This document shows positions 1 to 64,000 of a stretch of DNA of 64,000 nucleotides, piece after piece. The notes beneath the pieces were generated by a model. It saw only the letters and a list, made by a program, of their open reading frames with translations, was not told where the DNA came from and did not search any database. The stretch is from Pseudonocardia sp. (GTDB lineage Bacteria; Actinomycetota; Actinomycetes; Mycobacteriales; Pseudonocardiaceae). Within the stretch, counting starts at the first letter, position 1. Each line of letters opens with the position of its first letter. The stretch is from the NCBI GenBank assembly GCA_026785945.1, contig JAJAZD010000286.1, positions 13,063 to 77,062 on the forward strand, given 5' to 3'. The position numbers and the translations under genes are program-made.

Positions 1-2
1 TC

Positions 3-1184
3 GCCGGTCGCGTCGAGACCGCCTTGGCCGCGGGCGATGTCCGCGCGGCGGTGCGCGGCCTGTCCGTCGCGCCTGGCCTACTGTTCCGCTCCGTCGACCG
101 CCTGCTGCGCGCGGCAACGGGTGCCGACGACCTGGCCTGCGTGGTCGAGGCGGTGGAGAACAACGCGGACGCGGTGTCCGGACGGGTGCTGCTCGGCCTC
201 CGCGAGCACCTGCGGAACCGCTCTCGCCCCGATCCGGCTCGCATCTTCGTCAACCGCGCGGCCCGTGCCTGGGTGACCGAGGACGGGCGCGCTGCGCTGG
301 ACCCGACGGCGGTACGGCGCGTCGCCACGGTGCTGGACGCGGCCGTGACCCGCCGGCTGCCGCGCCGCGAGCGACTGGTCGTCGACCCGGCGGCGATGTC
401 GCTGGCGGTGCCACTGTCGAGCCGGACGACGCCCGGCGGGTTCGGCGTCATGCCGCGCGGCTCGGTTGCGCGCGTGGCGGGAGACCGGCTGCGGTTCTTC
501 GTGTACTGGCGCCAGACCGCCAGGCGGACCGACTTCGACCTGTCCGCGTTGCTGCTCGACGACGACCTCGCCGTGGTGGGACATCTGTCGTGGACGAGCC
601 TGACGACGCTCGGCGGCGTGCACTCCGGCGACATCACCGATGCGCCGGAAGGAGCGTCGGAGTTCATCGAGATCGATCTGGCGAGGGTGCCGGCTCGCCA
701 CATCGTCCCGCAGGTCAACGTGTACTCGGGCGAAGGGTTCGACGAGGTCGCCGAGTCGTTCTTCGGGTTCATGGAACGCGACGGCGAGCAGCAGGGTCGG
801 CCCTATGAGCCGCAGACGGTGCGGATGAAGTCCGATCTGCTCGGCGGCGGCCGGGTCGCGCTGCCGCTCGTCTTCAGCCGCGACGACACCGGTGGTTGGA
901 GGGCCACCTGGATGCACCTGTTCCTGCGTGGCGGCGTCGCGATGAACATGGTCGAGAGGAACAGGCTGTCCACGACGCTGCTGGTCCGCTCGGTCCTGAA
1001 CCGGCACTTCCTGACCGTGGCCGACCTCGTCGCAATGACCGACGGCCACGCCGACGTCGTGTTGTACACGGGCCAGCCGTTCGACCACCCGGTGACCTAC
1101 ATCGGGATCGAACGCCCCGAAGGCCTGCCCGCCGGCTCCGAGGTGATCACCCTGGACCGGTTGGCGGAGCTGGTCCCCCCCTGA
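3..1184 (+). CDS. TerD-like domain protein, 5' end outside window
   Basis: Frame open from window edge; motifs FFVYW..TDFDLSALLL and HSGDITDAPEGASEFIEIDL resemble TerD-family repeats. Confidence 0.65.
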   Translation, partial: AGRVETALAAGDVRAAVRGLSVAPGLLFRSVDRLLRAATGADDLACVVEAVENNADAVSGRVLLGLREHLRNRSRPDPARIFVNRAARAWVTEDGRAALDPTAVRRVATVLDAAVTRRLPRRERLVVDPAAMSLAVPLSSRTTPGGFGVMPRGSVARVAGDRLRFFVYWRQTARRTDFDLSALLLDDDLAVVGHLSWTSLTTLGGVHSGDITDAPEGASEFIEIDLARVPARHIVPQVNVYSGEGFDEVAESFFGFMERDGEQQGRPYEPQTVRMKSDLLGGGRVALPLVFSRDDTGGWRATWMHLFLRGGVAMNMVERNRLSTTLLVRSVLNRHFLTVADLVAMTDGHADVVLYTGQPFDHPVTYIGIERPEGLPAGSEVITLDRLAELVPP

Positions 1185-1305
1185 GTCCGCCTGCTATCGT
1201 GCCGCCGAGGCCATGAGGGAGCTTCCTTCTCACCCTTTGGAGGGAGTCACCGGGCTCCGGCCCGGGCTCACTAGCACCCTCGCTCTCCTCGCCCAGGCGC
1301 CCCGA

Positions 1306-2463
1306 TCAGCCGGAGGTGCCGATCACCGCTGACGGGGCCGACCGGCCGAGAGCCGGCTGTCGATGCGCCACGTTGTAGGCGAGCGAGGTCAGGGCGAACT
1401 CACCGTAGGTCCACGCGCCCGAGTCGGGGTGCCATCTGGTCTCCCCCCGGGTGGGGATCCGTGCGGGGCCGACCTGGGCGTGGTCGCGGACCGGGGTCGT
1501 CCAGCGCATGCGAGTGAAAGTGCGTCCGTCCGGGGAGGAGGCCGCCCTGTCGTCCGACACGAAGTCGACCAGGTCCCCGTCGTCGTCGAACCTCAGTTCG
1601 GCCGTGACGGTGTTGACGCCCAGGGTGAAACGGCCGACCACGCAGTGCGCGTCGACGGGTTGCCAGCTGACGTCGGCCGAGACCAGCGCGCCGGGCGCCA
1701 GGACGCACAGGTCGTTGAAGAGGGTGACCGTCTCGCCGTGGGTGAACTCCGCACCGTCGGCGTCGACCATCGTGACGACCGACAGCAGCCGGACCCGCAT
1801 GGATGCGCCCTTCTCGTCGAAGGCGTGCAGCACGTCGACCGGCAACCCCTTCATCCGGGCGTCCATCTCGAAGAAGCGACAGGGGGTGTCCAGGATGTTC
1901 AGCTGATCCGCGGTGAAGGTCATCCATGCGCTGTCCGGGCCGCTGCGTATCCGGCCGGTCCACCTCGCCCGGAAGTCGTGCACCCGTGGCCGGCCGACCA
2001 CCTCCGCCCGGCGGAGGTAACGCTGGACCGGATCCGGCAGGGGCGCGAGATCGGCCTCGGTGACGTCGCCCTGAGCCGTCCGCGGCCAGGCGTGCTCGAG
2101 GTGGTGGTCGTACTCGGCGCGCAGGCTCAGCGGGCCGCGGGAGGCGAACCCGTAAAGCACCGCCACGAGCAGCAGCACGTTCGCGACGGTGCCGACCAGG
2201 GCATCGGACCAGGACGTGACGATGACGGCCTGCGAGACCAGGACGGCGAGTGCGCCCACCGCCCACCACCGGCGCGGAGCGAGGAACAGCGCGGCCGCCG
2301 CGACGAGGCACAGCAGCGTCGCGGTCAGCCACAGCACCCCGACGGGTTGCGACACGGTCTGGCGCAGCTGCGGCAGGTCCGCGAACCCGAAGGCCTTGGC
2401 GAACCCGAGGAGGTGGATCAGGCCGTGCAGGACGAACAGGGCGGCGACGGCGATCCGGATCAT
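1306..2463 (-). CDS. Membrane-anchored conserved protein (DUF6544-like)
   Basis: 385 aa; N-terminal TM helices, then LAPLPDPVQRYLRRA and a beta-rich domain; ATGA overlap with upstream acyltransferase stop. Confidence 0.65.
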   Translation of the reverse strand: MIRIAVAALFVLHGLIHLLGFAKAFGFADLPQLRQTVSQPVGVLWLTATLLCLVAAAALFLAPRRWWAVGALAVLVSQAVIVTSWSDALVGTVANVLLLVAVLYGFASRGPLSLRAEYDHHLEHAWPRTAQGDVTEADLAPLPDPVQRYLRRAEVVGRPRVHDFRARWTGRIRSGPDSAWMTFTADQLNILDTPCRFFEMDARMKGLPVDVLHAFDEKGASMRVRLLSVVTMVDADGAEFTHGETVTLFNDLCVLAPGALVSADVSWQPVDAHCVVGRFTLGVNTVTAELRFDDDGDLVDFVSDDRAASSPDGRTFTRMRWTTPVRDHAQVGPARIPTRGETRWHPDSGAWTYGEFALTSLAYNVAHRQPALGRSAPSAVIGTSG

Positions 2464-3830
2464 GGTGTTCTCCCGTGGTGATCACTCGGCTGTGTCAGGA
2501 CGCGGAGTTCCTCGTCCACCATCTCCCGCAGTTCGGACAGATCGGGGCAGGTGTCGGGGTCCGCGGCGAGCGTGATCCTGAGGCTGCCGGCATAGGACAG
2601 GACGGCGAAGGCGACCGTCACGTTCCCCGTGGGCGCACTGAGCGGGACGACGGTCGTGATCGGGCAGCCGAGGAACGACAGGCGGGCATCCGGTCCGCGC
2701 AGGTTGCTCACGAAGGTGTGGATCAGCCGTTGACGGTCGACGAACCACCGGTAGAGACCCACCGCCGCCAGCAGGCGGAACAAGGGGCTCAGCAGTGCCG
2801 TCGAGGCGCCGGGCCGGCCCGACCTGGCGGCCCGGGTCGTCGCCGCCAGCGAGATGAGCCGTTCTGCGGGGCCGCCCGCTCCGGCGACGCGCAGGGGAAT
2901 GACTCCGCTCCGGTTGCCCAGGTCGTGTGCCGTGGTGTGGCGCCGGGTGGAGAAGGGCACCGAGATGACGACGTCGTCGATGTGCTCGCCGCGCAGCGCG
3001 AGGAGGCGGTGCAGAGCCGCGGCGACCGCCGACAGGACGACGTCGTTCACCGTGGCGCCGTGCCTATGGGCCGCTGCACGAACCTCGTCGAGGTCGACCT
3101 GGACGCCGGCGAAGCGCCTGCGTGGTCCCGTAGGCCTGTTGAGCGACGATCGCGCCGGTCGCCCGCGCAAGACCGGTCCCAGTTGTGAGGCGCCGCCCCG
3201 CAGGCGTCGCAGAGCCGCCGGGATCCTCCCGGCTCCCCGCAGGCGATCGATCGCCGCCTCGCCGGCGAGATGCCGCCGTGAGGGCATGGGGCGGGGGAAC
3301 GCGGAGTCGTGGGTGTCGGCTGCGCCGTCGACGAGGCCGGCCAGGACGGCCAAGCCGCCGATCCCGTCGGCGAGCACGTGGTGGAACACGATGATCAGCG
3401 CCGAGTCGCCCTGGCCGGTGTCCGTCATCAACCTCGCCGTCCACAATGGGCGATCGCGGGGCAGTCGGGTGACGAGCATGTCGGCCGCAACCGCCAGGAC
3501 GGCGCTCTCACCGCCGGGCGACGGACACGGGACCATGGCGAGGTGGTTGCCGACGTCGAAGTCGCGGTCGTCGACCCACACCGGCCGACCACACCCCCAG
3601 GGAACCTTCACGAGACGTTGGCGCAGGCGCGGGACGGCAGTGATCCGGCGGGCGAGGGCGTGCAGGACGAACTCGGGATCGAGACGCTCGCTCGTGTCCA
3701 GCAGCAGGACCGCCCCGACCTGCATCGGCGTGGACCCGCGCTCGGCGGCGAGAGACATCAGATCGTCGGTGCTCACCCGCTCGGTGCTCACCCGCTCGGC
3801 AGGACGGTGCGTGGACAGCTCCTGACTCAC
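2460..3830 (-). CDS. Wax ester synthase/diacylglycerol acyltransferase (WS/DGAT)
   Basis: PMQVGAVLLLD N-terminus, catalytic HHxxxDG (FHHVLADG), C-terminal FVSNLRGP; GTG at 3830 overlaps ppdK stop (GTGA). Confidence 0.9.
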   Translation of the reverse strand: MSQELSTHRPAERVSTERVSTDDLMSLAAERGSTPMQVGAVLLLDTSERLDPEFVLHALARRITAVPRLRQRLVKVPWGCGRPVWVDDRDFDVGNHLAMVPCPSPGGESAVLAVAADMLVTRLPRDRPLWTARLMTDTGQGDSALIIVFHHVLADGIGGLAVLAGLVDGAADTHDSAFPRPMPSRRHLAGEAAIDRLRGAGRIPAALRRLRGGASQLGPVLRGRPARSSLNRPTGPRRRFAGVQVDLDEVRAAAHRHGATVNDVVLSAVAAALHRLLALRGEHIDDVVISVPFSTRRHTTAHDLGNRSGVIPLRVAGAGGPAERLISLAATTRAARSGRPGASTALLSPLFRLLAAVGLYRWFVDRQRLIHTFVSNLRGPDARLSFLGCPITTVVPLSAPTGNVTVAFAVLSYAGSLRITLAADPDTCPDLSELREMVDEELRVLTQPSDHHGRTP

Positions 3831-6523
3831 GGTTCGTGACTCATGTGGGTGTCGAGCGCGGCGCGGCCCGCCTCCAGGCGCGCGACGGGCACCCGGAACG
3901 GTGAGCAGGACACGTAGTCCAGTCCCTCGCGGTGGAAGAACCCGATGGAGTCCGGGTCGCCGCCGTGTTCGCCGCACACGCCGAGCGCGATGTCCGGACG
4001 GGCGGCGCGGCCCTCCTTCACGGCAATGCTGATCAGCCGGCCGACCCCGTCGATGTCGAGGGTCTCGAACGGTGAGGTCCCGAAGATGCCGCGCTCCAGG
4101 TAGCGGGAGAAGAACGCTCCCTCCACGTCGTCGCGGGAGAAGCCCCACGTGGTCTGGGTGAGGTCGTTGGTGCCGAAGGAGAAGAACTGTGCGGACCCGG
4201 CGATCTGACCGGCGGTCAGCGCGGCGCGGGGCAGTTCGATCATGGTGCCGATCAGGGCGTCGAGCTGGACTCCGTGCAGTTCGGATTCCTCGGTCAGCAC
4301 CGCGGAGGTCTCCTCGGCCACCGTCTGCAGCTCCTGCACGGCGCCGACCAGCGGAATCATGATCTCCGGTCGGACCTCGACGCCGTCGCGGCGCAGTGCG
4401 GCGGCGGCCTGGGCGATCGCGCGGACCTGCATGCCGAACAGTCCGGGTACGACGATGCCCAGCCGCACCCCGCGCAGACCGAGCATGGGGTTCTCCTCGT
4501 GCAGCCGCCGTACGGCGGCCAGCAGCGCCACGTCGAAGCTGTCGGGACTGCCCCGTTCCTCCGCCAGCGCGACCCGCACGGACAGCTCGGTCAGGTCGGG
4601 CAGGAACTCGTGCAGGGGCGGGTCGAGCAGCCGGATCGTGACCGGCAGCCCGGCCATCGCGGTGAAGACCTCGACGAAGTCGGCCCGCTGCAGGGGAAGG
4701 AGCGTCGCCAGTGCGGCGTCGCGCTCGGCGTCGCTGTCGGCCAGCACGAGTCGCTCGACCTGCTCGCGCCGCTCACCGAGGAACATGTGCTCGGTGCGGC
4801 ACAGCCCGATGCCCTCGGCCCCGAACCGCCGCGCCCGGTCCGCGTCCTCGCCGGTGTCCGCGTTCGCCCGTACCGCGAGCCTGCGCGTCTTGTCGGCGTG
4901 GCCCATCAGCCGGTGCACCGCGCGCACCAGCTCGCCCGCGTCGGGGGCCCCGGGGTCCAGGACGCCCTCGAAGTACTCGACGACGGGGGAGGCGACGACC
5001 GCGACCTCGCCCAGGAACACCTCGCCGGTGGTGCCGTCGATGGACAGCATGTCGCCCTCGACGACCTCGATCCCGCCGGGCCCGACGAGCCGCCGGCCGA
5101 CCACGTCGACGTCGAGGTCCTCGGCGCCGCACACGCACGTCCGGCCCATCCCGCGCGCGACCACCGCGGCGTGGCTGGTGCGCCCACCGTGACTGGTCAG
5201 CACACCCTGGGCGGCGATCATCCCCGCGAGGTCGTCCGGGTTGGTCTCGCGCCGCACGAGGATCACCCGCTCGCCCGCCGCCGCCCTGGCCACGGCCGTC
5301 GGGCTGTCGAACACCACCACGCCGGTGGCGGCGCCCGGAGAGGCGTTCATCCCGACCGCGAGGACCGTCGTCGTCGCGTCGGAGGCGAAGCGGGGGAACA
5401 TCAGCTGCGCGAGCTCGGCGCCGGTCACGCGGCGCAACGCCTCGTCGGTGTCGATCAGGCCCTCGTCGACGAGCTGGCAGGCCACCACGAACGCCGCGCC
5501 CGCGGTGCGCTTGCCGACGCGGGTCTGCAGCATCCACAGGGTGCCGCGTTCGATGGTGAACTCGATGTCGCACAGGTCCCGGTAGTGTCGCTCCAGCGTC
5601 GCCATGTTCGCCAGCAGCCCGCGGTAGGAGGCCGGGTCGAGCCGCTCCAGCTCGACGAGGGACAGGGTGTTGCGGATGCCGGCGACGACGTCCTCACCCT
5701 GGGCGTTGGCCAGGTAGTCGCCGTAGACGCCGTGGCTGCCCGTGGCCGGGTCGCGCGTGAACGCCACACCGCTGCCGGAGTCGGGCCCCAGGTTGCCGAA
5801 CACCATCGCCATCACCGTCACCGCGGTGCCCAGGTCGGCGGGGATGCGCTCCCGGCGGCGGTAGGTGACCGCGCGTGGGGCGTTCCAGGACCCGAACACG
5901 GCGCGGACGGTCAGATCCAGCTGCTCGCGGGGGTCCTGGGGGAACTCCCGGCCCGCCCGCGCGACCACCACCGCCTTGAACGCCGCCACGACCGACCGCA
6001 GGTCCGCCGCGTCCAGGCCGAGGTCGTCGGACGTGCCCTTCGCGCGTTTCGCGGCGTCGAACACCGCGTCGAAATGCCCGCCGTCGATCCCCAGCACGGT
6101 CTTGCCGAACATCTGCACCAGGCGCCGGTAGGAGTCCCAGGCGAACCGGTCGTCGTCGGCGATCCGGGCGAGGCCCTCCACCGAGGAGTCGTTGAGCCCG
6201 ACGTTGAGAACGGTCTCCATCATGCCGGGCATCGAGAACTTCGACCCCGACCGCACCGACACCAGCAGCGGGTCGTCGGGGTCGCCGAGGCGCCTGCCCA
6301 TCGCCGCCTGCAGCGCCGCGAGGTGCTCGTCGACCTGACCGGCCTGCGCCGGCGGCTCCACCCCGGACTCCAGATAGGCCCGGCAGGCCTCGGTCGTGAT
6401 CGTGAACCCGGGCGGCACGGGGAGCCCCATGTTGGTCATCTCGGCGAGGTTCGCGCCCTTCCCGCCCAGCAGGACCTTGAGGTCCTTGTTGCCCTCCGCG
6501 AACGCGTACACGTACTTCGCCAT
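3827..6523 (-). CDS. ppdK: Pyruvate, phosphate dikinase
   Basis: 898 aa; LGGKGANLAEM, GGRTSHAAVVARG phospho-His, GIGLCRTEHMF, FFSFGTNDLTQ, GVCGEHGG. Confidence 0.97.
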   Translation of the reverse strand: MAKYVYAFAEGNKDLKVLLGGKGANLAEMTNMGLPVPPGFTITTEACRAYLESGVEPPAQAGQVDEHLAALQAAMGRRLGDPDDPLLVSVRSGSKFSMPGMMETVLNVGLNDSSVEGLARIADDDRFAWDSYRRLVQMFGKTVLGIDGGHFDAVFDAAKRAKGTSDDLGLDAADLRSVVAAFKAVVVARAGREFPQDPREQLDLTVRAVFGSWNAPRAVTYRRRERIPADLGTAVTVMAMVFGNLGPDSGSGVAFTRDPATGSHGVYGDYLANAQGEDVVAGIRNTLSLVELERLDPASYRGLLANMATLERHYRDLCDIEFTIERGTLWMLQTRVGKRTAGAAFVVACQLVDEGLIDTDEALRRVTGAELAQLMFPRFASDATTTVLAVGMNASPGAATGVVVFDSPTAVARAAAGERVILVRRETNPDDLAGMIAAQGVLTSHGGRTSHAAVVARGMGRTCVCGAEDLDVDVVGRRLVGPGGIEVVEGDMLSIDGTTGEVFLGEVAVVASPVVEYFEGVLDPGAPDAGELVRAVHRLMGHADKTRRLAVRANADTGEDADRARRFGAEGIGLCRTEHMFLGERREQVERLVLADSDAERDAALATLLPLQRADFVEVFTAMAGLPVTIRLLDPPLHEFLPDLTELSVRVALAEERGSPDSFDVALLAAVRRLHEENPMLGLRGVRLGIVVPGLFGMQVRAIAQAAAALRRDGVEVRPEIMIPLVGAVQELQTVAEETSAVLTEESELHGVQLDALIGTMIELPRAALTAGQIAGSAQFFSFGTNDLTQTTWGFSRDDVEGAFFSRYLERGIFGTSPFETLDIDGVGRLISIAVKEGRAARPDIALGVCGEHGGDPDSIGFFHREGLDYVSCSPFRVPVARLEAGRAALDTHMSHEP

Positions 6524-6605
6524 GTCACTCTCCTCCAGATGGGCGTACCCGTTCCGCGACGCGACCCGCGCTGACGATCCTCGCCGCGCCGCGCGGGCGG
6601 AGGCA

Positions 6606-6641
6606 GGGCCCTACGGCCCCGTCGGGGCGGCGGAAGGACCC
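6606..6641. promoter_or_regulatory. Pair of DosR/DevR-like boxes upstream of ppdK
   Basis: GGGCCCTACGGCCC (6606-6619) and revcomp GGGTCCTTCCGCCG (6628-6641), 22 bp apart. Confidence 0.55.
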
Positions 6642-7101
6642 CGTTCCCGCGTCGGGCGTCGCCGGGACAGCAGGGCGCCGCCGACGGCCGACACCGCGAT
6701 CGTCACGAGGGACGCGCCGATGATCGCCGCGGCCTGCCCGGCGTCGAGCACGCCCTGGGCCAGCCCGATGGACACCACGGCCGACGGCACGCCGAGCGCC
6801 GCCGTCGCCAGCAGCCCGACCGCCGGCGGGCGCCGGAGCACCACCGCGACGAGCACGTGGACGGTGACGGCCGCAGCGACCAGCCCGCCCAGCAGGAGCA
6901 GCGCCCGGCCGGAGCCGAGCAGTGCGGCGAGCTCGAGCCGGGCGCCGAGCGTCACGAAGAACAGCGGCACGAAGAACCCCTCCGCGACCCCGACGAGCTG
7001 CTGGGCGAGCCGGTGCGGCCGGGCCGTGCAGGACCGGTATCGCGATCGCGGCCGACGGCCAGCCCGGCGGCCACGACGAGGGCGAGCAGCCCGAAGGTCA
7101 C
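6611..7101 (-). pseudogene. Cation:proton antiporter remnant, internally deleted
   Basis: N-terminal VTFGLLALVVAAG in one frame and C-terminal EGFFVPLFFVTLGARL in another; about 490 bp of a ~1.2 kb gene. Confidence 0.7.
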
Positions 7102-7163
7102 CCCCGCATGGTGCCGGGCGCGGGCCCGGTTCGGTGGCCGGACCCGCGACGACAAAGGGGTAC

Positions 7164-7177
7164 GGGACTTTCGCCCC
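7164..7177. promoter_or_regulatory. DosR/DevR-like box upstream of USP operon
   Basis: GGGACTTTCGCCCC. Confidence 0.6.
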
Positions 7178-7334
7178 TGTCGGTTCGCCGCCCGTCCGGT
7201 TCATGCTGGCCGGGCCGAAGGCGAGACGGCGAGGAACCGCAGTCGCCGCTGACCACGTTCGTCCCGGCACCCGGGGCCCCTGCCGAGCTGGGGAGCGACG
7301 GTCGCGGTCCCCGGGATCGACGAGACGGAGTGAC

Positions 7335-7844
7335 ATGGACGGGATCAGCAGGGTGGTGGTGGGCGTCGACGGGGCGCCCGGGTCGCGAGCGGCTCTGGAG
7401 CACGCCCTGCACGACGCGGCGCGCCGGCAGGCCCGGCTGCGGGTGGTCGCGGTGGTGCCGTTGCCCGCCTACTGGGTGGCGGCCTACGGAGTGGGCGTGC
7501 CACCGCCCTCCGCCGAGGTCGTCGCGGAGGTGCAGGCCGCGGTGCTGCGGATGGTGGAAGAGGTGGTGGCCACACACGCGGATCTTCTCGGCCGGGTGCC
7601 GGTGGCGGTCGTGGCCACGGTCGGCAACCCGGCCGAGGCGCTGCTGGAGGCATCGCGGGACGCCGACCTCCTCGTACTGGGTCACCGGGGCCGGGGCGCG
7701 TTCACCAGTGCCGTGCTCGGATCGGTGGGCCTGCACTGCGTCCTGAACGCCGCGTGTTCGGTGACGATCGTGCGGCCGGCGGCGGAGTCCGCGGTCCCGG
7801 AATCGGTGCCCGTGGGCGCGACGGCCGTACCGGTGCCGGCGTGA
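7335..7844 (+). CDS. Universal stress protein (single USP domain)
   Basis: RVVVGVDG...LLVLGHRGRG..LGSVG..VTIVR; GGAG RBS before ATG 7335. Confidence 0.92.
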   Translation: MDGISRVVVGVDGAPGSRAALEHALHDAARRQARLRVVAVVPLPAYWVAAYGVGVPPPSAEVVAEVQAAVLRMVEEVVATHADLLGRVPVAVVATVGNPAEALLEASRDADLLVLGHRGRGAFTSAVLGSVGLHCVLNAACSVTIVRPAAESAVPESVPVGATAVPVPA

Positions 7845-8554
7845 GCGGGCCGACCGTGCACCGCACGGTGGTCGGCGACATCATGACCATCACGGTGCTG
7901 TCCGTCGGACCCGCGACGGCGGTCACCGAGATCGCGGTGGTGCTCTACGCCGGGGCGGTGCGCGCGGTCCCGGTCCTCGACGAGGAGGGCAGGCTGCTCG
8001 GCGTGGTCTCCGAGGCCGACGTGCTCGCGACGCTGCCGGATACGGCCCCCGGCGAGGACCACCCCTGGTGGCGCCATCGCCCGCGGCACATCCACCGCAC
8101 GCCGCCGCCACCGAAGGTCGGGGCCGGGACAGCGCGGGGGCTCATGACGGAATCCGTGATCACGGTAGGCGCGACGGCGACGGTGACGAGCGCGGCGCGG
8201 ACGATGCGCGAGCACGGTCTGAGCTGGCTGCCGGTCGTGGACGCCGACCGGCGGGTGGTCGGCGTGCTCAGCCGCTCCGACCTGCTCGCGGTGTTCCTGC
8301 GGGGCGACGACGCGATCCGCACCGAGGTCGTCGACGAGGTGCTGGGCCGGATGGTGCTCGTCGAACCGGCGCGCGTCGACGTCGACGTGGTCGACGGGGT
8401 CGTCACGATGACCGGGGAGGTCGACACCCGGGTCGACGCCGTGCTCGCGGTGCGCTTCGTCGAGCGTCTCGAGGGTGTGGTCGAGGTGGTCGACCATCTG
8501 AGCTTCCGGGTGGACGACCGTGACGCCACCCTCGACATCGCCCCGCTGTACTGA
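7841..8554 (+). CDS. CBS-pair + BON domain protein
   Basis: Two CBS motifs (VPVLDEEGRLLGVVSEADVL; LPVVDADRRVVGVLSRSDLL) and C-terminal BON (VVDGVVTMTGEV); GTGA overlap with USP. Confidence 0.88.
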   Translation: MSGPTVHRTVVGDIMTITVLSVGPATAVTEIAVVLYAGAVRAVPVLDEEGRLLGVVSEADVLATLPDTAPGEDHPWWRHRPRHIHRTPPPPKVGAGTARGLMTESVITVGATATVTSAARTMREHGLSWLPVVDADRRVVGVLSRSDLLAVFLRGDDAIRTEVVDEVLGRMVLVEPARVDVDVVDGVVTMTGEVDTRVDAVLAVRFVERLEGVVEVVDHLSFRVDDRDATLDIAPLY

Positions 8555-8583
8555 CACCCGACTCCGGCGGGCCTCCGGGCCGA

Positions 8584-9305
8584 TCATGACTCCGGGAGGG
8601 TCCGGGCGACGAGGTCGACCAGGTCGACGGTCCGCTGCGCGTAGCCCCACTCGTTGTCGTACCAGCCGAAGATCTTGGCCGTGCTCCCGACGACCCGGGT
8701 CAGCCCGGCGTCGAAGAGGCACGAGGCCGACTCGCCGATCACGTCGTGGGACACGACGGGATCGGTCGTGTACCGCAGGATGCTCTTGAGGGGTCCGTCG
8801 GCGGCGGTCTGGAACGCCCGGTTGATCTCCTCGGCGGTGGCGGGTCCGGTGAGCCGGACGGTCAGGTCGACCAGCGACCCGTCGACCACCGGGACGCGCA
8901 CCGCGATGCCGTCGAGCCGCCCGGCGAGCCGGGGGAGCACCTGACCGATGGCCCGCGCGGCGCCCGTGGTGGTGGGGATGATGTTGACCGCCGCGGAGCG
9001 GGCGCGGCGCATGTCCTTGTGCGGCCCGTCGAGCAGGTTCTGGTCGGAGGTGTAGCTGTGGATCGTGGTGAGCAGGCCCTCCTCGATCCCGAACGCCTGG
9101 TCCAGGACCAGCGCCATCGGCGTCGCGCAGTTCGTCGTGCACGAGGCGTTGGAGACGATGTGGTGCGCCGCGGCGTCGTAGACCTCCTGGTTGATCCCCA
9201 TCACGACGGTGGCGTCCACGTCCGTGCCCGGTGAGGTCAGGACCACCTTCCGCGCACCCGCGGTGAGGTGGGCGGTGGCGCGCTCGCGGGTGCGGAACCG
9301 GCCCG
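8584..9305 (-). pseudogene. gap: Type I glyceraldehyde-3-phosphate dehydrogenase lacking the first ~90 residues
   Basis: GRFRTRERATAHLTAGARKVVL, catalytic SNASCTTNC, WYDNEWGY; in-frame TAG just upstream (~9323) and no NAD-binding GFGRIG motif. Confidence 0.85.
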
Positions 9306-9308
9306 AGG

Positions 9309-9322
9309 GGGGCTTTCGCCCC
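9309..9322. promoter_or_regulatory. DosR/DevR-like box at the gap breakpoint
   Basis: GGGGCTTTCGCCCC, 13/14 identical to the box at 7164. Confidence 0.55.
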
Positions 9323-9480
9323 TACCGGGCGAGTGCCGACACGACGATCCTGATCTCCGGTGCCCGGGTCAGGCCGGGATGGTTCGGCCGCCCCGGTGCG
9401 GGGCGAGGGACGAGGGACATGGACGGGATGGCCACGGTGACGGGCGTCGGTGGGACCGCCGTCGCGGGCCGGCCGGCCCC

Positions 9481-9930
9481 GTGAGCTCACCGGGAGCGGG
9501 ACGCGCACCGCAGCGGCCGGTCGTCGCCCACCGGTTCTTCCTGGCAGTGCTGCGCTCTCCGCTCGGTCGCCCGTTCGGCGGCATGTGCGAGCTGCGGTTC
9601 GTGGGGCGCGTCTCGGGCCGCTCGATCACCCTGCCCGTCCAGTGTGCTCGTGAGGCGACGCGGCTGGTGATCTACGTCGGTCGCTCGGCAGACAAGCAGT
9701 GGTGGCGCAACTTCCTCGGCGGCCGCGGTGTGCAGGTGCGCGTCGGCGGGGTCGACCACCGCGGACACGGTCGTGTCATCGACGGCTCCCATCCCGATCG
9801 CCCGGAGGTCGAGCAGGCCTACCGCCGCCGCTTCCGGAACGTCCAGGTGGCACCGACCGATCCGATGGTGGTCATCGATCTCGCGGCGGCAGACGCCCAC
9901 CCCTCTGCCCACCGGGACCCGTCGCACTGA
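9481..9930 (+). CDS. Deazaflavin-dependent nitroreductase/quinone reductase-like split-barrel protein
   Basis: VLRSPL..GRVSGRSITLPV...KQWWRNF motif; GTG 9481. Confidence 0.65.
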   Translation: MSSPGAGRAPQRPVVAHRFFLAVLRSPLGRPFGGMCELRFVGRVSGRSITLPVQCAREATRLVIYVGRSADKQWWRNFLGGRGVQVRVGGVDHRGHGRVIDGSHPDRPEVEQAYRRRFRNVQVAPTDPMVVIDLAAADAHPSAHRDPSH

Positions 9931-9961
9931 GCCCGCCGAACCACGATCCCACGAGAATCTC

Positions 9962-10670
9962 ATGACCGGACCCAGTAACGACACCGAGAAGGCGCTGTAC
10001 GTCGTGCTGGGCGCCACCGGCGGTATCGGTCGTGCCGTCGTCGCCGAGGCCGCGGCCCGCGGACACCGGGTGTGCCCGGTCAGCCGCTCGGCGGCGGCCG
10101 GCGACCTGCCCGACGGCGTGCAGCGACTCAGCGCGGACGCGGGAACTCCCGAGGGCGCGGCCGCCGCCGTGGCCGGCTCTGCGGTCGTCGTGCACGCGGC
10201 ACAACCGGACTACACCCGCCGGCGCGACGAGTTCCCTCCACTCACCCGCCGCGTCGCCGACGCCACCGCCGCGGCCGGGGCCGGTGTTCGTCGACAACCT
10301 CTACATGTACGGCCCGCAGCCGGACGGCCGGGCCATGACCGAGGACACCCCCACCGGGGCCGACGAGACGAAGGGCAGGGTGCGGGCGCAGATGGCGGCC
10401 GACCTGCTGGACCGTTGCGGGCGCGGTGAGCTGCGGGTCGCGATCGGTCGGGCATCGGACCACCACGGGCCGCACGGCACCGACACCGTGATGGGTGACA
10501 CCTTCTTCAAGGCCGCAACATGGTCGCCGCTGAGATCGACCGACCCGTGACGCTCCGTGCCGCCGGCCCACGAACCCTGCGCCTTCTCGGCCTGTTCGTG
10601 CCGATGATTCGGGAGCTGGCCGGCGCCGCCTACCAATGGCAGCTCCCCTTCGTCGCGGACGGCGCCTCCG
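9962..10670 (+). pseudogene. NAD-dependent epimerase/dehydratase remnant (frameshift + deletion)
   Basis: VVLGATGGIG in frame 1, VFVDNLYMYGP in frame 2, C-terminal LLGLFVPMIREL..YQW..PFV in frame 3. Confidence 0.8.
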
Positions 10671-10717
10671 AGGTCGGTGGTTGCCCGTGGAGTCGAACCC
10701 GCGCCCGTCGCGGCCGA

Positions 10718-11497
10718 TCAGCCGGTGGCGACCGCGGGGTCGAGCAGCCCGTAGTTCCCGTCGTGGCGGTGGTAGATCACGTTGGCCCGTCCGCCGTCGC
10801 GGTCGCGGTAGAACAGGAACGGAAGTCCGGTCATCCGCAACCGGTCCACAGCCTCCTGCGTGTCCAGGACGGGGGCCGGGTGCGGGCTCACGGTGAGATC
10901 GACGGCGTGCGGTCCGGCCGCGGTGAAGCCGCCACCCACCCGCGCGAGCTGCAGGCCCGTCGGACCGTCCCGGTAGACCACGGCGTCCTGCCCACTGCCC
11001 GCTTCGACGAAGAGGTGGAAGTCGAGATCGAGGTCGTCCATCTCGACGACGGCGTCGTCGACGGTGCACTCCTGTGGACTGATCGTGGGGTGCCGGACGA
11101 TCTCTCGCTCCACCGGCTCGCCTGCATCGGCGGCTCGTTCGTGTGCGTCGCGAAGGTTCGCCCGGTCGTGGCCCTGCCCCCGGTCGTGAGACATCCGCTC
11201 CAGCCGGTGGTCCAGGCGCTCGACGAGCATGTCCACCGCCTCGCGAGGCTTCGTGGCCGCCACGTGTACCTGTACCGGCACGCCGTCGAGATCCACGGTG
11301 GCCGCCGCGGTGATCGGCCGTTCCCGCGCGGGATCCCCGTACCGCTCGATCCAGACGTGCACCCGCAGTACCGCGCGTCCGGTGTGCCGCAGCACCCCGG
11401 CGATCTTCAGTTTCGCGTAGTCCGCGAGGTCCGCGGCGATCTCGCCGCGCAGCTCGACCACGGCCTCGCGCATGACCCGTTCCTGTGCTTGATCCAC
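10718..11497 (-). CDS. HPF/RaiA-like protein with tandem sigma-54 modulation/S30EA C-terminal domains
   Basis: N-terminal HPF-like region, two MDDLDLDFHLF / MTGLPFLFYRD repeats, terminal IYHRHDGNYGL. Confidence 0.82.
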   Translation of the reverse strand: MDQAQERVMREAVVELRGEIAADLADYAKLKIAGVLRHTGRAVLRVHVWIERYGDPARERPITAAATVDLDGVPVQVHVAATKPREAVDMLVERLDHRLERMSHDRGQGHDRANLRDAHERAADAGEPVEREIVRHPTISPQECTVDDAVVEMDDLDLDFHLFVEAGSGQDAVVYRDGPTGLQLARVGGGFTAAGPHAVDLTVSPHPAPVLDTQEAVDRLRMTGLPFLFYRDRDGGRANVIYHRHDGNYGLLDPAVATG

Positions 11498-11526
11498 ACC
11501 TGGATGCTCGCAACACCGGGCTCGCC

Positions 11527-11540
11527 GGGACAGAGGTCCT
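11527..11540. promoter_or_regulatory. DosR/DevR-like box upstream of HPF-like gene
   Basis: GGGACAGAGGTCCT, near-perfect GGGAC-N4-GTCCC. Confidence 0.6.
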
Positions 11541-11662
11541 ACGACCCGGGCAAGGCAGCGGAAGACCCCGCATCGGCGGGCCTGCGCCGCTCACGTGCCG
11601 GCCCGGGTGGCATGCGTCGAGCTCTCCACCGCGCCACCCCACGCATTCGTCCCTGGCGTCGC

Positions 11663-11676
11663 GGGACCTTCAGCAC
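11663..11676. promoter_or_regulatory. DosR/DevR-like box upstream of adhP
   Basis: GGGACCTTCAGCAC, with half-site TTCGTCCC ending at 11653 (23 bp earlier). Confidence 0.55.
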
Positions 11677-11793
11677 TGCTGAGCCCGGGGGATGCGGTGT
11701 TCAGTCGGAGCTGCGCTCGTGAACGCGACGCCCTCCGCGACCTGCACCGCAGGCTCTGCGGTACTGCTCGATCCCACCGAACGGAGCACCACG

Positions 11794-12807
11794 ATGAGAG
11801 CCGCCGTCGTCACCGATTTCCGCAAGCCGTTGGAGCTGCAGGAGCTGCCGGTACCGGAGCCGGGCCCGGGTCAGGTGCTGGTCCGCATCGAGACCACCGG
11901 CCTGTGCCACACCGACATCCATGCCGCGCACGGTGACTGGCCGGTCACGCCGAAGCCCCCGTTCATCCCCGGGCACGAGGGGATCGGCCGCATCGAGGCT
12001 CTCGGGACCGGGGTGAGTACCCGCGCGGTCGGCGATCGGGTGGCGATCGCGTGGCTCGCCGGTGCCTGCGGTCGGTGCCGCCACTGCATCGGCGGCTGGG
12101 AGACGCTGTGTGAGAGCCAGCAGAACTCCGGATACTCGGTCGACGGCACCTTCGCCGAGTACACGGTCGTCGCCGCCGCGTTCGCGACACCGGTGCCCGA
12201 GACCATCCCCTCCCGCGACGCCGCCCCGCTCACCTGCGCAGGCGTCACCACCTACAAGGCGATCAAGGTCGCCCGGCTGGAACCGGCCGAGACGGTGGCG
12301 GTCTTCGGTGTCGGCGGGCTGGGACACCTCGCCCTGCAGTACGCCCGCATCGCCGGGGGTTTCGTGATCGGCGTCGACGTCGAGGCCGACAAGCTCGCGA
12401 TGGCGACCGAACTCGGCGCCGACCACGTGGTCGACGCCGCGACGACCGATCCCGTGGCCGCGATCCACGCCCACGGCGGCGCCGACGTGGCGCTCGCGCT
12501 CGCCGCCTCACCCGAGTCCTTCGACCAGGCGTTCCGGTCGCTACGTCGCGGTGGCCGGCTGGTGTGCGTCGCGATGCCTGCGGACGACGGCGTCGTGACC
12601 CTGCCGATCTTCGACACGGTGGTCAACGGGAAATCGGTGATCGGCTCGATCGTCGGCACCCGCAACGACCTCGCCGACGTCTTCGCCCTTCACGCCGCCG
12701 GGCGCACCCGGGTGATCACCGTCGCCCGCCCGCTCGAGCAGGTCAACGAGGCCATCGACGACGTGCTGGCCGGTCGCGTCCAGGCGCGCGTGGTCTTCGA
12801 CCTGTAG
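11794..12807 (+). CDS. adhP: Zn-dependent alcohol dehydrogenase (AdhP type)
   Basis: GLCHTDIH, GHEG, structural CGRCRHC..C, GVGGLG. Confidence 0.93.
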   Translation: MRAAVVTDFRKPLELQELPVPEPGPGQVLVRIETTGLCHTDIHAAHGDWPVTPKPPFIPGHEGIGRIEALGTGVSTRAVGDRVAIAWLAGACGRCRHCIGGWETLCESQQNSGYSVDGTFAEYTVVAAAFATPVPETIPSRDAAPLTCAGVTTYKAIKVARLEPAETVAVFGVGGLGHLALQYARIAGGFVIGVDVEADKLAMATELGADHVVDAATTDPVAAIHAHGGADVALALAASPESFDQAFRSLRRGGRLVCVAMPADDGVVTLPIFDTVVNGKSVIGSIVGTRNDLADVFALHAAGRTRVITVARPLEQVNEAIDDVLAGRVQARVVFDL

Positions 12808-12878
12808 CCGGCCCATCCGACGTCGCTCACCCCGCGGATGCCGGGTGCGTCGCGCCGGCGGCTCCGTCGCGTGCCGGC

Positions 12879-13211
12879 CTACGTGCGGGTGGCCACGGTG
12901 AGCAGCACCGCGGCGTCCTCGAGCGCTTCGAGCGCGTGCCGGGTGCCGGGCACCACGAGGAGGTCGCCGGGGGAGCCCTCCCAACCCTCGTCCCCGGCGA
13001 CGAGACGCACCCGCCCGTGCAGCACGTGCACCGTGGCCTCCCCGGGGCTCTCGTGCTCGTCGAGCTTCCGTCCGGCGGCCAGCGCGATGACCGTCTGGCG
13101 CAGGACGCGTTCGTGGCCGCCGAACACGGTCTGCGCGCTCCGCCCACTGGACGCCGTCCTCGCGATCTTCAGCTGTTCCCTGGCCAGCGCGGTCAGCGAC
13201 GACTTCTTCAC
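12879..13211 (-). CDS. Small cupin-domain protein
   Basis: LRQTVIALAAG..LDEHESPGEATVHVLHG..HALEALED; GTG at 13211. Confidence 0.85.
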   Translation of the reverse strand: MKKSSLTALAREQLKIARTASSGRSAQTVFGGHERVLRQTVIALAAGRKLDEHESPGEATVHVLHGRVRLVAGDEGWEGSPGDLLVVPGTRHALEALEDAAVLLTVATRT

Positions 13212-13326
13212 GGGTGTGCCTTTCCGGCGAACTGCGGGAGCGGGGCGGCGTCGGACAGGAGGAGGTCGGACGCGAGCGACCGGGCCCGCGGCGATCTCGG
13301 GACCCGGTCGACCGTTCTGGTCGAGG

Positions 13327-13932
13327 TCAGGCAAGGAACCGGAACCGTTCGACGATCGGGAGGCGCTCCCACGTCCTGCCCAGTCCGAGGGTCCGGCCGG
13401 CACCGACGAGGACGAGGATCCCCAGGAGCATGGCGTAGATCAGGTGGTCGTCCATGAACGGGTTGGTGGCGGGCGGCAGGACCGCGGTCCACATGAGGAA
13501 CAGTAGCACCGCACCGGAGACCGCCGCGATGCGCATCGCGATGCCGAGCATGAGGGCGACCCCGATGCCGAGCAGGCCGATCATGAACAGCCAGTCGGCC
13601 CACGCCGCACCGGCGATCGAACCGTAGGCGTCGGCGAAGGGACCCTGCGTGGCGTTGCCCAGGAAGCCCTTGGTCGGCGACCCGCCGTTGAGCCAGGCGG
13701 CATCCCCGAAGACGGCGACGGCGCCGGTCTCCTTGTCGCGGCCGGTGGCGAAGCCGAGAGCGAAGGTCTTGTCGATGAACGCCCAGAGGAACACCCACCC
13801 GATGCTCAGCCTCGTGACGGCGGCGAGGTAGCGCAGCGCCGTCCGCGATGTCGGCCCGGTCCCCGGGTGGATGGACGGCGTGGCCTCCGTGCTCGGGACT
13901 GAGGTTCTCCTGCTCGGGACTGCGGTGCTCAT
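13327..13932 (-). CDS. DoxX/DoxD-family membrane protein
   Basis: RLSIGWVFLWAFIDK, GSPTKGFL, NPFMDDH. Confidence 0.85.
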   Translation of the reverse strand: MSTAVPSRRTSVPSTEATPSIHPGTGPTSRTALRYLAAVTRLSIGWVFLWAFIDKTFALGFATGRDKETGAVAVFGDAAWLNGGSPTKGFLGNATQGPFADAYGSIAGAAWADWLFMIGLLGIGVALMLGIAMRIAAVSGAVLLFLMWTAVLPPATNPFMDDHLIYAMLLGILVLVGAGRTLGLGRTWERLPIVERFRFLA

Positions 13933-14037
13933 GACGGCCTCTCTGAGTGGATGGCGGCCTGGTGGCTGATCAGATCCCGTCGCTTCTCGCGGTGGGGGTC
14001 ATGGACCCATCCTGATCACCGGAGCGTTGCGGTGGCA

Positions 14038-14074
14038 GAGCTGAACGTCCCGAGGCGGCGGGGTCGAAGTGCCG
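14038..14074. promoter_or_regulatory. Pair of DosR/DevR-like boxes upstream of doxX
   Basis: revcomp GGGACGTTCAGCTC (14038-14051) and CGGCACTTCGACCC (14061-14074), 23 bp apart. Confidence 0.5.
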
Positions 14075-14107
14075 GACCTGGCCCGGACCGGCGGGTGTCC
14101 TCCCGGT

Positions 14108-14926
14108 TCAGAGGACGGTCAGGCCGTGGGAGCGGAACCGGTCCTCCACGCGCTCCACCAGCTCCTGCGACGGCGGGGCGTGGGCCCCCAGCTGGTAAGG
14201 GAGCCCGAGCTCGGCCCACTTGCCCGCACCCAGGTGGTGGAACGGCAGGACCTCCACCCGATCGACGCCGTCGAGGGTGGCGACGAACGCGGCCACCGCC
14301 TCGACGTTCTCGGGCGCGTCGGTGAGTCCCGGCACCAGCACGAAACGCACCCACATCCGGTTGCCCCGGTCCGACAGCCGGCGGGCGAAGCGCAGCGTCG
14401 GTGCGAGGTCCGCGCTGGTGACCAGGCGGTAGGTGTCGGGGTCGCCGGACTTGATGTCGAGCAGGAACAGGTCGACCAGGTCGAGGAACTCGTCGGTGGC
14501 CCGGTCGCCGAGGAACCCCGAGGTGTCCACGGCGGTGTGCAGCCCGAGGTCGTGGCGGCAGCGGCGCAGCAACGCCTCCAGGAACCGGATCTGCAGCATC
14601 GGTTCGCCGCCGCTGACGGTGATCCCGCCGTGCGCGGTGGTGACGAACGCCGCGTACTTCGCGATCTCGTCCACCATCCGTCCCGTCGTGACCCGGCGGC
14701 CGTCGCCCATCGTCCACGTGTCGGGGTTCTCGCAGTACTGGCAGCGCAGCGGGCACCCGGACAGGAACAGGGTGAACCGCACGCCGGGCCCGTTGACGGC
14801 GCCGGTGATCTCGTAGGAGTGGTAGTAGCCGATCTCCGGGTCCCCCTCCTGCGCCAGCTCCGCCTCGAGCTCGGCCCGCGACCCGCCGTGACGCTCGCGC
14901 ACCGGCGTGATCGGGAGCCGGCGCAT
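14108..14926 (-). CDS. pflA: Pyruvate formate-lyase activating enzyme (radical SAM)
   Basis: CPLRCQYC (CxxxCxxC), [15 protein letters not shown]; TGATG overlap with pflB. Confidence 0.93.
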
Positions 14927-17229
14927 CAGAGCGAGCCGTGGAACGTGCGGTGGATGACGTCGAGCTGTTGCTCCCGGGTGAGCCGCACGAAGTTCACCGC
15001 GTACCCGGACACCCGGATGGTCAGCTGCGGGTAGCGCTCGGGGTGCTCCATGGCGTCGAGCAGGGTGTCCCGGTCGAGCACGTTGACGTTGACGTGGAAA
15101 CCGTGCGCGCCGAAGAAGCCGTCGAGGATGCCGGTGAGGTTCTCGACCTGCTCCGCCGCGGTCTTCCCCAGTGCGGTCGGCACGAGGTTGCTGGTCAGCG
15201 AGATGCCGTCGCGCGCCTGGTCGTAGGGCAGCTTGGCGACCGAGAGCGCCGAGGCCACCCAACCGTGCCGGTCGCGCCCGTTCATCGGGTTCGCACCGGG
15301 GGAGAAGGGCTCGCCCGAGCGGCGGCCGTCGGGGGTGTTCCCGGTGGCCTTGCCGTAGACCACGTTCGAGGTGATCGTCAGCACCGACTGGGTGTGGGTC
15401 GCCCCGCGGTAGGCGCGATGGCGGCGGATCTTCTCCATGAACCGTTCCACCAGCCCGACCGCGATGTCGTCGACGCGGTCGTCGTTGTTGCCGTACGCCG
15501 GGTAGCTACCCTCGATCCGATAGTCGACGACCAGACCGGTGTCGTCGCGGACGACCGTGACGCGGGCGTCCCGGATCGCGGACAGGCTGTCGGCGGTGAC
15601 CGCCAGACCAGCGATGCCCATCGCCATCGTGCGGTGCACCGGGTGGTCGTGCAGCGCCATCTCGATGCGCTCGTAGGCGTACTTGTCGTGCATGTAGTGG
15701 ATGACGTTGAGCGCGTCGACGTAGACACGGGCGAGCCAGTCCATCTCGACGTCGAGCTTGGCCAGCACGTCGTCGTAGTCGAGCAGGTCTCCGGTCACGG
15801 GCGCGGTGGGCACCGCCACCTGCAGGCCGCTCTTCTCGTCGCGCCCGCCGTTGATGGCGTAGAGCAGCGTCTTCGCCAGGTTGACCCGGGCGCCGAAGAA
15901 CTGCATCTGCCTGCCGAGGGTCATCGCCGAGACGCAGCACGCGATGGCCGTGTCGTCGCCGGTCACGGGGCGCATCAGCTCGTCGGACTCGTATTGGATG
16001 CTGCTCGTGTCGATCGAGGTCCGGGCGGCGAAGTCCTTGAAGCCCTGGGGCAGCGCCGGCGACCACATCACGGTGAGGTTCGGCTCCGGGGCCGGGCCCA
16101 GGTCGTGCAAGGTCTGCAGGAAGCGGAACGAGCTGCGCGTCACCAGCGTCCGTCCGTCGGCGCCCATGCCGCCGATGCACTCGGTCACCCACGTCGGGTC
16201 GCCGGAGAACAGGGCGTCGTACTCCGGGGTGCGCAGGAAGCGGACGATCCGCAGCTTGATCACGAAGTCGTCGATCAGCTCCTGGGCGCGCGACTCGTCG
16301 ATGCGGCCGTCGTCGAGGTCACGCTGCAGATAGATGTCGAGGAACGTCGACGTGCGCCCCAGCGACATCGCGGCGCCGTTCTGCTCCTTCACCGCGGCGA
16401 GGTAGCCGAAGTAGAGCCATTGGATCGCCTCCTGCGCCGTGCCGGCCGGGCCCGAGATGTCGAACCCGTAGGAGGCGGCCATCTCCCGCAGTTCGCCCAA
16501 GGCCCGGATCTGCTCGGCCAGCTCCTCCCGGTCGCGGATGACGTCCTCGCTCGAGGGCAGCGCGTCGAGCGAGGACTTGACGAGCTGCTTGTCCGCGACG
16601 AGCCGGTCGGTCCCGTAGAGGGCGACGCGGCGGTAGTCGCCGATGATGCGGCCACGCCCGTAGGCGTCGGGGAGGCCGGTGATGATGTGGGAGCGCCGGG
16701 CCGCGAGAATCTCCTCGGTGTAGGCGTCGAACACCCCGTCGTTGTGGGTCTTGCGGTACTTCGTGAAGATCTCCGCGACCCGCGGGTCGACCTCGTACCC
16801 GTAGGTCCGAAGGCTTGTCTCGACGACGCGCCAGCCGCCGTTGGGCATGATCGCGCGGCGGAGCGGGGCGTCGGTCTGCAGGCCGACGATCAGCTCGGCG
16901 TCCCGGTCGATGTAGCCGGGGGCGTGCCCGGTGATCGACGCCGGGGTGTGCGTGTCGATGTCGTGGACGCCCCGCGCGCGTTCCTGCGGGAACAGCGCCG
17001 TCATGCGCGCCCACAGGGCCGTCGTCCGGTCGGTGGGTCCGGCCAGGAACGACGCGTCGCCCTCGTAGGGCGTGTAGTTGTCCTGCAGGAACTGTCGGGG
17101 GTCGATCGAGCCGCGCCAGCCCTGCCCCCGGAAACCGCGCCACGGATCTCCCGCGCGGGTGTCTCCCGACGGGTGGCGGTCGGTGGCGCTCCTCGGCCCG
17201 GGGACAGGGCTCCGCACGGTCTGGGTCAT
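14926..17229 (-). CDS. pflB: Pyruvate formate-lyase (formate C-acetyltransferase)
   Basis: 767 aa; catalytic IACCVS, glycyl radical [15 protein letters not shown]. Confidence 0.97.
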
Positions 17230-17265
17230 GGTCCGATCCTCGCCCGCCGGCCCGGGCCGGCGACA

Positions 17266-17371
17266 GAGCAGAAGGTCCCGGGTGGGCCGGCCGATGTGCC
17301 ACCGGTGAACCGGGCGGAGGCCGCGACGCCGGTAGGCCCCGCTGACCCGTTCCCGACGGGACCTTCGCCGG
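17266..17371. promoter_or_regulatory. Divergent pflB/phosphoketolase promoter with DosR/DevR-like boxes
   Basis: revcomp GGGACCTTCTGCTC (17266-17279) facing pflB; GGGACCTTCGCCGG (17358-17371) followed by -10-like TATCGT facing xfp. Confidence 0.6.
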
Positions 17372-17457
17372 TATCGTATGACCCGGCCCGTGGGAGAGGC
17401 TTCCTCCGGGAGCGCCCCGTGTCGCCTTCACCGCCCGGCCCACCTGAGGAGTCACCC

Positions 17458-19893
17458 TTGCCCGACACCGACACCGCCACGGCGCCCGACACCGACACGG
17501 CGCCCACCCGGGCCGTCAGTCGCCGCGACCTCGAGCTGATCGACGCGTATTGGCGGGCGGCGAACTACCTGTCGGTCGGACAGATCTACCTGCTCGACAA
17601 CCCGTTGCTGCGCGAGGCGCTGCTCGCCGAGCACGTCAAGCCCCGCCTGCTCGGGCACTGGGGTACGACACCGGGGTTGAACCTGCTCTACGCGCACATG
17701 AATCGGGTCATCCGGCAGCGTGACCTCGACGCGCTGTACGTGACCGGGCCGGGCCACGGCGGGCCCGGATTGGTGGCCAACGCCTACCTCGAGGGCACCT
17801 ACAGCGAGGTGTACTCCTCGATCGGGCGTGACGAGGACGGGATGCGCGCGCTGTTCCGGCAGTTCTCCTTCCCCGGCGGCATCCCCAGCCACGTCGCCCC
17901 CGAGACACCCGGGTCCATCCACGAGGGCGGCGAGCTCGGCTACGCGCTGGTGCACGCCTTCGGTGCGGTGTTCGACAACCCCGACCTGCTGGCGCTGTGC
18001 GTGGTGGGCGACGGGGAGGCGGAGACCGGGCCGCTGGCTGCGAGCTGGCACTCGAACAAGTTCCTCAACCCCGCGACCGACGGCGCCGTGCTGCCGGTGC
18101 TCCACCTCAACGGCTACAAGATCGCCAACCCGACGGTCCTGGCCCGCATCCCCGAGTCCGAGCTCGCCGCACTGATGCGCGGTTACGGCTATGAACCGCA
18201 CTTCGTCGGCGGCGAGGGTGCCGGGGGCGACGACCCCGTGGCCGTCCACGAGCGGCTCGCGGCCACCCTCGACGAGGTGCTCGACGACATCGCCGCGATC
18301 CAGGACGCGGCCCGCGTCGGGCAGGCTCCGGCCGTGCGCCCGACGTGGCCGATGATCGTCCTGCGCACCCCGAAGGGCTGGACGGGCCCCAAGGAGGTGG
18401 ACGGCCTACCGGTCGAGGGCACCTTCCGTGCCCACCAGGTGCCGGTGGCCGCCACCCGCAGCAACCCCGAGCACCGCGCGCTGCTCGAGCAGTGGCTGCG
18501 CAGCTACCGGCCCGAGGAGCTGTTCGACCCGACCGGGCGGCTGGTCCCGGAGCTGGCGGCGCTCGCGCCGGAGGGCGCCCGGCGGATGAGCGCCAACCCG
18601 CACGCGAACGGCGGACGTCTCCTGCGGGACCTGCGCATGCCCGACTTCCGCGACCACGCCGTGGCCGTCGACCGTCCCGGTGTCGGATCCAGCTCGGCCA
18701 CCGGCGTGCTCGGCGGGTTCCTGCGCGACATCATCGTGCGCAACCCCGAGACGTTCCGCATCATGGGCCCCGACGAGACGGCGTCCAACCGCCTCTCCGC
18801 CGTGTTCGAGCAGACCGACCGGGCCTGGAACGCCGAGATCCTTCCCGGTGACGACCATCTCGCGCCGGACGGGCGGGTGATGGAGGTGCTGTCCGAGCAC
18901 CTGTGCCAGGGCTGGCTGGAGGGCTACCTGCTCACCGGTCGCCACGGCCTGTTCAACTGCTACGAGGCGTTCATCCACATCATCGACTCGATGTTCAACC
19001 AGCACGCCAAGTGGCTCAAGACCACCAACCACATCCCGTGGCGGGCCCCGATCGCTTCGCTGAACTACCTGCTCACCAGCCACGTCTGGCGTCAGGACCA
19101 CAATGGACTGTCCCATCAGGACCCCGGGTTCATCGACCACGTGGTGAACAAGAAGGCGGAGGTCGTCCGCGTCTACCTGCCGCCGGACACCAACACCCTG
19201 CTGTCGGTGGCCGACCACTGCCTGCGCAGCCGCCACTACGTCAACGTCATCGTGGCCGGGAAGCAGCCTGCGCTGACCTACCTGACCATGGACGAGGCCA
19301 TCGCGCACTGCACCCGCGGGCTCGGGATCTGGCCGTGGGCCGGCACCGCCGACACGGACGCGGCCTACAGCGACCCCGACGTGGTGCTCGCCTGCGCCGG
19401 GGACACCCCGACGATGGAGACCGTGGCCGCGGCGGACCTGCTGCGCACCCACCTGCCCGGGCTGCGGGTGCGGGTCGTCAACGTCGTGGACCTCATGCGG
19501 CTCGAACCCGACACCGAGCACCCGCACGGGCTGTCCGACCGCGACTTCGACGCCCTGTTCACCGTCGACAAGCCGGTGATCTTCGCCTACCACGGCTACC
19601 CGTCGCTGATCCACAAGCTCACCTACCGGCGCACGAACCACCGGAACATGCACGTGCGCGGCTACAAGGAGGAGGGCACGACGACCACGCCGTTCGACAT
19701 GGTGATGCTCAACGACCTCGACCGTTTCCGGCTCGTCATGGACGTGATCGACCGCGTCCCGTCGCTGGGCAGCCGGGCCGCGACCCTGCGGCAGCAGATG
19801 TCCGACGCCCGCCTGAGCGCCCGCGCCTACACGCGCGAGCACGGCGAGGACGACCCGGCGATCGCGGGATGGACGTGGCCGGGACCGAACTGA
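17458..19893 (+). CDS. xfp: Phosphoketolase (XFP family)
   Basis: [26 protein letters not shown], ThDP GDGEAE..LNGYKI, QDHNG; TTG start after GAGGA. Confidence 0.95.
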
Positions 19894-19939
19894 GCGCGCG
19901 CGCCGACGTCGTCGGGACCATCCCGGGCGAGCCGGGGGG

Positions 19940-20293
19940 TCACCGACGACGTCGCGGCGCGCAGGCGATGCAGGTCTCGGCGGAGGGGAGCGCGTCCAGC
20001 CGCTCCGGTCCGATCGGTTCGCCGCAGGTCCGGCACCGCCCGTAGGTGCCGGCTTCGAGCCGGTCGGCCGCACGGTCGAGCGCCTCGATCTCGCGCCGGG
20101 CCCCGGCGAGCAGACCCTGCAGGTGGGCGCGTTCGTAGGCGACGGTGACGCCCTCGGGGTCGTGCTCGTCGTCATGGGTGGTGTGGGCCTGCACCTCGGC
20201 CAGCTCGGCGACCTGCCTCGCCAGCGCCGCCGCGCGGGACGCGGTGGCGGCGCGCTCCCGGGCGATCACCGCCTCCGTGTCGCTGCTGTCCAC
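19940..20293 (-). CDS. TraR/DksA C4 zinc-finger protein
   Basis: Coiled coil with DDEHDPEG tip; CRTCGEPI..ERL..P.AETCIAC. Confidence 0.9.
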   Translation of the reverse strand: MDSSDTEAVIARERAATASRAAALARQVAELAEVQAHTTHDDEHDPEGVTVAYERAHLQGLLAGARREIEALDRAADRLEAGTYGRCRTCGEPIGPERLDALPSAETCIACAPRRRR

Positions 20294-20300
20294 GGGAGGG

Positions 20301-21491
20301 TCAGTCCGGCAGCAGGGGGACGGCGAGGCCCTGGTCCTGGCCGAGCTGGGTGGCCCGCGTGACGGCCTGCGCGCCGAACCGGTCGCGCAGGGAGTCCAGC
20401 GTGACGTCCAGCGCGGGTCCGCAGTGGGGTGTGAAGGGCAGCGCGAGCTGGACCGCGCGGTCGTCGTCCAGATTGGCGAGCGACACCCCGAGCAGGGTCA
20501 GGCCGTCACCGAGGATCCGCGGTGTCGCGGCGGCGAGCAGGGTGCGCGCGGCGGCGAGGATCGTCGCGGTGTGCGCGGTCGGCTCGGCGAGGGTGTGGGA
20601 GCGGGTGGCGCGGGTGAAGTCGGCGAACCGCAGCCGGAGGACCACGGTGCGGCAGACGCGGTGTGCGGCGCGGAGCCGACGGCCCAGCCGGTCGACGGTG
20701 CCGGCGAGGATCACATCCAGTTCCGACGGGGTCCGCGACCGCCGGCCGAGCGCGCGTTGGGACCCGATGGAGCGCCGCCGCCGCGTGGTGTCGACCGGTC
20801 GCGGATCGAGGTTGTGGGCCAGCGCGTGCAGGTGCCCGCCGGCGGCCGGACCGAGGATCGACACCAGCGCGGGCCGGCCGAGCCGGGCCACCTCCCCGAC
20901 GGTGCGGACCCCGAGCGCGCGCAGCTTCCCCGCGGTGACGGTGCCGACCCCCCAGAGCCGCTCCACCGGCAACGGGTGCAGGAACCTGAGCTCCCCGTCG
21001 GGTGGGACGAGGAGCAGGCCGTCGGGCTTGGCCACCCCGCTGGCGACCTTGGCCAGGAACTTCGTGCGGGCGATCCCGACGGTGATGGGCAGCCCGACCT
21101 GCTCCAGTACGTCGCGCCGCAGGGCCGCAGCGATGTCCAGTGGCGCGCCCGCGATCCGCCACAGCCCGCCGACCTCGAGGAACGCCTCGTCGATGGAGAG
21201 GGGCTCGACCAGCGGTGTGGTCCGGGAGAACACGGCGAACACGGCCTTGCTCGCCGAGGAGTAGGCGGACATCCGTGGTGGGACGACCACCGCGTGCGGG
21301 CAGAGCAGGCGCGCCTGCCGGCTGTTCATCGCGGTGCGGACGCCGTGTGCCTTGGCCTCGTAGCTGGCGGCCAGCACGACGCCTGCCCCGACGATCACCG
21401 GGCGGGCACGCAGCCGCGGGTCGTCGCGCTGCTCCACCGACGCGTAGAACGCGTCGAGGTCGGCGTGCATGATCGTGGCGTCGCTCCGCAC
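20301..21491 (-). CDS. dinB: DNA polymerase IV
   Basis: MHADLDAFYASVEQ, SYEA, SIDEAFL, KFLAKVAS; GTG at 21491 (alternative ATG 21470). Confidence 0.95.
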   Translation of the reverse strand: MRSDATIMHADLDAFYASVEQRDDPRLRARPVIVGAGVVLAASYEAKAHGVRTAMNSRQARLLCPHAVVVPPRMSAYSSASKAVFAVFSRTTPLVEPLSIDEAFLEVGGLWRIAGAPLDIAAALRRDVLEQVGLPITVGIARTKFLAKVASGVAKPDGLLLVPPDGELRFLHPLPVERLWGVGTVTAGKLRALGVRTVGEVARLGRPALVSILGPAAGGHLHALAHNLDPRPVDTTRRRRSIGSQRALGRRSRTPSELDVILAGTVDRLGRRLRAAHRVCRTVVLRLRFADFTRATRSHTLAEPTAHTATILAAARTLLAAATPRILGDGLTLLGVSLANLDDDRAVQLALPFTPHCGPALDVTLDSLRDRFGAQAVTRATQLGQDQGLAVPLLPD

Positions 21492-21504
21492 GAACGTATG
21501 TTCG
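21491..21504. promoter_or_regulatory. LexA (SOS) box
   Basis: CGAAC-GTAT-GTTCG matches the actinobacterial CGAAC-N4-GTTCG and abuts the dinB start. Confidence 0.9.
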
Positions 21505-21717
21505 CACGCCCGGGTGTGCGGGCGCCATCGCGCGAACGCGGCGGCTGCGACCGGGCGGCCCCGCCTGTCGGACTCGGTTCGTGGTGTGGTCGCCGGATCG
21601 AGATGTGCTTCGTGGTCGGGTTGCGGGCCCGACAGCTGGGCCGGACACGACTGACGACCACGGTGGCGGCCCGCGCCGGGCGCTCGGCGCCCGGGTGCGG
21701 GGTCCAGCCGGAGGAGT

Positions 21718-22086
21718 TCATGCGCCCGCCTCCCGATGGGCCTCGGCACGGGCGCCGCGGGCTCGGGCCACGAGGGCTTCGAGGGTGGCGAGGTAGGCGT
21801 CGAAGGAATCTCGGCCATGAGGGGTCAGGCGTACCGAGGTGCTGCGCCGGGCGGCGTGGTCCTTGCGGGACTCCACGTACCCGGCTGCCTCGAGGGCGCT
21901 GATCTGCTTGGACAGCGCCGAGTCGCTGGTGCCGATGCTCTCGCGGAGGAAGGAGAACAGGACCCACTGGGCCGGTGCGAGCAGCGACAGGATGCTCAGG
22001 CGCGCCGGGGTGTGCACGAACTCGTCGATCGCCCCGACGGCGACCGGGCCCACGGGCCCGCCGCCGTACGCGGCCTCGGGCGTCAC
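21718..22086 (-). CDS. Winged-helix transcriptional regulator
   Basis: [20 protein letters not shown].....[17 protein letters not shown]. Confidence 0.85.
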
Positions 22087-22400
22087 GGCCGCAGGCTCGC
22101 GGCCGCCCGGGCCTGGACCGGGCGTGCGACGACGACGACGACGACGGCGGCGGCCGCGGCGGCGGCCACGGTGTTGGGCAGGGGCAGGTCCGCTGCTCGT
22201 GCGGCGAACTGGACGGCGATGTCGGCGAGCAGCGCCAGGACGAAGGTCGCGAGCAGTGCCGCCGTCCAGCCGCGCGAGGGCCTCGTGCGCAGCAGGGCGA
22301 CCGCCCTGGTCGTCCCGGCGGCGCCGAGAACCCCGATGACGAGCACGCTCGACCGGATCATGTCCGCGTCGATGACCAGGTGGAGGAAGCTGATGCGATG
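22083..22400 (-). CDS. Small membrane protein, possibly 5'-truncated
   Basis: Hydrophobic helices; stop overlaps the regulator start (GTGA); no clear start except ATG ~22361. Confidence 0.4.
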
Positions 22401-22838
22401 ACGTCGGTACTGGTGCTCAACGGCCCGAACCTGAACCTGCTGGGGACGCGGAGGCCGGAGGTCTACGGCACCACGACGCTCGCCGACGTCGATCGGCTCT
22501 GCCGCGACACCGCCGCCGGGCTGGGGCTGGACCTGGACTTCCGGCAGACCAACCACGAGGGCGTGCTCATCGACTGGATCCACGAAGCCGGGGATGTCCG
22601 TGACGTTCTCGGCGTCGTGCTCAACGCGGGCGCCTACACCCACACCTCGGTGGCCCTGCACGACGCGATCGAGGCGGTGGAGGTGCCGGTGGTCGAGGTC
22701 CACATCTCCAACGTCCATCGCCGGGAGGTGTTCCGGCACCACTCCTACGTCTCGGCGGTGGCGGCCGGAATCGTCGTCGGCTTCGGGGTGGAGGGCTACG
22801 CGCTGGCGATCCGCGGGTTGCCCGGATTGGCACGCTGA
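22398..22838 (+). CDS. aroQ: Type II 3-dehydroquinate dehydratase
   Basis: [39 protein letters not shown]. Confidence 0.96.
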
Positions 22839-22859
22839 GCGGGCGTTCCTCCCCGGGAC

Positions 22860-23422
22860 CGAGACGAACCCGTTGTCGACCAGCGCGATCAGCACGGCCA
22901 GGCTCCCGGCGACCACCGCCCCGACGATCGGCACGAACGCGCCGATGAACACCACCGCGGCCCGCGGCACCGCGAGCGGGACGCCGAGCACCACCTGCCC
23001 GACGCCGATGGCGACCGCGTCGACGACGGCGACGATCGCCGTCGCCCGCACGTGGCTCACCAGGGCGGCGAGGCTGCGCCGGCCGGCGACGTCCACGAGA
23101 CGGCGGCGTTCACGCTGGACGACAGCTGGGTGGCCGGTGCGGGCAGCCCCTCCGCGACCGTGACGACCACGAAGGCCACTACGCCCAGGAGGACGGCGAG
23201 GCCGCAGATCATCACCAGCGTCGCCGCGACGCTGCGGGGGACCCGGTGCGCCTGCAGCCAGGCGACCGCGGGTGAGAGCGGGGCGGCGAGCAACAACGCG
23301 ATCGCGAGCGGGATGACGACACCGGGCAGGTACGCCATGACCATGCCCAGCACGTAGAGCGCGGCCAGGACCACGAGCAGTCGCCGGCCCAGAGCCGCGC
23401 TGATCCGCAGTGCCCGGGGCAC
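22860..23422 (-). pseudogene. AI-2E/PerM family transporter remnant
   Basis: VVIPLAIALLLAA in one frame, AFVPIVGAVVAG in another; middle and C-terminus missing. Confidence 0.75.
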
Positions 23423-23552
23423 CAAGGGGGCGCACGTCCTCGGCGGATCGCGCTCGGCCTCACCGAGGATCCCGCGCTGCGCGTGCACCTGCACGCCACG
23501 TTCTCCCGGTGGACGGCACCGGCATGCTGACGCGCCTGCCGTTCCCCGCCGC

Positions 23553-23945
23553 TCAGGTGAGGGCGTGGCCGATGGTCGCGTCGACGTGGTCGGGGACCTC
23601 GTCGTGGCGGTCGCCGACGGACAGGGTGCCCGTCGGCTCGAACATCAGGATCGACGCCCCGGACGGCGACGACGGCCTGTGCTCGACGCCGCGCGGGACG
23701 ACGAACACCGCCCCCCGCGACAGCGAGACGGCCCGCTCGGTGCCGTTCTCCCGCATCGCGATGCCCAGCTCCCCGTCGAGGACGAGGAAGAACTCGTCGG
23801 TGTGGTCGTGGGCGTGCCAGACGTGCTCGCCGGCCACCTTCGCGATCCGCACGTCGTAGTCGTTGACGCGGGTGACGATGCGCGGGCTCCACAGCGCGTC
23901 GAACCCGGCCAGTGCGGTCTGCAGGTCGATCGGATCGGTGCTCAC
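23553..23945 (-). CDS. Cupin-domain protein
   Basis: WSPRIVTRVNDYDVRIAKV.GEHVWHAH..TDEFFLVL..PRGVEH. Confidence 0.88.
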   Translation of the reverse strand: MSTDPIDLQTALAGFDALWSPRIVTRVNDYDVRIAKVAGEHVWHAHDHTDEFFLVLDGELGIAMRENGTERAVSLSRGAVFVVPRGVEHRPSSPSGASILMFEPTGTLSVGDRHDEVPDHVDATIGHALT

Positions 23946-24098
23946 CCGTCCGATGATGCCGCGTACCGGTCGCGTTGCGCGCCCGATCCGGCGGGCGGGC
24001 GGGGACGGGACCACCTGCGTCAGCAGGGCGCCGGCGTAGGTGTGCAGGTCGTCGGTCGCCGTCGGGGAACCGGCCAGGTGGCGGAGGAGGGACTGCCG

Positions 24099-24344
24099 GA
24101 ACACCCGGCCGTCCGCGAGTGCGGGGTCGTCGGGCTGCCGGACGAGAAATGGGGTGAGCGGGTCGCCGCTGTGCTGCAGCCGCAACCCGGCGCGACGCTG
24201 ACACCCGAGGAGATCATGTCGTTCGTCAAGGCCCGGATCGGCAGTGTGAACACCCCGAAGCAGGTGGAGATCTGGCCCGACCTGCCCCGCTCGAAGGTGG
24301 GCAAGATCCTCAAGACCGACATCCGGGCGCGCCTGCTCGGCTGA
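24099..24344 (+). pseudogene. C-terminal remnant of an acyl-CoA synthetase
   Basis: HPAVRECGVVGLPDEKWGE..LPRSKVGKILK only; no adenylation core or start. Confidence 0.8.
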
Positions 24345-24358
24345 GGGCGGTCGGACGC

Positions 24359-25645
24359 TCAGACGTGCGCGGGCGCCGGGCTGCGGAGGTCGGCGGCGGG
24401 AAAGGGAGGGCGCTCGTCCAGACGCAGGCTCAGGCGGCCCGCGGCCCGCCAGGCGCGGGCGGTCAGGTCGCGGTCGGCGTCGGTCACCAGGTTGCCCATC
24501 ACGCGCAGTGCCACGGTCATCAGCGCGCGCGACCGCATCCCGACCGGACCGGCGAGCGGCAGGAGCCGGGGCACCGTGAGGAGGCCGGCGAGGCGGCGGG
24601 CGATGGAGAACGCCTGGCCGTAGTGGGTGCGCAGGGTGGCGGGCCAGGCCACTGCGAGGTCACGCTCGCCGGCCATCAGCTCGGCCACCAGGCGTCCGGT
24701 CTCCAGGCCGTAGTCGATGCCCTCGCCGTTGAGCGGGTTGACGCAGCCCGCGGCATCGCCGATCAGCGCCCAGTTGGGTCCCGCCACGTTCGACACCGCA
24801 CCGCCCATCGGGAGCAGCGCCGACGCCGGGGCGCGGACGGGCCCGACGAGCTGCCAGTCCTCGCGACGGGCGTCGGCGTAGTGCTCGATCAGGCCCCGCA
24901 GCCGGACCGCGGCCGGACGCTTCGCGGTGGCGAGCGTTCCCACGCCGATGTTCACCTGGCCGTCCGACAGCGGGAACACCCAGCCGTATCCGGCCAGGAC
25001 CTCGTCGTTCTCCCCGCGCAGCTCCAGGTGCGAGGAGATCCACGGGTCGTCACTGCGGCCCGACGTCACATAGCCCCGCGCGGCCACGCCGTACACGGTC
25101 TCCTTGTGCCACTCCCGGCCCAGCACCCGGCCGAGCGTCGAGCGGGCGCCGTCGGCGACGACCAGGCGCTCGCAGAGGATCGTCTGCTTCTCACCGGCCC
25201 GGTCGAACACCACGCCGGTCACGCGGTCGCCGTCCCGCACGACGTCGACGGCCTTCACGCCCTCGACCGGTGTCGCCCCCGACTCCAGCGCCACCTCGCG
25301 GATGCGCGCATCGAGCTCCAGGCGCGGAACCGCGCCACCGTGGTCGGGCAGCGACCCGCCCGGCCACGGCAGCTCCAGCACCTGCCCGAACCCGGTGGCG
25401 CGCAGCCCACGGTTCGTCCCGTGGGCGCGGACCCACTCGCCGAGGCCCAGGTGGTCGAGCTCGGCGATCGCGCGCGGGGTCAGGCCGTCGCCGCAGGGCT
25501 TGTCACGGGGGAAGGTGGCCGCGTCCGCGAGCACGACGTCGCAGCCGTGCCGCGACGCCCACACCGCGGCGGCGGCACCGGCCGGCCCGGCTCCCACGAC
25601 GAGCACATCGGTCGAGGTGGGGGCGGTCGAGGTGGGCTCGGGCAT
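24359..25645 (-). CDS. Geranylgeranyl reductase family FAD oxidoreductase (MenJ-like)
   Basis: VVGAGPAG, FPRDKPCGDGLTPRA, GYGWVFP, IGDAAG.VNPLNGEGI. Confidence 0.88.
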   Translation of the reverse strand: MPEPTSTAPTSTDVLVVGAGPAGAAAAVWASRHGCDVVLADAATFPRDKPCGDGLTPRAIAELDHLGLGEWVRAHGTNRGLRATGFGQVLELPWPGGSLPDHGGAVPRLELDARIREVALESGATPVEGVKAVDVVRDGDRVTGVVFDRAGEKQTILCERLVVADGARSTLGRVLGREWHKETVYGVAARGYVTSGRSDDPWISSHLELRGENDEVLAGYGWVFPLSDGQVNIGVGTLATAKRPAAVRLRGLIEHYADARREDWQLVGPVRAPASALLPMGGAVSNVAGPNWALIGDAAGCVNPLNGEGIDYGLETGRLVAELMAGERDLAVAWPATLRTHYGQAFSIARRLAGLLTVPRLLPLAGPVGMRSRALMTVALRVMGNLVTDADRDLTARAWRAAGRLSLRLDERPPFPAADLRSPAPAHV

Positions 25646-25720
25646 GGCTCCAGTATCGCGACGGTCGGGCCGCGGTGCGCGCCGCACCGCAGCGACCCGC
25701 GTCTCAGTCGGCTTGATGTT

Positions 25721-25746
25721 CTGACGTCTCAGTCTCAGGATGTCAG
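25721..25746. promoter_or_regulatory. Inverted repeat, probable TetR operator
   Basis: CTGACGTC-N10-GATGTCAG (7/8 palindromic) directly before the TetR start. Confidence 0.45.
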
Positions 25747-25747
25747 G

Positions 25748-26320
25748 GTGTCAGTCCGAACCGCACTCCACACCGATGCGCTCCTCACCGCCGCGTTCGA
25801 GTCCTTCGCCCGGTACGGCTTCACCCGCACCACGATGGCGGACGTGGCGTCGGCGGCCGGGATGTCCCGTCCCGCGCTCTACCTGCGGGTGGCGAACAAG
25901 GACGAGCTGTTGCGGCTCGTCGCCGCCGCCCTGCTGAACGCCTCGCTGGAGCGCGCCCGCACCGCGGAGGCCTCGGACGGGCCGGTCGACGCCCGCGTCG
26001 ACGGCGTTCTGCAGGCCAAGCTCGGCATGACGCTCGAACTGGCCGCACACTCCGCACACGCGGTCGAACTGCTCGACTCCTACCACCGGCTCGCTGCCGA
26101 CGAGTCCGCGCGCTTTCTCGCGACGGTCGAGGACCTGGTCGCGGGCGCGCTCGCCGACACCGGTGCGCCCCGCGAGCGGTGCGTCGACCTCGCAACCGCC
26201 CTGACCCGCGCCGTGACCGGACTGGAACAGGACCCGGCCGCCGCCCACTCGGCCCGGCACCTGCTCGGTGAACTCGTCCGGGCCACCGTCGCCGGTCTCT
26301 CCCGACCACTCCCCAGCTGA
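25748..26320 (+). CDS. TetR/AcrR family regulator
   Basis: LLTAAFESFARYGFTRTTMADVASAAGMSRPALY. Confidence 0.9.
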   Translation: MSVRTALHTDALLTAAFESFARYGFTRTTMADVASAAGMSRPALYLRVANKDELLRLVAAALLNASLERARTAEASDGPVDARVDGVLQAKLGMTLELAAHSAHAVELLDSYHRLAADESARFLATVEDLVAGALADTGAPRERCVDLATALTRAVTGLEQDPAAAHSARHLLGELVRATVAGLSRPLPS

Positions 26321-26354
26321 GAAGGACACCCATGTCAGAGCTCGGCTCCTCCCG

Positions 26355-27407
26355 ATGACGATCCTGATCTACGGCGCCGCCGGTTACACCGGCGCGCTCG
26401 TCGCCCGCTACGCCCGGGACGCCGGCGTGCGGCCGGTGGTTGCCGGGCGCGACGGCGCCGCGGTGCGGGCGGTCGCCGCCGAGCTCGGACTGCCCGCGCG
26501 GGTGTTCGCGCTCGACGCGCTCGACGCGGGCCTCGACGGAATCACCACGGTGCTGAACACGGCCGGCTCGTTCGGGACGACCGGCCCACCTCTGCTCGAC
26601 GCGTGCCTCGCCCGCGGCGTGCACTATGTCGACCTCGCCGGTGAGGTGCCCGCCGTCGAGGCCGTGGCCCGGCGGCACGACGCGGCGCTCGTCGCCGGGG
26701 TGATGATGTTGCCGGGCGCCGGCTTCGGCGTGGTCGCCACCGACATCGCGGCTGCCCGTGCCGCGGCGGCGGTCGACGGGGCCGTCGAGCTGGAGATCGC
26801 CTTCCGCACGGTCGGCGGGGTCTCGCGCGGCACGGCCGCCGGGCTGCTCCCGACGCTGCACCACGCCGGCGTCACCCGCATCGACGGCCGGCTCGTCCCG
26901 GCGACACCGGGGTCGCGGTCCCTGAGCGTGGACTTCGGCGACGGGCGCCCCCGGACGGTCGTGCTGAACCCCTGGCGCGCCGACCTGGTGACCGCCGCAT
27001 ACAGCACGGGAGCGAGAACGGTCACGACCTACCAGGATCTGCCCGCGCCGCTACGGCTGCTGATGCGGCCCGCGCCCCGGCTCGTGGGCGCGCTGGACTC
27101 GTCCCTGTGGCAGGGGCTGTTGCGGCGGACCGTGCGGCTCTTGCCGCCCGGCCCCAGCCGTCGCGGTCTCGCCTCCGGGCATGTCGAGGTGTGGGCACGT
27201 GCGCGTGACGGCGCGGGTGCTCGCGCCGAGGTGCGGCTGCGCGGTCCCGAGGCCTACGCCTTCACCGCGCGGTCCGCCGTCGCCGTGCTGCACCGGATCG
27301 AGGGCGGTGACGCGCCCACCGGGTTCCGCACGCCGGTCACCGCCTACGGAACCGCTCTGGCCTCCGACATCGAGGGCGTCGAGATCGACGGACGGCCCAC
27401 ACGCTGA
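26355..27407 (+). CDS. Saccharopine dehydrogenase-like NAD(P) oxidoreductase
   Basis: ILIYGAAGYTG, LNTAGSF, HYVDLAGE, GAGFGVV. Confidence 0.85.
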   Translation: MTILIYGAAGYTGALVARYARDAGVRPVVAGRDGAAVRAVAAELGLPARVFALDALDAGLDGITTVLNTAGSFGTTGPPLLDACLARGVHYVDLAGEVPAVEAVARRHDAALVAGVMMLPGAGFGVVATDIAAARAAAAVDGAVELEIAFRTVGGVSRGTAAGLLPTLHHAGVTRIDGRLVPATPGSRSLSVDFGDGRPRTVVLNPWRADLVTAAYSTGARTVTTYQDLPAPLRLLMRPAPRLVGALDSSLWQGLLRRTVRLLPPGPSRRGLASGHVEVWARARDGAGARAEVRLRGPEAYAFTARSAVAVLHRIEGGDAPTGFRTPVTAYGTALASDIEGVEIDGRPTR

Positions 27408-27840
27408 CCGAGGCGCGTGACGCCGCCCTCAGGAGCGGACGAGCCGGGCGATCGAGCCTGAGAGTTTCGCGCACCTTCTGCTGGGCCCGCTCGCGCCGGC
27501 AGCGGCGGCGTGGACGACACAGGTGGACAGGTGCTCGTCCTGCTCCGCTGCCGACCTGCCCGCCGTCCCTCCACGAACGGTGCGGCTGCCGTCGACCGTC
27601 GACCGCCGTTCACCGCCTGGCCACTGACCGTCGGGCGCGCAACCGACCTGGTCGGAAGGATGACCAGGCCAGACGTACCTTCCGCGGCCCACGACGGTCG
27701 GCCTGCGAATACTCTGGGTGATGCGCGTCATTTCCGGGGTGCCCCCCGGGACCACGCGCGCCGGCGGCCGCCGCGCGGAATCCCCTCCACCCCGGCGGTC
27801 GCCGGCCCACATGGTCTTCGTCGACGGCACCTCGGCGGGT

Positions 27841-29112
27841 TCAGACGAGGAACCGATAGGCGGTGGTGCCCGGCGCCACGAGCTGGATGGTCAGCGGGCT
27901 CGCCTCCATCCTCTTCCACAGCGGCTCGTAGGCCTCGCGGCTGCTGATCTCGACGCCGACCAGTGCCGCGCCGGTCTCGCGGTTGTCGCGCTTGACGTAG
28001 GTGAACAGCGCGATGTCGTCGTCGGCGCCGAGCACCTCGTCGAGGAACCGGCGCAGGGCACCGGGCTCCTGCGGGAACTCCACGAGGAAGTAGTGCTTGA
28101 GTCCGCGGTGCACCAGTGAGCGCTCGACGACCTCGGCGTAGCGGCTCACGTCGTTGTTGCCGCCCGAGAGCAGGCAGACGACGGTCGCGCCGGGGGACAC
28201 CGCGATCTCCTCGCCCAGCGCGGCGGCGGCGAGCGCGCCCGCGGGCTCCGCGATGATCCCGTCGACCTGGTAGAGGTCCAGCATCTCGGTGCACACCCGG
28301 CCCTCGGCCACCGTCACCAGCTCGGCGCCACAGTCGCGCACCAGGGGGAACGTCACGTCCCCGACGCGGCGCACCGCGGCGCCGTCGACGAACGTGTCGA
28401 GCTCGCGCAGCACCACCGGCCCTCCCGCGGCCAGCGCCGCCGCCATGCCGGCCGCGCCCGCCGGTTCCACCCCGACGATCCGTACCTGCGGGTGGTGCGC
28501 CGCGAACCAGCTGCCGACGCCGGCGAGCAGCCCGCCCCCGCCCACCGGCAGCACCACCACGTCGGGGGCGCGTCCGAGCTGCGCGACGATCTCGACGCCG
28601 ACGGTGCCCTGCCCGGCGATCGTCCTTGGGTCGTCGAACGCGGGGACCACGGTGGCGCCGGTGCGCGCGGCGTGCTCGGCCGCGGCGGCGGCCGCCTCGT
28701 CGTAGGTGTCACCGCCCACCACCAGCTCGACGGCCCCGCCGCCGAGCGCCAGGATCCGTTCGCGCTTCTGGCGGGGCGTGGTGCTGGGGACGTGCACCCG
28801 CCCTCGAATCCCTAGCTCTGCGCACGCATACGCAACGCCCTGACCGTGGTTGCCCGCACTCGCGCACACCGCCCCCGCCGCTCGCTGCGCGGCGGTCAAC
28901 CCGGCGAGCAGGTTGTACGCCCCGCGCAGTTTGTAGGAACGACCGATCTGCAGGTCTTCGCGCTTGAGCCGGACCCGGGTGCCCGTGGCGGCCGACAGTC
29001 GTTCGCAGAGCTGCAGGGGAGTGGTCACGGCGACGCCGGCGAGCCGGACCGCGGCTGCGGCGACCGCGTCTGAGAGGGGGTGCACCGGTTGATTCTCCCG
29101 CGCGCCGCTCAA
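27841..29112 (-). CDS. ilvA: Threonine ammonia-lyase (short IlvA)
   Basis: REDLQIGRSYKLRGA (PLP Lys), ASAGNHGQG, PVGGGGL, one ACT domain HYFLVEFPQEPGALR. Confidence 0.93.
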   Translation of the reverse strand: MSGARENQPVHPLSDAVAAAAVRLAGVAVTTPLQLCERLSAATGTRVRLKREDLQIGRSYKLRGAYNLLAGLTAAQRAAGAVCASAGNHGQGVAYACAELGIRGRVHVPSTTPRQKRERILALGGGAVELVVGGDTYDEAAAAAAEHAARTGATVVPAFDDPRTIAGQGTVGVEIVAQLGRAPDVVVLPVGGGGLLAGVGSWFAAHHPQVRIVGVEPAGAAGMAAALAAGGPVVLRELDTFVDGAAVRRVGDVTFPLVRDCGAELVTVAEGRVCTEMLDLYQVDGIIAEPAGALAAAALGEEIAVSPGATVVCLLSGGNNDVSRYAEVVERSLVHRGLKHYFLVEFPQEPGALRRFLDEVLGADDDIALFTYVKRDNRETGAALVGVEISSREAYEPLWKRMEASPLTIQLVAPGTTAYRFLV

Positions 29113-29285
29113 GGCCCGTCGCGACCGTCATGCGCCCGCGCGCGACACCCGCCCGGGGCCCGATGCCTGGCACGGTTCCCACCCGGCACCACCGTCCCGG
29201 ACTTCGCCGGATCGTGAGACCCGAGTTGACCCTCCAGGTGAGGACCGCCCGAGCTGCGGGACACCTTCGCGAGCCTGGGGCGTCG

Positions 29286-29987
<702 letters not shown>

Positions 29988-30404
29988 TCAGGTCTTGTCC
30001 ATTTCTGTCGCGACAGTGCCCAGGGAATTGCTGTCGTAGCCGGCCCGGTTCCGGCTTTGGACGGCCGCCCGCCCCCTGCTCGAGGCCACACCTGGACGAG
30101 ATGAATATACGGTGAAGTTTCGACTGCTCAATGTGGCCTGTGACACACCACATGCGCCCTGACCTGCCATAATACGCTCACGACAGTGGACGTGAGGTGG
30201 CCGGCCGACCGACGGACGCGAAATTGCGAACCAAAACTCAAGAATCCGTTCCGAATAAGTGCCCATGACATGTGCGCGGCTGTCGATGGCATGCCGCGAC
30301 GCCCTTGTCGTGGACCAGTGTCCATGTGACGACAATGATCCGATGCAAGATATTGGGGCAAACCGGTGGTAAAGAATTCCTCTCAGCAGCATGGATCGCG
30401 TCTG

Positions 30405-33143
30405 GTGAATCCGTACGCCGTGGCGGAGCAGCGTCGGGCCGGACCGGGCGCGGTGTCCGCGGCAGGCGTGGTTCTGGCCGGCGCGGCCGGTCTGGTGGTG
30501 TTCGGGGCGGGCACAGCGTCGGCCGAGGACATCGGTCTGGGGGGCTCGGACTACGGGTCGTCCGACTTCGGCGGCATGTCGGGGTCGGGTGACATGTTCG
30601 GCGGCGCCGGTGGTGGCGGGTCCGAAGCCTTCTCCAGCCCCGACGTGGCCAGCAACTCGTTCGACTCCGCTCCGTCGTCGCCGGTGTCGTCGTTCGACTC
30701 GGATGTGTCGTCGCCGGTGTCGTCGTTCGACTCCGACGTCTCGTCGCCGGTGTCGTCGTCCGAGGCTGTTGTGCTGCCTGAGCCGGTGACGGTGCCCGAA
30801 CCGGCTGACGAGGTCGCCGTGTCGACCGACACGGCGACCGGGAGTCCCTCGCCGATGTGGACCGCTGAGCCCGTGTCCGACATGGACCTGGGAAGGACGG
30901 ACGTCGTCGAGGAGCCCGGGCTGACGGTGACTTCGCCGGTCCTCGGCGCACCCAGCGAGACGCAGGACATCTCGTGGAGTGGGTCGGGCACCGACGCCCT
31001 CGGCGCCGGTTCGGCATTTGATGACCTACCGACGATCGTCGACCCTTCCGACGTCACGGCGCCCGGCGCTCTCGACGGGCTGCTCCCGCCCCCGGTGGAT
31101 GACGGGCCCGGCACCGGGGCACAGCAGCAACTGTCGTTCGATGTCGCAGACCTCGCATCTCTCGGGTCGGGCAACGTCACGACGGGCGACGCACCCGCCG
31201 GCCCGGCGCCGCCGGACGACCGGACCCTCCCCGCGGACGGCGGAGCGCCGCTCCGCCTGGAGGGGGCCGTGCCGGTGATCCCGGTCGAGCCGGTCTCGAG
31301 CGGTGCGGACACCGACGTGGCGAGCTACGACTACATGCCCGGGATCGCGGGACAGAGCATCAAGCTGGTCGGGTCGGGCCGTCCAGGCGTCATCCCGGGC
31401 CTGGTCACCCGCTCGGGAGTCGCCGGGCAGGACGGGATGGAAGAAGTCATCGTCACCCCGGCGCGGGAGCCGGCCGGCGACGGTTCGGTGGGTGGACGAC
31501 ACGGCGAGGTCTCGGCGTTGGTGCCGGTCAGCTCCGGATTCGACTCCCGCGAGCTGTCGCAGACCTACCACGTGCCGACGGGGACTCCGCTGGTCCGGGT
31601 GACCGGGGTGGTGCCCGGACTTCCGGGCACTCCGGAGCCCATGGACGGTTTCCCGCCGATCTCGACGCTGTCGCCGGGCACCCCCGCCGAGTCCGGGGGT
31701 CAGGACAACCCGTGGTTCGGGGGCAAGATCAGCACGGACAACGTCCGGCAGACGTTGGAGATCGGCAAGCCGGTCAAGAACGAGGGCGTCAGCAAGGCGC
31801 TCTTCTGGGTGGGACCGGACCTGTCCACGCAGCAGGGCGTCAACCTGACGGCCGAGTCGAGCATGTCCGTGGGCGGGGCTATGCCCAAGGTCGGTGCGAA
31901 GGTGGGTCCGGTGTTGCAGGTCGGGGCACCCGGCTCGGCGCCGAACGTCCAGCTCAGCGGTGGGGTCGCCGCCGCGGCGGAGGACGAGACGGGACTGGCG
32001 GTCAACCCGTTCGTGCAGGGAAAGCTGGTGGTGTCGCCGAACTTCTCGGTGACCGGGAAGCAGACCTTCCCGTTCTTCGACTCGGCGGCGAAGACCTCGA
32101 TCGAGGTGGAGAGCAAGCCCGGACGGTCCGACCCGGCCGAGGACGACCTCGCCCGTCTGATCTCCGTGCCCGCGAACCTCCTCAACGCGGTCTCGGACGT
32201 GACGTCCGGTGTGATGAAGCAGGCGACACTGGGTTCGAACGGCGTCTGTCAGTCCTGCGCAGAGGGCAGACTGGACAACTCGCTGATCCCGGCGGAGAAC
32301 CAGAGGAACGCCGCCAGGCATCTCGAGGCGGCCCGCGTCGCAGCAGACACGTTGCTCACCGACCCGGTGCACAGCCGAGTGGCGGCGAACATCAGTAGCG
32401 CCAACAACCAGCTCGCCACCATGTTCGGGCAGAACCTGCCGCGAAACCTGGACCGGGCATTCGGCGAGCCGGCCCGCGGCGCGGCGAGTGCGGTGCAGAG
32501 CGCCGCGCAGGAGATTCCCGGGAATGTCGACTCGGCGAACCGGCAGTTGGTGCAGTACGGGCAGAACGCCGCGGCCAACGCGAACCGGGCGTTCGTGCAA
32601 CCCGTGCACGACGGGTGGTCCAATCTGGTGGGCGGCACCGAGAAGCTGCGCGACCAGGTGTTCGGGGCGCCGGCCGACCCCGGCCCTGTGGCAGCCCCCG
32701 CTCCCGTCACGCCCGGCGGCGGCGCTGTCCGGATCGGCGACGGCACCCCGGAGGGGGCAAGGGCTGCGAACCGGTGGAACCAGGACAACCTCGGCGTTCG
32801 CACCAACTTCGTGGGCAACGCGCTGGTCGGGACCGGCGCGGACCGCGCGGACGCCGTATTCGGCTCCCCGCGAGCGGAGTCGACGGGGGACACCCGCGCC
32901 GCTCTCCCCGCCGCACAGAGCCCGGCCCTGGTGCCGTCCGCGCCCCGTCCGTTCGAGGAGCCGAGCGTCGAACGCGCCGTGCAGGCGGTCCAGGGCAAGG
33001 CCGACGAGGTCAACCGCGACCACGTCCAGCCCGTAGTGCAGGTGGTGCAGCAGAAGGCCGAGGAGGCCAACCAGAACTACGTCCAGCCCTTGGTCCGGGC
33101 GGCGCAGGACGCCTGGAACCGCCTGACCGGCGGCGGCCGGTAA
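30405..33143 (+). CDS. Large orphan protein, probably secreted (up to 925 aa)
   Basis: Long ORF; hydrophobic leader ending GTASA/E; S/D/P-rich linker, beta-rich core, CxxC, helical repeats; start uncertain (30366 or 30405). Confidence 0.7.
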   Translation: MNPYAVAEQRRAGPGAVSAAGVVLAGAAGLVVFGAGTASAEDIGLGGSDYGSSDFGGMSGSGDMFGGAGGGGSEAFSSPDVASNSFDSAPSSPVSSFDSDVSSPVSSFDSDVSSPVSSSEAVVLPEPVTVPEPADEVAVSTDTATGSPSPMWTAEPVSDMDLGRTDVVEEPGLTVTSPVLGAPSETQDISWSGSGTDALGAGSAFDDLPTIVDPSDVTAPGALDGLLPPPVDDGPGTGAQQQLSFDVADLASLGSGNVTTGDAPAGPAPPDDRTLPADGGAPLRLEGAVPVIPVEPVSSGADTDVASYDYMPGIAGQSIKLVGSGRPGVIPGLVTRSGVAGQDGMEEVIVTPAREPAGDGSVGGRHGEVSALVPVSSGFDSRELSQTYHVPTGTPLVRVTGVVPGLPGTPEPMDGFPPISTLSPGTPAESGGQDNPWFGGKISTDNVRQTLEIGKPVKNEGVSKALFWVGPDLSTQQGVNLTAESSMSVGGAMPKVGAKVGPVLQVGAPGSAPNVQLSGGVAAAAEDETGLAVNPFVQGKLVVSPNFSVTGKQTFPFFDSAAKTSIEVESKPGRSDPAEDDLARLISVPANLLNAVSDVTSGVMKQATLGSNGVCQSCAEGRLDNSLIPAENQRNAARHLEAARVAADTLLTDPVHSRVAANISSANNQLATMFGQNLPRNLDRAFGEPARGAASAVQSAAQEIPGNVDSANRQLVQYGQNAAANANRAFVQPVHDGWSNLVGGTEKLRDQVFGAPADPGPVAAPAPVTPGGGAVRIGDGTPEGARAANRWNQDNLGVRTNFVGNALVGTGADRADAVFGSPRAESTGDTRAALPAAQSPALVPSAPRPFEEPSVERAVQAVQGKADEVNRDHVQPVVQVVQQKAEEANQNYVQPLVRAAQDAWNRLTGGGR
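30675..30758 (+). repeat. 33-bp in-frame tandem repeat (SSPVSSFDSDV x2.5)
   Basis: Units start at 30675, 30708, 30741. Confidence 0.85.
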
Positions 33144-33249
33144 CCGGCTCCGGAGGGCCGATCCACGTCGTCGGGCCAGACAGCCGTAACGCGGCTGCCC
33201 GGCCCGAAGCGTCGATCATGGAACCGTGATCTCCGCGGGAGACCCGGGC

Positions 33250-33387
33250 TCAGGTCTCCCGAAGCGCGCCGGCGGCGAAGTGCGCGCACCGGCGCAGGTG
33301 CACCCACCAGCCGCCCGCCGCGTCGCAGTCCACGCAGCCGGAGCCACCGGGCGGCACGGTCGGATCGATCCCGTTCGGTGCGGACAT
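33250..33387 (-). pseudogene. Truncated UBP-type zinc-finger protein
   Basis: GAGGAG RBS then MSAPNGIDPTVPPGGSGCVDCDAAGGWWVHLRRCAH; stops after 45 aa with the later Cys/His ligands missing. Confidence 0.65.
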
Positions 33388-33522
33388 GCGTATCTCCTCG
33401 CTCGTCGTCCGAGCGCACATCATGGCGCCTCACCGGGCGACGGGCGCGGGAGGTCCGCGACAGCCGTAGGTGTCGGGCGGTCGGCATTGACCGGCTCGCC
33501 GGGTGCTGCCTACCGTTGCGCA

Positions 33523-34377
33523 ATGAGGCGGTTCGAGTGGCGGGACCGGATCGAGCGGCTCGATCCGGAGTCCGACTTCGCCGAGATCTACCGCATCAGT
33601 GCCACGCACGAGTTCCCGTGGGACTACAACCAGTCGCTGTCGTTCGCGCTGTTCCGCACCTATGCGGTGCCGAGCATCGGGCGGTTGCTGGCGTCGACGG
33701 GCGAGTTCACCGAACGCGTCCAGAAGCGCTACGACGACACCGGGCTGCTCCTCGACGCCCTCGTCGAGCACGGGTTCGACAGCGTGCAGGGGCGCACCGC
33801 GATCCGGCGGGTGAACCGGATGCACGGCTCCTACGACATCGCCGACGGTGACCTGCTCTACGTCCTCTCGACGTTCGTGGTCGTCCCGATCCACTGGATC
33901 GACGAGCTGGGCTGGCGGGTGCTCACCGAGGCCGAGAAGGTCGCGGCCGCGAACTACTACCGCGAGCTGGGTCGGCGCCTGGGCATGCGCGACGTCCCGG
34001 CGACCCACGGCGAGTTCGCCGCCTACCTCGACGCCTACGAGGCCGAGCACTTCGCGTTCGACGAGGGCGGGCGGGCGGTCGCCGATGCCACGCTCGCCCT
34101 GTTCGCGACGTTCCCGCCGAACCACCGGGCGCCCGCGGCGCTGGTCACCCGCTTCTCCTACGGCCTGATGGACGACCCGCTGCGCGCCGCGTTCCACTAC
34201 CCGCGCATCTCCCCGCTGGAGCAGCGGGTCGCCCGCGGGGCGGTGAAGCTGCGCAGCCGGGTCGTGCGGTGGCTTCCCCCGCGGCTCGAGCCCAGGTTCG
34301 CCCGCCAGCTCCCGAACATCCGCAGCTACCCCGGCGGCTACGACCTGAGCGCTCTGGGCACGTTCCCGCGCGCCTGA
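33523..34377 (+). CDS. ER-bound oxygenase MpaB/DUF2236 family protein
   Basis: ALFRTYAVPSI, KRYDDT, RVNRMHG, YVLSTFVV. Confidence 0.85.
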   Translation: MRRFEWRDRIERLDPESDFAEIYRISATHEFPWDYNQSLSFALFRTYAVPSIGRLLASTGEFTERVQKRYDDTGLLLDALVEHGFDSVQGRTAIRRVNRMHGSYDIADGDLLYVLSTFVVVPIHWIDELGWRVLTEAEKVAAANYYRELGRRLGMRDVPATHGEFAAYLDAYEAEHFAFDEGGRAVADATLALFATFPPNHRAPAALVTRFSYGLMDDPLRAAFHYPRISPLEQRVARGAVKLRSRVVRWLPPRLEPRFARQLPNIRSYPGGYDLSALGTFPRA

Positions 34378-34447
34378 TCACGCCCCTGCCTGATCACGCC
34401 CCTGTGTGATCACGCCCCTGCCCGATCACGCCCCTGCCCGATCACGC
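34375..34447. repeat. 16-bp tandem repeat x4.5, (T/C)GATCACGCCCCTG(CC/TG)
   Basis: Units at 34375, 34391, 34407, 34423, partial 34439. Confidence 0.92.
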
Positions 34448-35518
34448 ACGGGGCGGCGGAGCCGTTGTCGTGCCGGTGCGGAGCTGGACCGGAAGCGTCA
34501 CGTCGTCCGGTCGTTCGCCGGCCACCAGTCCCATCGCCGCGCGGGCGGCGGAGCGACCCTTCTCCTCGGTCGGCTGGACGACCGTGGTGAGCCGCGTGTC
34601 GCCCAGCCAGTGCAGGTCGGCGCCGTCGAAACCCGCCACCGACACGTCGTCGGGCACCCGCAGGTCCAGCTCGGCGGCGGCTCGGAGCACCCCGGCCGCG
34701 AGGACGTCGCTCTGCGCGATCACCGCGGTCGGGCGGCGGTGCGCGGGCACGCCGAGCACCCTGCGGCCCGCCCCGATGCCCTCGTCCACGGCGTTGCTGG
34801 CGGTCTCGAACACCGGCACGGCGCCGAACACGTCCTCCACACCCTCGATGCGGTGGCGGACGTCGCGGTAGTGCGCCCGGGAGCGACGCGACGCGCCGAC
34901 CGGCCCGCGTGTGCCGTCGAGGCGCAGGGGCATCGCGACCACCTCGACGCGGCGGTGGCCGAGACCGTGCAGGTGCCGGGCGAGGTCGCGGGTGCCGCGC
35001 CGGTCGTCGATGTCGACGAGGACGACGCCGTCCACGGCCGGGCCCTCGACGACGACGAGCGGCACCCCGCGCGCGCGGAGCTGTTCCAGCGCCGGGTCGT
35101 CCTCCAGCCCGCAGGTGGCGAAGATCGCGGCGTCGAGGGGCAGGCGCCCGATCTGGTCGGTGGAGGGACGCCCGGTGTCACCGGCGAGCAGCAACAACCC
35201 GACGCCGTGCGGGCCGAGCACCTCGGTGATGCCGTCGAGCAGCGCGACGGCGACAGGGTCGCGGAACGCGTGGAGCAGCCGCTCGCCCACGAAGGCGCCG
35301 ATGACGCCGCTGCGGCCCCGGCGCAGGGACGCCGCGAGCGGGTCGGGGCCGGCGTAGCCGAGGGCGGCGGCGGCGGTCAGCACCCGCTCGCGCGTCGCGG
35401 GCGTCACGCGCGGGCTGCCGGAGAACGTCAGCGACGCGGTGGACGGCGAGACCCCGGCGCGGGCCGCGACGACGGCCAGCGTCGGGCGGGTGGTCACGGA
35501 CGAGACGGTACGCGTCAC
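34442..35518 (-). CDS. LacI family transcriptional regulator
   Basis: PTLAVVAARAGVSPSTASLTFSG HTH; SDVLA, VPDDVSVAGFDG, LTTVVQP; start 35518 or 35497. Confidence 0.9.
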   Translation of the reverse strand: MTRTVSSVTTRPTLAVVAARAGVSPSTASLTFSGSPRVTPATRERVLTAAAALGYAGPDPLAASLRRGRSGVIGAFVGERLLHAFRDPVAVALLDGITEVLGPHGVGLLLLAGDTGRPSTDQIGRLPLDAAIFATCGLEDDPALEQLRARGVPLVVVEGPAVDGVVLVDIDDRRGTRDLARHLHGLGHRRVEVVAMPLRLDGTRGPVGASRRSRAHYRDVRHRIEGVEDVFGAVPVFETASNAVDEGIGAGRRVLGVPAHRRPTAVIAQSDVLAAGVLRAAAELDLRVPDDVSVAGFDGADLHWLGDTRLTTVVQPTEEKGRSAARAAMGLVAGERPDDVTLPVQLRTGTTTAPPPRA

Positions 35519-35563
35519 AGCCCCACGGGTTGAGCGATGGCTGCACGGCCACGTACCGTCTTC

Positions 35564-35581
35564 TATCGAATCGATTCGATA
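35564..35581. promoter_or_regulatory. Perfect 18-bp palindrome, probable LacI operator
   Basis: TATCGAATCGATTCGATA between the divergent LacI and MFS genes. Confidence 0.75.
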
Positions 35582-35594
35582 CGGAGGCGTCGTC

Positions 35595-36806
35595 GTGCCG
35601 ACCGCCCGGGCGCTGCCCACCCCCACCCCCGAGACGTCGCGCGCCCGTACCGCCGTGGTGATCGCGTTCGCCGCGAACGGCGTCGCGTTCGCCTCGTTCA
35701 TCTCCCGCACCCCGGCCATCCGCGACGCGCTCGGCATCTCCTCGGCCCAGCTCGGGTTGCTGCTCCTGTGCCTGTCCGGCGGGGCCATCGCGGGGCTGCC
35801 GCTGTCCGGGCCGGTGGTGCACCGGCTCGGGCCCGGCCCCGCCGTGCTGCTCGGGGCGCTGTCGGTCAGCCTCGGGCTCGCCGGGCTGGTGACCGGGCTC
35901 GTCACGGGTGCCGTCGTCCCGGCCGGGATCGGGCTGGTGTTCACCGGGCTGGGCAGCGGGGTGTGGGACGTCGCGATGAACGTCGAGGGCGCCGACGTCG
36001 AACACCGCCTCGGCCGCTCGCTGCTGCCCCGCCTGCACGCCGCGTTCAGCCTGGGCACGGTGGCCGGTGCCGCGCTCGGGGCCGCCTCGGCCGCCACCGG
36101 CGTACCGCTCGCGGTGCAGGTCGCGGCGGTCGCGGTACTCCTCCCGGTCGTCGTCACCGTGGCGAGCCTCCGCTTCCTGCCCCGGCACGAGGCCGCCGCC
36201 GGCAAGGCGGCCACCGGCTCCGGTGTCCTCGTGGCGTGGCGTGAGCCGCGCACCCTGCTGATCGGTCTGATGGTGTTCGGGTTCGCCTTCACCGAGGGCT
36301 CGGCGAACGACTGGATCGCCGTGGCGTTCGTCGACGGGTATGCGGTGAGTGAGGCCGTCGGCGCGGTGGCGTTCGGGTTCTTCGTGAGCGCGATGACGGT
36401 GGGGCGGCTGCTCGGCGGGTCGGCTCTGGAGCGGTTCGGTCGCGTGGCGGTGTTGCGTGCGACGGCGGTGTTCGCGCTGGCCGGACTGCTGCTGGTGCTG
36501 CTGGGTGGCTCCACGCCCGTCGCGCTGGCCGGTGCGTTGTTGTGGGGGGTCGGGGCGTCGCTGGGGTTCCCGGTCGGCATGAGCGCGGCGGCCGACGACC
36601 CGGTCCTCGCTGCCGCGCGCGTGTCGGTGGTCAGTTCGGTGGGCTATACCGCGTTCCTCGCCGGGCCCCCGTTGATCGGACTGCTCTCCGAGGACGCCGG
36701 CATCCTGCGCGGGTTGTTCGTCGTGCTCGGGGCGCTGGTGGTGGGCCTGCTCGCCGCGGGCGCTGCCCGCCCCCTCCCCACACCGGACCACCAACAACCC
36801 CACTGA
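35595..36806 (+). CDS. MFS transporter
   Basis: About 12 TM; SRTPAIRDAL, MNVEG, LHAAFSLG, EGSANDW; GGAGG RBS. Confidence 0.9.
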   Translation: MPTARALPTPTPETSRARTAVVIAFAANGVAFASFISRTPAIRDALGISSAQLGLLLLCLSGGAIAGLPLSGPVVHRLGPGPAVLLGALSVSLGLAGLVTGLVTGAVVPAGIGLVFTGLGSGVWDVAMNVEGADVEHRLGRSLLPRLHAAFSLGTVAGAALGAASAATGVPLAVQVAAVAVLLPVVVTVASLRFLPRHEAAAGKAATGSGVLVAWREPRTLLIGLMVFGFAFTEGSANDWIAVAFVDGYAVSEAVGAVAFGFFVSAMTVGRLLGGSALERFGRVAVLRATAVFALAGLLLVLLGGSTPVALAGALLWGVGASLGFPVGMSAAADDPVLAAARVSVVSSVGYTAFLAGPPLIGLLSEDAGILRGLFVVLGALVVGLLAAGAARPLPTPDHQQPH

Positions 36807-36863
36807 CCCGCCGCGCTCCCGCCGGGGGGTCGTGCTCCGCGGTTCAGTTCGGCGCTCCCGGTC

Positions 36864-36976
36864 GATGGGGGGCACCGGGCCGGACGGGGAGCACCGCGCG
36901 CCGGATGGGGAGCACCGCGCCGGACGGGGAGCACCGCGCGCCGGACGGGGAGCACCGCGCCGGACGGGGGGCGCCG
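36864..36976. repeat. Alternating 19/21-bp tandem repeat (40-bp higher-order unit)
   Basis: GA(C/T)GGGGAGCACCGCGC(GC)CG units at 36864, 36883, 36904, 36923, 36944, partial 36963. Confidence 0.9.
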
Positions 36977-37012
36977 GTCAGGTTACGGCGTGTTTCGGGG
37001 GCGGCCCGACCC

Positions 37013-37061
37013 TTGACAGGCGCCCATCACTGAGCGGACTCTGTTGCGCGTCGTGCACAAC
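37013..37061 (+). promoter_or_regulatory. Promoter of betaine-catabolism operon with candidate operator
   Basis: TTGACA (37013-18), GACTCT 18 bp later, imperfect palindrome GTTGCGC-N5-GCACAAC (37043-61). Confidence 0.5.
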
Positions 37062-37089
37062 GTTCCGCACTGCGCTCCGGAGATTCCGC

Positions 37090-41076
<3,987 letters not shown>

Positions 41077-41080
<4 letters not shown>

Positions 41081-42264
41081 CCGCCGCGGAGGCCGACCTG
41101 GACCGTCCCGAGCCCGCCCGTCCCGACCCGGGCGCGCCCGAGCCCGGCCGTCCCGAGCCCGGCGCGCCGGGGCCGAGCCTCGTCCGTACGCTCCCCGGCT
41201 CGGCCTACACCGACCCCGGGGTGTTCGCCGACGAGCAGGAGCGCATCTTCGAGCGCACCTGGGCGTGTGTCGCGTTCGCCGCGGACCTCGCCGCGGCGGG
41301 GGCTTTCCACACGGTCACCGTCGGGCGGGAGAGCGTGGTGCTCGTCCGCGGCCGCGACGGGGTCGTGCGTGCCTTCCTCAACGTGTGCCGACACCGGGGC
41401 GCGCGGCTGTGCACCGACGACGCCGGGCAACTGCGCCGCAACCTGCAGTGCTCCTACCACGCCTGGACCTACGACCTCACCGGCCGGCTCGTGGCCGCTC
41501 CGAACCTGAGCTCGATGCCCGACGTCGACCGCGTCGAGTACGGCCTGCTGGCCGTCCACCTGCGGGAATGGCTGGGCTACGTGTGGATCTGCCTGGCCGA
41601 CGAACCGCCGTCGTTCGAGGCCGACGTGCTCGGCGAGGTGGTCAGCAGGCTCGGCGAGGTCGCGGCGATCGAGCGCTACGGCGTCGAGCAACTCGCCCTG
41701 GGCCGGCGCCTGAGATACGACGTCGCCGCGAACTGGAAGCTGATCGTCGAGAACTTCATGGAGTGCTACCACTGCGCCTCGATCCATCCGGAGCTGACAG
41801 AGGTTCTTCCGGAGTTCGCCGACGGGTACGCGGCGCAGTACTGGGTGGGCCACGGCGCGGAGTTCGCCCCCACGGCCGCCGGGTTCACCGTCGACGGTCG
41901 CGCGGGCGCGGATCGGCTCCCGGGTGTGACCGACGAGCAGGACCGCCGCTACTACGCGATCACGATCAAACCCCAGGTGTTCGTCAACCTGGTGCCCGAC
42001 CACGTGATCGTCCACCGGATGACGCCGCTCGCCCCCGACCGCACCGTGGTGGAGTGCGACTGGCTCTTCGCCCCCGACGCGCTGGGTCGCGACCTCGACC
42101 CCTCCGTGGAACTGTTCCACCGCGTCAACGTCCAGGACTTCGCGGCCTGCGAGCGCACCCAGCCCGGCATGGGCAGCCGCGCCTATCGCGACGGCGGCGT
42201 CCTCGTCCCGAGCGAGCACCACATCGGCGCGTTCCACTCCTGGGTCACCGCCCGGCTGAGATGA
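41077..42264 (+). CDS. Rieske non-heme iron oxygenase alpha subunit (glycine-betaine/choline-type N-demethylase-like)
   Basis: NVCRHRG..CSYHAW Rieske site; [15 protein letters not shown]...H mononuclear iron site; N-terminal RPEPA/APEPG repeats. Confidence 0.88.
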
Positions 42265-42308
42265 ACACCAGCGCTGTCGATCATCTCCGGACAGCGCTGA
42301 CGTTCATC

Positions 42309-43088
42309 TCACTCGCCGAACCAGCCCATGCGGCGGGAGATCTCCGCCGCTGCGGCGCGCAGGGGACTGGTGAGCCGGGCCAGGCGTGTCTCGTCCAGAC
42401 GGTAGCTCGGGCCGCTCACGCTGAGCGCCGCGATCACCTCGCCGCCGCGGCCGAGCACGGGGGCGGCGACGGCGTTCAGGCCGACCTCGTACTCCTCCAC
42501 GGCCGTCGCGAACCCGTCGGCGAGCACCCCGTCGAGCTCGGACTCCAGCGATGCGGCGGACGTGACGGTGTGCGGGGTGAACGCCCCCATGCCCGACGCC
42601 TCGAGCAGCTCGGCCCGGCGGGGCAGCGGGACGTGGGCGAGCAGCACCTTCCCGCTCGACGTGCAGTGCAGCGGCGTGAGGTGCCCGATCCAGTTGTGCG
42701 TGGAGACGGTGGACGGCCCGCGGGCCTGGTCGACGTTCACCGCCCAGTGCTTCTGCAGGATGGCGACGTTGATCGTCTCGCCCATCTCGACGGCCAGACG
42801 CTCGCACACGTCGCGGCCCCGCCTGCTCACGTCGAGACGGTCGGAGACGGCGCCGGCCAGCGGGATCAGTCCGAACCCGAGCCGGTACTTGCCGCGGTCG
42901 GACGCCTGCTCGACGAGCCCGCGCACCTCCAGCGCGCCCAGCAGCCGGAACGCCGTGGACTTGTGCACCTCGATCTCGGCGGCCACCTCGCTGACCCCGG
43001 CCTCGCCGCGGCGGGCCAGGATCTCCAGCACGCTGATCGCCCGATCGACGGACTGGACGCCCCCATCACGACCAGTCGTGTTGCCCAT
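42309..43088 (-). CDS. IclR family regulator
   Basis: VQSVDRAISVLEIL, HKSTAFRLL, LHCTSSGKVLLA. Confidence 0.92.
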   Translation of the reverse strand: MGNTTGRDGGVQSVDRAISVLEILARRGEAGVSEVAAEIEVHKSTAFRLLGALEVRGLVEQASDRGKYRLGFGLIPLAGAVSDRLDVSRRGRDVCERLAVEMGETINVAILQKHWAVNVDQARGPSTVSTHNWIGHLTPLHCTSSGKVLLAHVPLPRRAELLEASGMGAFTPHTVTSAASLESELDGVLADGFATAVEEYEVGLNAVAAPVLGRGGEVIAALSVSGPSYRLDETRLARLTSPLRAAAAEISRRMGWFGE

Positions 43089-43145
43089 GGCGAAACTATA
43101 TGCGTCGATCCGAACGCGGTGGTTGACGCGACGTCTCTTCGGAGG

Positions 43146-44624
43146 ATGATCACAGCGGTGGTCGACCTCTTCATCGACGGGGCGTGGACCGCCGGTTCCA
43201 GCGGCACCGCCGACGTCGTCAACCCGTTCGACGCGACGGTGGTGCGAGCCGTCGACCAGGCCGGCCCCGCCGACGTCGAGCACGCGGTCGCGGCCGCCCG
43301 GACCGCGTTCGACGGCGGCCCGTGGCGCACCACGCCGGCCTCCGAGCGGGGCGCGCTGCTCCGCCGCGTCGCCGACCTGCTGATCCGTGACAAGGAGGCG
43401 ATCGCCCACACCGAGACCCTCGACACGGGGAAGACGCTCGTCGAGAGCCGCGTCGACGTCGACGACGTGACCGCCGTGTTCCGTTACTACGCCGACCTCG
43501 CCGGGGCCGACGCCGGGCGGGTCGTCGACGTCGGGCAGCCGCACGTGCTGAGCCGTGTGGTGCGCGAACCGGTCGGGGTGTGCGTCCTGATCACGCCGTG
43601 GAACTACCCGCTGCTGCAGCTGTCGTGGAAACTCGCCCCCGCACTCGCGGCCGGCAACACCTGCGTGATCAAGCCCAGCGAGGTGACGCCGCTGACGTCC
43701 GTGCTGCTGGTGCGGCTGCTCGAGGAGGCGGGCGTCCCCCGGGGCGTCGTCAACATCGTGCTCGGCGACGGCCCCACCGTCGGTGCCCCGCTCACCGAGC
43801 ACCCGGACGTCGACATGGTGTCCTTCACCGGCGGGCTCACCACCGGGCAGGCCATCATCCGCGCCTCGGCCGCGACGGTGAAGCGCGTGGCCGTCGAGCT
43901 CGGCGGCAAGAACCCCAACATCGTCTTCGCCGACACCGATTTCGACCTCGCGGTCGACTACGCACTCACCGCCGTGTTCCTGCACTCCGGTCAGGTCTGC
44001 TCCGCCGGCGCCCGGCTGATCGTGCAGGACGAGATGCACGACGACCTCGTCGCCGAGGTGGGCAGACGCGCCGACCGGATCCGGCTGGGCAACGGGCTCG
44101 ACGATGCCACCGAGTCCGGCCCGCTGGTCTCCGCCGCGCACCGAACGAAGATCGAGGGTTTCGTGGCGTCCGCGCTGGCCGGCGGCGCGCGGCTGGTGGC
44201 GGGCGGGCGGCGGCCCGAGGACCCCGACCTGCAACGGGGCTACTTCTACCGGCCCACGGTGCTCGCCGACGTCCACCGCGACATGCGCGTGATCCGCGAG
44301 GAGACGTTCGGCCCCATCCTCACCGTCGAGCGCTTCGCGGACGAGGACCAGGCGATCGCGCTCGGCAACGACACCGGCTACGGCCTCGCCGGGGCGGTGT
44401 GGACGGCCGACATGGGCCGGGCGCACCGGGTGGCGTCGGCGCTGCGGCACGGCACGGTGTGGATCAACGATTACCACCCGTACGTCCCCGCGGCGGAGTG
44501 GGGCGGGATGAAGCGGTCGGGCAACGGCCGGGAGCTGGGCCCGACGGGGCTGGCCGAGTACCAGGAGCACAAGCACGTCTGGCACAACACCGCGCCGAAG
44601 CCGATGCGGTGGTTCGCGGGCTGA
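43146..44624 (+). CDS. Aldehyde dehydrogenase (betaine-aldehyde dehydrogenase-like)
   Basis: ITPWNYP, FTGG, ELGGKNP, GQVCSAG, EETFGP. Confidence 0.9.
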   Translation: MITAVVDLFIDGAWTAGSSGTADVVNPFDATVVRAVDQAGPADVEHAVAAARTAFDGGPWRTTPASERGALLRRVADLLIRDKEAIAHTETLDTGKTLVESRVDVDDVTAVFRYYADLAGADAGRVVDVGQPHVLSRVVREPVGVCVLITPWNYPLLQLSWKLAPALAAGNTCVIKPSEVTPLTSVLLVRLLEEAGVPRGVVNIVLGDGPTVGAPLTEHPDVDMVSFTGGLTTGQAIIRASAATVKRVAVELGGKNPNIVFADTDFDLAVDYALTAVFLHSGQVCSAGARLIVQDEMHDDLVAEVGRRADRIRLGNGLDDATESGPLVSAAHRTKIEGFVASALAGGARLVAGGRRPEDPDLQRGYFYRPTVLADVHRDMRVIREETFGPILTVERFADEDQAIALGNDTGYGLAGAVWTADMGRAHRVASALRHGTVWINDYHPYVPAAEWGGMKRSGNGRELGPTGLAEYQEHKHVWHNTAPKPMRWFAG

Positions 44625-44646
44625 TCGACCCACGAGAGGTGAGGTG

Positions 44647-45614
44647 ATGAGTACGACCGAGAACCGCAAGGGTGACACCTGGTCCGGGGACCACGGGATG
44701 GCCGACTTCGGCTATGTCCGGTCGCTGGAGCGCAGCATCGGCAAGTTCGCGAGCTTCGCGGCGGGGGTCAGCTACATCTCGATCCTGACCGGCACGTTCC
44801 AGCTGTTCTACCTCGGCTACGCGTTCGGCGGCCCGGCGTACCGGTGGTCGTGGCCGCCGGTGTTCGCCGTGCAGATCATGGTCGCGCTGTGCTTCGCCGA
44901 GCTGGCCGGGCGGTGTCCGATCGCGGGCTCCATCTACAATCGGTCCAAGCGCTCGGGTCGATCCTCATCGTCTTCACGATGGCCGTGAACGCCTCCGGCG
45001 TGACGCCGATGTCCCGCATCAACAGCGCGGGGGTGTTCATCGAGCCCGTCGCCGCGGTGCTGCTGATCATCCTGCTCGCGGTGAACATCGTGAATCCGCC
45101 GACGGTGCTGTTCGACACCCAGGGCCTGGGTGAGAGCCACTCGACGGGTCACCTCGGCGCGTTCCTGGTGGCCGCGCTGGCCTCGGCCTACGTGATGTAC
45201 GGCTTCGACACCGCGAGCTCGCTGGGCGAGGAGACGGTCGACCCCCGGCGCACCGCGCCCACGGCCATCCTGCGGGCCATCATCGCGTCGTTCGTGATCG
45301 GCGGGCTCATCCCGCTGTTCGCGATCCTGGCGGCGCCGGACCTCGCCGGCCCCGGGATCGCCACGGCCGGGCTGCAGTTCATCGTGCTCGCCGTGCCGGG
45401 CTCGACCATCGGCAAGATCTTCCTGGTCACGGTCGTCATCGCCATCACCGTGTGCGCGCCGGCCGTGCACACCACCGCGATCCGGATGATGCTCGCGATG
45501 GCCCGCGACAACGCCCTGCCCGGTGGCTCGGTGCTGGCGAAGGTGCATCCGAGGTACAAGACGGGTGCCATCGTGTCGGCACGCTGCCCGAACATGCGGA
45601 GTAGCGGCCGGTGA
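44647..45614 (+). pseudogene. APC-family amino-acid permease, degraded
   Basis: CFAELA..P.AGS.Y in one frame, YGFDTASSLGEET in another; internal and C-terminal deletions; Pro/Arg inside TM helices. Confidence 0.82.
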
Positions 45615-47164
45615 ACGAGTTCGACTACGTCGTCGTCGGCGGGGGGTCGGCGGGGTGTGTGCTCGCCGCCCGACTGTCGCAGGACCCGTCGGTCACCGTG
45701 TGCCTGCTGGAGGCCGGGCCGTCCGACGTCGACGATCCGGCGATACTCCGGCTCGCCGACTGGATGGCGCTGCTCGACTCCGGCTACGACTGGGACTACC
45801 CGGTGGAGCCCCAGGAGCGCGGCAACTCCTTCCTGCGCCACGCCCGCGCCCGCGTGCTCGGCGGCTGCTCGTCGCACAACTCGTGCATCGCGTTCTGGAC
45901 GCCGCGCGAGGACCTCGACGAGTGGGCGCGAACGGGCTGCGAGGGCTGGAGCGCCGACGAGTGCTGGCCGCTGATACGGCGCCTGGAGACCAACGACGGG
46001 CCGTGGCACGGACACGGTCGGTCGGGCCCGGTGAACCTCATGCAGGTCCCGCCGGACGACCCGTGCGGCGTGGCGGTGCTGGCGGCGGCGGCGGGCGTCG
46101 GGCTGCCGACCGTCCGGTTCAACGAGGGTGTGACGGTCACCGACGGGGCCGGGTTCTTCCAGATCAACCAGTTCCCCGACGGCACGCGCGCCTCGGCGTC
46201 GGTGAGCTACCTGCACCCGGTGCTCGGGCGCCCGAACCTGGAGGTCCGCACGGGGGCGTGGGCGTCGCGGGTGATCTTCAGCGAGGAGGGCGGGCGAGCC
46301 ACCGGCGTCGAGTACCAGCAGGACATCGGCCCGGGGCGAGCGTCGGTCTCGGCCCGCCGCGAGGTGATCCTCTCGGCGGGCTCCATCGACACCCCGAAGC
46401 TGCTCATGCTCTCGGGCGTCGGCCCGGCCGGGCACCTGCGGGAGTTCGGCATCGACGTGCGGGTGGACGCACCCGGCGTCGGGTCCGACCTGGACGACCA
46501 CGTCGAGGGCCTCGTGATGTGGGACGCCGCGCGGCCGATGGTCACGCGCTCCACGCAGTGGTGGGAGATCGGCCTGTTCGCCCGCACCGCACCGGGCCTG
46601 GACCGGCCGGACCTGATGATGCACTACGGCTCGGTGCCGTTCGACCTGAACACGGTGCGCCGCGGCTACCCGACCACCGACAACGGCTTCTGCCTCACCC
46701 CGAACGTGACACGCGGCCGCTCCCGGGGCACGGTGCGGCTGCGCAGCCGCGACTTCCGCGACCGCCCCCGGGTCGACCCGCGCTACTTCACCGACCCGGC
46801 AGGTCACGACATGGGTGTGATGCTCGCCGGGGTGAAGCTCGCGCGACGGATCGGCGAGCAGCCCGCACTGCGGGAGTGGATCGCGAGGGAGCTCGCCCCC
46901 GGCCCCGACGCGGTCACCGACGACGAGCTCGTCGACTACGTCCGCACGACGCACAACACCGTCTACCACCCGGCCTGCACGGCGAAGATGGGCCCGGTGT
47001 CGGACCCGATGGCGGTGGTCGACCCGCAGCTGCGCGTCCGTGGAGTGACCGGCCTGCGGGTCGCCGACGCGTCGATCCTGCCGTTCCTCCCGGCGGTCAA
47101 CCCGAACATCACCTGCATGATGGTCGGCGAGAAGGCCGCCGAGCTGATCACTGGTAGGAGATGA
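45611..47164 (+). CDS. GMC oxidoreductase (choline oxidase-like)
   Basis: VVGGGSAG, RARVLGGCSSHNS (FAD-linked His), TVYHPACT, NPNITC. Confidence 0.9.
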   Translation: MNEFDYVVVGGGSAGCVLAARLSQDPSVTVCLLEAGPSDVDDPAILRLADWMALLDSGYDWDYPVEPQERGNSFLRHARARVLGGCSSHNSCIAFWTPREDLDEWARTGCEGWSADECWPLIRRLETNDGPWHGHGRSGPVNLMQVPPDDPCGVAVLAAAAGVGLPTVRFNEGVTVTDGAGFFQINQFPDGTRASASVSYLHPVLGRPNLEVRTGAWASRVIFSEEGGRATGVEYQQDIGPGRASVSARREVILSAGSIDTPKLLMLSGVGPAGHLREFGIDVRVDAPGVGSDLDDHVEGLVMWDAARPMVTRSTQWWEIGLFARTAPGLDRPDLMMHYGSVPFDLNTVRRGYPTTDNGFCLTPNVTRGRSRGTVRLRSRDFRDRPRVDPRYFTDPAGHDMGVMLAGVKLARRIGEQPALREWIARELAPGPDAVTDDELVDYVRTTHNTVYHPACTAKMGPVSDPMAVVDPQLRVRGVTGLRVADASILPFLPAVNPNITCMMVGEKAAELITGRR

Positions 47165-47507
47165 AGACAGGTGGGGTCGGGCCGACGTCCACCGTCTGCG
47201 CGGGCGTGAAGGTCGGGGTGTCCTCGTCCAGGAAGTTCTTCCAGCCCCGGTCCACTCCCGCTGAGCAGGACCCCGGCCGCGATCACGAGCGCGGGGCCGC
47301 GGCACCTCGGTCCGCGTGTCGTCCTGGTGCGTCGCCCGTACGGTCCCGGGTCGTCCGCTCCTGCCACCACGTCCTCGGACCGTACGGCACCGACTCGTCA
47401 CTGCGGGCCACGGGCACCGGCCTGCTCGGATGCACATCCGGACGGCACGGCGCCGGCCTGACGCGCGGCTCCCACGGCGCCCTCGGGCGTCCGGTCGCCA
47501 CCGGAGG

Positions 47508-48224
47508 TCACGGGCCCAGCAGCGCCGGCAGCTCCGCGGCCGCCGCGGCCAGGCTCGGGCCGTACCAGGTCAGCAGCCGCCCGCTGACCAGCACCGACGG
47601 TACGCCGGGGAACGCCTCGGGCCCGTCGTCCGCGGCGAAGCGGTAGGGCTCGTCGGGGAGCACGACCAGGTCGTGCTCGGGCAGCGCGGCCGGGTCGAAG
47701 CGCGGGTAGCGCTCGGGATCGCCGCCGAGGACGTTGTCGACGCCCAGGCGCGCGAGCAGCGCGCCGGTGAAGGTGTCGCGCCCGACGGCCATCCACGGCC
47801 TGCGCCAGATGGGGACCACCGCGCGCCGCCGCACGAGCGGTTCCGGAACAGCGGACCAGGCTCGCTCGGCGTCCTCGAGCCACGGCGGGCGGTCCAGTCC
47901 GCACGCGGCGAGCATCCGGGCGAGCGAGGTGAATGCGCCGTCGAGGGTGCGGACGTCGGTGACGTACACCGGGACGCCCGCGGCCCGCAGGGCGTCGAGA
48001 TCGGGGAGGCGGTTCTCCTCCTGGTTGGCCACGACCAGATCCGGTCGCAGCGCGACGATCGCGCCGACGTCGGGGTTCTTGGTGCCCTTGACCCGCACGA
48101 CGTCGAGATCGGCCGGATGGGTGCACCAGTCCGTCGCCCCGACCAGCAGACCGGGGGCGCTCAGCGCGACCGCCTCGGTCAGCGAGGGCACGATCGACAC
48201 CACCCGCCGCACCTTCGCGTTCAC
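47508..48224 (-). CDS. BtuF-like helical-backbone metal/cobalamin receptor without signal peptide
   Basis: RVVSIVPSLTE, VGATDWC, ALRPDLVVANQEEN, VSGRLLTWYG. Confidence 0.8.
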   Translation of the reverse strand: MNAKVRRVVSIVPSLTEAVALSAPGLLVGATDWCTHPADLDVVRVKGTKNPDVGAIVALRPDLVVANQEENRLPDLDALRAAGVPVYVTDVRTLDGAFTSLARMLAACGLDRPPWLEDAERAWSAVPEPLVRRRAVVPIWRRPWMAVGRDTFTGALLARLGVDNVLGGDPERYPRFDPAALPEHDLVVLPDEPYRFAADDGPEAFPGVPSVLVSGRLLTWYGPSLAAAAAELPALLGP

Positions 48225-48238
48225 GCCGACCCCCCGGG

Positions 48239-48293
48239 GTTCAGGAAAGCCACTTTCACGCCCCCACAGGGCAGGAACGTGGCTTTCCTGAAC
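48239..48293. repeat. REP-like hairpin / possible terminator
   Basis: Perfect 15-bp inverted repeat GTTCAGGAAAGCCAC ... GTGGCTTTCCTGAAC, 25-nt loop. Confidence 0.7.
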
Positions 48294-48320
48294 TCGGGTG
48301 GGGTCGCTCGCGGGCGGGGT

Positions 48321-51300
48321 TCACATGTTGCGGCGGTATTGGCCGCCCACTTCGAAGAGCGCGTCCGTCAGCTGGCCCAGGCTGCAGACCCGGGCGGCGC
48401 GCATCAGCTCGTCGAAGGCGTTGCCGTCGCCCGTGGCCACGTCCTGCAGGCGCCGGACGGCCACCTCGGCCTGGCTCTTGTGGCGCGACCGGAAGTCGGC
48501 GAGGCGGGCGAGCTGGCTCTGCTTCTCGGCCTCGGTGGCGCGGGCCAGCTCGATCTCGTGGGGCGCCTGCCCGGACTCGGGCTTCACGAACGTGTTGACG
48601 CCGATGATCGGCAGCGTGCCGTCGTGCTTGCGGTGCTCGTAGAGCATCGACTCGTCCTGGATGCGGCCGCGCTGGTAGCCGGTCTCCATCGCGCCCAGCA
48701 CCCCGCCACGCTCGGAGATGCGGTCGAACTCGGTCAGCACGGCCTCCTCGACGAGGTCGGTGAGCTCGTCGATGACGAAGGAACCCTGCAGCGGGTTCTC
48801 GTTCATCGACAGGCCCCACTCACGGTTGATGATCAGCTGGATCGCCATCGCGCGCCGCACCGACTCGGTCGTGGGGGTGGTCACGGCCTCGTCGTAGGCG
48901 TTGGTGTGCAGGGAGTTCGCGTTGTCGTAGAGCGCGCAGAGCGCCTGCAGCGTCGTCCGGATGTCGTTGAAGTTCATCTCCTGCGCGTGCAGCGACCGGC
49001 CGGAGGTCTGCACGTGGTACTTGAGCTTCTGCGACCGCTCGTTCGCACCGTAGCGATCCCTCATGACGACCGCCCAGATGCGCCGCGCCACCCGGCCGAT
49101 CACCGAGTACTCGGCGTCCATGCCGTTGGAGAAGAAGAACGACAGGTTCGGAGCGAAGTCGTCGACGTCCATGCCGCGGGCGAGGTAGCTCTCGACGAAG
49201 GTGAACCCGTTGGAGAGCGTGAAGGCGAGCTGGCTGATCGGGTTGGCCCCGGCCTCGGCGATGTGGTAGCCGGAGATCGAGACGGAGTAGAAGTTGCGCA
49301 CCTTGTGCGCGATGAACCACTCCTGGATGTCGGCCATCATCCGCAGCGAGAACTCGGTGGAGAAGATGCAGGTGTTCTGGCCCTGGTCCTCCTTGAGGAT
49401 GTCGGCCTGCACCGTGCCGCGCACGTTGGCCAGCGCGAACGCCGTGAGCTCCTCGTGCTCGGCGGCGGACGGGGCCCGGCCGTGCTCGGCCTCGAACCTC
49501 GCCACCTGCTGATCGATGGCCGTGTTCAGGTAGAACGCCAGGATCGTCGGGGCCGGACCGTTGATCGTCATCGACACCGAGGTGGTCGGCGAGGTGAGGT
49601 CGAACCCGCCGTAGAGGACCTTCATGTCCTCCAGCGTCGCGATCGAGACCCCCGACGTGCCGACCTTGCCGTAGACGTCGGGACGGGTCCCGGGGTCGCG
49701 CCCGTAGAGCGTCACGGAGTCGAACGCCGTGGAGAGGCGCTTGGCGTCGGAGTCGGCGGAGAGCAGCTGGAAACGCCGGTTGGTGCGGAACGCGTCACCC
49801 TCACCGGCGAACATGCGTGCGGGATCCTCGCCCTCGCGCTTGAACGCGAACACGCCGGCCGTGAACGGGAACGTCCCGGGCAGGTTCTCCCGCCGCAGGA
49901 AACGCAGGAGCTCGGCGTCCTCGGTGTAGGGCGGCAGCGACACCCGGCGCACCGTGTTGCCCGAGAGCGTCTCGCGGGTGAGCTGCGTGCGCAGTTCGCG
50001 GTCGCGGATCCGGACGACCATCTCGTCACCGGAGTAGGCCTCGACGACGGCGGGCCACCCGTCCAGCAGCGCGGCCGCGTCGGTGTGCAGCGCCTGCTCG
50101 GCCTTCTCGACGAGGTCGACGATCCCGCCGGGTTCGGCTCCCGCCGCCTCCAGCGCCGCGCGAGCCGTGCGCAGGTGGTGGCGCCGCCGCGCGGCGTCGA
50201 CGTGGACGGCGGTGTCGTCGTGGTAGCTGCGGAGCGTCGCGGCGATGTCGGACAGGTACCTCGTGCGGTGCGCCGGGATGACCGCCGTGTGGTCCGACGA
50301 CGTCCGGCGTTCGGTACGGGGCAGCCGTCCCTCGCCCGTCACCAGCCCGTTCTCCGCCAGCAGGGCCAGGAGGTGCTGGTAGAGCGCCGTCACCCCGTCG
50401 TCGTTGAAGGTCGCCGCGCTGGTGCCGAAGACCGGCATGTCCTCCCACGACGATCCGAACGCCTCGCGGTTGCGGACGAGTTGGCGCCCGACGTCGCGGC
50501 GGGCGTCCTCGGCGCCGCGCCGCTCGAACTTGTTGATCGCGACGGTGTCGGCGAAGTCCAGCATGTCGATCTTCTCGAGCTGCGACGCGGCGCCGAACTC
50601 GGGTGTCATCACATACAGCGAGCGGTCGACGAACGGGACTATGGCGGCGTCACCCTGCCCGATGCCGGGGGTCTCGACGATCACCAGGTCGAACCCGGCC
50701 GCCCTGAGCACGGAGATCATGTCGCCGAGGTGCGCGGGCAGCCGCCCGTCGGTGCCGCGCGTCGCCATGGAACGGAAGAAGACCTGCTCGCCCGTCAGGC
50801 TGTTCATCCGGATCCGGTCGCCGAGCAGAGCCCCGCCGCCCTTGCGCCGCGTGGGATCGACGGCGAGGACGGCGATGCGGAGCTTGTCCTCCTGGTCGAG
50901 GCGGAACCGGCGCACCAGCTCGTCGGTCAGCGAGCTCTTGCCCGAACCGCCGGTGCCGGTGATGCCGAGCACGGGGACGGGTCGGCGTGGCGTCAGGTCC
51001 AGACCGGCCGGCAGGTGGCCGGTCTCGGCGAGGGTGAGCGTGCGCGCCAGCGTGGCCGGTTCGCCGGCGAACAGGCCGTCGAAGGACGCGGGGAGCTCCG
51101 CCGCCAGGTCGACGTCACACTCCCGGACCATGATGTTGATCATCCCTGGGAGTCCGAGGCGCTGGCCGTCCTCGGGGGAGAAGATGCGGGACACCCCGCG
51201 GGCGTGCAGCAGCTCGATCTCGGCCGGGACGATGACGCCGCCGCCCCCGCCGTACACCTTGACGTGCCCGGCGCCACGCTCGCGCAGCAGCTCCACCAGG

Positions 51301-51539
51301 TAGGTGAAGTACTCGACGTGCCCGCCCTGGTACGAGCTGATCGCGACGCCCTGCACGTCCTCCTGCACCGCCGCGGACACCACCTCGTCGACGGAGCGGT
51401 TGTGGCCCAGATGCACCACCTCGGCGCCCTGACGCTGCAGGATCCGGCGCATGATGTTGATGGCGGCGTCGTGCCCGTCGAACAGGCTCGCGGCGGTGAC
51501 GAACCGCAGCGGGTGGGTGGGGACGTGCAGCTCGACCAT
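48321..51539 (-). CDS. icmF: Fused isobutyryl-CoA mutase / G-protein chaperone
   Basis: B12-binding FDGHDAAIN, MeaB-like GTGGSGKSS, VETPGIGQ, mutase RMFAGEG (Phe variant), SGYHIAEAG; about 1072 aa. Confidence 0.95.
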   Translation of the reverse strand: MVELHVPTHPLRFVTAASLFDGHDAAINIMRRILQRQGAEVVHLGHNRSVDEVVSAAVQEDVQGVAISSYQGGHVEYFTYLVELLRERGAGHVKVYGGGGGVIVPAEIELLHARGVSRIFSPEDGQRLGLPGMINIMVRECDVDLAAELPASFDGLFAGEPATLARTLTLAETGHLPAGLDLTPRRPVPVLGITGTGGSGKSSLTDELVRRFRLDQEDKLRIAVLAVDPTRRKGGGALLGDRIRMNSLTGEQVFFRSMATRGTDGRLPAHLGDMISVLRAAGFDLVIVETPGIGQGDAAIVPFVDRSLYVMTPEFGAASQLEKIDMLDFADTVAINKFERRGAEDARRDVGRQLVRNREAFGSSWEDMPVFGTSAATFNDDGVTALYQHLLALLAENGLVTGEGRLPRTERRTSSDHTAVIPAHRTRYLSDIAATLRSYHDDTAVHVDAARRRHHLRTARAALEAAGAEPGGIVDLVEKAEQALHTDAAALLDGWPAVVEAYSGDEMVVRIRDRELRTQLTRETLSGNTVRRVSLPPYTEDAELLRFLRRENLPGTFPFTAGVFAFKREGEDPARMFAGEGDAFRTNRRFQLLSADSDAKRLSTAFDSVTLYGRDPGTRPDVYGKVGTSGVSIATLEDMKVLYGGFDLTSPTTSVSMTINGPAPTILAFYLNTAIDQQVARFEAEHGRAPSAAEHEELTAFALANVRGTVQADILKEDQGQNTCIFSTEFSLRMMADIQEWFIAHKVRNFYSVSISGYHIAEAGANPISQLAFTLSNGFTFVESYLARGMDVDDFAPNLSFFFSNGMDAEYSVIGRVARRIWAVVMRDRYGANERSQKLKYHVQTSGRSLHAQEMNFNDIRTTLQALCALYDNANSLHTNAYDEAVTTPTTESVRRAMAIQLIINREWGLSMNENPLQGSFVIDELTDLVEEAVLTEFDRISERGGVLGAMETGYQRGRIQDESMLYEHRKHDGTLPIIGVNTFVKPESGQAPHEIELARATEAEKQSQLARLADFRSRHKSQAEVAVRRLQDVATGDGNAFDELMRAARVCSLGQLTDALFEVGGQYRRNM

Positions 51540-51669
51540 GCGGATGTCCTCTCGCCGTGGGGCGCCCACGGCGCCGTCGGGACGCTCGGACGACCATCCC
51601 GACGATTTAGTTTGACATCCTAGTATCGGACGTACAAGCGATACCGGAGGTGATGGGCAGGATCCGTGG

Positions 51670-52092
51670 TTACGCGGCGCGGCCCCTGGCCCGGGCCGTC
51701 ACCTTCGCGATCTTGGTGGTCGGCGGGTCGATCGCCGCGGACTGGACGGTCGAGCGCCAGGCACCCGTCGAGTGGATCCCGTCGGGGTGCTGCTGCGCGG
51801 CCGCCTGCCGGGCGGCCGGACCCTCGATGAGGACGGCCGCCGTATCGGCCACCGCCCCACCGGTCGAGCCGACGGCGGCCGCGGCCGCATCGGCCCGCAG
51901 CTCACGGAGGCGGTGTGCACCGGTGGAGAAGAGACCGCCGATCACGACCAGCAGCGCGCCCGACGCGACGATGGTGCCGACCGCCGTCTCGGGGGCCACG
52001 ATCACCAGGACGAACGAGACGGCCGGCCACCACAGCAGCGCCCGCAGGGGCGTGGGAACCGACCATTCCCGAGTCTTCGAACCCATATGCAC
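51670..52092 (-). CDS. Hypothetical small membrane protein
   Basis: Two hydrophobic segments, Ala-rich tail; no family recognised. Confidence 0.35.
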   Translation of the reverse strand: MHMGSKTREWSVPTPLRALLWWPAVSFVLVIVAPETAVGTIVASGALLVVIGGLFSTGAHRLRELRADAAAAAVGSTGGAVADTAAVLIEGPAARQAAAQQHPDGIHSTGAWRSTVQSAAIDPPTTKIAKVTARARGRAA

Positions 52093-52354
52093 TTCCTACC
52101 GGATCGTGTTCGCGCCCGCGCGGGGGCGGACAAGGACGCCTACGTCAAGGGACGTGAGGTTGGTGTTGGGGCGGGTCTCGCCGCCGTACCCCGCTACCCC
52201 GGAGGCGCTCTCGCGTCCCGCAGTGCGAGGAGGCCGCCGGTGTGGCCCCCTGCGAGGAGCACGGAGCGGAGTCGACGCACAGCCATAATCTAAGGCCATC
52301 GGATGATCGGGTGACGCCGGGTCGGGCAACGGCCGGTGAACGGTCTCGGGCGTC

Positions 52355-53110
52355 GTGACGGAGGGTCTAACCTTCGGCCGTGTGGACCATGCCGCTGCGC
52401 TGATCGAGCAGAATCGACTCCTCGGCCAACTCGTTCGCGCCGCCGAGCCCTCGACTCCGGTGCCGACCTGCCCGGAGTGGACGATGCGGAAGCTCGTCAC
52501 TCACGTCGGGCGCGGTGACCGGTGGGTGGCGACGATCGTCCGGGAGCGGGCGTCGGGATACGTCGACATCCGCACCGTGCCCGACGGGACGCCCCCGGCC
52601 GACGCGGGCGGCAGCGTCGACTGGTTGCACGCCGGCGCCCGGTCGGTCCTCGACGCGGTGGAGTCGATCGGCGCCGACACCCCGGTCTGGACGTTCACCG
52701 GCCAGCAGCCGGCGTCGTGGTGGGTGCGCCGGCGTCTGCACGAGACCGCTGTCCACCGCGCCGATGCCGCGTTCGCCCTCGACGCTCCGTACGACCTGGC
52801 GCCCGACCTGGCGGCCGACGGGGTGTCGGAGTGGCTGACGCTGCTCGCCGCGCGTCCCGCGGAGGCCGGTCCGGCCGCACTGGACGACGGCGTGACACTG
52901 CACCTGCACGCCACCGATTCCGAGGGGGAGTGGCTCGTCCGCGGTGACGGCGGGCGCGTGACGTGGGAGCACGGGCACGCGAAGGGGCCCGCCGCGGTCC
53001 GGGGCCGTGCCCTCGACCTGCTGCTCGCCGCCGTCGGTCGCCCCGCCGAGGTGGAGGTCCTCGGCGAGAGGACGCTGTGGGACACCTGGCTGGACCGCAC
53101 CCGCTTCTAG
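52355..53110 (+). CDS. Mycothiol-dependent maleylpyruvate isomerase-family (MDMPI) protein
   Basis: PVPTCPEWT..LVTH, RRRLHETAVHRADA, DGVSEW, SCP2-like C-terminus. Confidence 0.85.
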   Translation: MTEGLTFGRVDHAAALIEQNRLLGQLVRAAEPSTPVPTCPEWTMRKLVTHVGRGDRWVATIVRERASGYVDIRTVPDGTPPADAGGSVDWLHAGARSVLDAVESIGADTPVWTFTGQQPASWWVRRRLHETAVHRADAAFALDAPYDLAPDLAADGVSEWLTLLAARPAEAGPAALDDGVTLHLHATDSEGEWLVRGDGGRVTWEHGHAKGPAAVRGRALDLLLAAVGRPAEVEVLGERTLWDTWLDRTRF

Positions 53111-53127
53111 CCACGGGGGTTGTTCGG

Positions 53128-53652
53128 CTATCCCAGGTCGTCCGCGAGGAGGTCCATCAGGAGGCCGTCGTGCCACGTGCCGTCGGTGCTGCGCTCGTAG
53201 TTCCGCATCACCCCGACGGGGCGGAACCCGGCACGCGCGCAGCTGCGGATGGCGCGCTCGTTGTGCGCGGCGGGGTCGATCACGACCCGGTGATGGCCGC
53301 GGGAGAACAGGTACTGCGCCGTCGTCCGCATCGCGTCACAGCCCAGGCCCTGGCTCTGGTGGTCGGGATGGACCGCGAGGTCGATCGCGGCGTGCCGGTG
53401 GTCGGGGTCGGTCTCCTCGCGGTAGATGATCAGCCCGACGACCTCGCCGGCCAGCTCGATCGCGTAGCAGTGCGGGCCGAGCAACTCGCGGCGGACGCGG
53501 GTGAGGTCGTAGCCGCCCCACCATCTCGCGATCTCGGGGTGGCCGAGGATCTCCAGGAACACCGGCACGTGTGCCGCGGAGGTCGGGCGCAGGATCACGG
53601 TCTGGCCCGCGATCGCGGCCGGCGCGGATGGTTGGACCACGGGGTCGGTCAC
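53128..53652 (-). CDS. GNAT acetyltransferase (AAC(6')-Ib/RimL-like)
   Basis: IARWWG, AAIDLAVHP..Q.QGLG, RVVIDPAAHNERAIR; GTGA overlap with phoD-like stop. Confidence 0.85.
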   Translation of the reverse strand: MTDPVVQPSAPAAIAGQTVILRPTSAAHVPVFLEILGHPEIARWWGGYDLTRVRRELLGPHCYAIELAGEVVGLIIYREETDPDHRHAAIDLAVHPDHQSQGLGCDAMRTTAQYLFSRGHHRVVIDPAAHNERAIRSCARAGFRPVGVMRNYERSTDGTWHDGLLMDLLADDLG

Positions 53653-55262
53653 GGCGTCAGATCCAGGTGCGCCCTGGTCACGAGCGACGACGCGGACTGC
53701 GGCTGCTCGAACGACACCTCGGCGTGCCTGCCGTCGACATCCAGTGTGGCGATCGTGTTGCCGAACAGCGGCCCGGCCTTCTTCTCCCAGCTCACGGGCT
53801 TGACCGGCGCGCCGGCTCCGCTGGCCCAGCGTTGCGCGAACCAGCGCCCCCCGCGCGACCAGCTCAGCCGGAACCCGGGCTTGATGTACCGGTCCATCTT
53901 GTTGTGCACGGGCGAGCAGGTGAGCTGGTGGACCTGCGCGGCGGGGCGGCCGGGCAGCTCGGCGCGTGCCGCGTAGCTGTGGTGGACGTCGCCGGACAGG
54001 ACGCTGACGGTCGCCGGCCCCCCGGCCGCGGCGCGCCCGATGATCGCGGTGAGCCGGTCGAACGACGCGCGGAACGCCGACCAGTGCTCGAGGTCGGCGG
54101 CCTGCCGGATCGACTCGCCGAGGCGGCCCCGCCACCCGGGGCGGGCGGCGGCGATCTCGTTGACCGTCTCCAGGTCGCCGAGCGCGTGCGGCAGCAGCCA
54201 GGGGATCGACGTGCCCAGGACGAGGTGGTCGACGCGCCCGGGGGCGGTGGCCTGCTCCTCGATCCAGCCGAACTCGCTCTCACCGAGCATCAGGCGCGCT
54301 CCGTCGTCGAGGATGCGACCATTGCGGGAGTCGATCATGACGAGGCGGCTGTGCCCGAGGTCCCAGCGGAAGCTGAACCGGACGCCCTTCGCGCCGTCGG
54401 TCTCGGCGTCGGCCCGGTCGGCCAGCTCGGCGAGCAGCGGCCACGTGTCACCGCCGTGCGTGACGATCTTGCGGTGGTCCGGGTCGGCGGCCAGCTCGTC
54501 GGGGGAGAGGTTGCCGATGTGCTGGTAGACCCAGTAGGACGCGAGCGCGGAGCGGATCCGCGTGCCCCACCACGACATCAGTCGGATCTCGTCACGCCAG
54601 GCAGCGGAGGTGTTCCAGTCGTCGCGCACGTCGTGGTCGTCGAAGATCATCGCGGTGGGCACCGTGGAGAGCAGCCAGCGGATCTCCGGGTCCGTCCACG
54701 CGTCGCGGTAGAGCCCCACGTACTCCTCATAGCCGACGATCTCGTCGTCGGGCCATTCCGGGTGGCGGTCGCTGCGGGCGGCGATGCGGCGACGGTTCTG
54801 CGGGGTCAGCTCGTCGGCGTAGACCTGGTCGCCGAGCAGCAGCAGCGCGTCGGGCCACTCCTGCGGCGGGCGCCGCGCCATCCGCACGGCGTAGGCGTCG
54901 AGGGCGTCGATGCCGAGCTGTGCGGCGAGCCCGGGCTCGGTGACCTTGGAGTAGCGGCACGAGCCGAAGATGATGCGCTTGTGGTGGTCCGACGTCGGCC
55001 CGCGCGTGCTGATGAGGCTGGCGGGGTACGCGCTGGTCGTCGGCGGCCAGACCTGCTCCCCGTCGAGCTCGACGGTGTAGGGCGTTCGCGTGTCGGGCGT
55101 CAGGCCCGTGACCGGCACGAGCGCGTAGTGGTGGTCGGACACCTCGAAGGTGCGGGCCTCGCACCCGAGGACCACGACGGTGGCGGGCGCGTCGGTCTGC
55201 ACCCATACCGACGCGGTGGTCTCGCCGACATGGCGGAGGATGGGGCCCAACGACAGTGGCAC
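53649..55262 (-). CDS. PhoD-like metallophosphatase
   Basis: FGSCR, LLLGDQVYAD, IFDDHDV.DDWN, LSGDVHH; no signal peptide. Confidence 0.87.
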   Translation of the reverse strand: MPLSLGPILRHVGETTASVWVQTDAPATVVVLGCEARTFEVSDHHYALVPVTGLTPDTRTPYTVELDGEQVWPPTTSAYPASLISTRGPTSDHHKRIIFGSCRYSKVTEPGLAAQLGIDALDAYAVRMARRPPQEWPDALLLLGDQVYADELTPQNRRRIAARSDRHPEWPDDEIVGYEEYVGLYRDAWTDPEIRWLLSTVPTAMIFDDHDVRDDWNTSAAWRDEIRLMSWWGTRIRSALASYWVYQHIGNLSPDELAADPDHRKIVTHGGDTWPLLAELADRADAETDGAKGVRFSFRWDLGHSRLVMIDSRNGRILDDGARLMLGESEFGWIEEQATAPGRVDHLVLGTSIPWLLPHALGDLETVNEIAAARPGWRGRLGESIRQAADLEHWSAFRASFDRLTAIIGRAAAGGPATVSVLSGDVHHSYAARAELPGRPAAQVHQLTCSPVHNKMDRYIKPGFRLSWSRGGRWFAQRWASGAGAPVKPVSWEKKAGPLFGNTIATLDVDGRHAEVSFEQPQSASSLVTRAHLDLTP

Positions 55263-55282
55263 ACGACGCAGCCTAACCGCGG

Positions 55283-56233
55283 TCAGACGTGATCGAGTGC
55301 CAGCAGCGCCGCACCGATCTTGCCGGCGTCGCCGCCGAACGCCGCGGGCACCACGGGGGCGACGCCCCGTGCGCCAGGCGCGTAGGCGAACTCGCGGGCC
55401 GCGGCCCTGGCGGGCGCCAGCAGCAGGTCACCGGTCTCCACGAGACCGCCGCCGACGACCACGGCGTCGACCTCGAAGATGTTGGCCAGCGACGCGATGC
55501 CGACGCCCAGCCACCGGCCCAGCCGTGCGAACAGCGCGGTCGCGACCTCGTCGCCCTGCTCGGCGGCGGTCGCCACGGTCTGGCCGGTCACCTCGCCCTG
55601 CTCGGCGCCCAGGCGCGCGATGAGCCCGCCGGGATCGTCGGTGGCCGCGTCCCGTCCCATCCGCGTCAGGGCGGTGCCCGAGGCGTACGCCTCGAAACAG
55701 CCGTGGTTGCCGCAGCCGCAGCGCGGGCCGTCGGGGTTGAGGACGATGTGGCCGAGTTCGGCGCCCATCCCCGTCGGGCCGCGGTAGATCGCGCCGTCGA
55801 AGACGAGACCGCCGCCGATACCGGTACCGACGGTCACCAGCACCATGTTGGGGTAAGGCTCGCCCAGGCGGGACTCGGCGAGCGCCGCCACGTTGGCATC
55901 GTTGTCGACGACGACGGGCAGCAGCGTGGCCTGCTCCAGCTGCGCACGCACGGGCCAGTTGCGGTAGGCGTTGTTCGGCGCCCACAGCATCCTCCCGACC
56001 GGCCACTCGACGAGGCCGGCCGCCCCGACGCCGATCGTCACCACCTCGGGGTGCGCGGCGCGGAGCCGGTCGATCAGGTCGAGCAGTACGGCCCTGACCG
56101 CCTCCGCGTCGGACTTCTCCGGCGTGGGCTCCACCAGCTCAGCCAGCACGGTGCCCTGCTCGTCGACCACCGCCCCGGCGATCTTGGTGCCGCCGATGTC
56201 GAGGCCGATCGCCCGCCGCGCGCTGCTCGTCAT
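55283..56233 (-). CDS. ROK family sugar kinase (glucokinase-like)
   Basis: GLDIGGTK, DNDANVAALAE, GTGIGGG, ELGH, CGCGNHGCFE. Confidence 0.92.
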   Translation of the reverse strand: MTSSARRAIGLDIGGTKIAGAVVDEQGTVLAELVEPTPEKSDAEAVRAVLLDLIDRLRAAHPEVVTIGVGAAGLVEWPVGRMLWAPNNAYRNWPVRAQLEQATLLPVVVDNDANVAALAESRLGEPYPNMVLVTVGTGIGGGLVFDGAIYRGPTGMGAELGHIVLNPDGPRCGCGNHGCFEAYASGTALTRMGRDAATDDPGGLIARLGAEQGEVTGQTVATAAEQGDEVATALFARLGRWLGVGIASLANIFEVDAVVVGGGLVETGDLLLAPARAAAREFAYAPGARGVAPVVPAAFGGDAGKIGAALLALDHV

Positions 56234-56296
56234 CGGCGCATGATCCCATCACGGCCCATCACGATTAGGGAGCGGGCTGTCCGGGTACGTTGCGGC

Positions 56297-57424
56297 ATGC
56301 TTCTTCGACGAGTCGCTCGGCCCCTGCTCGCGGGCATCTTCATCTACGGCGGCATCAACACCCTCAGGAACCCCCAGGGCCACGTACAGGTCGCGAAGCC
56401 GGTGCTGAACGCCGTCTCACCCGCGGTCGACCAGGTCGTCGAGGTGGCCCCCATCGACCACCGCCCGGACGACGAGCTGCTCGTCACGATCGACGGCGCG
56501 GTCAAGGTCGCGGCCGGCTCGCTCCTGGCGCTCGGCGTGTGGCCGCGTCTGGCGTCCGTGGCGCTGGCCGCGTCGCTCGTCCCGACGACCCTGGCCGGGC
56601 ACCGCTTCTGGGAGGCGACCGACCCCCAGGAGCGCACCGACCAGCAGATCCAGTTCCTCAAGAACCTCGGCCTGCTCGGCGGGCTGCTGATCGCCGCCGC
56701 CGACACCGAGGGCAAGCCCTCACTCGGTTGGCGCGGCCGCCGGGCCGCCTCGCTCGCCACCGCGGCCGCGGCGGCCCAGGCCTCGGCCCTGTCGCAGACC
56801 GCGTCCGACGTCTCGAACCGCGTCTCGGACGTCGCCCACGACGTCACCGGCCGCGTGACGGGCACGGCGCACGACGCCTCGGCCACCGTCGGCGGGATCG
56901 CCGCGGGCCTGGTCGGGCTCGCCCCCGGCGCCGGTGCGGCGATGTCCTCGCGCGCGTCCAAGGCGGGTGCGGACCTGTCCTCACGGGCGTCGGTGCTGAG
57001 CGAGGACTGGACCGCCCGTGCGGTCAAGGCCGCGAAGAGGGCCGAGAAGCGGGGAGTGAAGCTGCAGAAGCTGGCAGCCAGGAGGCGCAAGGAGCTGGAG
57101 AAGGTCGCGGGGAAGAAGCGCGCCGAGCTGGAGAAGGCCGCGGGGAAGAAGCGGGCCGAGCTGGAGCGCTCCGCGGGGAAGCGGTCCGCGTCGCTGCAGA
57201 AGCGGGCGTCCAAGCGGGTCGCCGAGCTGCAGAAGGCGGCGCAGGACAGCCGCGCCGAGCTGGAGAAGCGGGCCCCTGCCGTCATCGACCAGGTGACCAC
57301 CCAGGCCGCGAAGCTCGGGCACGACGTGGCCGAGCGCGCGTCCGCGGTGGGTGCCGAGGTCGTGCACCAGGCCGAGGGTGTGGCCAAGGACGCCCGCAAG
57401 CGGGCCCACGCGCTGACGCGCTGA
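56297..57424 (+). CDS. DoxX-family membrane protein with long C-terminal 11-mer helical repeats
   Basis: RPLLAGIFIYGG, TTLAGHRFWE, FLKNLGLLGGLL; KRAELEKAAGK-type repeats. Confidence 0.85.
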   Translation: MLLRRVARPLLAGIFIYGGINTLRNPQGHVQVAKPVLNAVSPAVDQVVEVAPIDHRPDDELLVTIDGAVKVAAGSLLALGVWPRLASVALAASLVPTTLAGHRFWEATDPQERTDQQIQFLKNLGLLGGLLIAAADTEGKPSLGWRGRRAASLATAAAAAQASALSQTASDVSNRVSDVAHDVTGRVTGTAHDASATVGGIAAGLVGLAPGAGAAMSSRASKAGADLSSRASVLSEDWTARAVKAAKRAEKRGVKLQKLAARRRKELEKVAGKKRAELEKAAGKKRAELERSAGKRSASLQKRASKRVAELQKAAQDSRAELEKRAPAVIDQVTTQAAKLGHDVAERASAVGAEVVHQAEGVAKDARKRAHALTR

Positions 57425-57440
57425 CTGCCGCCGGGCGGCC

Positions 57441-57530
57441 GCCCCCCCCGCGCCCCGCGCCCCCCCCCCCCCCGGGGCCCCCCGCGGCCCCCGGGGCCGC
57501 GCGCCCCCCCGCCCCCGTCCCCGGGGCGGG
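57441..57530. repeat. C-rich low-complexity tract (13-C run)
   Basis: Almost entirely C/G, multiple C runs. Confidence 0.7.
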
Positions 57531-57600
57531 GCCCGAACGCGTGGGCTGCCACAGGCCACGGCACCTGACGACGTCACTCCCGCTAACCTGACCGCACACT

Positions 57601-57675
57601 GGGGCGGTAGCTCAGCTGGTCAGAGCAGCGGACTCATAATCCGTCAGGTCGTGGGTTCGAACCCCACCCGCCCCA
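57601..57675 (+). tRNA. tRNA with CAT anticodon, most likely Ile2 (lysidine type); CCA not encoded
   Basis: GGGGCGG/CCGCCCC acceptor, TAGCTCAG D-arm, GCGGA-CTCATAA-TCCGT, GTGGG-TTCGAAC-CCCAC; lacks initiator C1:A72 and GGG:CCC features. Confidence 0.93.
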
Positions 57676-57732
57676 CATACGCGCAGGTCAGCGAGTCGCT
57701 GAGTCGCCTCCGGTACGCTACAGCGGTCCGAT

Positions 57733-57754
57733 CCCACGAAAACCCCACGGAAAC
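57733..57754 (+). repeat. Tandem 11-bp direct repeats, candidate integrase arm sites
   Basis: CCCACGAAAAC CCCACGGAAAC between tRNA 3' end and int. Confidence 0.5.
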
Positions 57755-57777
57755 CCGTGGCGGAGGGGGCGAGATCG

Positions 57778-59004
57778 ATGGCGCGACCACCGTTAGCGAT
57801 GGGTACCCACGGCAGCATCTCTGTGAAGAAGCCCGTGGGCGGCCCGAGTTGGGTCGCGCGTTGCCGGTTCCGCGACTTCGACGGTGTGACCCGCTCGCTG
57901 GAGTACGTCGGCCGGTCGAAGACGGCGGCCGCGGCTGCGTTGCAGGACGCGCTGCAGGACCGGATGGGTTCGCCGAAGGCCCAGCTGAGGCCGCAGTACA
58001 CGTTCGAGCGAGCCTCGGAGATGTGGCTGTCCAAGCTCGATGCCCAGGTGGCCGAGGGCACGCGGGCGACGACGACGGCTGACACCTACCGGCAGCGCCT
58101 GCGGTCGGTGATCCTCCCGGCGATGGGGCAGTGGCGGCTCTACGAGTGCACGGTGCCGCAGCTGGACGGCTTCTTCCGGGGCCTCACGGCGACCCAGAGC
58201 GCGCAGTCCCGTAGGACGATCCGGACTGTCGTCTCGTTGATCCTGCGGCTGGCCGTGCAGCACGAGGCAATCCGGGACAACCCCGTCCGGCACCTGGACC
58301 CGATCGAGTCCGGCTTGCGGAGGCCGCGGGCCCTCACCACCGCGGAGCGCAGTCGCTTCCTGGGGTGGATGGGTGGTGTGTCGGAGGACGAGACCGAAGC
58401 GCGGGCCCAGGCGGCAGCGCGCCGGCGCGACCTGCCCGACATCGTCACGTTCATGCTCGGCACCGGGGTGCGCATCGGTGAGGCCCTGGCGGTCCGGTGG
58501 TGCGATGTCGACCTCGAGGGCGTGCCTGTAGTCGACGGGGACGAGCTGCGTGCGGTGCCCATCGTCGCCATCACCGGGAACGTCGTGCGACACCGCGGGA
58601 AGGGTCTGCACCGGCACGCCGGCAAGACCGAGATGGCGTTGCGGATCGTGCCGCTGCCGCGGTTCGTCGTGGCGACGCTCGCTGCACGAGAGATGCATGG
58701 GCCGGAGGTGCCAGTCTTCCCAGCTGCGGGAAGCAAGCGGGCGGGCCTGAACTGGAAAGACCCGAACAACATGTCGACCTACATCCGCGAGGCACGCCAG
58801 GCGGCGGGGATGGATTGGCCGGTCACCAGTCACACCTTCCGCAAGACGGCTGCGACGGTCTGGCACGACTCCGGGCTGCTGACGGGTCGGCAGAAGGCGG
58901 ACCTGACTGGCCACGCGAAGATCAGCACGCTGACCGACATCTACGTCGCGCGAGGGGAGCTCCACCCGCAGGGGGCGGCAGTGATGGACGCCGCGTGGGC
59001 TTGA
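57778..59004 (+). CDS. Tyrosine site-specific integrase
   Basis: MARPPLAMGTHGSI N-terminus; R (GVRIGE), K (GKT), HxxR (HTFR), GH, Y (TDIY) all present. Confidence 0.93.
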   Translation: MARPPLAMGTHGSISVKKPVGGPSWVARCRFRDFDGVTRSLEYVGRSKTAAAAALQDALQDRMGSPKAQLRPQYTFERASEMWLSKLDAQVAEGTRATTTADTYRQRLRSVILPAMGQWRLYECTVPQLDGFFRGLTATQSAQSRRTIRTVVSLILRLAVQHEAIRDNPVRHLDPIESGLRRPRALTTAERSRFLGWMGGVSEDETEARAQAAARRRDLPDIVTFMLGTGVRIGEALAVRWCDVDLEGVPVVDGDELRAVPIVAITGNVVRHRGKGLHRHAGKTEMALRIVPLPRFVVATLAAREMHGPEVPVFPAAGSKRAGLNWKDPNNMSTYIREARQAAGMDWPVTSHTFRKTAATVWHDSGLLTGRQKADLTGHAKISTLTDIYVARGELHPQGAAVMDAAWA

Positions 59005-59165
59005 CACATGAATTGATCCTCGAACATTCAAATGTAACGCGTGCCGTGTTGGCCACTTAGGACTTGAATGTAACGTTCTCTTGCTCCACGGCGAAGTACA
59101 GGCGGAAGTTGTCAATAGTCCTGACATGACCTGCCAATGTACAAATTTTCCAGAATGGGGCCAGC

Positions 59166-62100
59166 GTGAGCGCGGCAGGACTCGAAGGTGCAGCTATCAA
59201 GTTCGGGATCACGATTGCGAATGCGGCGGTTCGAGCGATTGCCTCGCAGCAAGAGAAGCGCCAGATCTCAACGAAAGGTCTTGTCGAACTAGCTGATCAG
59301 CGGTTGTCGCCCATCAATCGTTGGGCAGCAAATCGAAGAATCGACGATATCGGCGAAAAGATTGCGCGCCGACTTGAGCCCCTGTACGCTAACGAATTTG
59401 TCGGTACGACTGACGACGACAGAAGCATGGTAATTGCGTTGGCGTCAAGTCTGATAGAGGAGGCAGATATAGATGACCGTATGCTATTTGACGTCGGCAT
59501 GTCTGCGAGGGTTCTTGCTGATCATATTTGGGGGTCTGCTCGAAAGAAAATTGTCCAATCACAGTTGGGATCACGAGACGAGGAATTACTTCAGAGGGCT
59601 TTGCTTGAGGGATGTCAGTGTCTGCTTCAGACCGTATTGATTCTGAAGCCGTTCGTGGCTCGAGCGATCTTGGAGGTGCTGGTCCAGCAGAAAGGCTTCG
59701 AAGATCGGTTAGATGAATTGCTGAGTCGGGGTCAGCGGCCTCTGTTCCGCTCTCGCATGGGGCCTGACGAAGAAGGATACCTTAGTGCGTACCAGGCTGT
59801 CGTTGTTGCGCAACTGGACCATCTTGACATCTTCGGAATCGAAGTCACGTCACGTTTGCGGTTGAAGCTCAGTCTAGGCTACCTCGGTCTTTCTGTGGAG
59901 ACTGAGAGCAGTGATTCCGTGATGAGGCCGGTCGACCCAAAGTATTACGTGGATAGCTCAGCTAATCAAACCCATAAGCTGCCAGTTACGGAAGCCTTTG
60001 GCAAGGGGCGGCGCTTCCTTGTTAGGGGTGAAGCTGGGTCCGGCAAGAGTACTCTTCTTCGGTGGATAGCAGTAACTGCGGCTCTGAAAGAGTTTACTGG
60101 TGATCTCCAGAGCTGGAATTCTCTAACTCCTTTCATGTTGAAGCTGCGTTCCTACGCGTCAAAGTCACTTCCTACAGTGGAGGAGCTCGTTAGAGATCTG
60201 GCTCCCAGTCTGTCGGATGCGAAGCCTGACGACTGGGTTCATCGGACTTTCAGCGCTGGAAACGGCCTATTGCTAATTGATGGACTGGATGAGCTTGAGG
60301 ATAGCAAACGCTACGAGGTACATGCATGGATAACTGGTCTACTAACGACATTCCCGGCATTGACAGTCATAGTTACTACCCGACCATCTGCAGTCGAGCC
60401 TAGATGGCTATCCGAAGTCAATTTTGTGTCCCTCGCGATCGAGCCGCTTTCCCCGCCGGAATGCCGGGCATTTGTCCATCGCTGGCATGATGCAGCCGCT
60501 GCTGCCGAATACCTGCCATGTGATGTCTCGGAGCTCCCCGTATATGAGAGCGGTCTTCTGCGTGAGTTGGACGCGAAACTGCACCTTAGGTCTCTCGCGT
60601 CCAGTCCACTTCTCGCTGCCATGATTTGCGCGCTCAACTTGGATCGCGACGGGCAGCTACCTGAGAGCCGTCGCGACTTGTACGAGTCTGCCCTTGACCT
60701 GCTCCTTGTCAGGCGGGATCGTAAACGAAACATCACCGCCAAGAACGTGCAGTTGACGAAATCAGCGAAGATTACCATTCTCAGGAATCTGGCACTGCAC
60801 CTGAGCCTCAACAATCGAACGGAGATATCTACTGCAGGCGCCTTATCGAATATTGCTCAGGCAATGAAAGTGCTTCCAGAGCAGCCGAATGAGCCTAATG
60901 AGGTGCTCGAATATCTGAAGCAGCGAAGCGGCGTGATTCGAGAACCGACAAATGGTCGACTCGACTTTATTCACAAGACATTCCAAGAATTCCTGACGGC
61001 CCAAGCGGTTGTGGAGCTGGACTTGACCGGACTGCTGATCGAGAACGCAGACAAGGATAGATGGCGTGAGGTGATCCTGATGTTTCCTGCGCAGGCCACC
61101 GAGCCTCAGCGGAAGATGCTGATACGTGGCCTTATTGATCGAGCTACCGATAGCTTGGGTCGACAGAGGTTGCAGTTGAGGTTGCTATCTGCGGTCTGCG
61201 CTCAATACCTGGTAAATAATCCGGCGCTTCGCGAGGAGACGTTGACGTTGATTGGCCAGGTACTTCCTCCTCGCGATCTTGCATCGGCCGCGATGCTTGC
61301 ATCAATGGGGGAATCTGTCTTGCCCATGTTGGCTCCTCGAATTGAGGATCTGGATGAATCGGCTGGGCTCGCATCGATAAAGACTGCAGCGATGATCGGG
61401 GGGCAGAGTGCGTTGAATCTTTTGTCACACTACGCATCTGACTCACGATCACGGCTTCAGCAAGCACTAATTGAATCTTGGGAGTATTTTCAATCTGAAG
61501 TTTTCGCGAGAGATGTCCTTAAGGATGCGGCACTTGATTCTGGATCCGTTACGCTCGCGACGACTAGACCTATCCGGCACTTGAGTCATCTCCGCAATAT
61601 TCGGCGACTACGAATTGATCTTGCACGACTTGTGCGAGATAGAGACCCGCGAATTCAAGAGGACCTCGCCTTTTTGGTTGACGTACCACAGCTGGTTCGA
61701 CTGGACCTCGATACGCGAGGAATTACTAACCTGTCGTTCTTGAACCAGCTAATATATATCGAAGAGTTGTCGCTCTGGGGCGCGGCTGGACTCGTGTCGG
61801 GAGATGTATTGCAAGGCATGGCCGCGTTGAAACGGCTATTGCTCAGTGAGGCGTTTTTGAAGGATGGACTGCAGTCGCTAGGCGGGGTGTTATCGAGACT
61901 TCAAACTCTCGGTCTGACGAGCATGATGGGGTCTGTCGACTTCAATCACTTGCTACCGGCGAATCTCCGAACATTGTCGCTACGAAAATGCAAAATAGTT
62001 GGATGGGAGCAAGTCTCCCGAATGTCTACTATCCAATCGCTACGAATCGAGCGCTGCACGACGATCGCCCTGCCGTTAAAGCACCTCTCAGAACTTAAGC

Positions 62101-62276
62101 AGCTCGCGCATCTCGCGATAATGAAGATGCCTGCGAATCTTGTCGCCGATCTCGGTGCTCTCGCTGAGATGGAATCGTTGTCCACTCTTGAAATAGATGT
62201 TCCGTTGTCGGCCGACTTGAGACAGAAGCTTGAAGATGGAGGCGTAGCCGTCAACTCGGCACGGCCGAGTCGTTGA
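59166..62276 (+). CDS. NACHT NTPase with N-terminal helical domain and C-terminal LRR-like repeats (bacterial NLR-like)
   Basis: Walker A GEAGSGKST (60027-53), Walker B LLLIDGLDE, TTRP, PLLAAMIC, FIHKTFQEFL, LxxLxL repeats; GC ~50-55% by eye. Confidence 0.88.
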   Translation: MSAAGLEGAAIKFGITIANAAVRAIASQQEKRQISTKGLVELADQRLSPINRWAANRRIDDIGEKIARRLEPLYANEFVGTTDDDRSMVIALASSLIEEADIDDRMLFDVGMSARVLADHIWGSARKKIVQSQLGSRDEELLQRALLEGCQCLLQTVLILKPFVARAILEVLVQQKGFEDRLDELLSRGQRPLFRSRMGPDEEGYLSAYQAVVVAQLDHLDIFGIEVTSRLRLKLSLGYLGLSVETESSDSVMRPVDPKYYVDSSANQTHKLPVTEAFGKGRRFLVRGEAGSGKSTLLRWIAVTAALKEFTGDLQSWNSLTPFMLKLRSYASKSLPTVEELVRDLAPSLSDAKPDDWVHRTFSAGNGLLLIDGLDELEDSKRYEVHAWITGLLTTFPALTVIVTTRPSAVEPRWLSEVNFVSLAIEPLSPPECRAFVHRWHDAAAAAEYLPCDVSELPVYESGLLRELDAKLHLRSLASSPLLAAMICALNLDRDGQLPESRRDLYESALDLLLVRRDRKRNITAKNVQLTKSAKITILRNLALHLSLNNRTEISTAGALSNIAQAMKVLPEQPNEPNEVLEYLKQRSGVIREPTNGRLDFIHKTFQEFLTAQAVVELDLTGLLIENADKDRWREVILMFPAQATEPQRKMLIRGLIDRATDSLGRQRLQLRLLSAVCAQYLVNNPALREETLTLIGQVLPPRDLASAAMLASMGESVLPMLAPRIEDLDESAGLASIKTAAMIGGQSALNLLSHYASDSRSRLQQALIESWEYFQSEVFARDVLKDAALDSGSVTLATTRPIRHLSHLRNIRRLRIDLARLVRDRDPRIQEDLAFLVDVPQLVRLDLDTRGITNLSFLNQLIYIEELSLWGAAGLVSGDVLQGMAALKRLLLSEAFLKDGLQSLGGVLSRLQTLGLTSMMGSVDFNHLLPANLRTLSLRKCKIVGWEQVSRMSTIQSLRIERCTTIALPLKHLSELKQLAHLAIMKMPANLVADLGALAEMESLSTLEIDVPLSADLRQKLEDGGVAVNSARPSR

Positions 62277-62523
62277 TGCGTTGGCCCTCCTGAGAGCCGT
62301 TCATGCATTTGATAGTTGCGCGGGCCGCGCGGGACTCGACGTCCGGGACCGCCGTCTGCGCCTGCGCCGAAGTGCTCAAGAAGGCTGCAAGGTGTGCCGT
62401 CGAGTGGCGTCCAGATGTCGACATGCTGCTCGGCGGACGGGCCAAGAACTGATCGGACGTGCCGCGGGTGTTGTCGAGATGGGAGCATGTTGGTGACGTT
62501 GAGCCAACCGATCGGAGCGGTGC

Positions 62524-63182
62524 ATGGGCAAGCAGGTAGGCGTGGGGGCGCGGTGGCTCCACGTGGCTGAGACCGTGGCCGCTGCTCCGCCCGATGGGTC
62601 GGACGTCGGCGAGGTGATTCGCTGGTATCGCCAACGTGAGGGGCTGACCCAGCAGGACGCGGCGACGCTGCTCAACACGACGCAGTCCCGGCTGTCGAAG
62701 CTGGAGAAGGGCTCGCAGGCTCTCCGTGACATCGTCGAGCTGCGCCACGTCGCGAGCAAGCTCGGCATCCCGCCGGAACGGCTGGGGGTACTGCCGGACC
62801 GTTCGGGCGACGCCACGCCACGTGCCGAGGCGGTCAGCCTCGATCCGGGGCCAGTTCGCGATAGCCAGGAGCGGTGGCGGGGGGTCCGGGCCGAGTTGAA
62901 CGGGCATCGGGCGCTGCTTGGCGACTTGGCGTCTGACCTCTACCCGGCCGAGCAGCGAATCGCCGGGACGAGCGTCCTGACTGCCGAGGGTTGGATGCCG
63001 GACGAGCCCGTGGACCTGGCGGCCGTCGAGGTGCAGTGGTTGCCTGAGTCCCCGCCGTCGGACATCACAGGCAAGGCGCTCGAGGCCGCCGGGTCCCGCG
63101 CGGCGCTGCCGTCGGGCAAGCCTTATGACCGGTACTCCCGCGCGCTGAGGGATCTCGCCCGGCCGAAGCTGTTCGACAACCG
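62524..63182 (+). pseudogene. XRE-family HTH protein, copy 1, 3'-truncated
   Basis: VIRWYRQREGLTQQDAATLLNTTQSRLSKLEKG; similarity to copy 2 stops at LFDNR, then ORF runs out of frame to 63270. Confidence 0.8.
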
Positions 63183-63256
63183 ACATCTATGTCGCCCGCG
63201 GGGAGCTCCACCCGCGCGGGGCAGCCGTCATGGACGCCGCGTGGATGGACACCTGA
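63182..63256 (+). pseudogene. 3' tail of a second tyrosine integrase
   Basis: Encodes DIYVARGELHPRGAAVMDAAWMDT*, 20/21 aa identical to the int C-terminus at 58936-58998, with synonymous differences. Confidence 0.88.
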
Positions 63257-63344
63257 CGTTGCGAGCGTGAGGATCACGCTCGCTCGAAGGTGAGAGCATG
63301 TCCCGGACGGCGGCGGGCAATCGATCGGGGCGGGGCGCGTGGGA

Positions 63345-64000
63345 ATGCCAGCAGATGCGGAGGAACGGTGGCTGCACGTGGCTGAGACCGTGGTGGCGGC
63401 GCCACCGGACGGGTCCGATGTCGGCGAGGTGATTCGCTGGTACCGCCAACGTGAGGGCCTGACCCAGCAGGACGCGGCCGCGCTGCTGAACACGACGCAA
63501 TCGCGGCTCTCGAAGCTGGAGAAGGGCTCCCAGGCCCTTCGGGACGTCGTCGAGCTGCGGCATATCGCGAGCAAGCTCGGTATCCCACCGGAGCGGCTGG
63601 GGGTGCTCCCGGATCGTTCGGGTGACGCCACCCCCCGTGCGGAGACGGTCAGCCTCGATCCGGGACCGGCGCGCGACGGTCAGGAGCGGTGGCGGGCCGT
63701 GCGGGCCGAGTTGAACGCGAATCGTGCGAGGCTCGGAGACCTCGCGGCCGACCTCTACCCGCAGGAGCGGCGCATCCCCGGGACGAGCGTCCTTACCGCC
63801 GCCGGGTGGGTGCCCGACGAGCCCGTGGACCTGGCGGCCGTTGAGCTGCTCTGGCTACCCGAGTCCCCGCCGCCGGAGATCACGGGCAAGGCGCCCGAGG
63901 CGGCCGGGTCCCGCGCGGTGCTGCCGTCCGGGAAGCCCTACGACCGGTACTCGCGCGCTTTACGGGACCTCGCCCGACCGACGTTGTTCGACAACCGGGT
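63345..64000 (+). CDS. XRE-family HTH protein with uncharacterised C-terminal domain, copy 2, partial
   Basis: ATG 63345 (or GTG 63378) open to window end; WLHVAETV..VIRWYRQREGLTQQDAAALLNTTQSRLSKLEKG..YDRYSRALRDLARPTLFDNR. Confidence 0.85.
   Translation, partial: MPADAEERWLHVAETVVAAPPDGSDVGEVIRWYRQREGLTQQDAAALLNTTQSRLSKLEKGSQALRDVVELRHIASKLGIPPERLGVLPDRSGDATPRAETVSLDPGPARDGQERWRAVRAELNANRARLGDLAADLYPQERRIPGTSVLTAAGWVPDEPVDLAAVELLWLPESPPPEITGKAPEAAGSRAVLPSGKPYDRYSRALRDLARPTLFDNR

Follow-up and report, generated by a model that had tools for sequence, protein, structure and literature searches.

What is the role of genes for pyruvate formate-lyase (PFL) and phosphoketolase (XFP) that lie among stress-protein, triacylglycerol-synthesis and ribosome-hibernation genes in a Pseudonocardia? 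We analysed a stretch of 64,000 nucleotides (hereafter the window) that contains these genes. The cluster is probably the form taken in Pseudonocardia by the actinomycete DevR(DosR)/OsdR hypoxia-dormancy neighbourhood, acting by the mechanism and with the pflBA history proposed below; its reading as a predicted hypoxia regulon is well supported in silico.

Extent and integrity of the gene cluster

The assignment of the genome to Pseudonocardia, described as soil-type, was borne out, and the presence of cytochrome bd, COX2 and COX3 genes agrees with the aerobic-type actinomycete of a preliminary description of this DNA. All the genes named there are present within positions 1306–19893, with strong family support for most (Table 1). 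Those encoding PflB, PflA, XFP, pyruvate, phosphate dikinase (PPDK), the WS/DGAT enzyme, the AdhP-like alcohol dehydrogenase (ADH) and the RafH-type HPF are intact, while a gap copy, an NAD-binding gene and a Na+/H+ exchanger gene are decaying remnants; the presence of three pseudogenes among the members shows that the neighbourhood can do without some of its parts. The gene order is repeated on four independent metagenome contigs at 98.5–99.4% nucleotide identity, which excludes an assembly chimera; the intact genes are kept on all four, and several indel polymorphisms distinguish these near-identical sequences inside the cluster. Past the left edge of the window, the cluster runs on with cydABDC and three tandem universal stress protein (USP) genes.

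Table 1. Genes, gene remnants and DevR/OsdR-type sites of the cluster (window positions; scores with model cut-offs where given)
Feature	Position	Strand	Basis or context
DUF6544/DUF6920 protein	1306..2463	-	Pfam PF20181, 234.7 bits
WS/DGAT (Tgs-type triacylglycerol/wax ester synthase)	2460..3830	-	PF03007 + PF06974, HHVLADG motif
PPDK	3827..6523	-	TIGR01828 1241.6 bits, cut-off 843; three PPDK Pfam domains
DevR/OsdR-type box GGGCCCTACGGCCC	6606..6619		83 nt upstream of ppdK, strict pattern
Na+/H+ exchanger C-terminal remnant, pseudogene	6611..6970	-	PF00999 partial, profile positions 247-364 of 375
DevR-type box GGGACTTTCGCCCC	7164..7177		171 nt upstream of usp
USP	7335..7844	+	PF00582, 79 bits
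CBS-CBS-BON protein	7841..8554	+	PF00571 + PF04972
5'-truncated GAPDH paralogue (gap remnant), pseudogene	8584..9246	-	TIGR01534 positions 120-330 of 330 only
DevR-type box GGGGCTTTCGCCCC	9309..9322		63 nt upstream of gap remnant
115-aa ORF, weakly like deazaflavin-dependent nitroreductase (Ddn family)	9583..9930	+	TIGR00026 24.8 bits, cut-off 46
NAD(P)-binding (NmrA/SDR-like) fragment, pseudogene	~9962..10550	+	PF13460 40.6 bits, N-terminal part only
RafH-type dual-domain ribosome hibernation factor	10718..11497	-	PDB 8WHX E 1.1e-51; PF16321
Box-like site GGGACAGAGGTCCT	11527..11540		30 nt upstream of rafH, one mismatch to GGGACN4GTCCC
Half box GGGACCTTC	11663..11671	+	131 nt upstream of adh
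AdhP-like zinc ADH	11794..12807	+	PF08240 + PF00107
Small cupin protein	12879..13211	-	PF07883 (Cupin_2) 27.8 bits, cut-off 27.2
DoxX/DoxD-like membrane protein	13327..13932	-	homologue names
PflA, PFL activating enzyme	14108..14926	-	TIGR02493 298.4 bits, cut-off 231.75
PflB, PFL	14926..17229	-	TIGR01255 1146.7 bits, cut-off 994.2
Half box GGGACCTTC	17271..17279	-	42 nt upstream of pflB
Half box GGGACCTTCgccggt	17358..17366	+	~100 nt upstream of xfp
XFP	17458..19893	+	NF003619 1463.9 bits, cut-off 962; three XFP Pfam domains

The genes accompanying pflBA

The ppdK operon ends with the DUF6544 gene, whose start shares 4 nt with the end of the WS/DGAT gene; the latter begins with a GTG codon overlapping the ppdK stop, and its product scores slightly below the cut-off of TIGR02946 (287 versus 310 bits). 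The neighbouring exchanger remnant is longer by about 425 bp in the near-identical contigs. Note that the DUF6544 gene, this remnant and the frameshifted NAD(P)-binding fragment had not been listed in the preliminary description. The CBS-CBS-BON gene forms an operon with usp through a GTGA overlap, and its product matches Rv2626c weakly (47.9 bits). As previously described, gap is a remnant: only the distal part of the GAPDH model is covered, showing that the NAD-binding domain is deleted; the tblastn alignment with intact GAPDH paralogues ends at about 9306, and the near-identical contigs carry a still shorter version. The open reading frame first taken for an F420-type reductase does exist and is annotated as a gene in relatives, but its score, well under the family cut-off, makes the assignment weak. 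The NAD(P)-binding fragment is split across two frames, with the frame change visible in the codon-position GC plot, and 299 bp of it are missing from the near-identical contigs.

The gene previously called HPF-like is more exactly a rafH orthologue, residues 18–255 of its product aligning with residues 9–256 of Mycobacterium smegmatis RafH (PDB 8WHX). The ADH falls slightly short of the NF006940 cut-off (321.6 versus 344 bits). The name DoxX, for its part, agrees with the source names of more than 6000 homologues (DoxX family, DoxD or thiosulfate dehydrogenase [quinone] large subunit), but the protein matches no Pfam or NCBIfam profile; its homologues adjoin pflBA in four Streptomyces loci.

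An intact PFL system of native composition

PflB retains its CCVS (at 431) and RVSGY (739–743) motifs, and the CxxxCxxC cluster motif of PflA is present as CPLRCQYC. Between pflB and its counterpart on a 98.5%-identical contig, 29 codon differences are synonymous and 14 non-synonymous, and the gene is under purifying selection. It is transcribed divergently from xfp across a 228-bp spacer.

The word "island" had suggested acquired or mobile DNA, which the borders do not bear out: the GC content of the segment (0.70–0.745) matches that of its flanks, and no integrase, tRNA or repeats were found there. To judge from these sequence features, the cluster is chromosomal, native in composition and not a mobile island. 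Recent acquisition from a fermentative bacterium is accordingly very improbable. PFL is indeed found in just 5 of 81 Pseudonocardia genomes and the nearest PflB, 78% identical, is that of a different family in the order, but the third-position GC of pflB (0.95–0.96) is that of native genes, PflB belongs to an actinomycete-specific clade, apart from Firmicute and Proteobacterial sequences, and the relative G019 has PPDK and XFP orthologues that are 87–89% identical. Native composition, PflB clade and G019 orthologues thus all contradict an acquired island.

A different possibility is a facultatively anaerobic or microaerophilic lineage instead of a dormant aerobe, i.e. a genome-reduced Pseudonocardia in which the set is core to the species and PFL, XFP, PPDK and cytochrome bd serve growth at low or zero oxygen. 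The assembly size (4.46 Mb, near the lower end of the 2.6–10.3 Mb genus range), the conservation of the cluster in four separate metagenome assemblies, the selection on pflB and the failure to find COX1 in the assembly, when it is present in 12 of the 12 relatives checked, would fit this idea. Yet the presence of COX2 and COX3 makes the missing COX1 most simply a gap in an assembly of 380 contigs that is 95% complete. Moreover, the neighbours are of dormancy type (RafH, USPs, Tgs-type WS/DGAT) and not of growth type, no FocA-type formate channel was found in the genome, and no anaerobic ribonucleotide reductase was established there. We therefore regard a facultatively anaerobic lineage as unlikely. 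As for the genus, PFL is not part of its core, whereas PPDK and XFP are common.

A DevR-type regulator and its candidate sites

Contig C102, distinct from that of the cluster, encodes clear DevR and DevS/DosT orthologues. The response regulator matches M. tuberculosis DevR (3C3W) with 247.6 bits and about 60% identity, its recognition helix (AEKTVKNYVS) being identical, and the adjoining GAF-GAF-HisKA_3 kinase aligns with the haem-GAF domain of DosT at 185.7 bits. The locus also holds a USP, an Acg-type nitroreductase and a P-type ATPase, and devR itself has a strict box 95 nt upstream.

The strict box pattern GGGNCNWWNGNCCC occurs three times in the 64-kb window, against 0.5 expected from window shuffles, and all three matches lie in promoters of the cluster. 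These full boxes belong to ppdK, usp-cbs and the gap remnant. The promoters of pflB, xfp, adh and rafH have half boxes, and for the first three of these genes only one half of the site is perfect. The motif GGGACYTTC has four matches in the window (0.87 expected), located in four different promoters of the cluster, among them those on both sides of the pflB-xfp spacer; the same 15 bases as at the xfp half box are found upstream of the xfp orthologue in G019. Genome-wide, 21 of the 29 strict boxes are intergenic and 6 lie on the 80-kb contig with the cluster, but the total does not exceed the approximately 35 extrapolated from the shuffle expectation, and a symmetrised weight matrix performed no better than a Markov control. 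The case therefore rests on box placement and on the other genomes compared, and not on box counts. In this respect, 10 of 26 other actinomycete loci have a strict box no more than 450 nt ahead of pflB, which amounts to 0.82 per kb, versus 0.062 per kb across the loci as a whole; pflB is also preceded by such a box in three further relatives (G004, G040 and G042). In Pseudonocardia G019 and G087 this box is again found, ahead of homologues of rafH, cbs-bon, doxX and usp, and the S. coelicolor ppdK gene has an OsdR site at -102 (PMC5069765).

Together with the overlap in gene content with DosR/OsdR regulons (RafH, Tgs-type WS/DGAT, USPs, CBS, ppdK, adh), the regulator pair and the boxes support the DosR-like dormancy module first proposed. 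Should pflBA nevertheless stand outside the DevR response, they would belong to a rearranging, partly decaying accessory region and obey another cue and serve another end, e.g. the provision of formate for C1/purine metabolism or formate assimilation. Such an arrangement could account for the half boxes before pflB, for the pseudogenes and indels, for the scrambled synteny with other Pseudonocardia (xfp and ppdK are 1.7 Mb apart in G019) and for the absence of shared neighbours between the other Pseudonocardia PFL loci and this cluster. The full boxes upstream of pflB elsewhere, the two half boxes held by a single 228-bp spacer and the S. lividans PFL-fragment transcripts, which follow osdR (PMC6302529), all argue against it, and we find it rather improbable.

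A recurrent actinomycete module

PFL had been presented as an exception in aerobic actinomycetes; in fact, many Streptomyces, Kitasatospora, Planomonospora and Dactylosporangium genomes have it in the same context. The pflBA neighbours are similar in Streptomyces, Kitasatospora, Dactylosporangium and other genera, and include USPs, CBS-BON, ADH (62% identity), PPDK (66%), XFP (67%), gap, RafH and DoxX. Within a DevR-type regulon, pflBA is probably an optional module of patchy inheritance: few Pseudonocardia have it, it recurs among other mycelial actinomycetes, and in S. coelicolor and S. lividans it has decayed.

In the mechanism that we propose, falling oxygen would lead the haem-GAF kinase of C102 to phosphorylate its DevR orthologue, which would bind GGGAC(C/T)TTCG(C/G)CCC-type boxes and turn on ppdK-ws/dgat-DUF6544, usp-cbs/bon, rafH, adh, doxX-cupin, pflBA and xfp, so that a respiring organism keeps its ATP and redox balance without oxygen. 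PFL, activated by PflA, would convert pyruvate into acetyl-CoA and formate with no NADH made, and phosphoketolase would take sugar phosphates straight to acetyl-phosphate; the genome also encodes, outside the cluster, Pta and AckA, which could then turn both products into acetate and ATP. PPDK, run glycolytically, would recover ATP from AMP and PPi, ADH and triacylglycerol synthesis would dispose of reductant, RafH would park ribosomes, and cytochrome bd would scavenge the remaining oxygen. The mixed formate/ethanol/acetyl-phosphate fermentation originally suggested appears overstated: the PFL, ADH, XFP and PPDK genes are intact, but there is no FocA-type channel, gap is a pseudogene, and neither a formate dehydrogenase partner nor an acetaldehyde source for the ethanol branch was found. 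We infer the present fermentation scheme from gene content.

Comparison with known systems

At equivalog level, PflB and PflA belong to the same enzyme families as their counterparts in the enterobacterial and Firmicute focA-pflB-pflA systems; here too pflB and pflA form an operon, and Pta and AckA are encoded in the genome. In contrast to these systems, AdhE was not seen, FocA is missing, the host genus is aerobic and control is predicted to occur via DevR-type boxes, not FNR/ArcA.

The resemblance to the DosR system of M. tuberculosis and M. smegmatis extends from the regulator and its recognition helix to a kinase with a haem-GAF domain, and the regulons have Tgs-type WS/DGAT, USPs, a CBS protein (Hrp1) and RafH in common, RafH being DosR-regulated in M. 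smegmatis (PMC3390679). Acg-type nitroreductases and a CtpF-like ATPase are encoded elsewhere in the Pseudonocardia genome. The gene order in another of its clusters is presumably that of the M. tuberculosis Rv0082-0087 operon. Unlike those of the mycobacterial regulon, the Pseudonocardia genes are clustered and not scattered, and to our knowledge the former includes neither PFL nor phosphoketolase. Reductant disposal in M. smegmatis reportedly proceeds via hydrogenases (Berney et al. 2014).

Finally, the OsdK-OsdR island of S. coelicolor and S. lividans spans SCO0167-SCO0219, with an OsdR palindrome GGGNC-N4-GNCCC at about -80 to -160, and its members include ppdK (SCO0208), a Zn-ADH (SCO0199), a CBS gene (SCO0209), a DoxD-like gene (SCO0201) and several USPs (PMC5069765, PMC6302529). 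Among the S. lividans transcripts that follow osdR are a 'putative PFL', a pflA fragment, a CBS gene, a DoxD-like gene and Gap3 (PMC6302529). The Pseudonocardia system shares with this island a DevR-type regulator as well as ppdK, Zn-ADH, USP, CBS and DoxD-like genes. It differs in that neither pflB nor pflA is truncated and both keep their radical and cluster motifs intact, phosphoketolase is divergently paired with pflB, RafH and WS/DGAT genes lie inside the cluster, the regulator pair sits on another contig, nitrate reductase is absent from the stretch and the box consensus is nearer the mycobacterial left half (GGGACC/T). Since the OsdR island already has ppdK, adh, USP, CBS and DoxD-like genes and PFL remnants, the cluster is of a known kind: it belongs to a known dormancy regulon and is not a novel type of system.

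Gene content and integrity of the cluster

Because the GC content of the window is close to 72%, genes were called from codon-position GC bias, and they were named by comparison with Pfam and NCBIfam. The genes listed in the preliminary description are all present, with the qualification that three decaying genes also lie within the cluster; the "F420-type reductase" of that inventory is a weak match, and "DoxX" is a name borne by homologues that no profile match supports. Four-base start/stop overlaps define three operons, namely ppdK-ws/dgat-DUF6544, usp-cbs/bon and pflB-pflA. Directly to the left of the cluster, a gene convergent with the DUF6544 gene (window 3–1184; C286:12078–14246 on the contig) encodes a 722-residue protein without Pfam family.

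Genes and gene remnants of the hypoxia/fermentation cluster (window coordinates)
Feature	Position	Strand	Remarks
DUF6544	1306–2463	-	
WS/DGAT	2460–3830	-	HHVLADG motif
PPDK	3827–6523	-	TIGR01828, 1241.6 versus cut-off 843
Na+/H+ exchanger remnant	6611–6970	-	
USP	7335–7844	+	
CBS-CBS-BON	7841–8554	+	
GAPDH, 5'-truncated	8584–9246	-	only model positions 120–330 of 330 matched
Ddn-like ORF, weak	9583–9930	+	24.8 bits versus cut-off 46
NAD-binding fragment, frameshifted	9962–10550	+	
HPF (RafH orthologue)	10718–11497	-	
AdhP-like ADH	11794–12807	+	
Small cupin	12879–13211	-	
DoxX/DoxD-like membrane protein	13327–13932	-	named after homologues, without profile match
PflA	14108–14926	-	
PflB	14926–17229	-	
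Phosphoketolase (XFP)	17458–19893	+	

The pyruvate formate-lyase (PFL) pair is complete. PflB scores 1146.7 against TIGR01255, the formate C-acetyltransferase equivalog (cut-off 994.2), and keeps both the glycyl-radical motif RVSGY (residues 739–743) and the active-site Cys-Cys motif CCVS (residues 431–434); PflA scores 298.4 against TIGR02493 (cut-off 231.75) and keeps the activase CxxxCxxC motif as CPLRCQYC. Profile scores and motifs together identify PflB and PflA as a PFL system, the radical chemistry of which is predicted. Residues 18–255 (of 259) of the cluster HPF align with residues 9–256 (of 264) of Mycobacterium smegmatis RafH (PDB code: 8WHX; E = 1.1e-51); as judged from this alignment, the protein is a full-length RafH orthologue, distinct C-terminal domain included.

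Four independent metagenome contigs (L103–L106) carry the cluster in the same order, with 98.5–99.4% nucleotide identity. Indels between these contigs and the window map to positions 6873–7056, 8713–9285, 10055–10354, 21626–22380 and 23064–24261; within the cluster they are concentrated in the gap, NAD-binding and Na+/H+ exchanger remnants, which are therefore true pseudogenes, at different stages of decay. No remnant of the N-terminal NAD-binding Rossmann domain was found upstream of the cluster gap, and this GAPDH paralogue is dead. The frameshifted NAD-binding fragment does not derive from the NmrA-like protein that is encoded on another contig of the assembly (C102). The intact genes, by contrast with the remnants, are conserved among these near-identical contigs, and the codon differences in pflB (29 synonymous versus 14 non-synonymous) indicate that this gene is under purifying selection.

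A DevR-type regulator and its boxes

Contig C102, which is distinct from the contig carrying the cluster, encodes a NarL-family response regulator (C102:10090–10746) that scores 247.6 bits against Mycobacterium tuberculosis DevR (PDB code: 3C3W) and the recognition helix of which, AEKTVKNYVS, is identical to that of M. tuberculosis DevR. Adjacent to it is a GAF-GAF-HisKA_3 kinase (C102:10771–12435); the first of its GAF domains matches the haem-binding GAF-A of DosT with 185.7 bits. The neighbours of this pair (C102:5201–13702) are genes for a tandem USP, an Acg-type nitroreductase, the NmrA-like protein and a P-type ATPase, after which come lactate permease and GlcD-type oxidase genes.

The site of Streptomyces coelicolor OsdR, AGGGCCGATCGGCCCT, agrees with the DevR site (PMC5069765), and we used a strict pattern spanning both, GGGNCNWWNGNCCC. 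In the window this pattern has three matches versus 0.5 expected, a number reached in 1 of 100 shuffles; they are situated upstream of ppdK (83 nt), usp (171 nt) and the gap remnant (63 nt). Genome-wide there are 29 matches, six of them on this 80-kb contig and one 95 nt upstream of devR itself; by our own gene calls, 21 of the 29 are intergenic, versus about 21% of the genome. Four copies of the half site GGGACYTTC are present in the window (0.87 expected), all of them in promoters of the cluster: one ahead of usp, one ahead of adh and two within the 228-bp pflB–xfp spacer. The genome total of strict boxes is not above that extrapolated from shuffling (0.5 per 64 kb, about 35 per genome). Taken alone, the textbook core GGGACN4GTCCC is uninformative when one mismatch is allowed (8 matches versus 9.6 expected). 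Likewise, scanning with a symmetrised 20-nt weight matrix derived from 17 sites failed to set the genome apart from a first-order Markov control (27 versus about 21 sites at 14 bits; 17, which is the number of seed sites, versus about 9 at 16 bits), so that the regulatory case rests on position and comparison and not on a genome-wide excess.

The candidate sites of pflB, xfp and adh are perfect on one half only, the region upstream of pflB and xfp displaying just half boxes (GGGACCTTC) at 17271 and 17358. That this genome has half boxes only before pflB lends something to the view that PFL plays a role outside the DevR response, e.g. in the supply of formate for C1 metabolism, a view we regard as unlikely given the situation in other genomes. 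The closest PflB homologues in named genomes (72–77% identity) are found in Planomonospora, Streptomyces, Streptacidiphilus, Kitasatospora, Sphaerisporangium and Dactylosporangium, and cultured carriers include Streptomyces acidiscabies ATCC 49003, Planomonospora parontospora JCM 3093 and Dactylosporangium sucinum JCM 19831. In these loci, pflBA is accompanied by genes for USPs, CBS-BON, RafH and a DoxX-like protein, by a full-length gap, and by homologues of the window ADH (62% identity), PPDK (66%) and XFP (67%). In 10 of 26 such loci, pflB is preceded by a strict box at a distance of at most 450 nt, the density of strict boxes being 0.82 per kb upstream of pflB versus 0.062 per kb over whole loci. 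The relatives G004, G040 and G042 also have a strict box upstream of pflB; in the Pseudonocardia genomes G019 and G087, this box stands ahead of the doxX, usp, rafH and cbs-bon homologues, and G019 retains the xfp half box plus its 3' flank. In Kitasatospora sp. NPDC048540 (locus L019) and Streptomyces xiangluensis (L021, with the order xfp-doxX-pflB-pflA), xfp lies 1.5–5 kb from pflB, hence the XFP–PFL pairing recurs. This comparison appears to settle most of the doubt about the box-based regulatory case: promoter boxes and a recurrent neighbourhood suggest that, in many genera, PFL is tied to the DevR/OsdR switch.

Origin of the segment and distribution of PFL

To the left of the window, C286:1–13062 (window −13061 to 0) contains cydDC, cydB, cydA, three tandem-USP genes, a flavodoxin_5 gene and an alpha/beta hydrolase gene, together with strict DevR-type boxes at C286:7646, 8716 and 9250; the hypoxia cluster thus begins at or before the end of the contig. 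On the other side, xfp is followed by housekeeping genes (a DksA-type zinc finger gene, dinB and aroQ). The GC content of the cluster (0.70–0.745) matches that of its flanks, its third-position GC is native, and no integrase, tRNA or repeats were found bordering the segment. The word "island", insofar as it meant acquired or mobile DNA, therefore has to be dropped in favour of a chromosomal neighbourhood. The only tRNA gene and low-GC stretch of the window lie far from the cluster, at 57601–57675 and from there to 63300 (53–61% GC); this element at 57.6–63 kb is a separate integrated element, unconnected with the hypoxia cluster.

Phylogeny points in the same direction. In a maximum-likelihood tree, the actinomycete PflB sequences all fall in one clade (support 93/90), where the window PflB pairs with that of G034, a genome from another family of the order (100/99), and PflB of the Pseudonocardia genome G004 belongs to the other subclade. 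A recent foreign acquisition of the segment, contradicted as it is by composition and phylogeny, is thus highly improbable, and an origin as a recent mobile island was rejected on composition, borders and phylogeny.

The RecA and ATP synthase beta proteins of this genome belong to 90%-identity clusters that consist of Pseudonocardia proteins. Among 81 genomes sampled from the genus, that of the window included, PFL was found in 5 (one copy, that of G017, being frameshifted), XFP in 52 and PPDK in 63, the last at E <= 1e-50 with weaker paralogue matches counted. None of the other PFL copies in the genus is more than 73% identical to the window copy, and pflBA has no shared neighbours with the Pseudonocardia carriers G004 and G017. 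In G017 (C44:71251–73501; loci L005–L009 and L091/L092), pflB and pflA are broken into several frames, showing that PFL is being lost within the genus. The PPDK and XFP orthologues of G019 are 87–89% identical to those of the window but lie 1.7 Mb apart. The rarity of PFL, the tree and the scattered orthologues together suggest an old module, patchily kept or exchanged within the phylum, and one that, as judged from these loci, repeatedly ends up in DevR-type neighbourhoods.

A possible fermentation route

In silico analysis establishes the identities of the genes and the integrity of their motifs, the presence of the regulator, the placement of the boxes, cross-genus recurrence and purifying selection, and on this basis a scheme can be proposed. 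At low oxygen, phosphorylated DevR would induce the operons of the cluster and, once oxygen is gone, PflA would activate PflB, so that PFL would convert pyruvate to acetyl-CoA and formate without making NADH. XFP would yield acetyl-phosphate, and Pta and AckA (encoded on contigs C4 and C305, respectively) would lead to acetate and ATP; PPDK may work in the pyruvate-forming direction, sparing ATP. ADH and triacylglycerol synthesis would take up reductant and RafH would stabilise idle ribosomes, an effect demonstrated in M. smegmatis (PMC3390679). A search of the genome for the formate channel FocA found none.

The same genes might instead belong to a lineage that is simply a facultative anaerobe. 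This reading draws slight support from the small genome (4.46 Mb in 380 contigs, 95% complete) and from the lack of any match to COX1, subunit I of haem-copper oxidase, in the assembly, with the GHPEVY motif absent from all six frames. However, COX2 and COX3 are present (on contigs C350 and C287), so that the missing COX1 is probably an assembly gap, and at least one COX1 copy was found in each of the 12 relatives checked. An organism without haem-copper oxidase was accordingly rejected, and we find a facultatively anaerobic lineage rather implausible.

A second box-marked cluster (C358:9096–15899 and C75:15006–20894, on two contigs whose ends appear to join) comprises a Zn-ADH gene, an intact GAPDH gene preceded by a box on C358, two Acg-type nitroreductase genes and a hyc-like cluster. 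The latter consists of NuoB-like, HyfB, HycD, HyfE, HyfF and HycE-like genes, in what we take to be the order of M. tuberculosis Rv0082–0087. The [NiFe] ligand motifs are absent from the HycE-like large subunit, which has SGDTSVGH at the place of the cysteine motif and lacks a cysteine pair at its C-terminus. The complex appears to be related to hydrogenases but unable to bind nickel-iron, and for lack of these motifs we do not claim formate hydrogenlyase activity.

Our joint reading, which we put forward tentatively as a serious possibility that still falls short of an even chance, is that DevR/OsdR directly turns on PFL in actinomycetes that grow as mycelium and are nominally obligate aerobes (Pseudonocardia, Streptomyces, Kitasatospora, Dactylosporangium and others). 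With XFP, Pta/AckA and PPDK, PFL would then sustain a redox-neutral acetate and formate fermentation that keeps ATP up in anoxia. This branch of the dormancy regulon would be ancestral and as yet unstudied; M. tuberculosis would lack it and S. coelicolor would retain it only as decayed fragments, and formate would leave or be used by a non-FocA route, possibly via the DoxX-like protein or the hyc-like complex.

Comparison with known hypoxia regulons

Although soil actinomycetes are regarded as strictly aerobic, waterlogging exposes them to spells without oxygen that they have to outlive. The ways of doing so documented to date are two, fermentation with evolution of hydrogen in M. smegmatis and respiration of nitrate in Streptomyces. 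A third one, formate/acetate fermentation, is suggested by an intact PFL that is under purifying selection and apparently tied to the DevR/OsdR switch; it is directly testable in the cultured PFL carriers. The advance is incremental, since regulator, box and the majority of the members had been described before; the particular point is the intact pflBA–xfp pair apparently tied to a DevR box, on which we found no paper save a passing listing for Streptomyces lividans, and our literature search returned nothing on PFL in Pseudonocardia or on the sample numbers of the metagenomes. A testable extension is that fermentation via PFL is conserved as one branch of the dormancy regulon of actinomycetes.

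Mycobacteria and Streptomyces are well known to carry hypoxia clusters of the DevR/DosR type. The window cluster shares RafH, WS/DGAT, USPs, CBS, ppdK and adh with experimentally defined regulons (PMC5069765, PMC6302529, PMC3390679), and the regulator pair of the genome, the boxes and the gene content fit the DevR(DosR)/OsdR regulon, hypoxic induction being predicted. In S. lividans, ppdK, adh, USPs, a CBS gene, a DoxD-like gene and Gap3 are among the transcripts that track osdR, as are a "putative pyruvate formate-lyase" and a fragment of pflA labelled as a pseudogene (PMC6302529). These shared genes suggest that the window carries the Pseudonocardia counterpart of the OsdR island. A DevR-linked PFL route would explain why PFL fragments lie inside the OsdR island of S. 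coelicolor and S. lividans, whereas in the window the PFL module is intact.

What the first reader, a model, noticed from the sequence alone, without database searches (positions are those of the whole stretch)
6606..17371. One DosR/DevR-like box in front of nearly every unit of the island
Seen: 14-mers matching GGGACCTTCGGCCC at mostly 10-12/14 lie upstream of ppdK (6606, 6628), USP (7164), gap/reductase (9309), HPF-like (11527), adhP (11663), doxX (14038, 14061), pflB (17266) and xfp (17358). Paired sites are 22-23 bp apart. Known: the M. tuberculosis DevR box has a GGGAC-N4-GTCCC core and uses cooperative primary/secondary sites about two turns apart. Inference: PFL, XFP and PPDK are wired into a DosR-type regulon whose regulator is encoded elsewhere.
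Basis: partly seen in the sequence, partly recalled or inferred. Interest (0 to 1): 0.7.

Follow-up and report, generated by a model that had tools for sequence, protein, structure and literature searches.

The report
DevR/DosR boxes on a hypoxia island
A short DNA box in front of most operons of this fermentation and stress gene island is very likely the binding site of the low-oxygen regulator DevR/DosR, encoded elsewhere in the genome; this is a clear but ordinary new example of a regulon known from Mycobacterium tuberculosis and Streptomyces, here extended to pyruvate formate-lyase and phosphoketolase.

Summary
All ten 14-mers are at the stated coordinates with 10-12 of 14 matches. The literal criterion is not enriched in the window (21 hits, 24.8 expected).

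A refined, oriented 17-21 nt motif, cGGGACCTTCrsCnCTG, is strongly non-random. With a matrix trained without this contig, the boxes at 7164, 11663, 14038 and 17266 rank among the best 15 positions of the 4.46-Mb genome.
- 17358 is moderate.
- 6606 fully matches the published Dev-box consensus, and ppdK orthologues carry similar boxes.
- 9309 is a two-substitution decayed copy of a canonical box seen in sister contigs.
- 6628, 11527 and 14061 are at chance level, and 22-23 bp pairing has no statistical support.

The regulator is on contig C102. It is a single DevR orthologue (247 bits to Mtb DevR) with the DNA-reading residues conserved, next to a haem-GAF DevS/DosT-like kinase, a tandem USP and an Acg nitroreductase, with a consensus box in its own promoter region.

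Box centres lie 43.5-44.5 nt from leaderless start codons, and an ANNNT -10 signal sits at fixed distance, as at M. tuberculosis hspX.

pflB loci of 18 of 26 other actinomycetes carry such a box. xfp lies 2-3 kb from devR in three other families.

The parts
6606..6619 (.). Palindromic Dev box GGGCCCTACGGCCC, centred 89.5 nt upstream of the ppdK start; overlaps the stop codon of the Na+/H+ exchanger remnant
   Evidence: Full match to GGGHCNWWNGNCCC, which has only 28 matches in the genome. The matrix scores it only 7.8 because its centre is TAC/GTA rather than TTC. Three of the four closest ppdK orthologues carry a GGGCCGTTCGGCCC-type box in upstream DNA that otherwise cannot be aligned. S. coelicolor ppdK is an EMSA-verified OsdR target.
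6628..6641 (-). Candidate secondary site GGGTCCTTCCGCCG, 22 bp upstream of the 6606 box
   Evidence: Score 0.4, reached once per 100 bp, so indistinguishable from chance. It cannot be excluded, because secondary Dev boxes in M. tuberculosis are degenerate.
7160..7180 (+). Strong Dev box GTACGGGACTTTCGCCCCTGT upstream of the USP / CBS-BON operon
   Evidence: Score 23.0 with a matrix trained without this contig; only 3 genome positions score as high. Full match to the published consensus. A CATGCT -10-like hexamer at 7202-7207 puts the inferred transcription start at about 7214, 43.5 nt from the box centre (read). Identical in sister contigs.
9305..9325 (+). Decayed Dev box GAGGGGGGCTTTCGCCCCTAC at the 5' truncation point of the GAPDH fragment; followed by a remnant of a USP N-terminus (ATG at 9419) and an F420-dependent-reductase-like gene
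   Evidence: Score 8.1. It belongs to the class GGGNCNTTCGNCCC, with 15 copies in the genome, 11 of them intergenic. Sister metagenome contigs carry the canonical GAGGGGGACTTTCGCCCCTGC at this place, score 18.5.
11527..11540 (.). GGGACAGAGGTCCT in front of the HPF gene; not a supported site
   Evidence: Score 5.2, about one per 680 bp. The class GGGACNNNNGTCC is not enriched in intergenic DNA: 14 of 69 against 11.3 expected.
11659..11679 (+). Strong Dev box TCGCGGGACCTTCAGCACTGC upstream of adhP
   Evidence: Score 23.7, the best position in the genome with the held-out matrix. Conserved in sister contigs with an A/G change at a degenerate position.
14035..14055 (-). Strong Dev box CCTCGGGACGTTCAGCTCTGC upstream of the doxX-like / cupin operon
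   Evidence: Score 19.4; 15 genome positions score as high. A cAGGAT -10-like hexamer and an ATG follow at 42.5-43.5 nt. Identical in sister contigs.
14061..14074 (-). Candidate secondary site CGGCACTTCGACCC, 23 bp upstream of the 14038 box
   Evidence: Score 5.0, about one per 620 bp, so chance level.
17263..17283 (-). Strong Dev box ACCCGGGACCTTCTGCTCTGT upstream of pflB-pflA
   Evidence: Score 22.0; 7 genome positions score as high. The box centre is exactly 43.5 nt from the A of the pflB ATG at 17229, with gAGGAT at -12 to -7, which implies a leaderless promoter. 18 of 26 pflB loci from other actinomycetes have a consensus box upstream.
17354..17374 (+). Moderate Dev box CGACGGGACCTTCGCCGGTAT upstream of xfp
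   Evidence: Score 11.1, about one per 14 kb. The sister-contig version scores 15.9. gAGGCT at 17396-17401 puts the inferred start at 17408, 43.5 nt from the box centre, and a GAGGAG ribosome-binding sequence precedes the TTG start at 17458.
1306..6523 (-). Operon ppdK (3827-6523), WS/DGAT tgs (2460-3830), DUF6544 (1306-2463)
   Evidence: Pfam hits and NCBIfam acyl_WS_DGAT. Stop and start codons overlap as GTGA and ATGA.
7335..8554 (+). USP (7335-7844) and CBS-CBS-BON protein (7841-8554), translationally coupled
   Evidence: Pfam Usp, CBS and BON; GTGA overlap.
10718..11497 (-). Ribosome hibernation factor (S30AE/HPF), long form; no significant box of its own
   Evidence: Pfam Ribosom_S30AE_C and Ribosomal_S30AE; site evaluation.
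11794..12807 (+). Zn alcohol dehydrogenase, AdhP-like
   Evidence: NCBIfam AdhP 321.7 bits against a cut-off of 344; the alignment starts at residue 26 of the form beginning at GTG 11719, which places the likely start at 11794.
12879..13932 (-). DoxX-like membrane protein (13327-13932) and cupin (12879 to about 13290)
   Evidence: Homologues are named DoxX family membrane protein or thiosulfate dehydrogenase [quinone] large subunit. Cupin_2 hit.
14108..17229 (-). pflB (14926-17229) and pflA activase (14108-14926)
   Evidence: Pfam PFL-like, Gly_radical, Radical_SAM and Fer4_12.
17458..19893 (+). Xfp phosphoketolase
   Evidence: Pfam XFP_N, XFP and XFP_C.

Best explanation
The boxes are operators of the genome's single DevR/DosR orthologue, a NarL-family response regulator at contig C102:10090-10746. 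It is paired with a haem-GAF DevS/DosT-type kinase.

Proposed mechanism (inferred):
- Under hypoxia, or NO or CO, the kinase phosphorylates DevR.
- A DevR dimer binds one box centred about 43.5 nt upstream of the transcription start, next to a weak -35 region.
- It recruits RNA polymerase, as in the cryo-EM structure of DosR on the M. tuberculosis hspX promoter.

This would switch on seven transcription units of the island:
- ppdK-tgs-DUF6544
- USP / CBS-BON
- adhP
- doxX-cupin
- pflBA
- xfp
- a decayed promoter at 9309

About 15-20 further promoters elsewhere would respond too, among them cydABDC, more USPs, a PspC-flavodoxin operon, corA and an Acg nitroreductase.

The box is asymmetric and oriented. 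The strong half, GGGACC, lies away from the promoter. The weak half plus CTG abuts the -35 region. Several targets, including pflB, appear to be leaderless.

What is shown: the motif, its enrichment, its fixed geometry, the regulator and sensor genes, and conservation in other genomes. What is inferred: binding, activation, the signal and the start sites.
For: Motif reality:
- GGGACYTTC: 21 of 44 copies lie in the 16% called intergenic.
- Matrix hits of at least 16: 29 of 35 intergenic. Hits of at least 20: 12 of 12.
- Dinucleotide shuffles of intergenic DNA give 2.07 hits of at least 16, against 26 observed.
- Held-out contig: 7 against 0.035 expected, p about 1e-14.
- The independent published consensus GGGHCNWWNGNCCC has 28 genome matches, 17 of them intergenic (4.6 expected). 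One is GGGTCGATCGGCCC in the USP-devR intergenic region.

Regulator:
- 247 bits to M. tuberculosis DevR (3C3W), against 147 for the next structure.
- The segment FLAEKTVKNYVS, which carries K179, K182 and N183, is identical. These residues read GGGACT/TGTCCC in the DosR activation complex.
- The closest paralogues are at most 42% identical.
- The kinase's first GAF domain matches DosT/DevS at E 1e-53.
- Neighbours are a tandem USP, a P-type ATPase and an Acg-family oxidoreductase (317 bits, cut-off 199).

Geometry:
- 5 of the 11 best sites have the start codon of a long reading frame 43.5-44.5 nt from the box centre.
- A is enriched at -12/-11 and T at -8/-7 relative to that point.
- The hspX box is centred at -43.5 and the tgs1 primary box at -42.5.
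- 12 of the 14 best sites point toward a co-directional gene.

Conservation:
- Sister contigs at about 98% identity keep all seven boxes.
- ppdK orthologues carry boxes.
- pflB has a box upstream in 18 of 26 actinomycete loci, at 11 times the density of the rest of those loci.
- pflB in same-genus genomes G004 and G017 carries CGGGCCGTAAG(C/T)CCCTGC.
- xfp has a box in G019, G024 and G021. xfp lies 2-3 kb from devR in G019, G021 and G022.

Literature: OsdR binds the USP/ppdK intergenic region in S. coelicolor.
Against: - There are no binding, expression or start-site data.
- Intergenic versus coding classification rests on my own crude codon-bias gene caller.
- The matrix was seeded on GGGACYTTC, so conservation of the central TTC is partly due to how the sites were chosen.
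- M. tuberculosis promoters always have at least two tandem boxes. No regular second box is detectable here.
- The four closest xfp orthologues have no box.
- The devR locus itself lacks a high-scoring copy of the oriented motif; it has only a palindromic consensus match.
- The adhP -10 element is poor.
Confidence: 0.8

Rival explanations
1. The motif is a real operator but is read by another regulator, either one of about 16 paralogous NarL/LuxR-type response regulators or an unrelated redox regulator. The DevR orthologue would control only its own locus.
For: The genome holds many NarL-family paralogues. The devR locus lacks the oriented high-scoring form of the motif. The oriented CTG tail is not part of the published Dev box.
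Against: The motif core equals the Dev/OsdR box. Only the C102 protein keeps the DevR recognition helix; paralogues are at most 42% identical. A consensus box lies in the USP-devR intergenic region. The target set is the classic DosR/OsdR set. xfp with its box sits next to devR in other genomes.
Confidence: 0.1
2. The motif is a promoter element for an alternative (ECF-type) sigma factor rather than an activator site.
For: The motif is oriented and lies at a fixed distance from the inferred start. No sigma-70 consensus promoter is found in the region.
Against: GGGAC lies at about -49 to -45, too far upstream for a -35 element. The motif is 17 contiguous bases with two-fold pseudo-symmetry. The downstream element is ANNNT, typical of housekeeping-sigma -10 regions. 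The same geometry is solved structurally for DosR with SigA.
Confidence: 0.03
3. The sites are chance matches in a 72% G+C genome.
For: Three of the ten sites are at chance level.
Against: Enrichment on the held-out contig has p about 1e-14. Shuffle controls, fixed promoter geometry and conservation across genera all argue against chance.
Confidence: 0.02

Closest known systems
Mycobacterium tuberculosis DevR(DosR)-DevS/DosT dormancy regulon and its Dev boxes (Park 2003 consensus; Chauhan 2011, PMC3177182; DosR activation complex, PMC13486717)
   Same: The regulator is orthologous, with an identical DNA-reading helix. The kinase has haem-GAF domains. The box core is GGGAC-N4-GnCCC. The promoter-proximal box lies at about -43. 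Shared targets are USPs, a CBS protein (hrp1-like), tgs, an Acg nitroreductase, an HPF-like gene and a ctpF-like ATPase. A box lies at the USP-devR locus.
   Different: No regular tandem secondary box is detectable. The box is asymmetric, with a degenerate promoter-side half and a conserved CTG tail. Many targets appear leaderless. The regulon includes pflBA, xfp, ppdK, adhP and cydABDC.
Streptomyces coelicolor OsdR/OsdK regulon (Urem 2016, PMC5069765)
   Same: It is a non-mycobacterial actinomycete with a USP-rich island dense in boxes. The consensus is AGGGCCGATCGGCCCT, and one listed site is CGGGACCTTCGGCCCT. PPDK/USP, alcohol dehydrogenase and nitroreductase are targets, and the USP/ppdK region is EMSA-verified.
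   Different: S. coelicolor boxes are more symmetric, GGGCC/GGCCC. That paper reports no pflB or xfp target. Here the regulator gene lies on a different contig from the island.
Other DosR-box islands noted in this scan in uncultured actinobacteria and Acidimicrobiia
   Same: The same 14-bp box, including GGGACYTTCGGNCC variants and oriented copies, sits at a fixed distance upstream of stress and fermentation genes. One note links DosR to cydA.
   Different: These are different genomes, and the notes are unchecked AI notes used only as leads.

Membership tests
DevR/DosR regulon (Dev box operators) | Box matches the Dev-box consensus GGGHCNWWNGNCCC, with the essential G and C in each half-site | tested here: met
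   7164 and 6606 match fully. 9309, 11663, 14038, 17266 and 17358 deviate at 1-3 positions: position 7 of the distal half in 9309, and the promoter-side half in the others. The consensus itself is enriched in intergenic DNA, 17 of 28 matches, p 1.6e-7.
DevR/DosR regulon (Dev box operators) | Genome encodes a DevR orthologue with the DNA-contacting residues K179, K182 and N183 and the phospho-acceptor Asp | tested here: met
   C102:10090-10746 scores 247 bits to 3C3W and is the only orthologue. FLAEKTVKNYVS and LDVRLPDG are conserved.
DevR/DosR regulon (Dev box operators) | Cognate GAF-GAF-HisKA_3 haem sensor kinase of the DevS/DosT type | tested here: met
   C102:10771-12435, adjacent to devR and on the opposite strand. 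The first GAF domain matches DosT/DevS at E 1e-53 and the ATPase domain matches at E 1e-19. Haem binding itself was not tested.
DevR/DosR regulon (Dev box operators) | Box at the regulator's own locus (autoregulation through the USP/devR promoter region) | tested here: met
   GGGTCGATCGGCCC at C102:9995, in the 187-bp tandem-USP/devR intergenic region. This is sequence evidence only.
DevR/DosR regulon (Dev box operators) | Targets overlap the known DosR/OsdR regulons | tested here: met
   USP, CBS-BON, WS/DGAT, PPDK, alcohol dehydrogenase, Acg oxidoreductase and a tandem USP, compared with the OsdR target table.
DevR/DosR regulon (Dev box operators) | Promoter-proximal box centred at about -42.5 to -43.5, next to the -35 region | tested here: inconclusive
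   Start codons of apparently leaderless genes lie at 43.5-44.5 nt, and ANNNT lies at fixed distance. This agrees, but no transcription start has been mapped.
DevR/DosR regulon (Dev box operators) | At least two tandem boxes about 21 bp apart in helical phase (hallmark in M. tuberculosis) | tested here: not met
   No secondary hit at 21-23 bp around the 29 best sites. 6628 and 14061 are at chance level. Degenerate secondary sites cannot be excluded.
DevR/DosR regulon (Dev box operators) | DevR~P binds the boxes, and the genes are induced by hypoxia, NO or CO in a devR-dependent way | not testable with these tools

The most novel reading that the evidence does not exclude
Pyruvate formate-lyase (pflBA), and more patchily phosphoketolase (xfp), are conserved but so far unreported members of the DevR/OsdR regulon across mycelial and other high-G+C actinomycetes. 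The evidence is a box upstream of pflB in 18 of 26 loci from Streptomyces, Kitasatospora, Streptacidiphilus, Planomonospora, Dactylosporangium and others, and xfp lying next to devR in three families.

In this lineage pflB is rare in the genus, present in 3 of 19 genomes. A glycyl-radical fermentation module acquired here has been plugged into the regulon by a single oriented box at -43.5 of a leaderless promoter. This would imply real fermentative energy conservation in a nominally aerobic actinomycete under hypoxia.
Probability: 0.5. Interest if true: 0.45.

Novelty: new member of a known kind. Interest (0 to 1): 0.35.

Why it matters
The finding gives a sequence-level regulon map of about 20-25 promoters for a DevR/DosR system outside mycobacteria and Streptomyces.

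It links the regulator to a coherent low-oxygen carbon and energy module:
- PPDK, phosphoketolase, pyruvate formate-lyase and alcohol dehydrogenase
- cytochrome bd
- ribosome hibernation
- triacylglycerol storage

It offers testable promoter rules: one oriented box at -43.5, and often a leaderless transcript.

The recurrent box upstream of pflB across many actinomycete genera suggests that 'aerobic' actinomycetes use DosR to run a fermentative survival metabolism. That is useful for soil ecology and for understanding dormancy physiology. It does not change the known principle.

Tried and rejected
- **Literal 14-mer.** With up to 3 mismatches it is not enriched in the window. I replaced it with a refined motif.
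- **Strict M. tuberculosis core.** GGGAC-N4-GTCC(C) has 69 and 9 genome matches and no intergenic enrichment. It is therefore not the local form of the box, and 11527 is not supported.
- **Secondary boxes.** No signal at 21-23 bp or at any fixed offset within 60 nt either side of the 29 best sites. A recurring GACCCCGCG-like string upstream has no fixed spacing (read).
- **RNA element.** No Rfam family in bases 1-22000.
- **Promoters and terminators.** No sigma-70 consensus promoter and no intrinsic terminator.
- **Repeat copies.** The flanks of the boxes share no similarity beyond the 17-21 nt motif.
- **xfp footprinting in the genus.** The four closest orthologues have no box.
- **My own error.** I first took the 'doxX' label to be wrong; homologue names show it is reasonable.
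- **Regulator model.** NCBIfam has no DevR-specific model. The best hit, MadR, is below its cut-off, so I used the comparison with solved structures instead.

Full report
**Setting.** The window is C286:13063-77062 of a 4.46-Mb draft genome with 380 contigs and 72% G+C.

I built the gene map from Pfam and NCBIfam scans and a GC3/codon-bias gene caller that I wrote myself. On the minus strand:
- ppdK 3827-6523, followed by WS/DGAT 2460-3830 and DUF6544 1306-2463. Their stop and start codons overlap as GTGA and ATGA.
- A Na+/H+ exchanger remnant from 6611 to about 7100.
- A 5'-truncated GAPDH fragment 8584-9321.
- HPF 10718-11497.
- A cupin and a DoxX-like protein, 12879-13932.
- pflA 14108-14926 and pflB 14926-17229.

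On the plus strand:
- USP 7335-7844, coupled to a CBS-CBS-BON gene 7841-8554.
- A weak F420-reductase-like gene 9547-9930.
- A frameshifted NmrA-like gene.
- adhP 11794-12807.
- xfp 17458-19893.

The left half of the box is much more informative. GGGACYTTC occurs only 44 times in the genome. Of these, 21 lie in the 16% I call intergenic, and 4 lie in the 11-kb island.

The intergenic copies share an extended, oriented motif, cGGGACCTTCrsCnCTG. With a 21-nt matrix:
- Hits scoring at least 16 are intergenic in 29 of 35 cases, against 5.8 expected.
- Hits scoring at least 20 are intergenic in 12 of 12 cases.
- Dinucleotide-preserving shuffles of all intergenic DNA give 2.07 hits of at least 16, against 26 observed. 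For hits of at least 20 they give 0.07 against 12.

A matrix rebuilt only from sites outside contig C286 gives these scores in the window:

| Site | Score | Reading |
|---|---|---|
| 7164 | 23.0 | strong |
| 11663 | 23.7 | strong |
| 14038 | 19.4 | strong |
| 17266 | 22.0 | strong |
| 17358 | 11.1 | moderate |
| 6606 | 7.8 | marginal |
| 9309 | 8.1 | marginal |
| 11527 | 5.2 | chance level |
| 14061 | 5.0 | chance level |
| 6628 | 0.4 | chance level |

The four strong sites are all within the best 15 positions of the genome. On this held-out contig, 7 sites of at least 16 are seen where 0.035 are expected.

Caveats apply to these numbers. The coding versus intergenic calls are my own approximation. 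The matrix was seeded on the word GGGACYTTC, so conservation of the central TTC is partly due to how the sites were chosen.

**The two marginal sites.**
- 6606 (GGGCCCTACGGCCC) fully matches the published consensus GGGHCNWWNGNCCC, which has only 28 matches genome-wide. Three of the four closest ppdK orthologues in the genus carry GGGCCGTTCGGCCC-type boxes, even though the upstream DNA cannot otherwise be aligned. In S. coelicolor the USP/ppdK intergenic region is an EMSA-verified OsdR target.
- 9309 (GGGGCTTTCGCCCC) lies at the break point of the GAPDH fragment. It is followed by a remnant of a USP N-terminus. In three metagenome contigs about 98% identical to this island, the orthologous position reads GAGGGGGACTTTCGCCCCTGC, a canonical box scoring 18.5. 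The copy here is therefore a decayed box.

Those sister contigs keep all seven boxes. Their xfp box scores better (15.9) and their pflB box worse (16.5) than here.

**Who reads the box?** A search for HisKA_3 kinases found one with two GAF domains on contig C102.
- Its first GAF domain matches DosT/DevS at E 1e-53, and its ATPase domain matches at 1e-19.
- The adjacent response regulator, transcribed from the opposite strand, scores 247 bits against M. tuberculosis DevR (3C3W). The next structure scores 147 bits.
- The regulator has no close paralogue; the best is 42% identical.
- It keeps the segment FLAEKTVKNYVS. According to the DosR activation-complex structure, K179, K182 and N183 in that segment read GGGACT/TGTCCC.
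- Neighbours are a tandem USP, an NmrA-like gene, a P-type ATPase, an Acg-family FMN oxidoreductase (317 bits, cut-off 199) and a lactate-permease-like gene.
- A consensus box, GGGTCGATCGGCCC, lies in the USP-devR intergenic region.
- The orthologue is present in 13 of 18 same-genus genomes and in most sampled families of the order.

**Geometry.** In 12 of the 14 best sites the motif points toward a co-directional downstream gene. In 5 of the 11 best sites, pflB among them, the start codon of a long reading frame lies exactly 43.5-44.5 nt from the box centre.

When the 18 best sites are aligned on the box, A is enriched at -12/-11 and T at -8/-7 relative to that point (9, 8, 10 and 6 of 18, against 14% background). 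That is an ANNNT -10 element at a fixed distance.

The same arithmetic places -10-like hexamers correctly for USP (CATGCT) and xfp (gAGGCT), read. The adhP -10 element is poor.

This matches the hspX promoter used for the DosR activation complex, where the box is centred at -43.5, the -35 is suboptimal, and DosR contacts sigma-A region 4 and alpha. It also matches the tgs1 primary box at -42.5.

I infer that the weak, CTG-bearing half faces the -35 region, and that several targets are leaderless. Neither point is shown.

**Paired sites.** M. tuberculosis promoters always carry at least two tandem boxes 21 bp apart, the second often very degenerate. Around the 29 best sites here, I find no secondary hit at any fixed offset. 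Only a footprint can decide whether they are occupied.

**Wider regulon and conservation.** Other high-scoring sites precede:
- cydABDC and a divergent tandem USP
- a PspC-flavodoxin-hydrolase operon
- corA, and a divergent unit that starts with an 86-codon leaderless reading frame, with GH14 beta-amylase and DUF2252 genes further downstream
- YtfJ-like genes
- an SQR-like oxidoreductase with DsrE-like genes
- a CBS-pair protein
- a fatty-acid desaturase

The first 33 kb of C286 therefore forms a box-dense hypoxia island, like SCO0167-SCO0219 in S. coelicolor.

For pflB:
- It is rare in the genus, present in 3 of 19 genomes including this one, and one of those copies is a pseudogene.
- Same-genus genomes G004 and G017 have CGGGCCGTAAG(C/T)CCCTGC upstream of pflB.
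- In 26 pflB loci from Streptomyces, Kitasatospora, Streptacidiphilus, Planomonospora, Dactylosporangium and actinomycete metagenome bins, 18 have a consensus box (1 mismatch or fewer) within 350 nt upstream. That is 11 times the density in the rest of those loci.

For xfp:
- The four closest orthologues lack a box, but G019, G024 and G021 have one.
- xfp lies 2-3 kb from devR in G019, G021 and G022.

I found no paper in the searched library that links DosR/OsdR to pyruvate formate-lyase or phosphoketolase. That is absence in one library, not proof of novelty.

**Rivals.**
- Another NarL-type regulator could read the box. This is unlikely because only the C102 protein has the DevR helix, and because of the target set and the box at the devR locus.
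- An alternative-sigma -35 element is unlikely because GGGAC sits at about -47 and the downstream element is of the housekeeping -10 type.
- Chance is excluded for the strong sites.
- No Rfam family and no sigma-70 consensus promoter is present.

**Verdict.** The box is real at four sites, probable at three and unsupported at three. The interpretation as a DosR-type regulon with its regulator elsewhere in the genome is supported. Earlier notes of this scan describe similar islands in other genomes, so this is a new member of a known kind. The points of interest are the PFL/XFP/PPDK fermentation wiring, the single oriented box and the leaderless promoters.

Noticed in passing
window 8584-9321 (-), 6611-7100 (-), about 9995-10550 (+), 9419-9484 (+): The island carries gene debris. 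There is a GAPDH gene lacking about 90 N-terminal codons, a Na+/H+ exchanger with an internal deletion of about 425 nt relative to sister contigs, a frameshifted NmrA-like gene, and a 21-codon remnant of a USP N-terminus. About 98%-identical metagenome contigs lack most of the GAPDH fragment and have a 269-aa exchanger.
   Followed up: partly
C286:1-13062 (upstream of the window): The hypoxia island continues off the window. It holds cydABDC with a box at C286:4807, a tandem USP, further consensus boxes at C286:7646 and C286:8716, and a strong leaderless box at C286:9246 in front of a PspC-flavodoxin-hydrolase operon.
   Followed up: partly
whole genome (none in the window): A tandem intergenic repeat of about 22 nt, consensus ...GACCCCGACTCGCGsGCAyGGA..., has 147 copies of its 12-nt core. 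It is among the words most enriched in intergenic DNA. Its function is unknown.
   Followed up: no
contig ends genome-wide: There are 228 poly-G or poly-C runs of at least 12 nt, and 208 of them lie within 200 nt of a contig end. These are most likely sequencing or assembly artefacts, and they inflate intergenic word statistics.
   Followed up: partly
window 60239-60259 (+): An isolated matrix hit, TCATCGGACTTTCAGCGCTGG (score 16.8), lies in the low-G+C (53-61%) mobile-element region, more than 2 kb from the next co-directional gene. It is probably fortuitous.
   Followed up: no
window 13969-14002 (-): The inferred transcript from the 14038 box begins with a 10-codon reading frame (ATGACCCCCACCGCGAGAAGCGACGGGATCTGA) ahead of the doxX-like gene. 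It could be a leaderless upstream reading frame or a coincidence.
   Followed up: no
G017:C44:71251-73501 (L084-L088): pflB in a same-genus genome is broken into at least five frame-shifted pieces, yet it still carries the upstream box CGGGCCGTAAGTCCCTGC.
   Followed up: no

Follow-up and report, generated by a model that had tools for sequence, protein, structure and literature searches.

A divergent NNH1-NACHT-LRR gene of evidently foreign origin behind a tRNA-Met-associated integrase in Pseudonocardia

Among the bacterial NACHT (bNACHT) proteins, bNACHT16 from Vibrio campbellii is the closest tested relative of the protein described here. Kibby et al. (10.1101/2022.07.19.500537) observed growth inhibition by bNACHT16 mutants altered at the WHD histidine or carrying T584P, and hyperactive alleles were toxic alone in Escherichia coli, with no partner supplied. 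Against the published E. coli phage panel, bNACHT16 gave no defense (its "Phage Defense" entry is blank). In Table S1 of the same study, clade 4 holds NNH1-containing LRR architectures and actinomycete NACHT-plus-LRR proteins, one NNH1 protein falls in clade 2, and a calcineurin-like phosphoesterase is listed ahead of a short NNH1 match. In Actinobacteria, rare, low-GC defense systems borne by mobile elements have been described (PMC10482375).

The window that we analyzed is a 64,000-nucleotide stretch of Pseudonocardia sp. contig JAJAZD010000286.1. On its plus strand, an intact frame with a GTG start (59166..62276) encodes a 1,036-residue protein, labeled P0001, whose NNH1-NACHT-HEAT-like-LRR organization was established with Pfam, AlphaFold2, and Foldseek. 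The Pfam NACHT profile matches above its cutoff (E = 8e-24). P0001 has the tripartite bNACHT layout: NNH1 (residues 1 to 218) is followed, after a linker (219 to 282), by NACHT (283 to 617, with the NBD at 283 to 445 and HD1/WHD to ∼617) and then by a helical array plus LRRs (620 to 1031, with HEAT-like helices at 620 to 790 and LRRs at 794 to 1031). Walker A (GEAGSGKST, 288 to 296), Walker B (LLLIDGLDE, 368 to 376), and the winged-helix motif FIHKTFQEF (601 to 609) all lie in columns that are invariant across an alignment of 54 family sequences, which bears out the intact NACHT gene read earlier from the letters. In the same alignment, P0001 keeps all 40 of the 40 invariant residues, including those of Walker A and B, R406, and the WHD histidine, H603. 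The Walker motifs and this histidine mark the module as a NACHT-type STAND NTPase, as in other bNACHT proteins.

The full-length AlphaFold2 model (pLDDT, 83.9; pTM, 0.70) contains the NBD-HD1-WHD fold, and its N-terminal ∼218 residues are all helical, as had been suspected. The best PDB matches of this model in Foldseek were NLRC4, NLRP3, and NOD2 (E values of 2e-18 to 1e-16 over >900 columns). The C-terminal LRR-like repeats that the earlier note had pointed out are subthreshold by sequence (LRR_4, E = 3e-5, 24.4 bits versus a cutoff of 27; internalin B, E = 0.006) but clear in the model, where ∼10 regular beta-alpha units span residues 794 to 1031 and are matched by internalin and Roco LRR domains in Foldseek. 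P0001 can therefore be placed in the NNH1-NACHT-LRR (bNACHT16) type, with NNH1 above its gathering score and the C-terminal LRRs supplied by predicted structure.

The N terminus had been taken for an uncharacterized effector without recognizable features. This description has to be given up, since the region matches a catalogued Pfam domain, NNH1 (PF22733; E = 2e-25; 90.3 bits versus a cutoff of 27; profile positions 1 to 176 of 177), and bNACHT16, which has the same architecture, has already been tested. The family profile detects P0001 at an E value of 4e-78, and a Pfam scan of residues 1 to 275 with E values up to 10 returned nothing besides NNH1. At several positions that are otherwise conserved, P0001 differs from the NNH1 consensus. 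The Foldseek check suggested in the earlier note came back empty: the NNH1 model (pLDDT, 65; core, >85) had no relative in PDB (best E = 0.25; TM, ≤0.2) or BFVD (best E = 0.07) and no HeLo, MLKL, CC, or Death-like match. NNH1 contains no transmembrane-grade hydrophobic segment (maximum 19-residue Kyte-Doolittle mean, 1.56), and no enzymatic motif was found in it.

A head with neither an enzymatic motif nor a structural relative might also be an adaptor or regulatory spacer, the protein signaling to a factor encoded elsewhere in the host or the element, or being a regulator itself. NNH1 is indeed not N-terminal in some members, such as P0223, which has a 400-residue extension ahead of it, and the phosphoesterase protein mentioned above. 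We judge this explanation to be quite unlikely, because NNH1 starts at residues 1 to 10 in almost every one of the best 150 (of 1,850) clusters, because the cassette holds a single gene, and because the hyperactive Vibrio protein is toxic in E. coli without a partner.

P0001 belongs, as a very divergent member, to a catalogued and partly tested family (bNACHT16 type) and does not represent a new kind of system. Its best public matches show 34 to 44% identity, and as no closer relative was found in public data, we treat it as an orphan lineage. Within the family set, it is an outlier with a maximum identity of 36%, whereas the others average 44% mutually and reach up to 89%. The phage collection searched held no homolog, and plasmid relatives were only 29 to 38% identical. 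No PADLOC system model matched, including those of the Avs families; the only hits, mad8 (E = 1.5e-4) and PtuA (E = 3e-3), were both at the P-loop level. EruA (NCBIfam NF058535) reached 32.6 bits versus an equivalog score of at least 1,000, over residues 474 to 615 only. Within the genus, 7 of 121 genomes contain NNH1, compared with 46 of 151 in the family Pseudonocardiaceae. Many Pseudonocardiaceae carry several NNH1-NACHT paralogs at native GC (up to six per genome), so roles other than phage defense would also fit.

The NACHT gene is clearly low in GC and, judging from its composition, foreign and horizontally acquired, in agreement with the capture proposed before. The low GC relative to the flanks was confirmed: the gene has 52.8% GC (GC3, 54.9%), evenly across all domains, versus 69.9% (GC3, 88.5%) in the upstream integrase gene int1, a GC3 of 86% in xre, and 72.4% GC in the genome, which gives a gene-to-genome ratio of 0.73. 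Rare codons are many and include five TTA. The low-GC cassette opens with a leader (59005..59165, plus strand; 47.8% GC) in which AATGTAACG is present as a direct repeat at 59031 and 59067, with a distance of 36 bp, and no sigma-70-type consensus promoter was found. An assembly chimera is an unlikely source of the low-GC block, as both flanks belong to one element family and the left junction falls within the int frame.

With such a composition, the gene might be inert passenger DNA, recently acquired and without current function, either silenced or badly translated as a result of its codon usage. The genome carries two Lsr2 genes, and silencing by Lsr2 is possible; the GC3 of 55% shows no amelioration, the rare codons and the missing consensus promoter point in the same direction, and the element is partly decayed (xre1 is truncated and int2 is a stump). 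We nevertheless find inertness very improbable, given that a frame of 1,036 codons is open in 53% GC DNA, where stops are frequent, that every invariant family residue is kept, and that the gene retains its own upstream leader.

The host element is probably a conjugative integrative element of tRNA-Met. The tRNA-Met (CAT) gene predicted by ARAGORN (57601..57676, plus strand) is the likely integration site for elements of this family. It is followed by int1 (57757..59004, plus strand), which encodes a tyrosine recombinase of 415 residues (Pfam Phage_integrase and Phage_int_M) with homologs of 75 to 84% identity in Pseudonocardia genomes and a C terminus two codons shorter than that of its relatives (AAWA-stop versus AAW-x-D-x-stop). 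As the earlier note had it, the NACHT gene is the sole gene between int1 and xre1, and the cassette contains no partner gene. The spacer that follows (62277..62523, plus strand) is low in GC only to ∼62320 and, by direct sequence comparison, is homologous to the xre2 upstream region from ∼62482. The xre1 remnant (62524..63178, plus strand; Pfam HTH_31, HTH intact) is truncated after codon ∼218 of 491 and is 85 to 89% identical to xre2 over residues 1 to 220. At an ACCG microhomology, it is fused in frame to a 3′ stump of int2 (63179..63257, plus strand), which shares 88% identity with int1 at its 3′ end (58933 to 58998; repeat D7) and 78 to 82% with the corresponding ends of other integrase genes. 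After 81 bp, close to the ∼90 bp claimed for this short interval, comes xre2 (63339..64000, plus strand), the 5′ part of a gene that continues beyond the window and encodes a 491-residue HTH protein.

What had been called a sibling is the remnant of a deletion rather than a second intact element. As we read the sequence, two related integrative elements were stacked at one tRNA-Met, and a deletion at 4 bp of microhomology subsequently collapsed the pair, which would have left an integrase, a sensor, and a regulator stump. The element backbone after xre2 consists of an epimerase, an HTH regulator, an excisionase-like gene, and a membrane protein, genes common to the related loci L006, L010, and L017; a T4SS coupling protein is encoded in a related element. 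An integrase, a tRNA-Met, and the common backbone are all present here, and the far end of the element is located beyond the contig, which ends 3.3 kb past the window. No far att site was identified; the sole candidate was a degenerate 35-nt, 88% tRNA-like copy on contig C177.

We compared the contexts of 14 close integrase loci. A tRNA-Met lies just upstream of int in nine of them, two more distant loci use tRNA-Leu, and three are without upstream sequence or a nearby tRNA. An xre2-type gene adjoins the integrase in 0 of the 14, so that an int-to-xre slot as a conserved unit is rejected. The part of the swappable-slot claim that stands is the variability of the int-adjacent DNA: the catalogue of integrase homologs, in which an invariant content would have spoken against the claim, showed that the DNA directly after int differs in nearly every related Pseudonocardia locus. 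PADLOC flags one of the contents as a PDC-S19 defense candidate (E = 1e-157); others are an Mrr_N cassette of low GC and an SNase-like protein. Low-GC DNA abuts int also in L006 and L007.

The gene might alternatively be an NLR-like cell death or self/nonself switch tied to the filamentous, multicellular life of actinomycetes, or it might detect other mobile elements, for example plasmids or rival integrative elements, rather than phages; the element would then keep it for excluding rivals or for its own stabilization. The native-GC paralogs of many Pseudonocardiaceae favor such a role, as do the lack of phage defense by bNACHT16 in the tested panel and the position of the gene within a composite of two related elements competing for one tRNA-Met site. 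However, this copy is single, foreign, element borne, and rare in the genus, which is the usual signature of defense cargo, defense candidates occupy the corresponding positions in relatives, and no amyloid-signaling or partner gene is present. On balance, we regard a switch or rival-element sensor as rather unlikely.

The most likely function of the NACHT gene is that of a single-gene abortive infection sensor. We consider it fairly probable that P0001 is a stand-alone NNH1-NACHT-LRR protein related to NLRs, carried as a foreign cassette in an integrative element and acting by abortive infection; its anti-phage role in the host, the trigger, and the way in which NNH1 harms the cell are what we infer in the following model. 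The ∼3.3-kb low-GC cassette would have arrived by horizontal transfer at the extreme 3′ end of int. At rest, the LRR/HEAT-like sensor would lock NACHT, with ADP bound, in a closed state like that of NLRC4 and NOD2. The repeats may sense a cue from a phage or other invader, either a protein or a host perturbation, upon which nucleotide exchange would permit NACHT oligomerization. The N-terminal NNH1 helical bundles, once clustered, would stop the infected cell from growing or kill it, and this abortive infection would protect the clone together with the element bearing the gene.

Two bolder readings, which we hold to be unlikely, are that NNH1 is an unrecognized cell death executioner and that the int stop codon junction of this element family is a recurrent capture point for foreign defense cassettes. 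NNH1 would then be a soluble helical bundle without a solved structural relative that becomes toxic once NACHT oligomerization clusters it, and NNH1-NACHT-LRR proteins, if so, would be bacterial counterparts of plant resistosomes. The capture point draws on the start of the cassette two codons inside int and on the low-GC DNA next to int in L006 and L007. An intact, extremely divergent NNH1-NACHT-LRR gene as the sole cargo of a small, well-delimited cassette offers a convenient single-gene test case for the role of NNH1, and the locus neatly illustrates how defense cargo may enter high-GC actinomycete genomes.

As in P2/P4 hotspots and in the low-GC mobile defense of actinobacteria (PMC10482375), variable and often low-GC cargo lies here beside a conserved integrase. 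The setting differs in being a tRNA-Met element family of Pseudonocardia, a member of which encodes a T4SS coupling protein, and the comparison covers a dozen loci, with a defense family match in only two cargos. The nearest proteins form a set of actinomycete "NACHT domain-containing proteins" from Actinomadura, Nocardiopsis, Saccharopolyspora, Amycolatopsis, and others, which share with P0001 the NNH1-NACHT-LRR architecture, a similar length (97% coverage, E values down to 1e-162), and the 40 invariant columns. Their genes are at native high GC, in contrast to the low-GC gene here, and none of the relatives examined adjoins an integrase of the int1 type.

The NACHT and LRR parts of animal NLRC4, NLRP3, and NOD2 align with P0001 at 14 to 16% sequence identity, and the ADP-locked autoinhibition model and the WHD histidine are common to both. 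The animal effector is a CARD or PYD, whereas the head of P0001 is the unrelated NNH1, and the bacterial protein is not known to have an adaptor downstream. With bNACHT16, identity is only 27% (P0001 residues 17 to 415; E = 8e-44) in a comparison that covered the first 399 residues of that gammaproteobacterial protein; P0001 is 86 residues longer and has a helical HEAT-like array before the LRRs. Nevertheless, both are single-gene systems with an NNH1 head, NACHT, and C-terminal LRRs, bNACHT16 matches the NNH1 and NACHT profiles as well, and the WHD histidine whose mutation activates bNACHT16 has its equivalent in H603 of P0001.

The 1,036-aa NACHT protein P0001 is encoded on the plus strand (59166–62276) by an open reading frame (ORF) with a GTG start, which is credible because the N terminus matches the family consensus start (M.LE.AAL.VG) in a 54-sequence alignment. 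Walker A (GEAGSGKST, residues 288–296), Walker B (LLLIDGLDE, 368–376), and a winged-helix motif (FIHKTFQEF, 601–609), all described in an earlier note, occupy invariant columns of this alignment. Pfam returned a weak HEAT_2 match and an LRR_4 match below threshold. The full-length AlphaFold2 model built from the alignment (mean pLDDT, 83.9; pTM, 0.70) consists of a helical head (2–218), a short beta linker followed by the NBD, HD1, and winged-helix domain (WHD), a helical array (620–790), and an LRR of about 10 regular beta-alpha units (794–1031). The top PDB matches are NLRC4 (E = 2e-18), NLRP3, and NOD2, with >900 aligned columns, and the tail resembles internalin and Roco LRR domains. The layout and these matches make the label "NLR-like NACHT-LRR" in the earlier note correct.

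The GC content of the gene is 52.8% (GC3, 54.9%), even across every domain, versus 72.4% for the 4.46-Mb draft genome (ratio, 0.73), in keeping with the contrast already noticed; GC3 is 88.5% in the flanking integrase gene int1 and 86% in the xre copies. As GC1 and GC2 are displaced as well as GC3, the donor genome probably had a GC content of ~50–55%. Xenogeneic silencing would typically act on DNA such as this 3.3-kb low-GC cassette, and the genome carries two Lsr2 genes (contigs C11:3464–3637 and C227:12444–12614), which would fit a gene that is inert passenger DNA, possibly silenced by Lsr2; we consider this reading very improbable. The 48% GC leader before the NACHT start contains two exact AATGTAACG repeats 36 bp apart (59031–59039 and 59067–59075), which may have come in with the cassette as an operator or promoter element.

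The surrounding element starts with tRNA-Met(CAT) (57601–57676) and int1 (57757–59004), which adjoins the cassette upstream. After the cassette come xre1 (62524 onward), an int2 fragment (63179–63257) that matches the 3′ end of int1 at 88% identity, an 81-bp spacer, and xre2 (63339 onward, beyond the window), encoding a 491-aa protein; an epimerase gene, a divergent HTH gene, an excisionase-like gene, and a membrane protein gene extend to the contig end. The short integrase-to-xre gap reported for the sibling element (~90 bp) is thus real at 81 bp, but its integrase is only a 3′ fragment. The match of xre1 to xre2 ends after codon ~218, where the sequence becomes the integrase tail, with ACCG common to both. 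The simplest history would have one tRNA-Met occupied by two related elements in tandem, after which a microhomology deletion eliminated most of int2 along with the remainder of element 1. The left edge of the cassette falls within int1: its relatives all end in AAW-x-D-x-stop and int1 in AAWA-stop, with 48% GC DNA beginning immediately thereafter. On the right, the boundary falls somewhere from ~62320, the point at which GC climbs, to ~62482, from which the sequence again resembles the upstream region of the sibling xre. At the cassette, we saw no sign of a transposase, a target duplication, or terminal repeats.

The xre1/int2 fusion ORF (62524–63270; 248 aa) retains an intact HTH domain (residues 28–86), so its product could still bind xre2 operators. 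The ~400-residue C-terminal part of xre2 (63339–64000; L005:8402–9877) has no Pfam match, and no xre2 homologue was found beside any related integrase. Outside any tRNA gene, contig C177 (3171–3215) contains a 35-nt stretch that copies tRNA-Met from the anticodon to the T arm at 88% identity and may be an attR remnant of the current or an older element. Just 5′ of tRNA-Met, inside the long ORF 55289–57424, 33-bp tandem repeats (57041–57268) code for (A/K)KRAELEKAAG-like units.

Integrases 75 to 84% identical to int1 occur in about a dozen Pseudonocardia/Pseudonocardiaceae genomes, most with tRNA-Met directly upstream. Except in the L010/L011/L017 group, similarity between loci stops at the integrase stop codon. 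What follows is a low-GC coiled-coil protein in L007, an XRE-family regulator different from the window's in L010, L011, and L017 (in L017 with a flavoprotein and an SNase-like protein behind it), and, ~1.8 kb downstream, a WS/DGAT gene in L020. In L009, a Sciscionella MAG with a 77%-identical integrase, the first gene is a PADLOC PDC-S19 candidate defense gene (E = 1e-157) with DUF3644, and a Cas1 C-terminal fragment is next (L009:1530–2633, minus strand, and L009:3115–3606, plus strand). In L006, a 3-kb block of 53 to 58% GC (1400–4400) adjoins an 82%-identical integrase and encodes 326-aa and 168-aa proteins without an assigned family, of which the shorter has an RNNVIH (Rx4H, HEPN-like) motif, and a 257-aa Mrr_N protein; this block may be an undescribed defense cassette. 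The window's excisionase-like and membrane genes recur in L006, L010, and L017, and L010 encodes a T4SS coupling protein. Since post-integrase content differs between loci, the int-proximal region is variable and at times carries defense-type genes. The swappable slot proposed earlier stands to that extent, but the specific int-to-xre2 arrangement occurs in this genome only, within a small sample of about a dozen loci.

Among 5.8 billion proteins, the best full-length matches to P0001 were actinomycete "NACHT domain-containing proteins" (34 to 37% identity; E = 1e-162), and the best partial matches reached 41 to 44%. P0001 is the most isolated sequence of the 54-sequence alignment (maximum identity, 36%; the others average 44%, up to 89%). 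Same-genus relatives are 39 to 40% identical and have native GC. NNH1 genes were present in 46/151 sampled family genomes (30/60 genera) and 7/121 genomes of the genus; plasmid-borne relatives are 29 to 38% identical, and none appeared among phage records. P0001 is a very divergent new addition to a known, partly tested NNH1-NACHT-LRR kind. What sets this locus apart is the exact placement against the 3′ end of the integrase gene, together with a collapsed tandem element and an orphan P0001 sequence. An ENA metagenome contig (L042:5145–8530) carries the closest partial relative (44% identity in the NACHT part). It is split into three separate ORFs for NNH1, NACHT, and LRR, probably through frameshift errors, and has an Integrase_N_phage gene and an HTH_17 excisionase-type gene in its vicinity. 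A second NACHT protein of the genome (C23:1225–1971 [L004]) is organized differently, as HTH_31-NACHT-HEAT (914-aa frame), and looks like a regulator type.

The N terminus, previously considered unrecognizable, belongs to a named family, NNH1, which Kibby et al. defined when they surveyed bacterial NACHT proteins (10.1101/2022.07.19.500537). Built from the N-terminal 275 residues, a profile matched 1,850 clusters at 50% identity (528 with E ≤1e-30), in which NNH1 almost always begins at residue 1–10 of proteins of ~1,000–1,130 aa. Exceptions are P0223, with a 400-aa extension ahead of NNH1, and the calcineurin-like+NNH1+NACHT+LRR proteins in Table S1 of Kibby et al. (10.1101/2022.07.19.500537). 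That NNH1 is an adaptor rather than the effector seems unlikely. In the search that the earlier note had called for, neither PDB nor BFVD yielded a structural relative of the separately modeled NNH1 (pLDDT 65, core >85), and no transmembrane-grade segment was found in the region.

The best-supported reading, which we favor with some reserve, is that P0001 is a single-gene abortive-infection sensor: the repeats would recognize a trigger, the NACHT would then oligomerize, and toxicity would depend on NNH1. The nearest experimental counterpart is bNACHT16 of Vibrio campbellii, reported to bear LRRs, whose initial 399 residues are printed in Table S2, where its phage-defense column is blank (10.1101/2022.07.19.500537). 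A role for P0001 in cell death or mobile-element exclusion with no phage link has a lesser but appreciable chance. The 399 printed residues of bNACHT16 match Pfam NNH1 (E = 1e-24) and NACHT and align with P0001 residues 17–415 at 27% identity (E = 8e-44). Mutations of the conserved WHD histidine, or T584P, make bNACHT16 inhibit Escherichia coli growth (10.1101/2022.07.19.500537). This toxicity is the sole functional evidence for the NNH1-NACHT-LRR architecture and suggests, by analogy, that a switched-on protein of this kind can harm the cell alone.

Follow-up and report, generated by a model that had tools for sequence, protein, structure and literature searches.

How did the tail of an integrase gene come to lie at the broken end of a regulator gene, within a genomic island that carries another, full-length integrase near its left end? 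The question is raised by a locus in a draft genome of Pseudonocardia sp. (labelled G000; 380 contigs, 4.46 Mb, 95% complete, 2% contamination), which is compared here with the relatives labelled G001, G027, L032, L036, L038, L061, L062, and L063. The window, by which we mean the whole 64,000-nt stretch of DNA that was analysed, corresponds to bases 13063-77062 of contig C286 (80,389 nt). The contig extends 3,327 nt beyond the window, and the last gene of the window, xre2, is readable in full together with its neighbours. An initial annotation had read the locus as two stacked elements collapsed by a microhomology deletion. The features on which the argument turns are listed below in window coordinates.

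57601..57676, plus strand: tRNA-Met (CAT), detected by ARAGORN
57757..59004, plus strand: int1, a tyrosine integrase gene (PF00589, 37.1 bits, cut-off 27.1; PF22022, 28.4, cut-off 27)
58933..59011, plus strand: int1 region homologous to the stub by alignment, containing a 1-nt indel near 58999
59012..62474, plus strand: low-GC (49–59%) NACHT cargo cassette, placed by the GC profile, with an approximate right edge (62417-62475)
59166-62276: NACHT/STAND gene of 1036 aa (PF22733, NNH1; PF05729, NACHT)
62524..63270, plus strand: xre1', a truncated XRE-family gene, found as an ORF (PF13560, PF01381; 84.7% identical to xre2)
63179..63182, no strand: proposed recombination joint, the 4-nt microhomology ACCG, by direct reading and alignment
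63182..63256, plus strand: int2 stub, 24 codons and a stop, ending WMDT, by alignments to int1 and relatives
63261..63283, plus strand: perfect 10-bp hairpin (GCGAGCGTGA/TCACGCTCGC), -26.8 kcal/mol, z = -4.9
63339..64000, plus strand: xre2, an intact 491-aa XRE-family gene, reaching window coordinate 64814 on the contig

The tRNA-Met gene is the integration site and the left end (attL side) of the island. The same tRNA hosts integrases 75–87% identical in G001, G027, L036, L038, L061, and L062, and the attR repeats of the relatives correspond to the last 36–45 nt of tRNA-Met. The first gene of the island, int1, belongs to the tyrosine recombinases by Pfam scores above the gathering cut-off and by full-length alignment to homologues. 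The ATG at 57778 is its probable start and yields a protein of 408 aa; the homologues begin MARPPLAMGTHGS and reach 90% identity, a value found for P0001 across 98% of the length. The catalytic tyrosine lies within DIY396V. The description of int1 as the only visible integrase extends to the whole assembly, where it is the sole full-length copy of its kind in 380 contigs.

Some observations concern the surroundings of this tRNA. Between the stop codon of the upstream gene and tRNA-Met lies a C-rich low-complexity tract (57425-57535, 84% GC, runs of up to 14 C) that may be difficult to sequence or may act as a structured spacer. The upstream gene itself encodes C-terminal tandem amino-acid repeats of the type KKRAELEKAAGKKRAELE (window 57040-57260). 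In the relative L032 (G027:C54), a 46-nt, 98% copy of the 5' half of tRNA-Met is found at 8554-8599, about 750 nt upstream of the real gene. Att repeats normally copy the 3' half of a tRNA, and the 5'-half copy is therefore unusual.

The switch from regulator to integrase sequence that had been reported at 63179-63256 is borne out by alignment: aligned with the 3' end of int1 (58933-59011), this segment is 84.8% identical across 79 nt, one gap included (E 4e-17), and the ungapped part of the match reaches 88% over 66 nt. Read in the integrase frame, the stub encodes DIYVARGELHPRGAAVMDAAWMDT before its stop, and its int1 counterpart encodes DIYVARGELHPQGAAVMDAAWA. The two are identical at 20/21 amino acids and 55/63 nucleotides, and the six synonymous codon differences noted earlier are recovered, the remaining change being Q->R; by codon position, the eight nucleotide differences fall 0/1/7. 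When polarised with five relatives, the derived changes of the stub are mostly at third positions, and the stub retains an open frame and the consensus ending of the family. Its nucleotide identity to other members is comparable to that with int1: 52/63 for L038, 50/63 for L036, and 46–52/63 in four of the five relatives, L032 (37/63) having an extra codon in its tail. Several database integrases match the stub at 23/24 amino acids, and its WMDT ending is identical to that of P0008, P0010, and P0041. By these comparisons, the stub reads as the family-level tail of a tRNA-Met integrase and not as a specifically int1-like sequence.

The deviant ending belongs, on the same alignments, to int1. 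Its protein ends AAWA, while 24/25 relatives that were read end AAW[LMIQ][DNH][TS] and P0033 ends AAWHT. The 1-nt indel, located just past the TGG codon near 58999, shifts the int1 stop two codons forward and replaces the last three residues. The old TGA stop is still visible at 59009-59011, and the homology of the int1 and stub tails reaches that point. The stub appears to have kept the normal family ending.

At 75 nt, the stub contains the codon of the catalytic tyrosine and lacks a start. It begins two codons ahead of that tyrosine (DIY) and includes no other part of the catalytic domain; of the full set (R-K-H-R-H/W-Y), the R, H, and R boxes lay upstream, in the lost part. The stub is thus a non-functional fragment of a PF00589 family gene, a recombination scar that is not itself a working part. 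It lies +1 out of frame with xre1 and, because it also lacks a start codon, it is missing from ORF lists, in agreement with the earlier remark that the ORF track overlooks it. The fusion of this tail to XRE copy 1, as the initial annotation put it, is real at the DNA level but does not hold at the protein level, since the integrase tail is out of frame and no fusion protein results.

The 4-nt sequence ACCG at 63179-63182 was correctly singled out as common to both genes. It is the last stretch shared with xre2, which reads TTCGACAACCG followed by GGTG, and the first shared with the integrase, which reads CTGACCG followed by ACATC (ACCG at 58933-58936). The regulator context of the joint is GACAACCG and the integrase context CTGACCG. 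Past TTCGACAACCG, xre2 runs on as GGTGAGCTAC (..LFDNRVSYRLL.. in the protein) and copy 1 as ACATCTATGTCGCC; an unbroken xre1 would be expected to continue past the joint as AACCGGGTGAGCTAC. Just 3' of the int2 stop, the hairpin at 63261-63283 folds better than any of 200 shuffled sequences (0/200 fold as well). It is probably the old terminator of int2, and it now stands at the end of the xre1' ORF as well.

On the regulator side of the joint, xre1' consists of 220 XRE codons, with the helix-turn-helix (HTH) at residues 28-86, and 28 out-of-frame codons that run through the integrase stub. It lacks the last 271 residues of the 491-aa XRE-family protein, and all XRE relatives continue ..LFDNRVSYRLL.. 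beyond the truncation point. The alignment of the two copies called for at the outset is ungapped: 62551-63182 and 63366-63997 are 84.7% identical, without an indel in 632 nt, and their differences fall 18/12/67 by codon position. Both proteins pass as XRE-family regulators with an N-terminal Cro/C1-type helix-turn-helix (PF13560: 38.2 for xre1' and 37.0 for xre2, cut-off 27; PF01381: 32.5 and 33.5, cut-off 23). The C-terminal ~400 aa of the XRE protein have no match among the Pfam, NCBIfam, and PADLOC families. Downstream of xre2 follow an overlapping NAD-epimerase gene, a 154-aa HTH gene on the minus strand, a small xis-like gene, and small membrane ORFs, after which the contig ends. In many Pseudonocardiaceae MAGs (L001:8402-10815, L002-L017), the gene for the 491-aa protein (xre491) makes up a conserved pair with the overlapping gene for an NAD-dependent epimerase, which is GalE-like but scores below the equivalog cut-off. 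The pair is found in and out of integrase-linked islands and is often preceded by a ~175-aa HTH gene.

Between int1 and xre1' lies the NACHT cassette (59012 to about 62474), across which GC falls from ~70% to 49-59%. Upstream of the two xre copies, the intergenic regions resemble each other weakly (pairwise score 24, shuffles 17.8 ± 2.3), and the cassette boundary is better fixed by comparison with relatives, in which homology upstream of the xre gene restarts at 62475 (L062) and 62417 (L063). Since the homology of L062 to copy 1 resumes at 62475, this position is taken as the right edge. A 30-nt inverted match between 62324-62353 and the xre sequence was judged a chance similarity in GC-rich DNA and gained no support from BLAST. 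Upstream of the NACHT gene (59020-59079), a TTCAAATGTAACG / TTGAATGTAACG motif occurs twice, and its two copies can also pair with each other as an inverted repeat (59024-59031 and 59063-59070); this region folds no better than its shuffles. The motif pair may be an operator of the cargo cassette.

To place the stub and the two regulator genes, it is necessary to know how such genes are arranged elsewhere. In a search of genome contigs with XRE2, 17 loci were recovered at no more than 75% identity; a ~175-aa HTH gene precedes the xre–epimerase pair there, and none has an int1-like integrase within 10 kb. Conversely, the close relatives of int1 at the same tRNA-Met (G001, G027, L036, L038) are followed by quite different cargo. 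A DNA search of 137 genomes of the genus, with the stub, the intergenic region, and xre2 as the query, gave integrase-tail and xre matches that were never adjacent, and two metagenome pattern scans for this adjacency were empty. It was finally found through a large protein collection, by way of XRE proteins 84-89% identical to xre2. The 3,163-nt contig L061 reads tRNA-Met 3' end, int (410 aa), 136 nt, xre491, epimerase. In the 13,192-nt contig L062, an orphan gene of 790 aa on the opposite strand separates int, which follows the tRNA-Met 3' end, from xre491 and the epimerase; beyond the epimerase follow a small HTH gene on the minus strand, small ORFs, a WhiB-like gene, and a TraG/VirD4-like coupling protein (PF02534, 62.5 bits; PF12696, 61.4 bits). 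L062 is collinear with window positions 63367-67052 at 77%, and the DNA of its int is 85% identical to that of int1. In L063, genes for AbiD and a methyltransferase lie upstream of the xre gene. The two layouts that the broken locus recalls, an 'element 1' of int, cargo, and xre (compare L062) and an 'element 2' of int directly followed by xre (compare L061), both occur as ordinary members at tRNA-Met.

The cargo between int and xre differs in each of the three members compared: the NACHT cassette here (59012-62474), the 790-aa orphan in L062 (L062:1482-3854), and AbiD with the methyltransferase in L063 (L063:1402-4759). As read from these three sequences, the int–xre gap appears to be the variable cargo slot of one ICE-like family, so far undescribed, that occupies tRNA-Met in Pseudonocardiaceae, and it looks like a candidate slot for defence genes. 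As regards ICE genes, the window contig shows only int, an unclassified xis-like ORF, and small membrane ORFs before it ends; no relaxase or attR was identified. Neighbouring members of the tRNA-Met group show further variation. L038 carries a MalT-like STAND NTPase (13341-15515; WHD_MalT, TPR_MalT) about 2 kb downstream of its int1-like integrase, so that genes of the STAND type recur in tRNA-Met islands. In L036, whose int is 87% identical to int1, a 7-kb tRNA-Met island ends in a perfect 36-nt attR at 16783-16818, and directly after it (to 21233) comes a second element with two unrelated integrase genes, an accretion-like arrangement.

The evidence gives good support to a reading in which the stub, xre1, and xre2 derive from two elements of a single family that had diverged and became joined at a 4-nt microhomology, and we hold it very probable that ACCG marks a real illegitimate joint of two sister elements. 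Over a shared 627 nt, the two xre copies are 84.5% identical, and each is 81-83% identical to L062 and L063, which come from unrelated samples; being barely closer to each other than to outside elements, they argue against a duplication in situ. With nine outgroups as reference, 10 amino-acid changes are assigned to the xre1 branch and 6 to the xre2 branch, 8 being ambiguous, a balance expected if both copies evolved as working genes until recently. These substitution patterns show that the copies diverged under coding constraint, each as a working gene of a separate element, and that the joint is young relative to their divergence. A microhomology-driven duplication in place would have copied the segment that begins at the ACCG of int and ends at that of xre, the copies then diverging side by side and the NACHT cassette entering copy 1 later. 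It has the merit of producing the exact topology (the int 5' part, two copies of the duplicated segment, the xre 3' part) and the exact joint without a second full element. An out-of-frame stub would, however, have been neutral from birth, and from the third-position divergence of xre (67/210) we estimate that about ten changes at positions 1 and 2 should have accumulated in its 75 nt, whereas only 1/8 of the differences fall there and the open frame and consensus ending survive. Nor does xre1' show an amino-acid excess over xre2 or any indel. We therefore reject duplication in situ, on the grounds of where the differences fall within codons, how evenly the changes are spread over the two branches, and how far the copies stand from outside elements, and regard it as highly improbable. 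That the joint exists in no single genome, being either a chimeric contig of two strains in a metagenome bin or an amplification chimera, is only slightly less improbable. The draft is fragmented and slightly contaminated, and exact-protein look-ups of the xre1' ORF (with two alternative starts) and of the NACHT protein returned no independent record. A misjoin in a de Bruijn graph needs a shared k-mer, though, and the parents have only 4 nt in common at the joint, and the two copies nowhere match exactly over more than 26 nt; no Ns stand at the joint, and the bin holds no contigs with the alternative paths (the xre1 3' half, the int2 body).

How the two elements were joined is less settled than that they were, and we give an even chance to the most simple route, a deletion within a tandem array. 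It would start from two sister ICE-like elements with ~15% nucleotide divergence, both targeting the 3' end of tRNA-Met and both with the native layout tRNA-Met, int, (cargo slot), xre491, epimerase, HTH gene, xis-like gene, and, further on, a TraG-like coupling protein. Element 1 (int1, NACHT cargo, xre1) would have integrated beside a resident element 2 (int2, xre2) to give a tandem array. One RecA-independent, microhomology-mediated deletion could then have joined ACCG at xre1 codon 219/220 to ACCG in int2 (codon ~393), two codons before the catalytic tyrosine, removing the rest of element 1, the middle att, and ~1.18 kb of int2 in a single step. The composite left behind would comprise int1, the NACHT cargo, the HTH-only xre1', the 75-nt int2 stub with its hairpin, and an intact element-2 backbone, and int1 might still be able to move it. 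This route is supported because both parental layouts exist free-standing at tRNA-Met (L061, L062), because the differences are biased to third positions in the stub as in xre, and because in L036 the attR of the tRNA-Met island is immediately followed by another element that bears integrase genes. In actinomycetes, moreover, integrative elements are documented to accrete and decay at a single tRNA site (PMC9513070). The assembly contains no second copy of int, the xre 3' half, the epimerase, the HTH gene, or the xis-like gene, and the rest of element 1 therefore seems to be gone. Against a tandem deletion stand the lack of an att between the parts or at the right end, on a contig that stops 3.3 kb past the window, and the fact that a single inter-molecular illegitimate crossover would leave an identical sequence, in an assembly that is a 380-contig draft. 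In that case no tandem array would have formed: a conjugated element 1 would have recombined with the resident element 2 through a left-hand homologous crossover, placed in the tRNA, the flank, or int, and a right-hand illegitimate one at ACCG, replacing the 5' part of the resident int and leaving its last 75 nt. Such an event would count as homology-facilitated illegitimate recombination; an unequal crossover of two chromosomes bearing different islands would amount to the same. It fits all the two-element sequence facts equally well, takes one event instead of two, and accounts for the absence of an internal att remnant; GC-rich microhomology, of which the 4 nt found here are an example, is also said to be typical of such joints. 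Still, with only 75 nt of int2 surviving, too little sequence is left in which to seek a mosaic breakpoint in int1. Elements with a working integrase normally enter site-specifically, which yields tandem arrays (PMC9513070), and we consider the inter-molecular exchange rather unlikely.

Of the initial annotation's account of stacked elements and one deletion, two parts stand: the two diverged elements and the ACCG joint. Its tandem stage with att sites finds no internal att, attR, or tandem relative in its favour, and the deletion as cause shares its product with a single crossover involving an incoming sister element. The att evidence is as follows. A tandem array carries three att repeats (attL, middle, and attR), and here the att sequence is found only at the tRNA itself; there is no second copy on C286, no good copy in the assembly, and no attR. 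Of two integrases there are one intact gene and a 75-nt piece of a second from the same family. The locus is not a tandem array today, and the missing middle att does not refute a tandem history, because the proposed deletion would itself remove the middle att. The hunt for intact tandem arrays at tRNA-Met found none of this element family in the 137 genus genomes or the metagenome scans. Reconstruction of an empty site failed, as relatives that lack an int1-like integrase have DNA to the right of their tRNA-Met locus that maps to different contigs of G000.

One further fragment of the assembly concerns the right end. Contig C177 (L054) contains at ~3170-3213 (blastn 3180-3213) a tRNA-Met-like fragment, 88% identical over 35 nt, that matches the part from the anticodon loop to the T arm, lacks the acceptor end, and is not accompanied by a tRNA gene. 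It is flanked by low-GC (50-60%) DNA with a trypsin-like peptidase gene and, on the opposite side, a DDE (IS) transposase. The fragment could represent the relic of an old att site or mark the right end of an island. A link between C177 and C286 was not established, and their contig ends do not overlap.

With the deletion in a tandem array as the preferred route, it may be asked whether the broken regulator gene still has a role. The upstream region of xre1 is conserved with L062 and L063 from 62475 and 62417, respectively, and xre1' could still be made from it as a 248-aa HTH-only protein. A bolder proposal combines a dedicated, reused slot for defence cargo with the retention of xre1' as a second regulator, an immunity or decoy repressor acting on the NACHT cargo or on excision. 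We regard this combination as improbable; if it were true, the scar would have created a new regulatory part.

The locus offers a clean, datable example of the building of a composite genomic island. A 75-nt integrase fossil and a 4-nt joint suffice to suggest that the NACHT gene, a gene of defence type, now rides on the backbone of an element other than the one that carried it. Tools for island boundaries or ICE typing that count integrases would call the locus one element. The comparison also points to an uncharacterised element family of soil actinomycetes with the order int, cargo slot, xre491, epimerase, TraG-like gene.

Integrative elements are already known to accrete and decay, and the joint is an ordinary scar of such decay that calls for no new mechanism. 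Composites of streptococcal ICEs and CIMEs are reportedly formed by accretion and decay at one site, and hybrid ICEs reportedly arise from SXT/R391 tandem arrays. The SXT/R391 hybrids resemble the present case in that two related elements at one site give rise to one hybrid that keeps cargo of both. They differ in that homologous exchange (by RecA or Bet/Exo) takes place in conserved backbone genes and the genes remain intact, whereas here an illegitimate exchange between the non-homologous genes xre and int left two gene fragments. Hotspots of defence genes are said to occur in SXT ICEs (hotspot 5) and in P2/P4, and the int–xre gap is similar in carrying differing, partly defence-type cargo; the likeness covers three members compared by sequence and concerns the neighbourhood, not the stub. 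Homology-facilitated illegitimate recombination and microhomology-mediated deletion are both reportedly established routes to such joints, the former typically with GC-rich microhomology. A microhomology of a few bases, as homology-facilitated illegitimate recombination would leave, is present at the joint (ACCG, 63179-63182), and across the insert related sequence was available to serve as an anchor. The definition of that process comes from naturally transformable bacteria kept under selection, whereas here it is only a candidate route whose anchor is not located; the term itself occurs in PMC6382021. The closest likeness is to the accretion of ICEs and AICEs in Streptomyces (PMC9513070), in which related elements with the same att specificity accumulate at one tRNA, remnants lack part of the backbone, and a surviving integrase may move the composite in cis. 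The published arrays keep direct repeats between their units, whereas here the middle att and nearly all of the second integrase are gone and the tandem stage would have to be supplied; the joint, unlike those of accretion arrays, runs from gene to gene at a 4-nt microhomology. What this locus adds to these systems is another instance, together with a newly outlined element family and its cargo slot.
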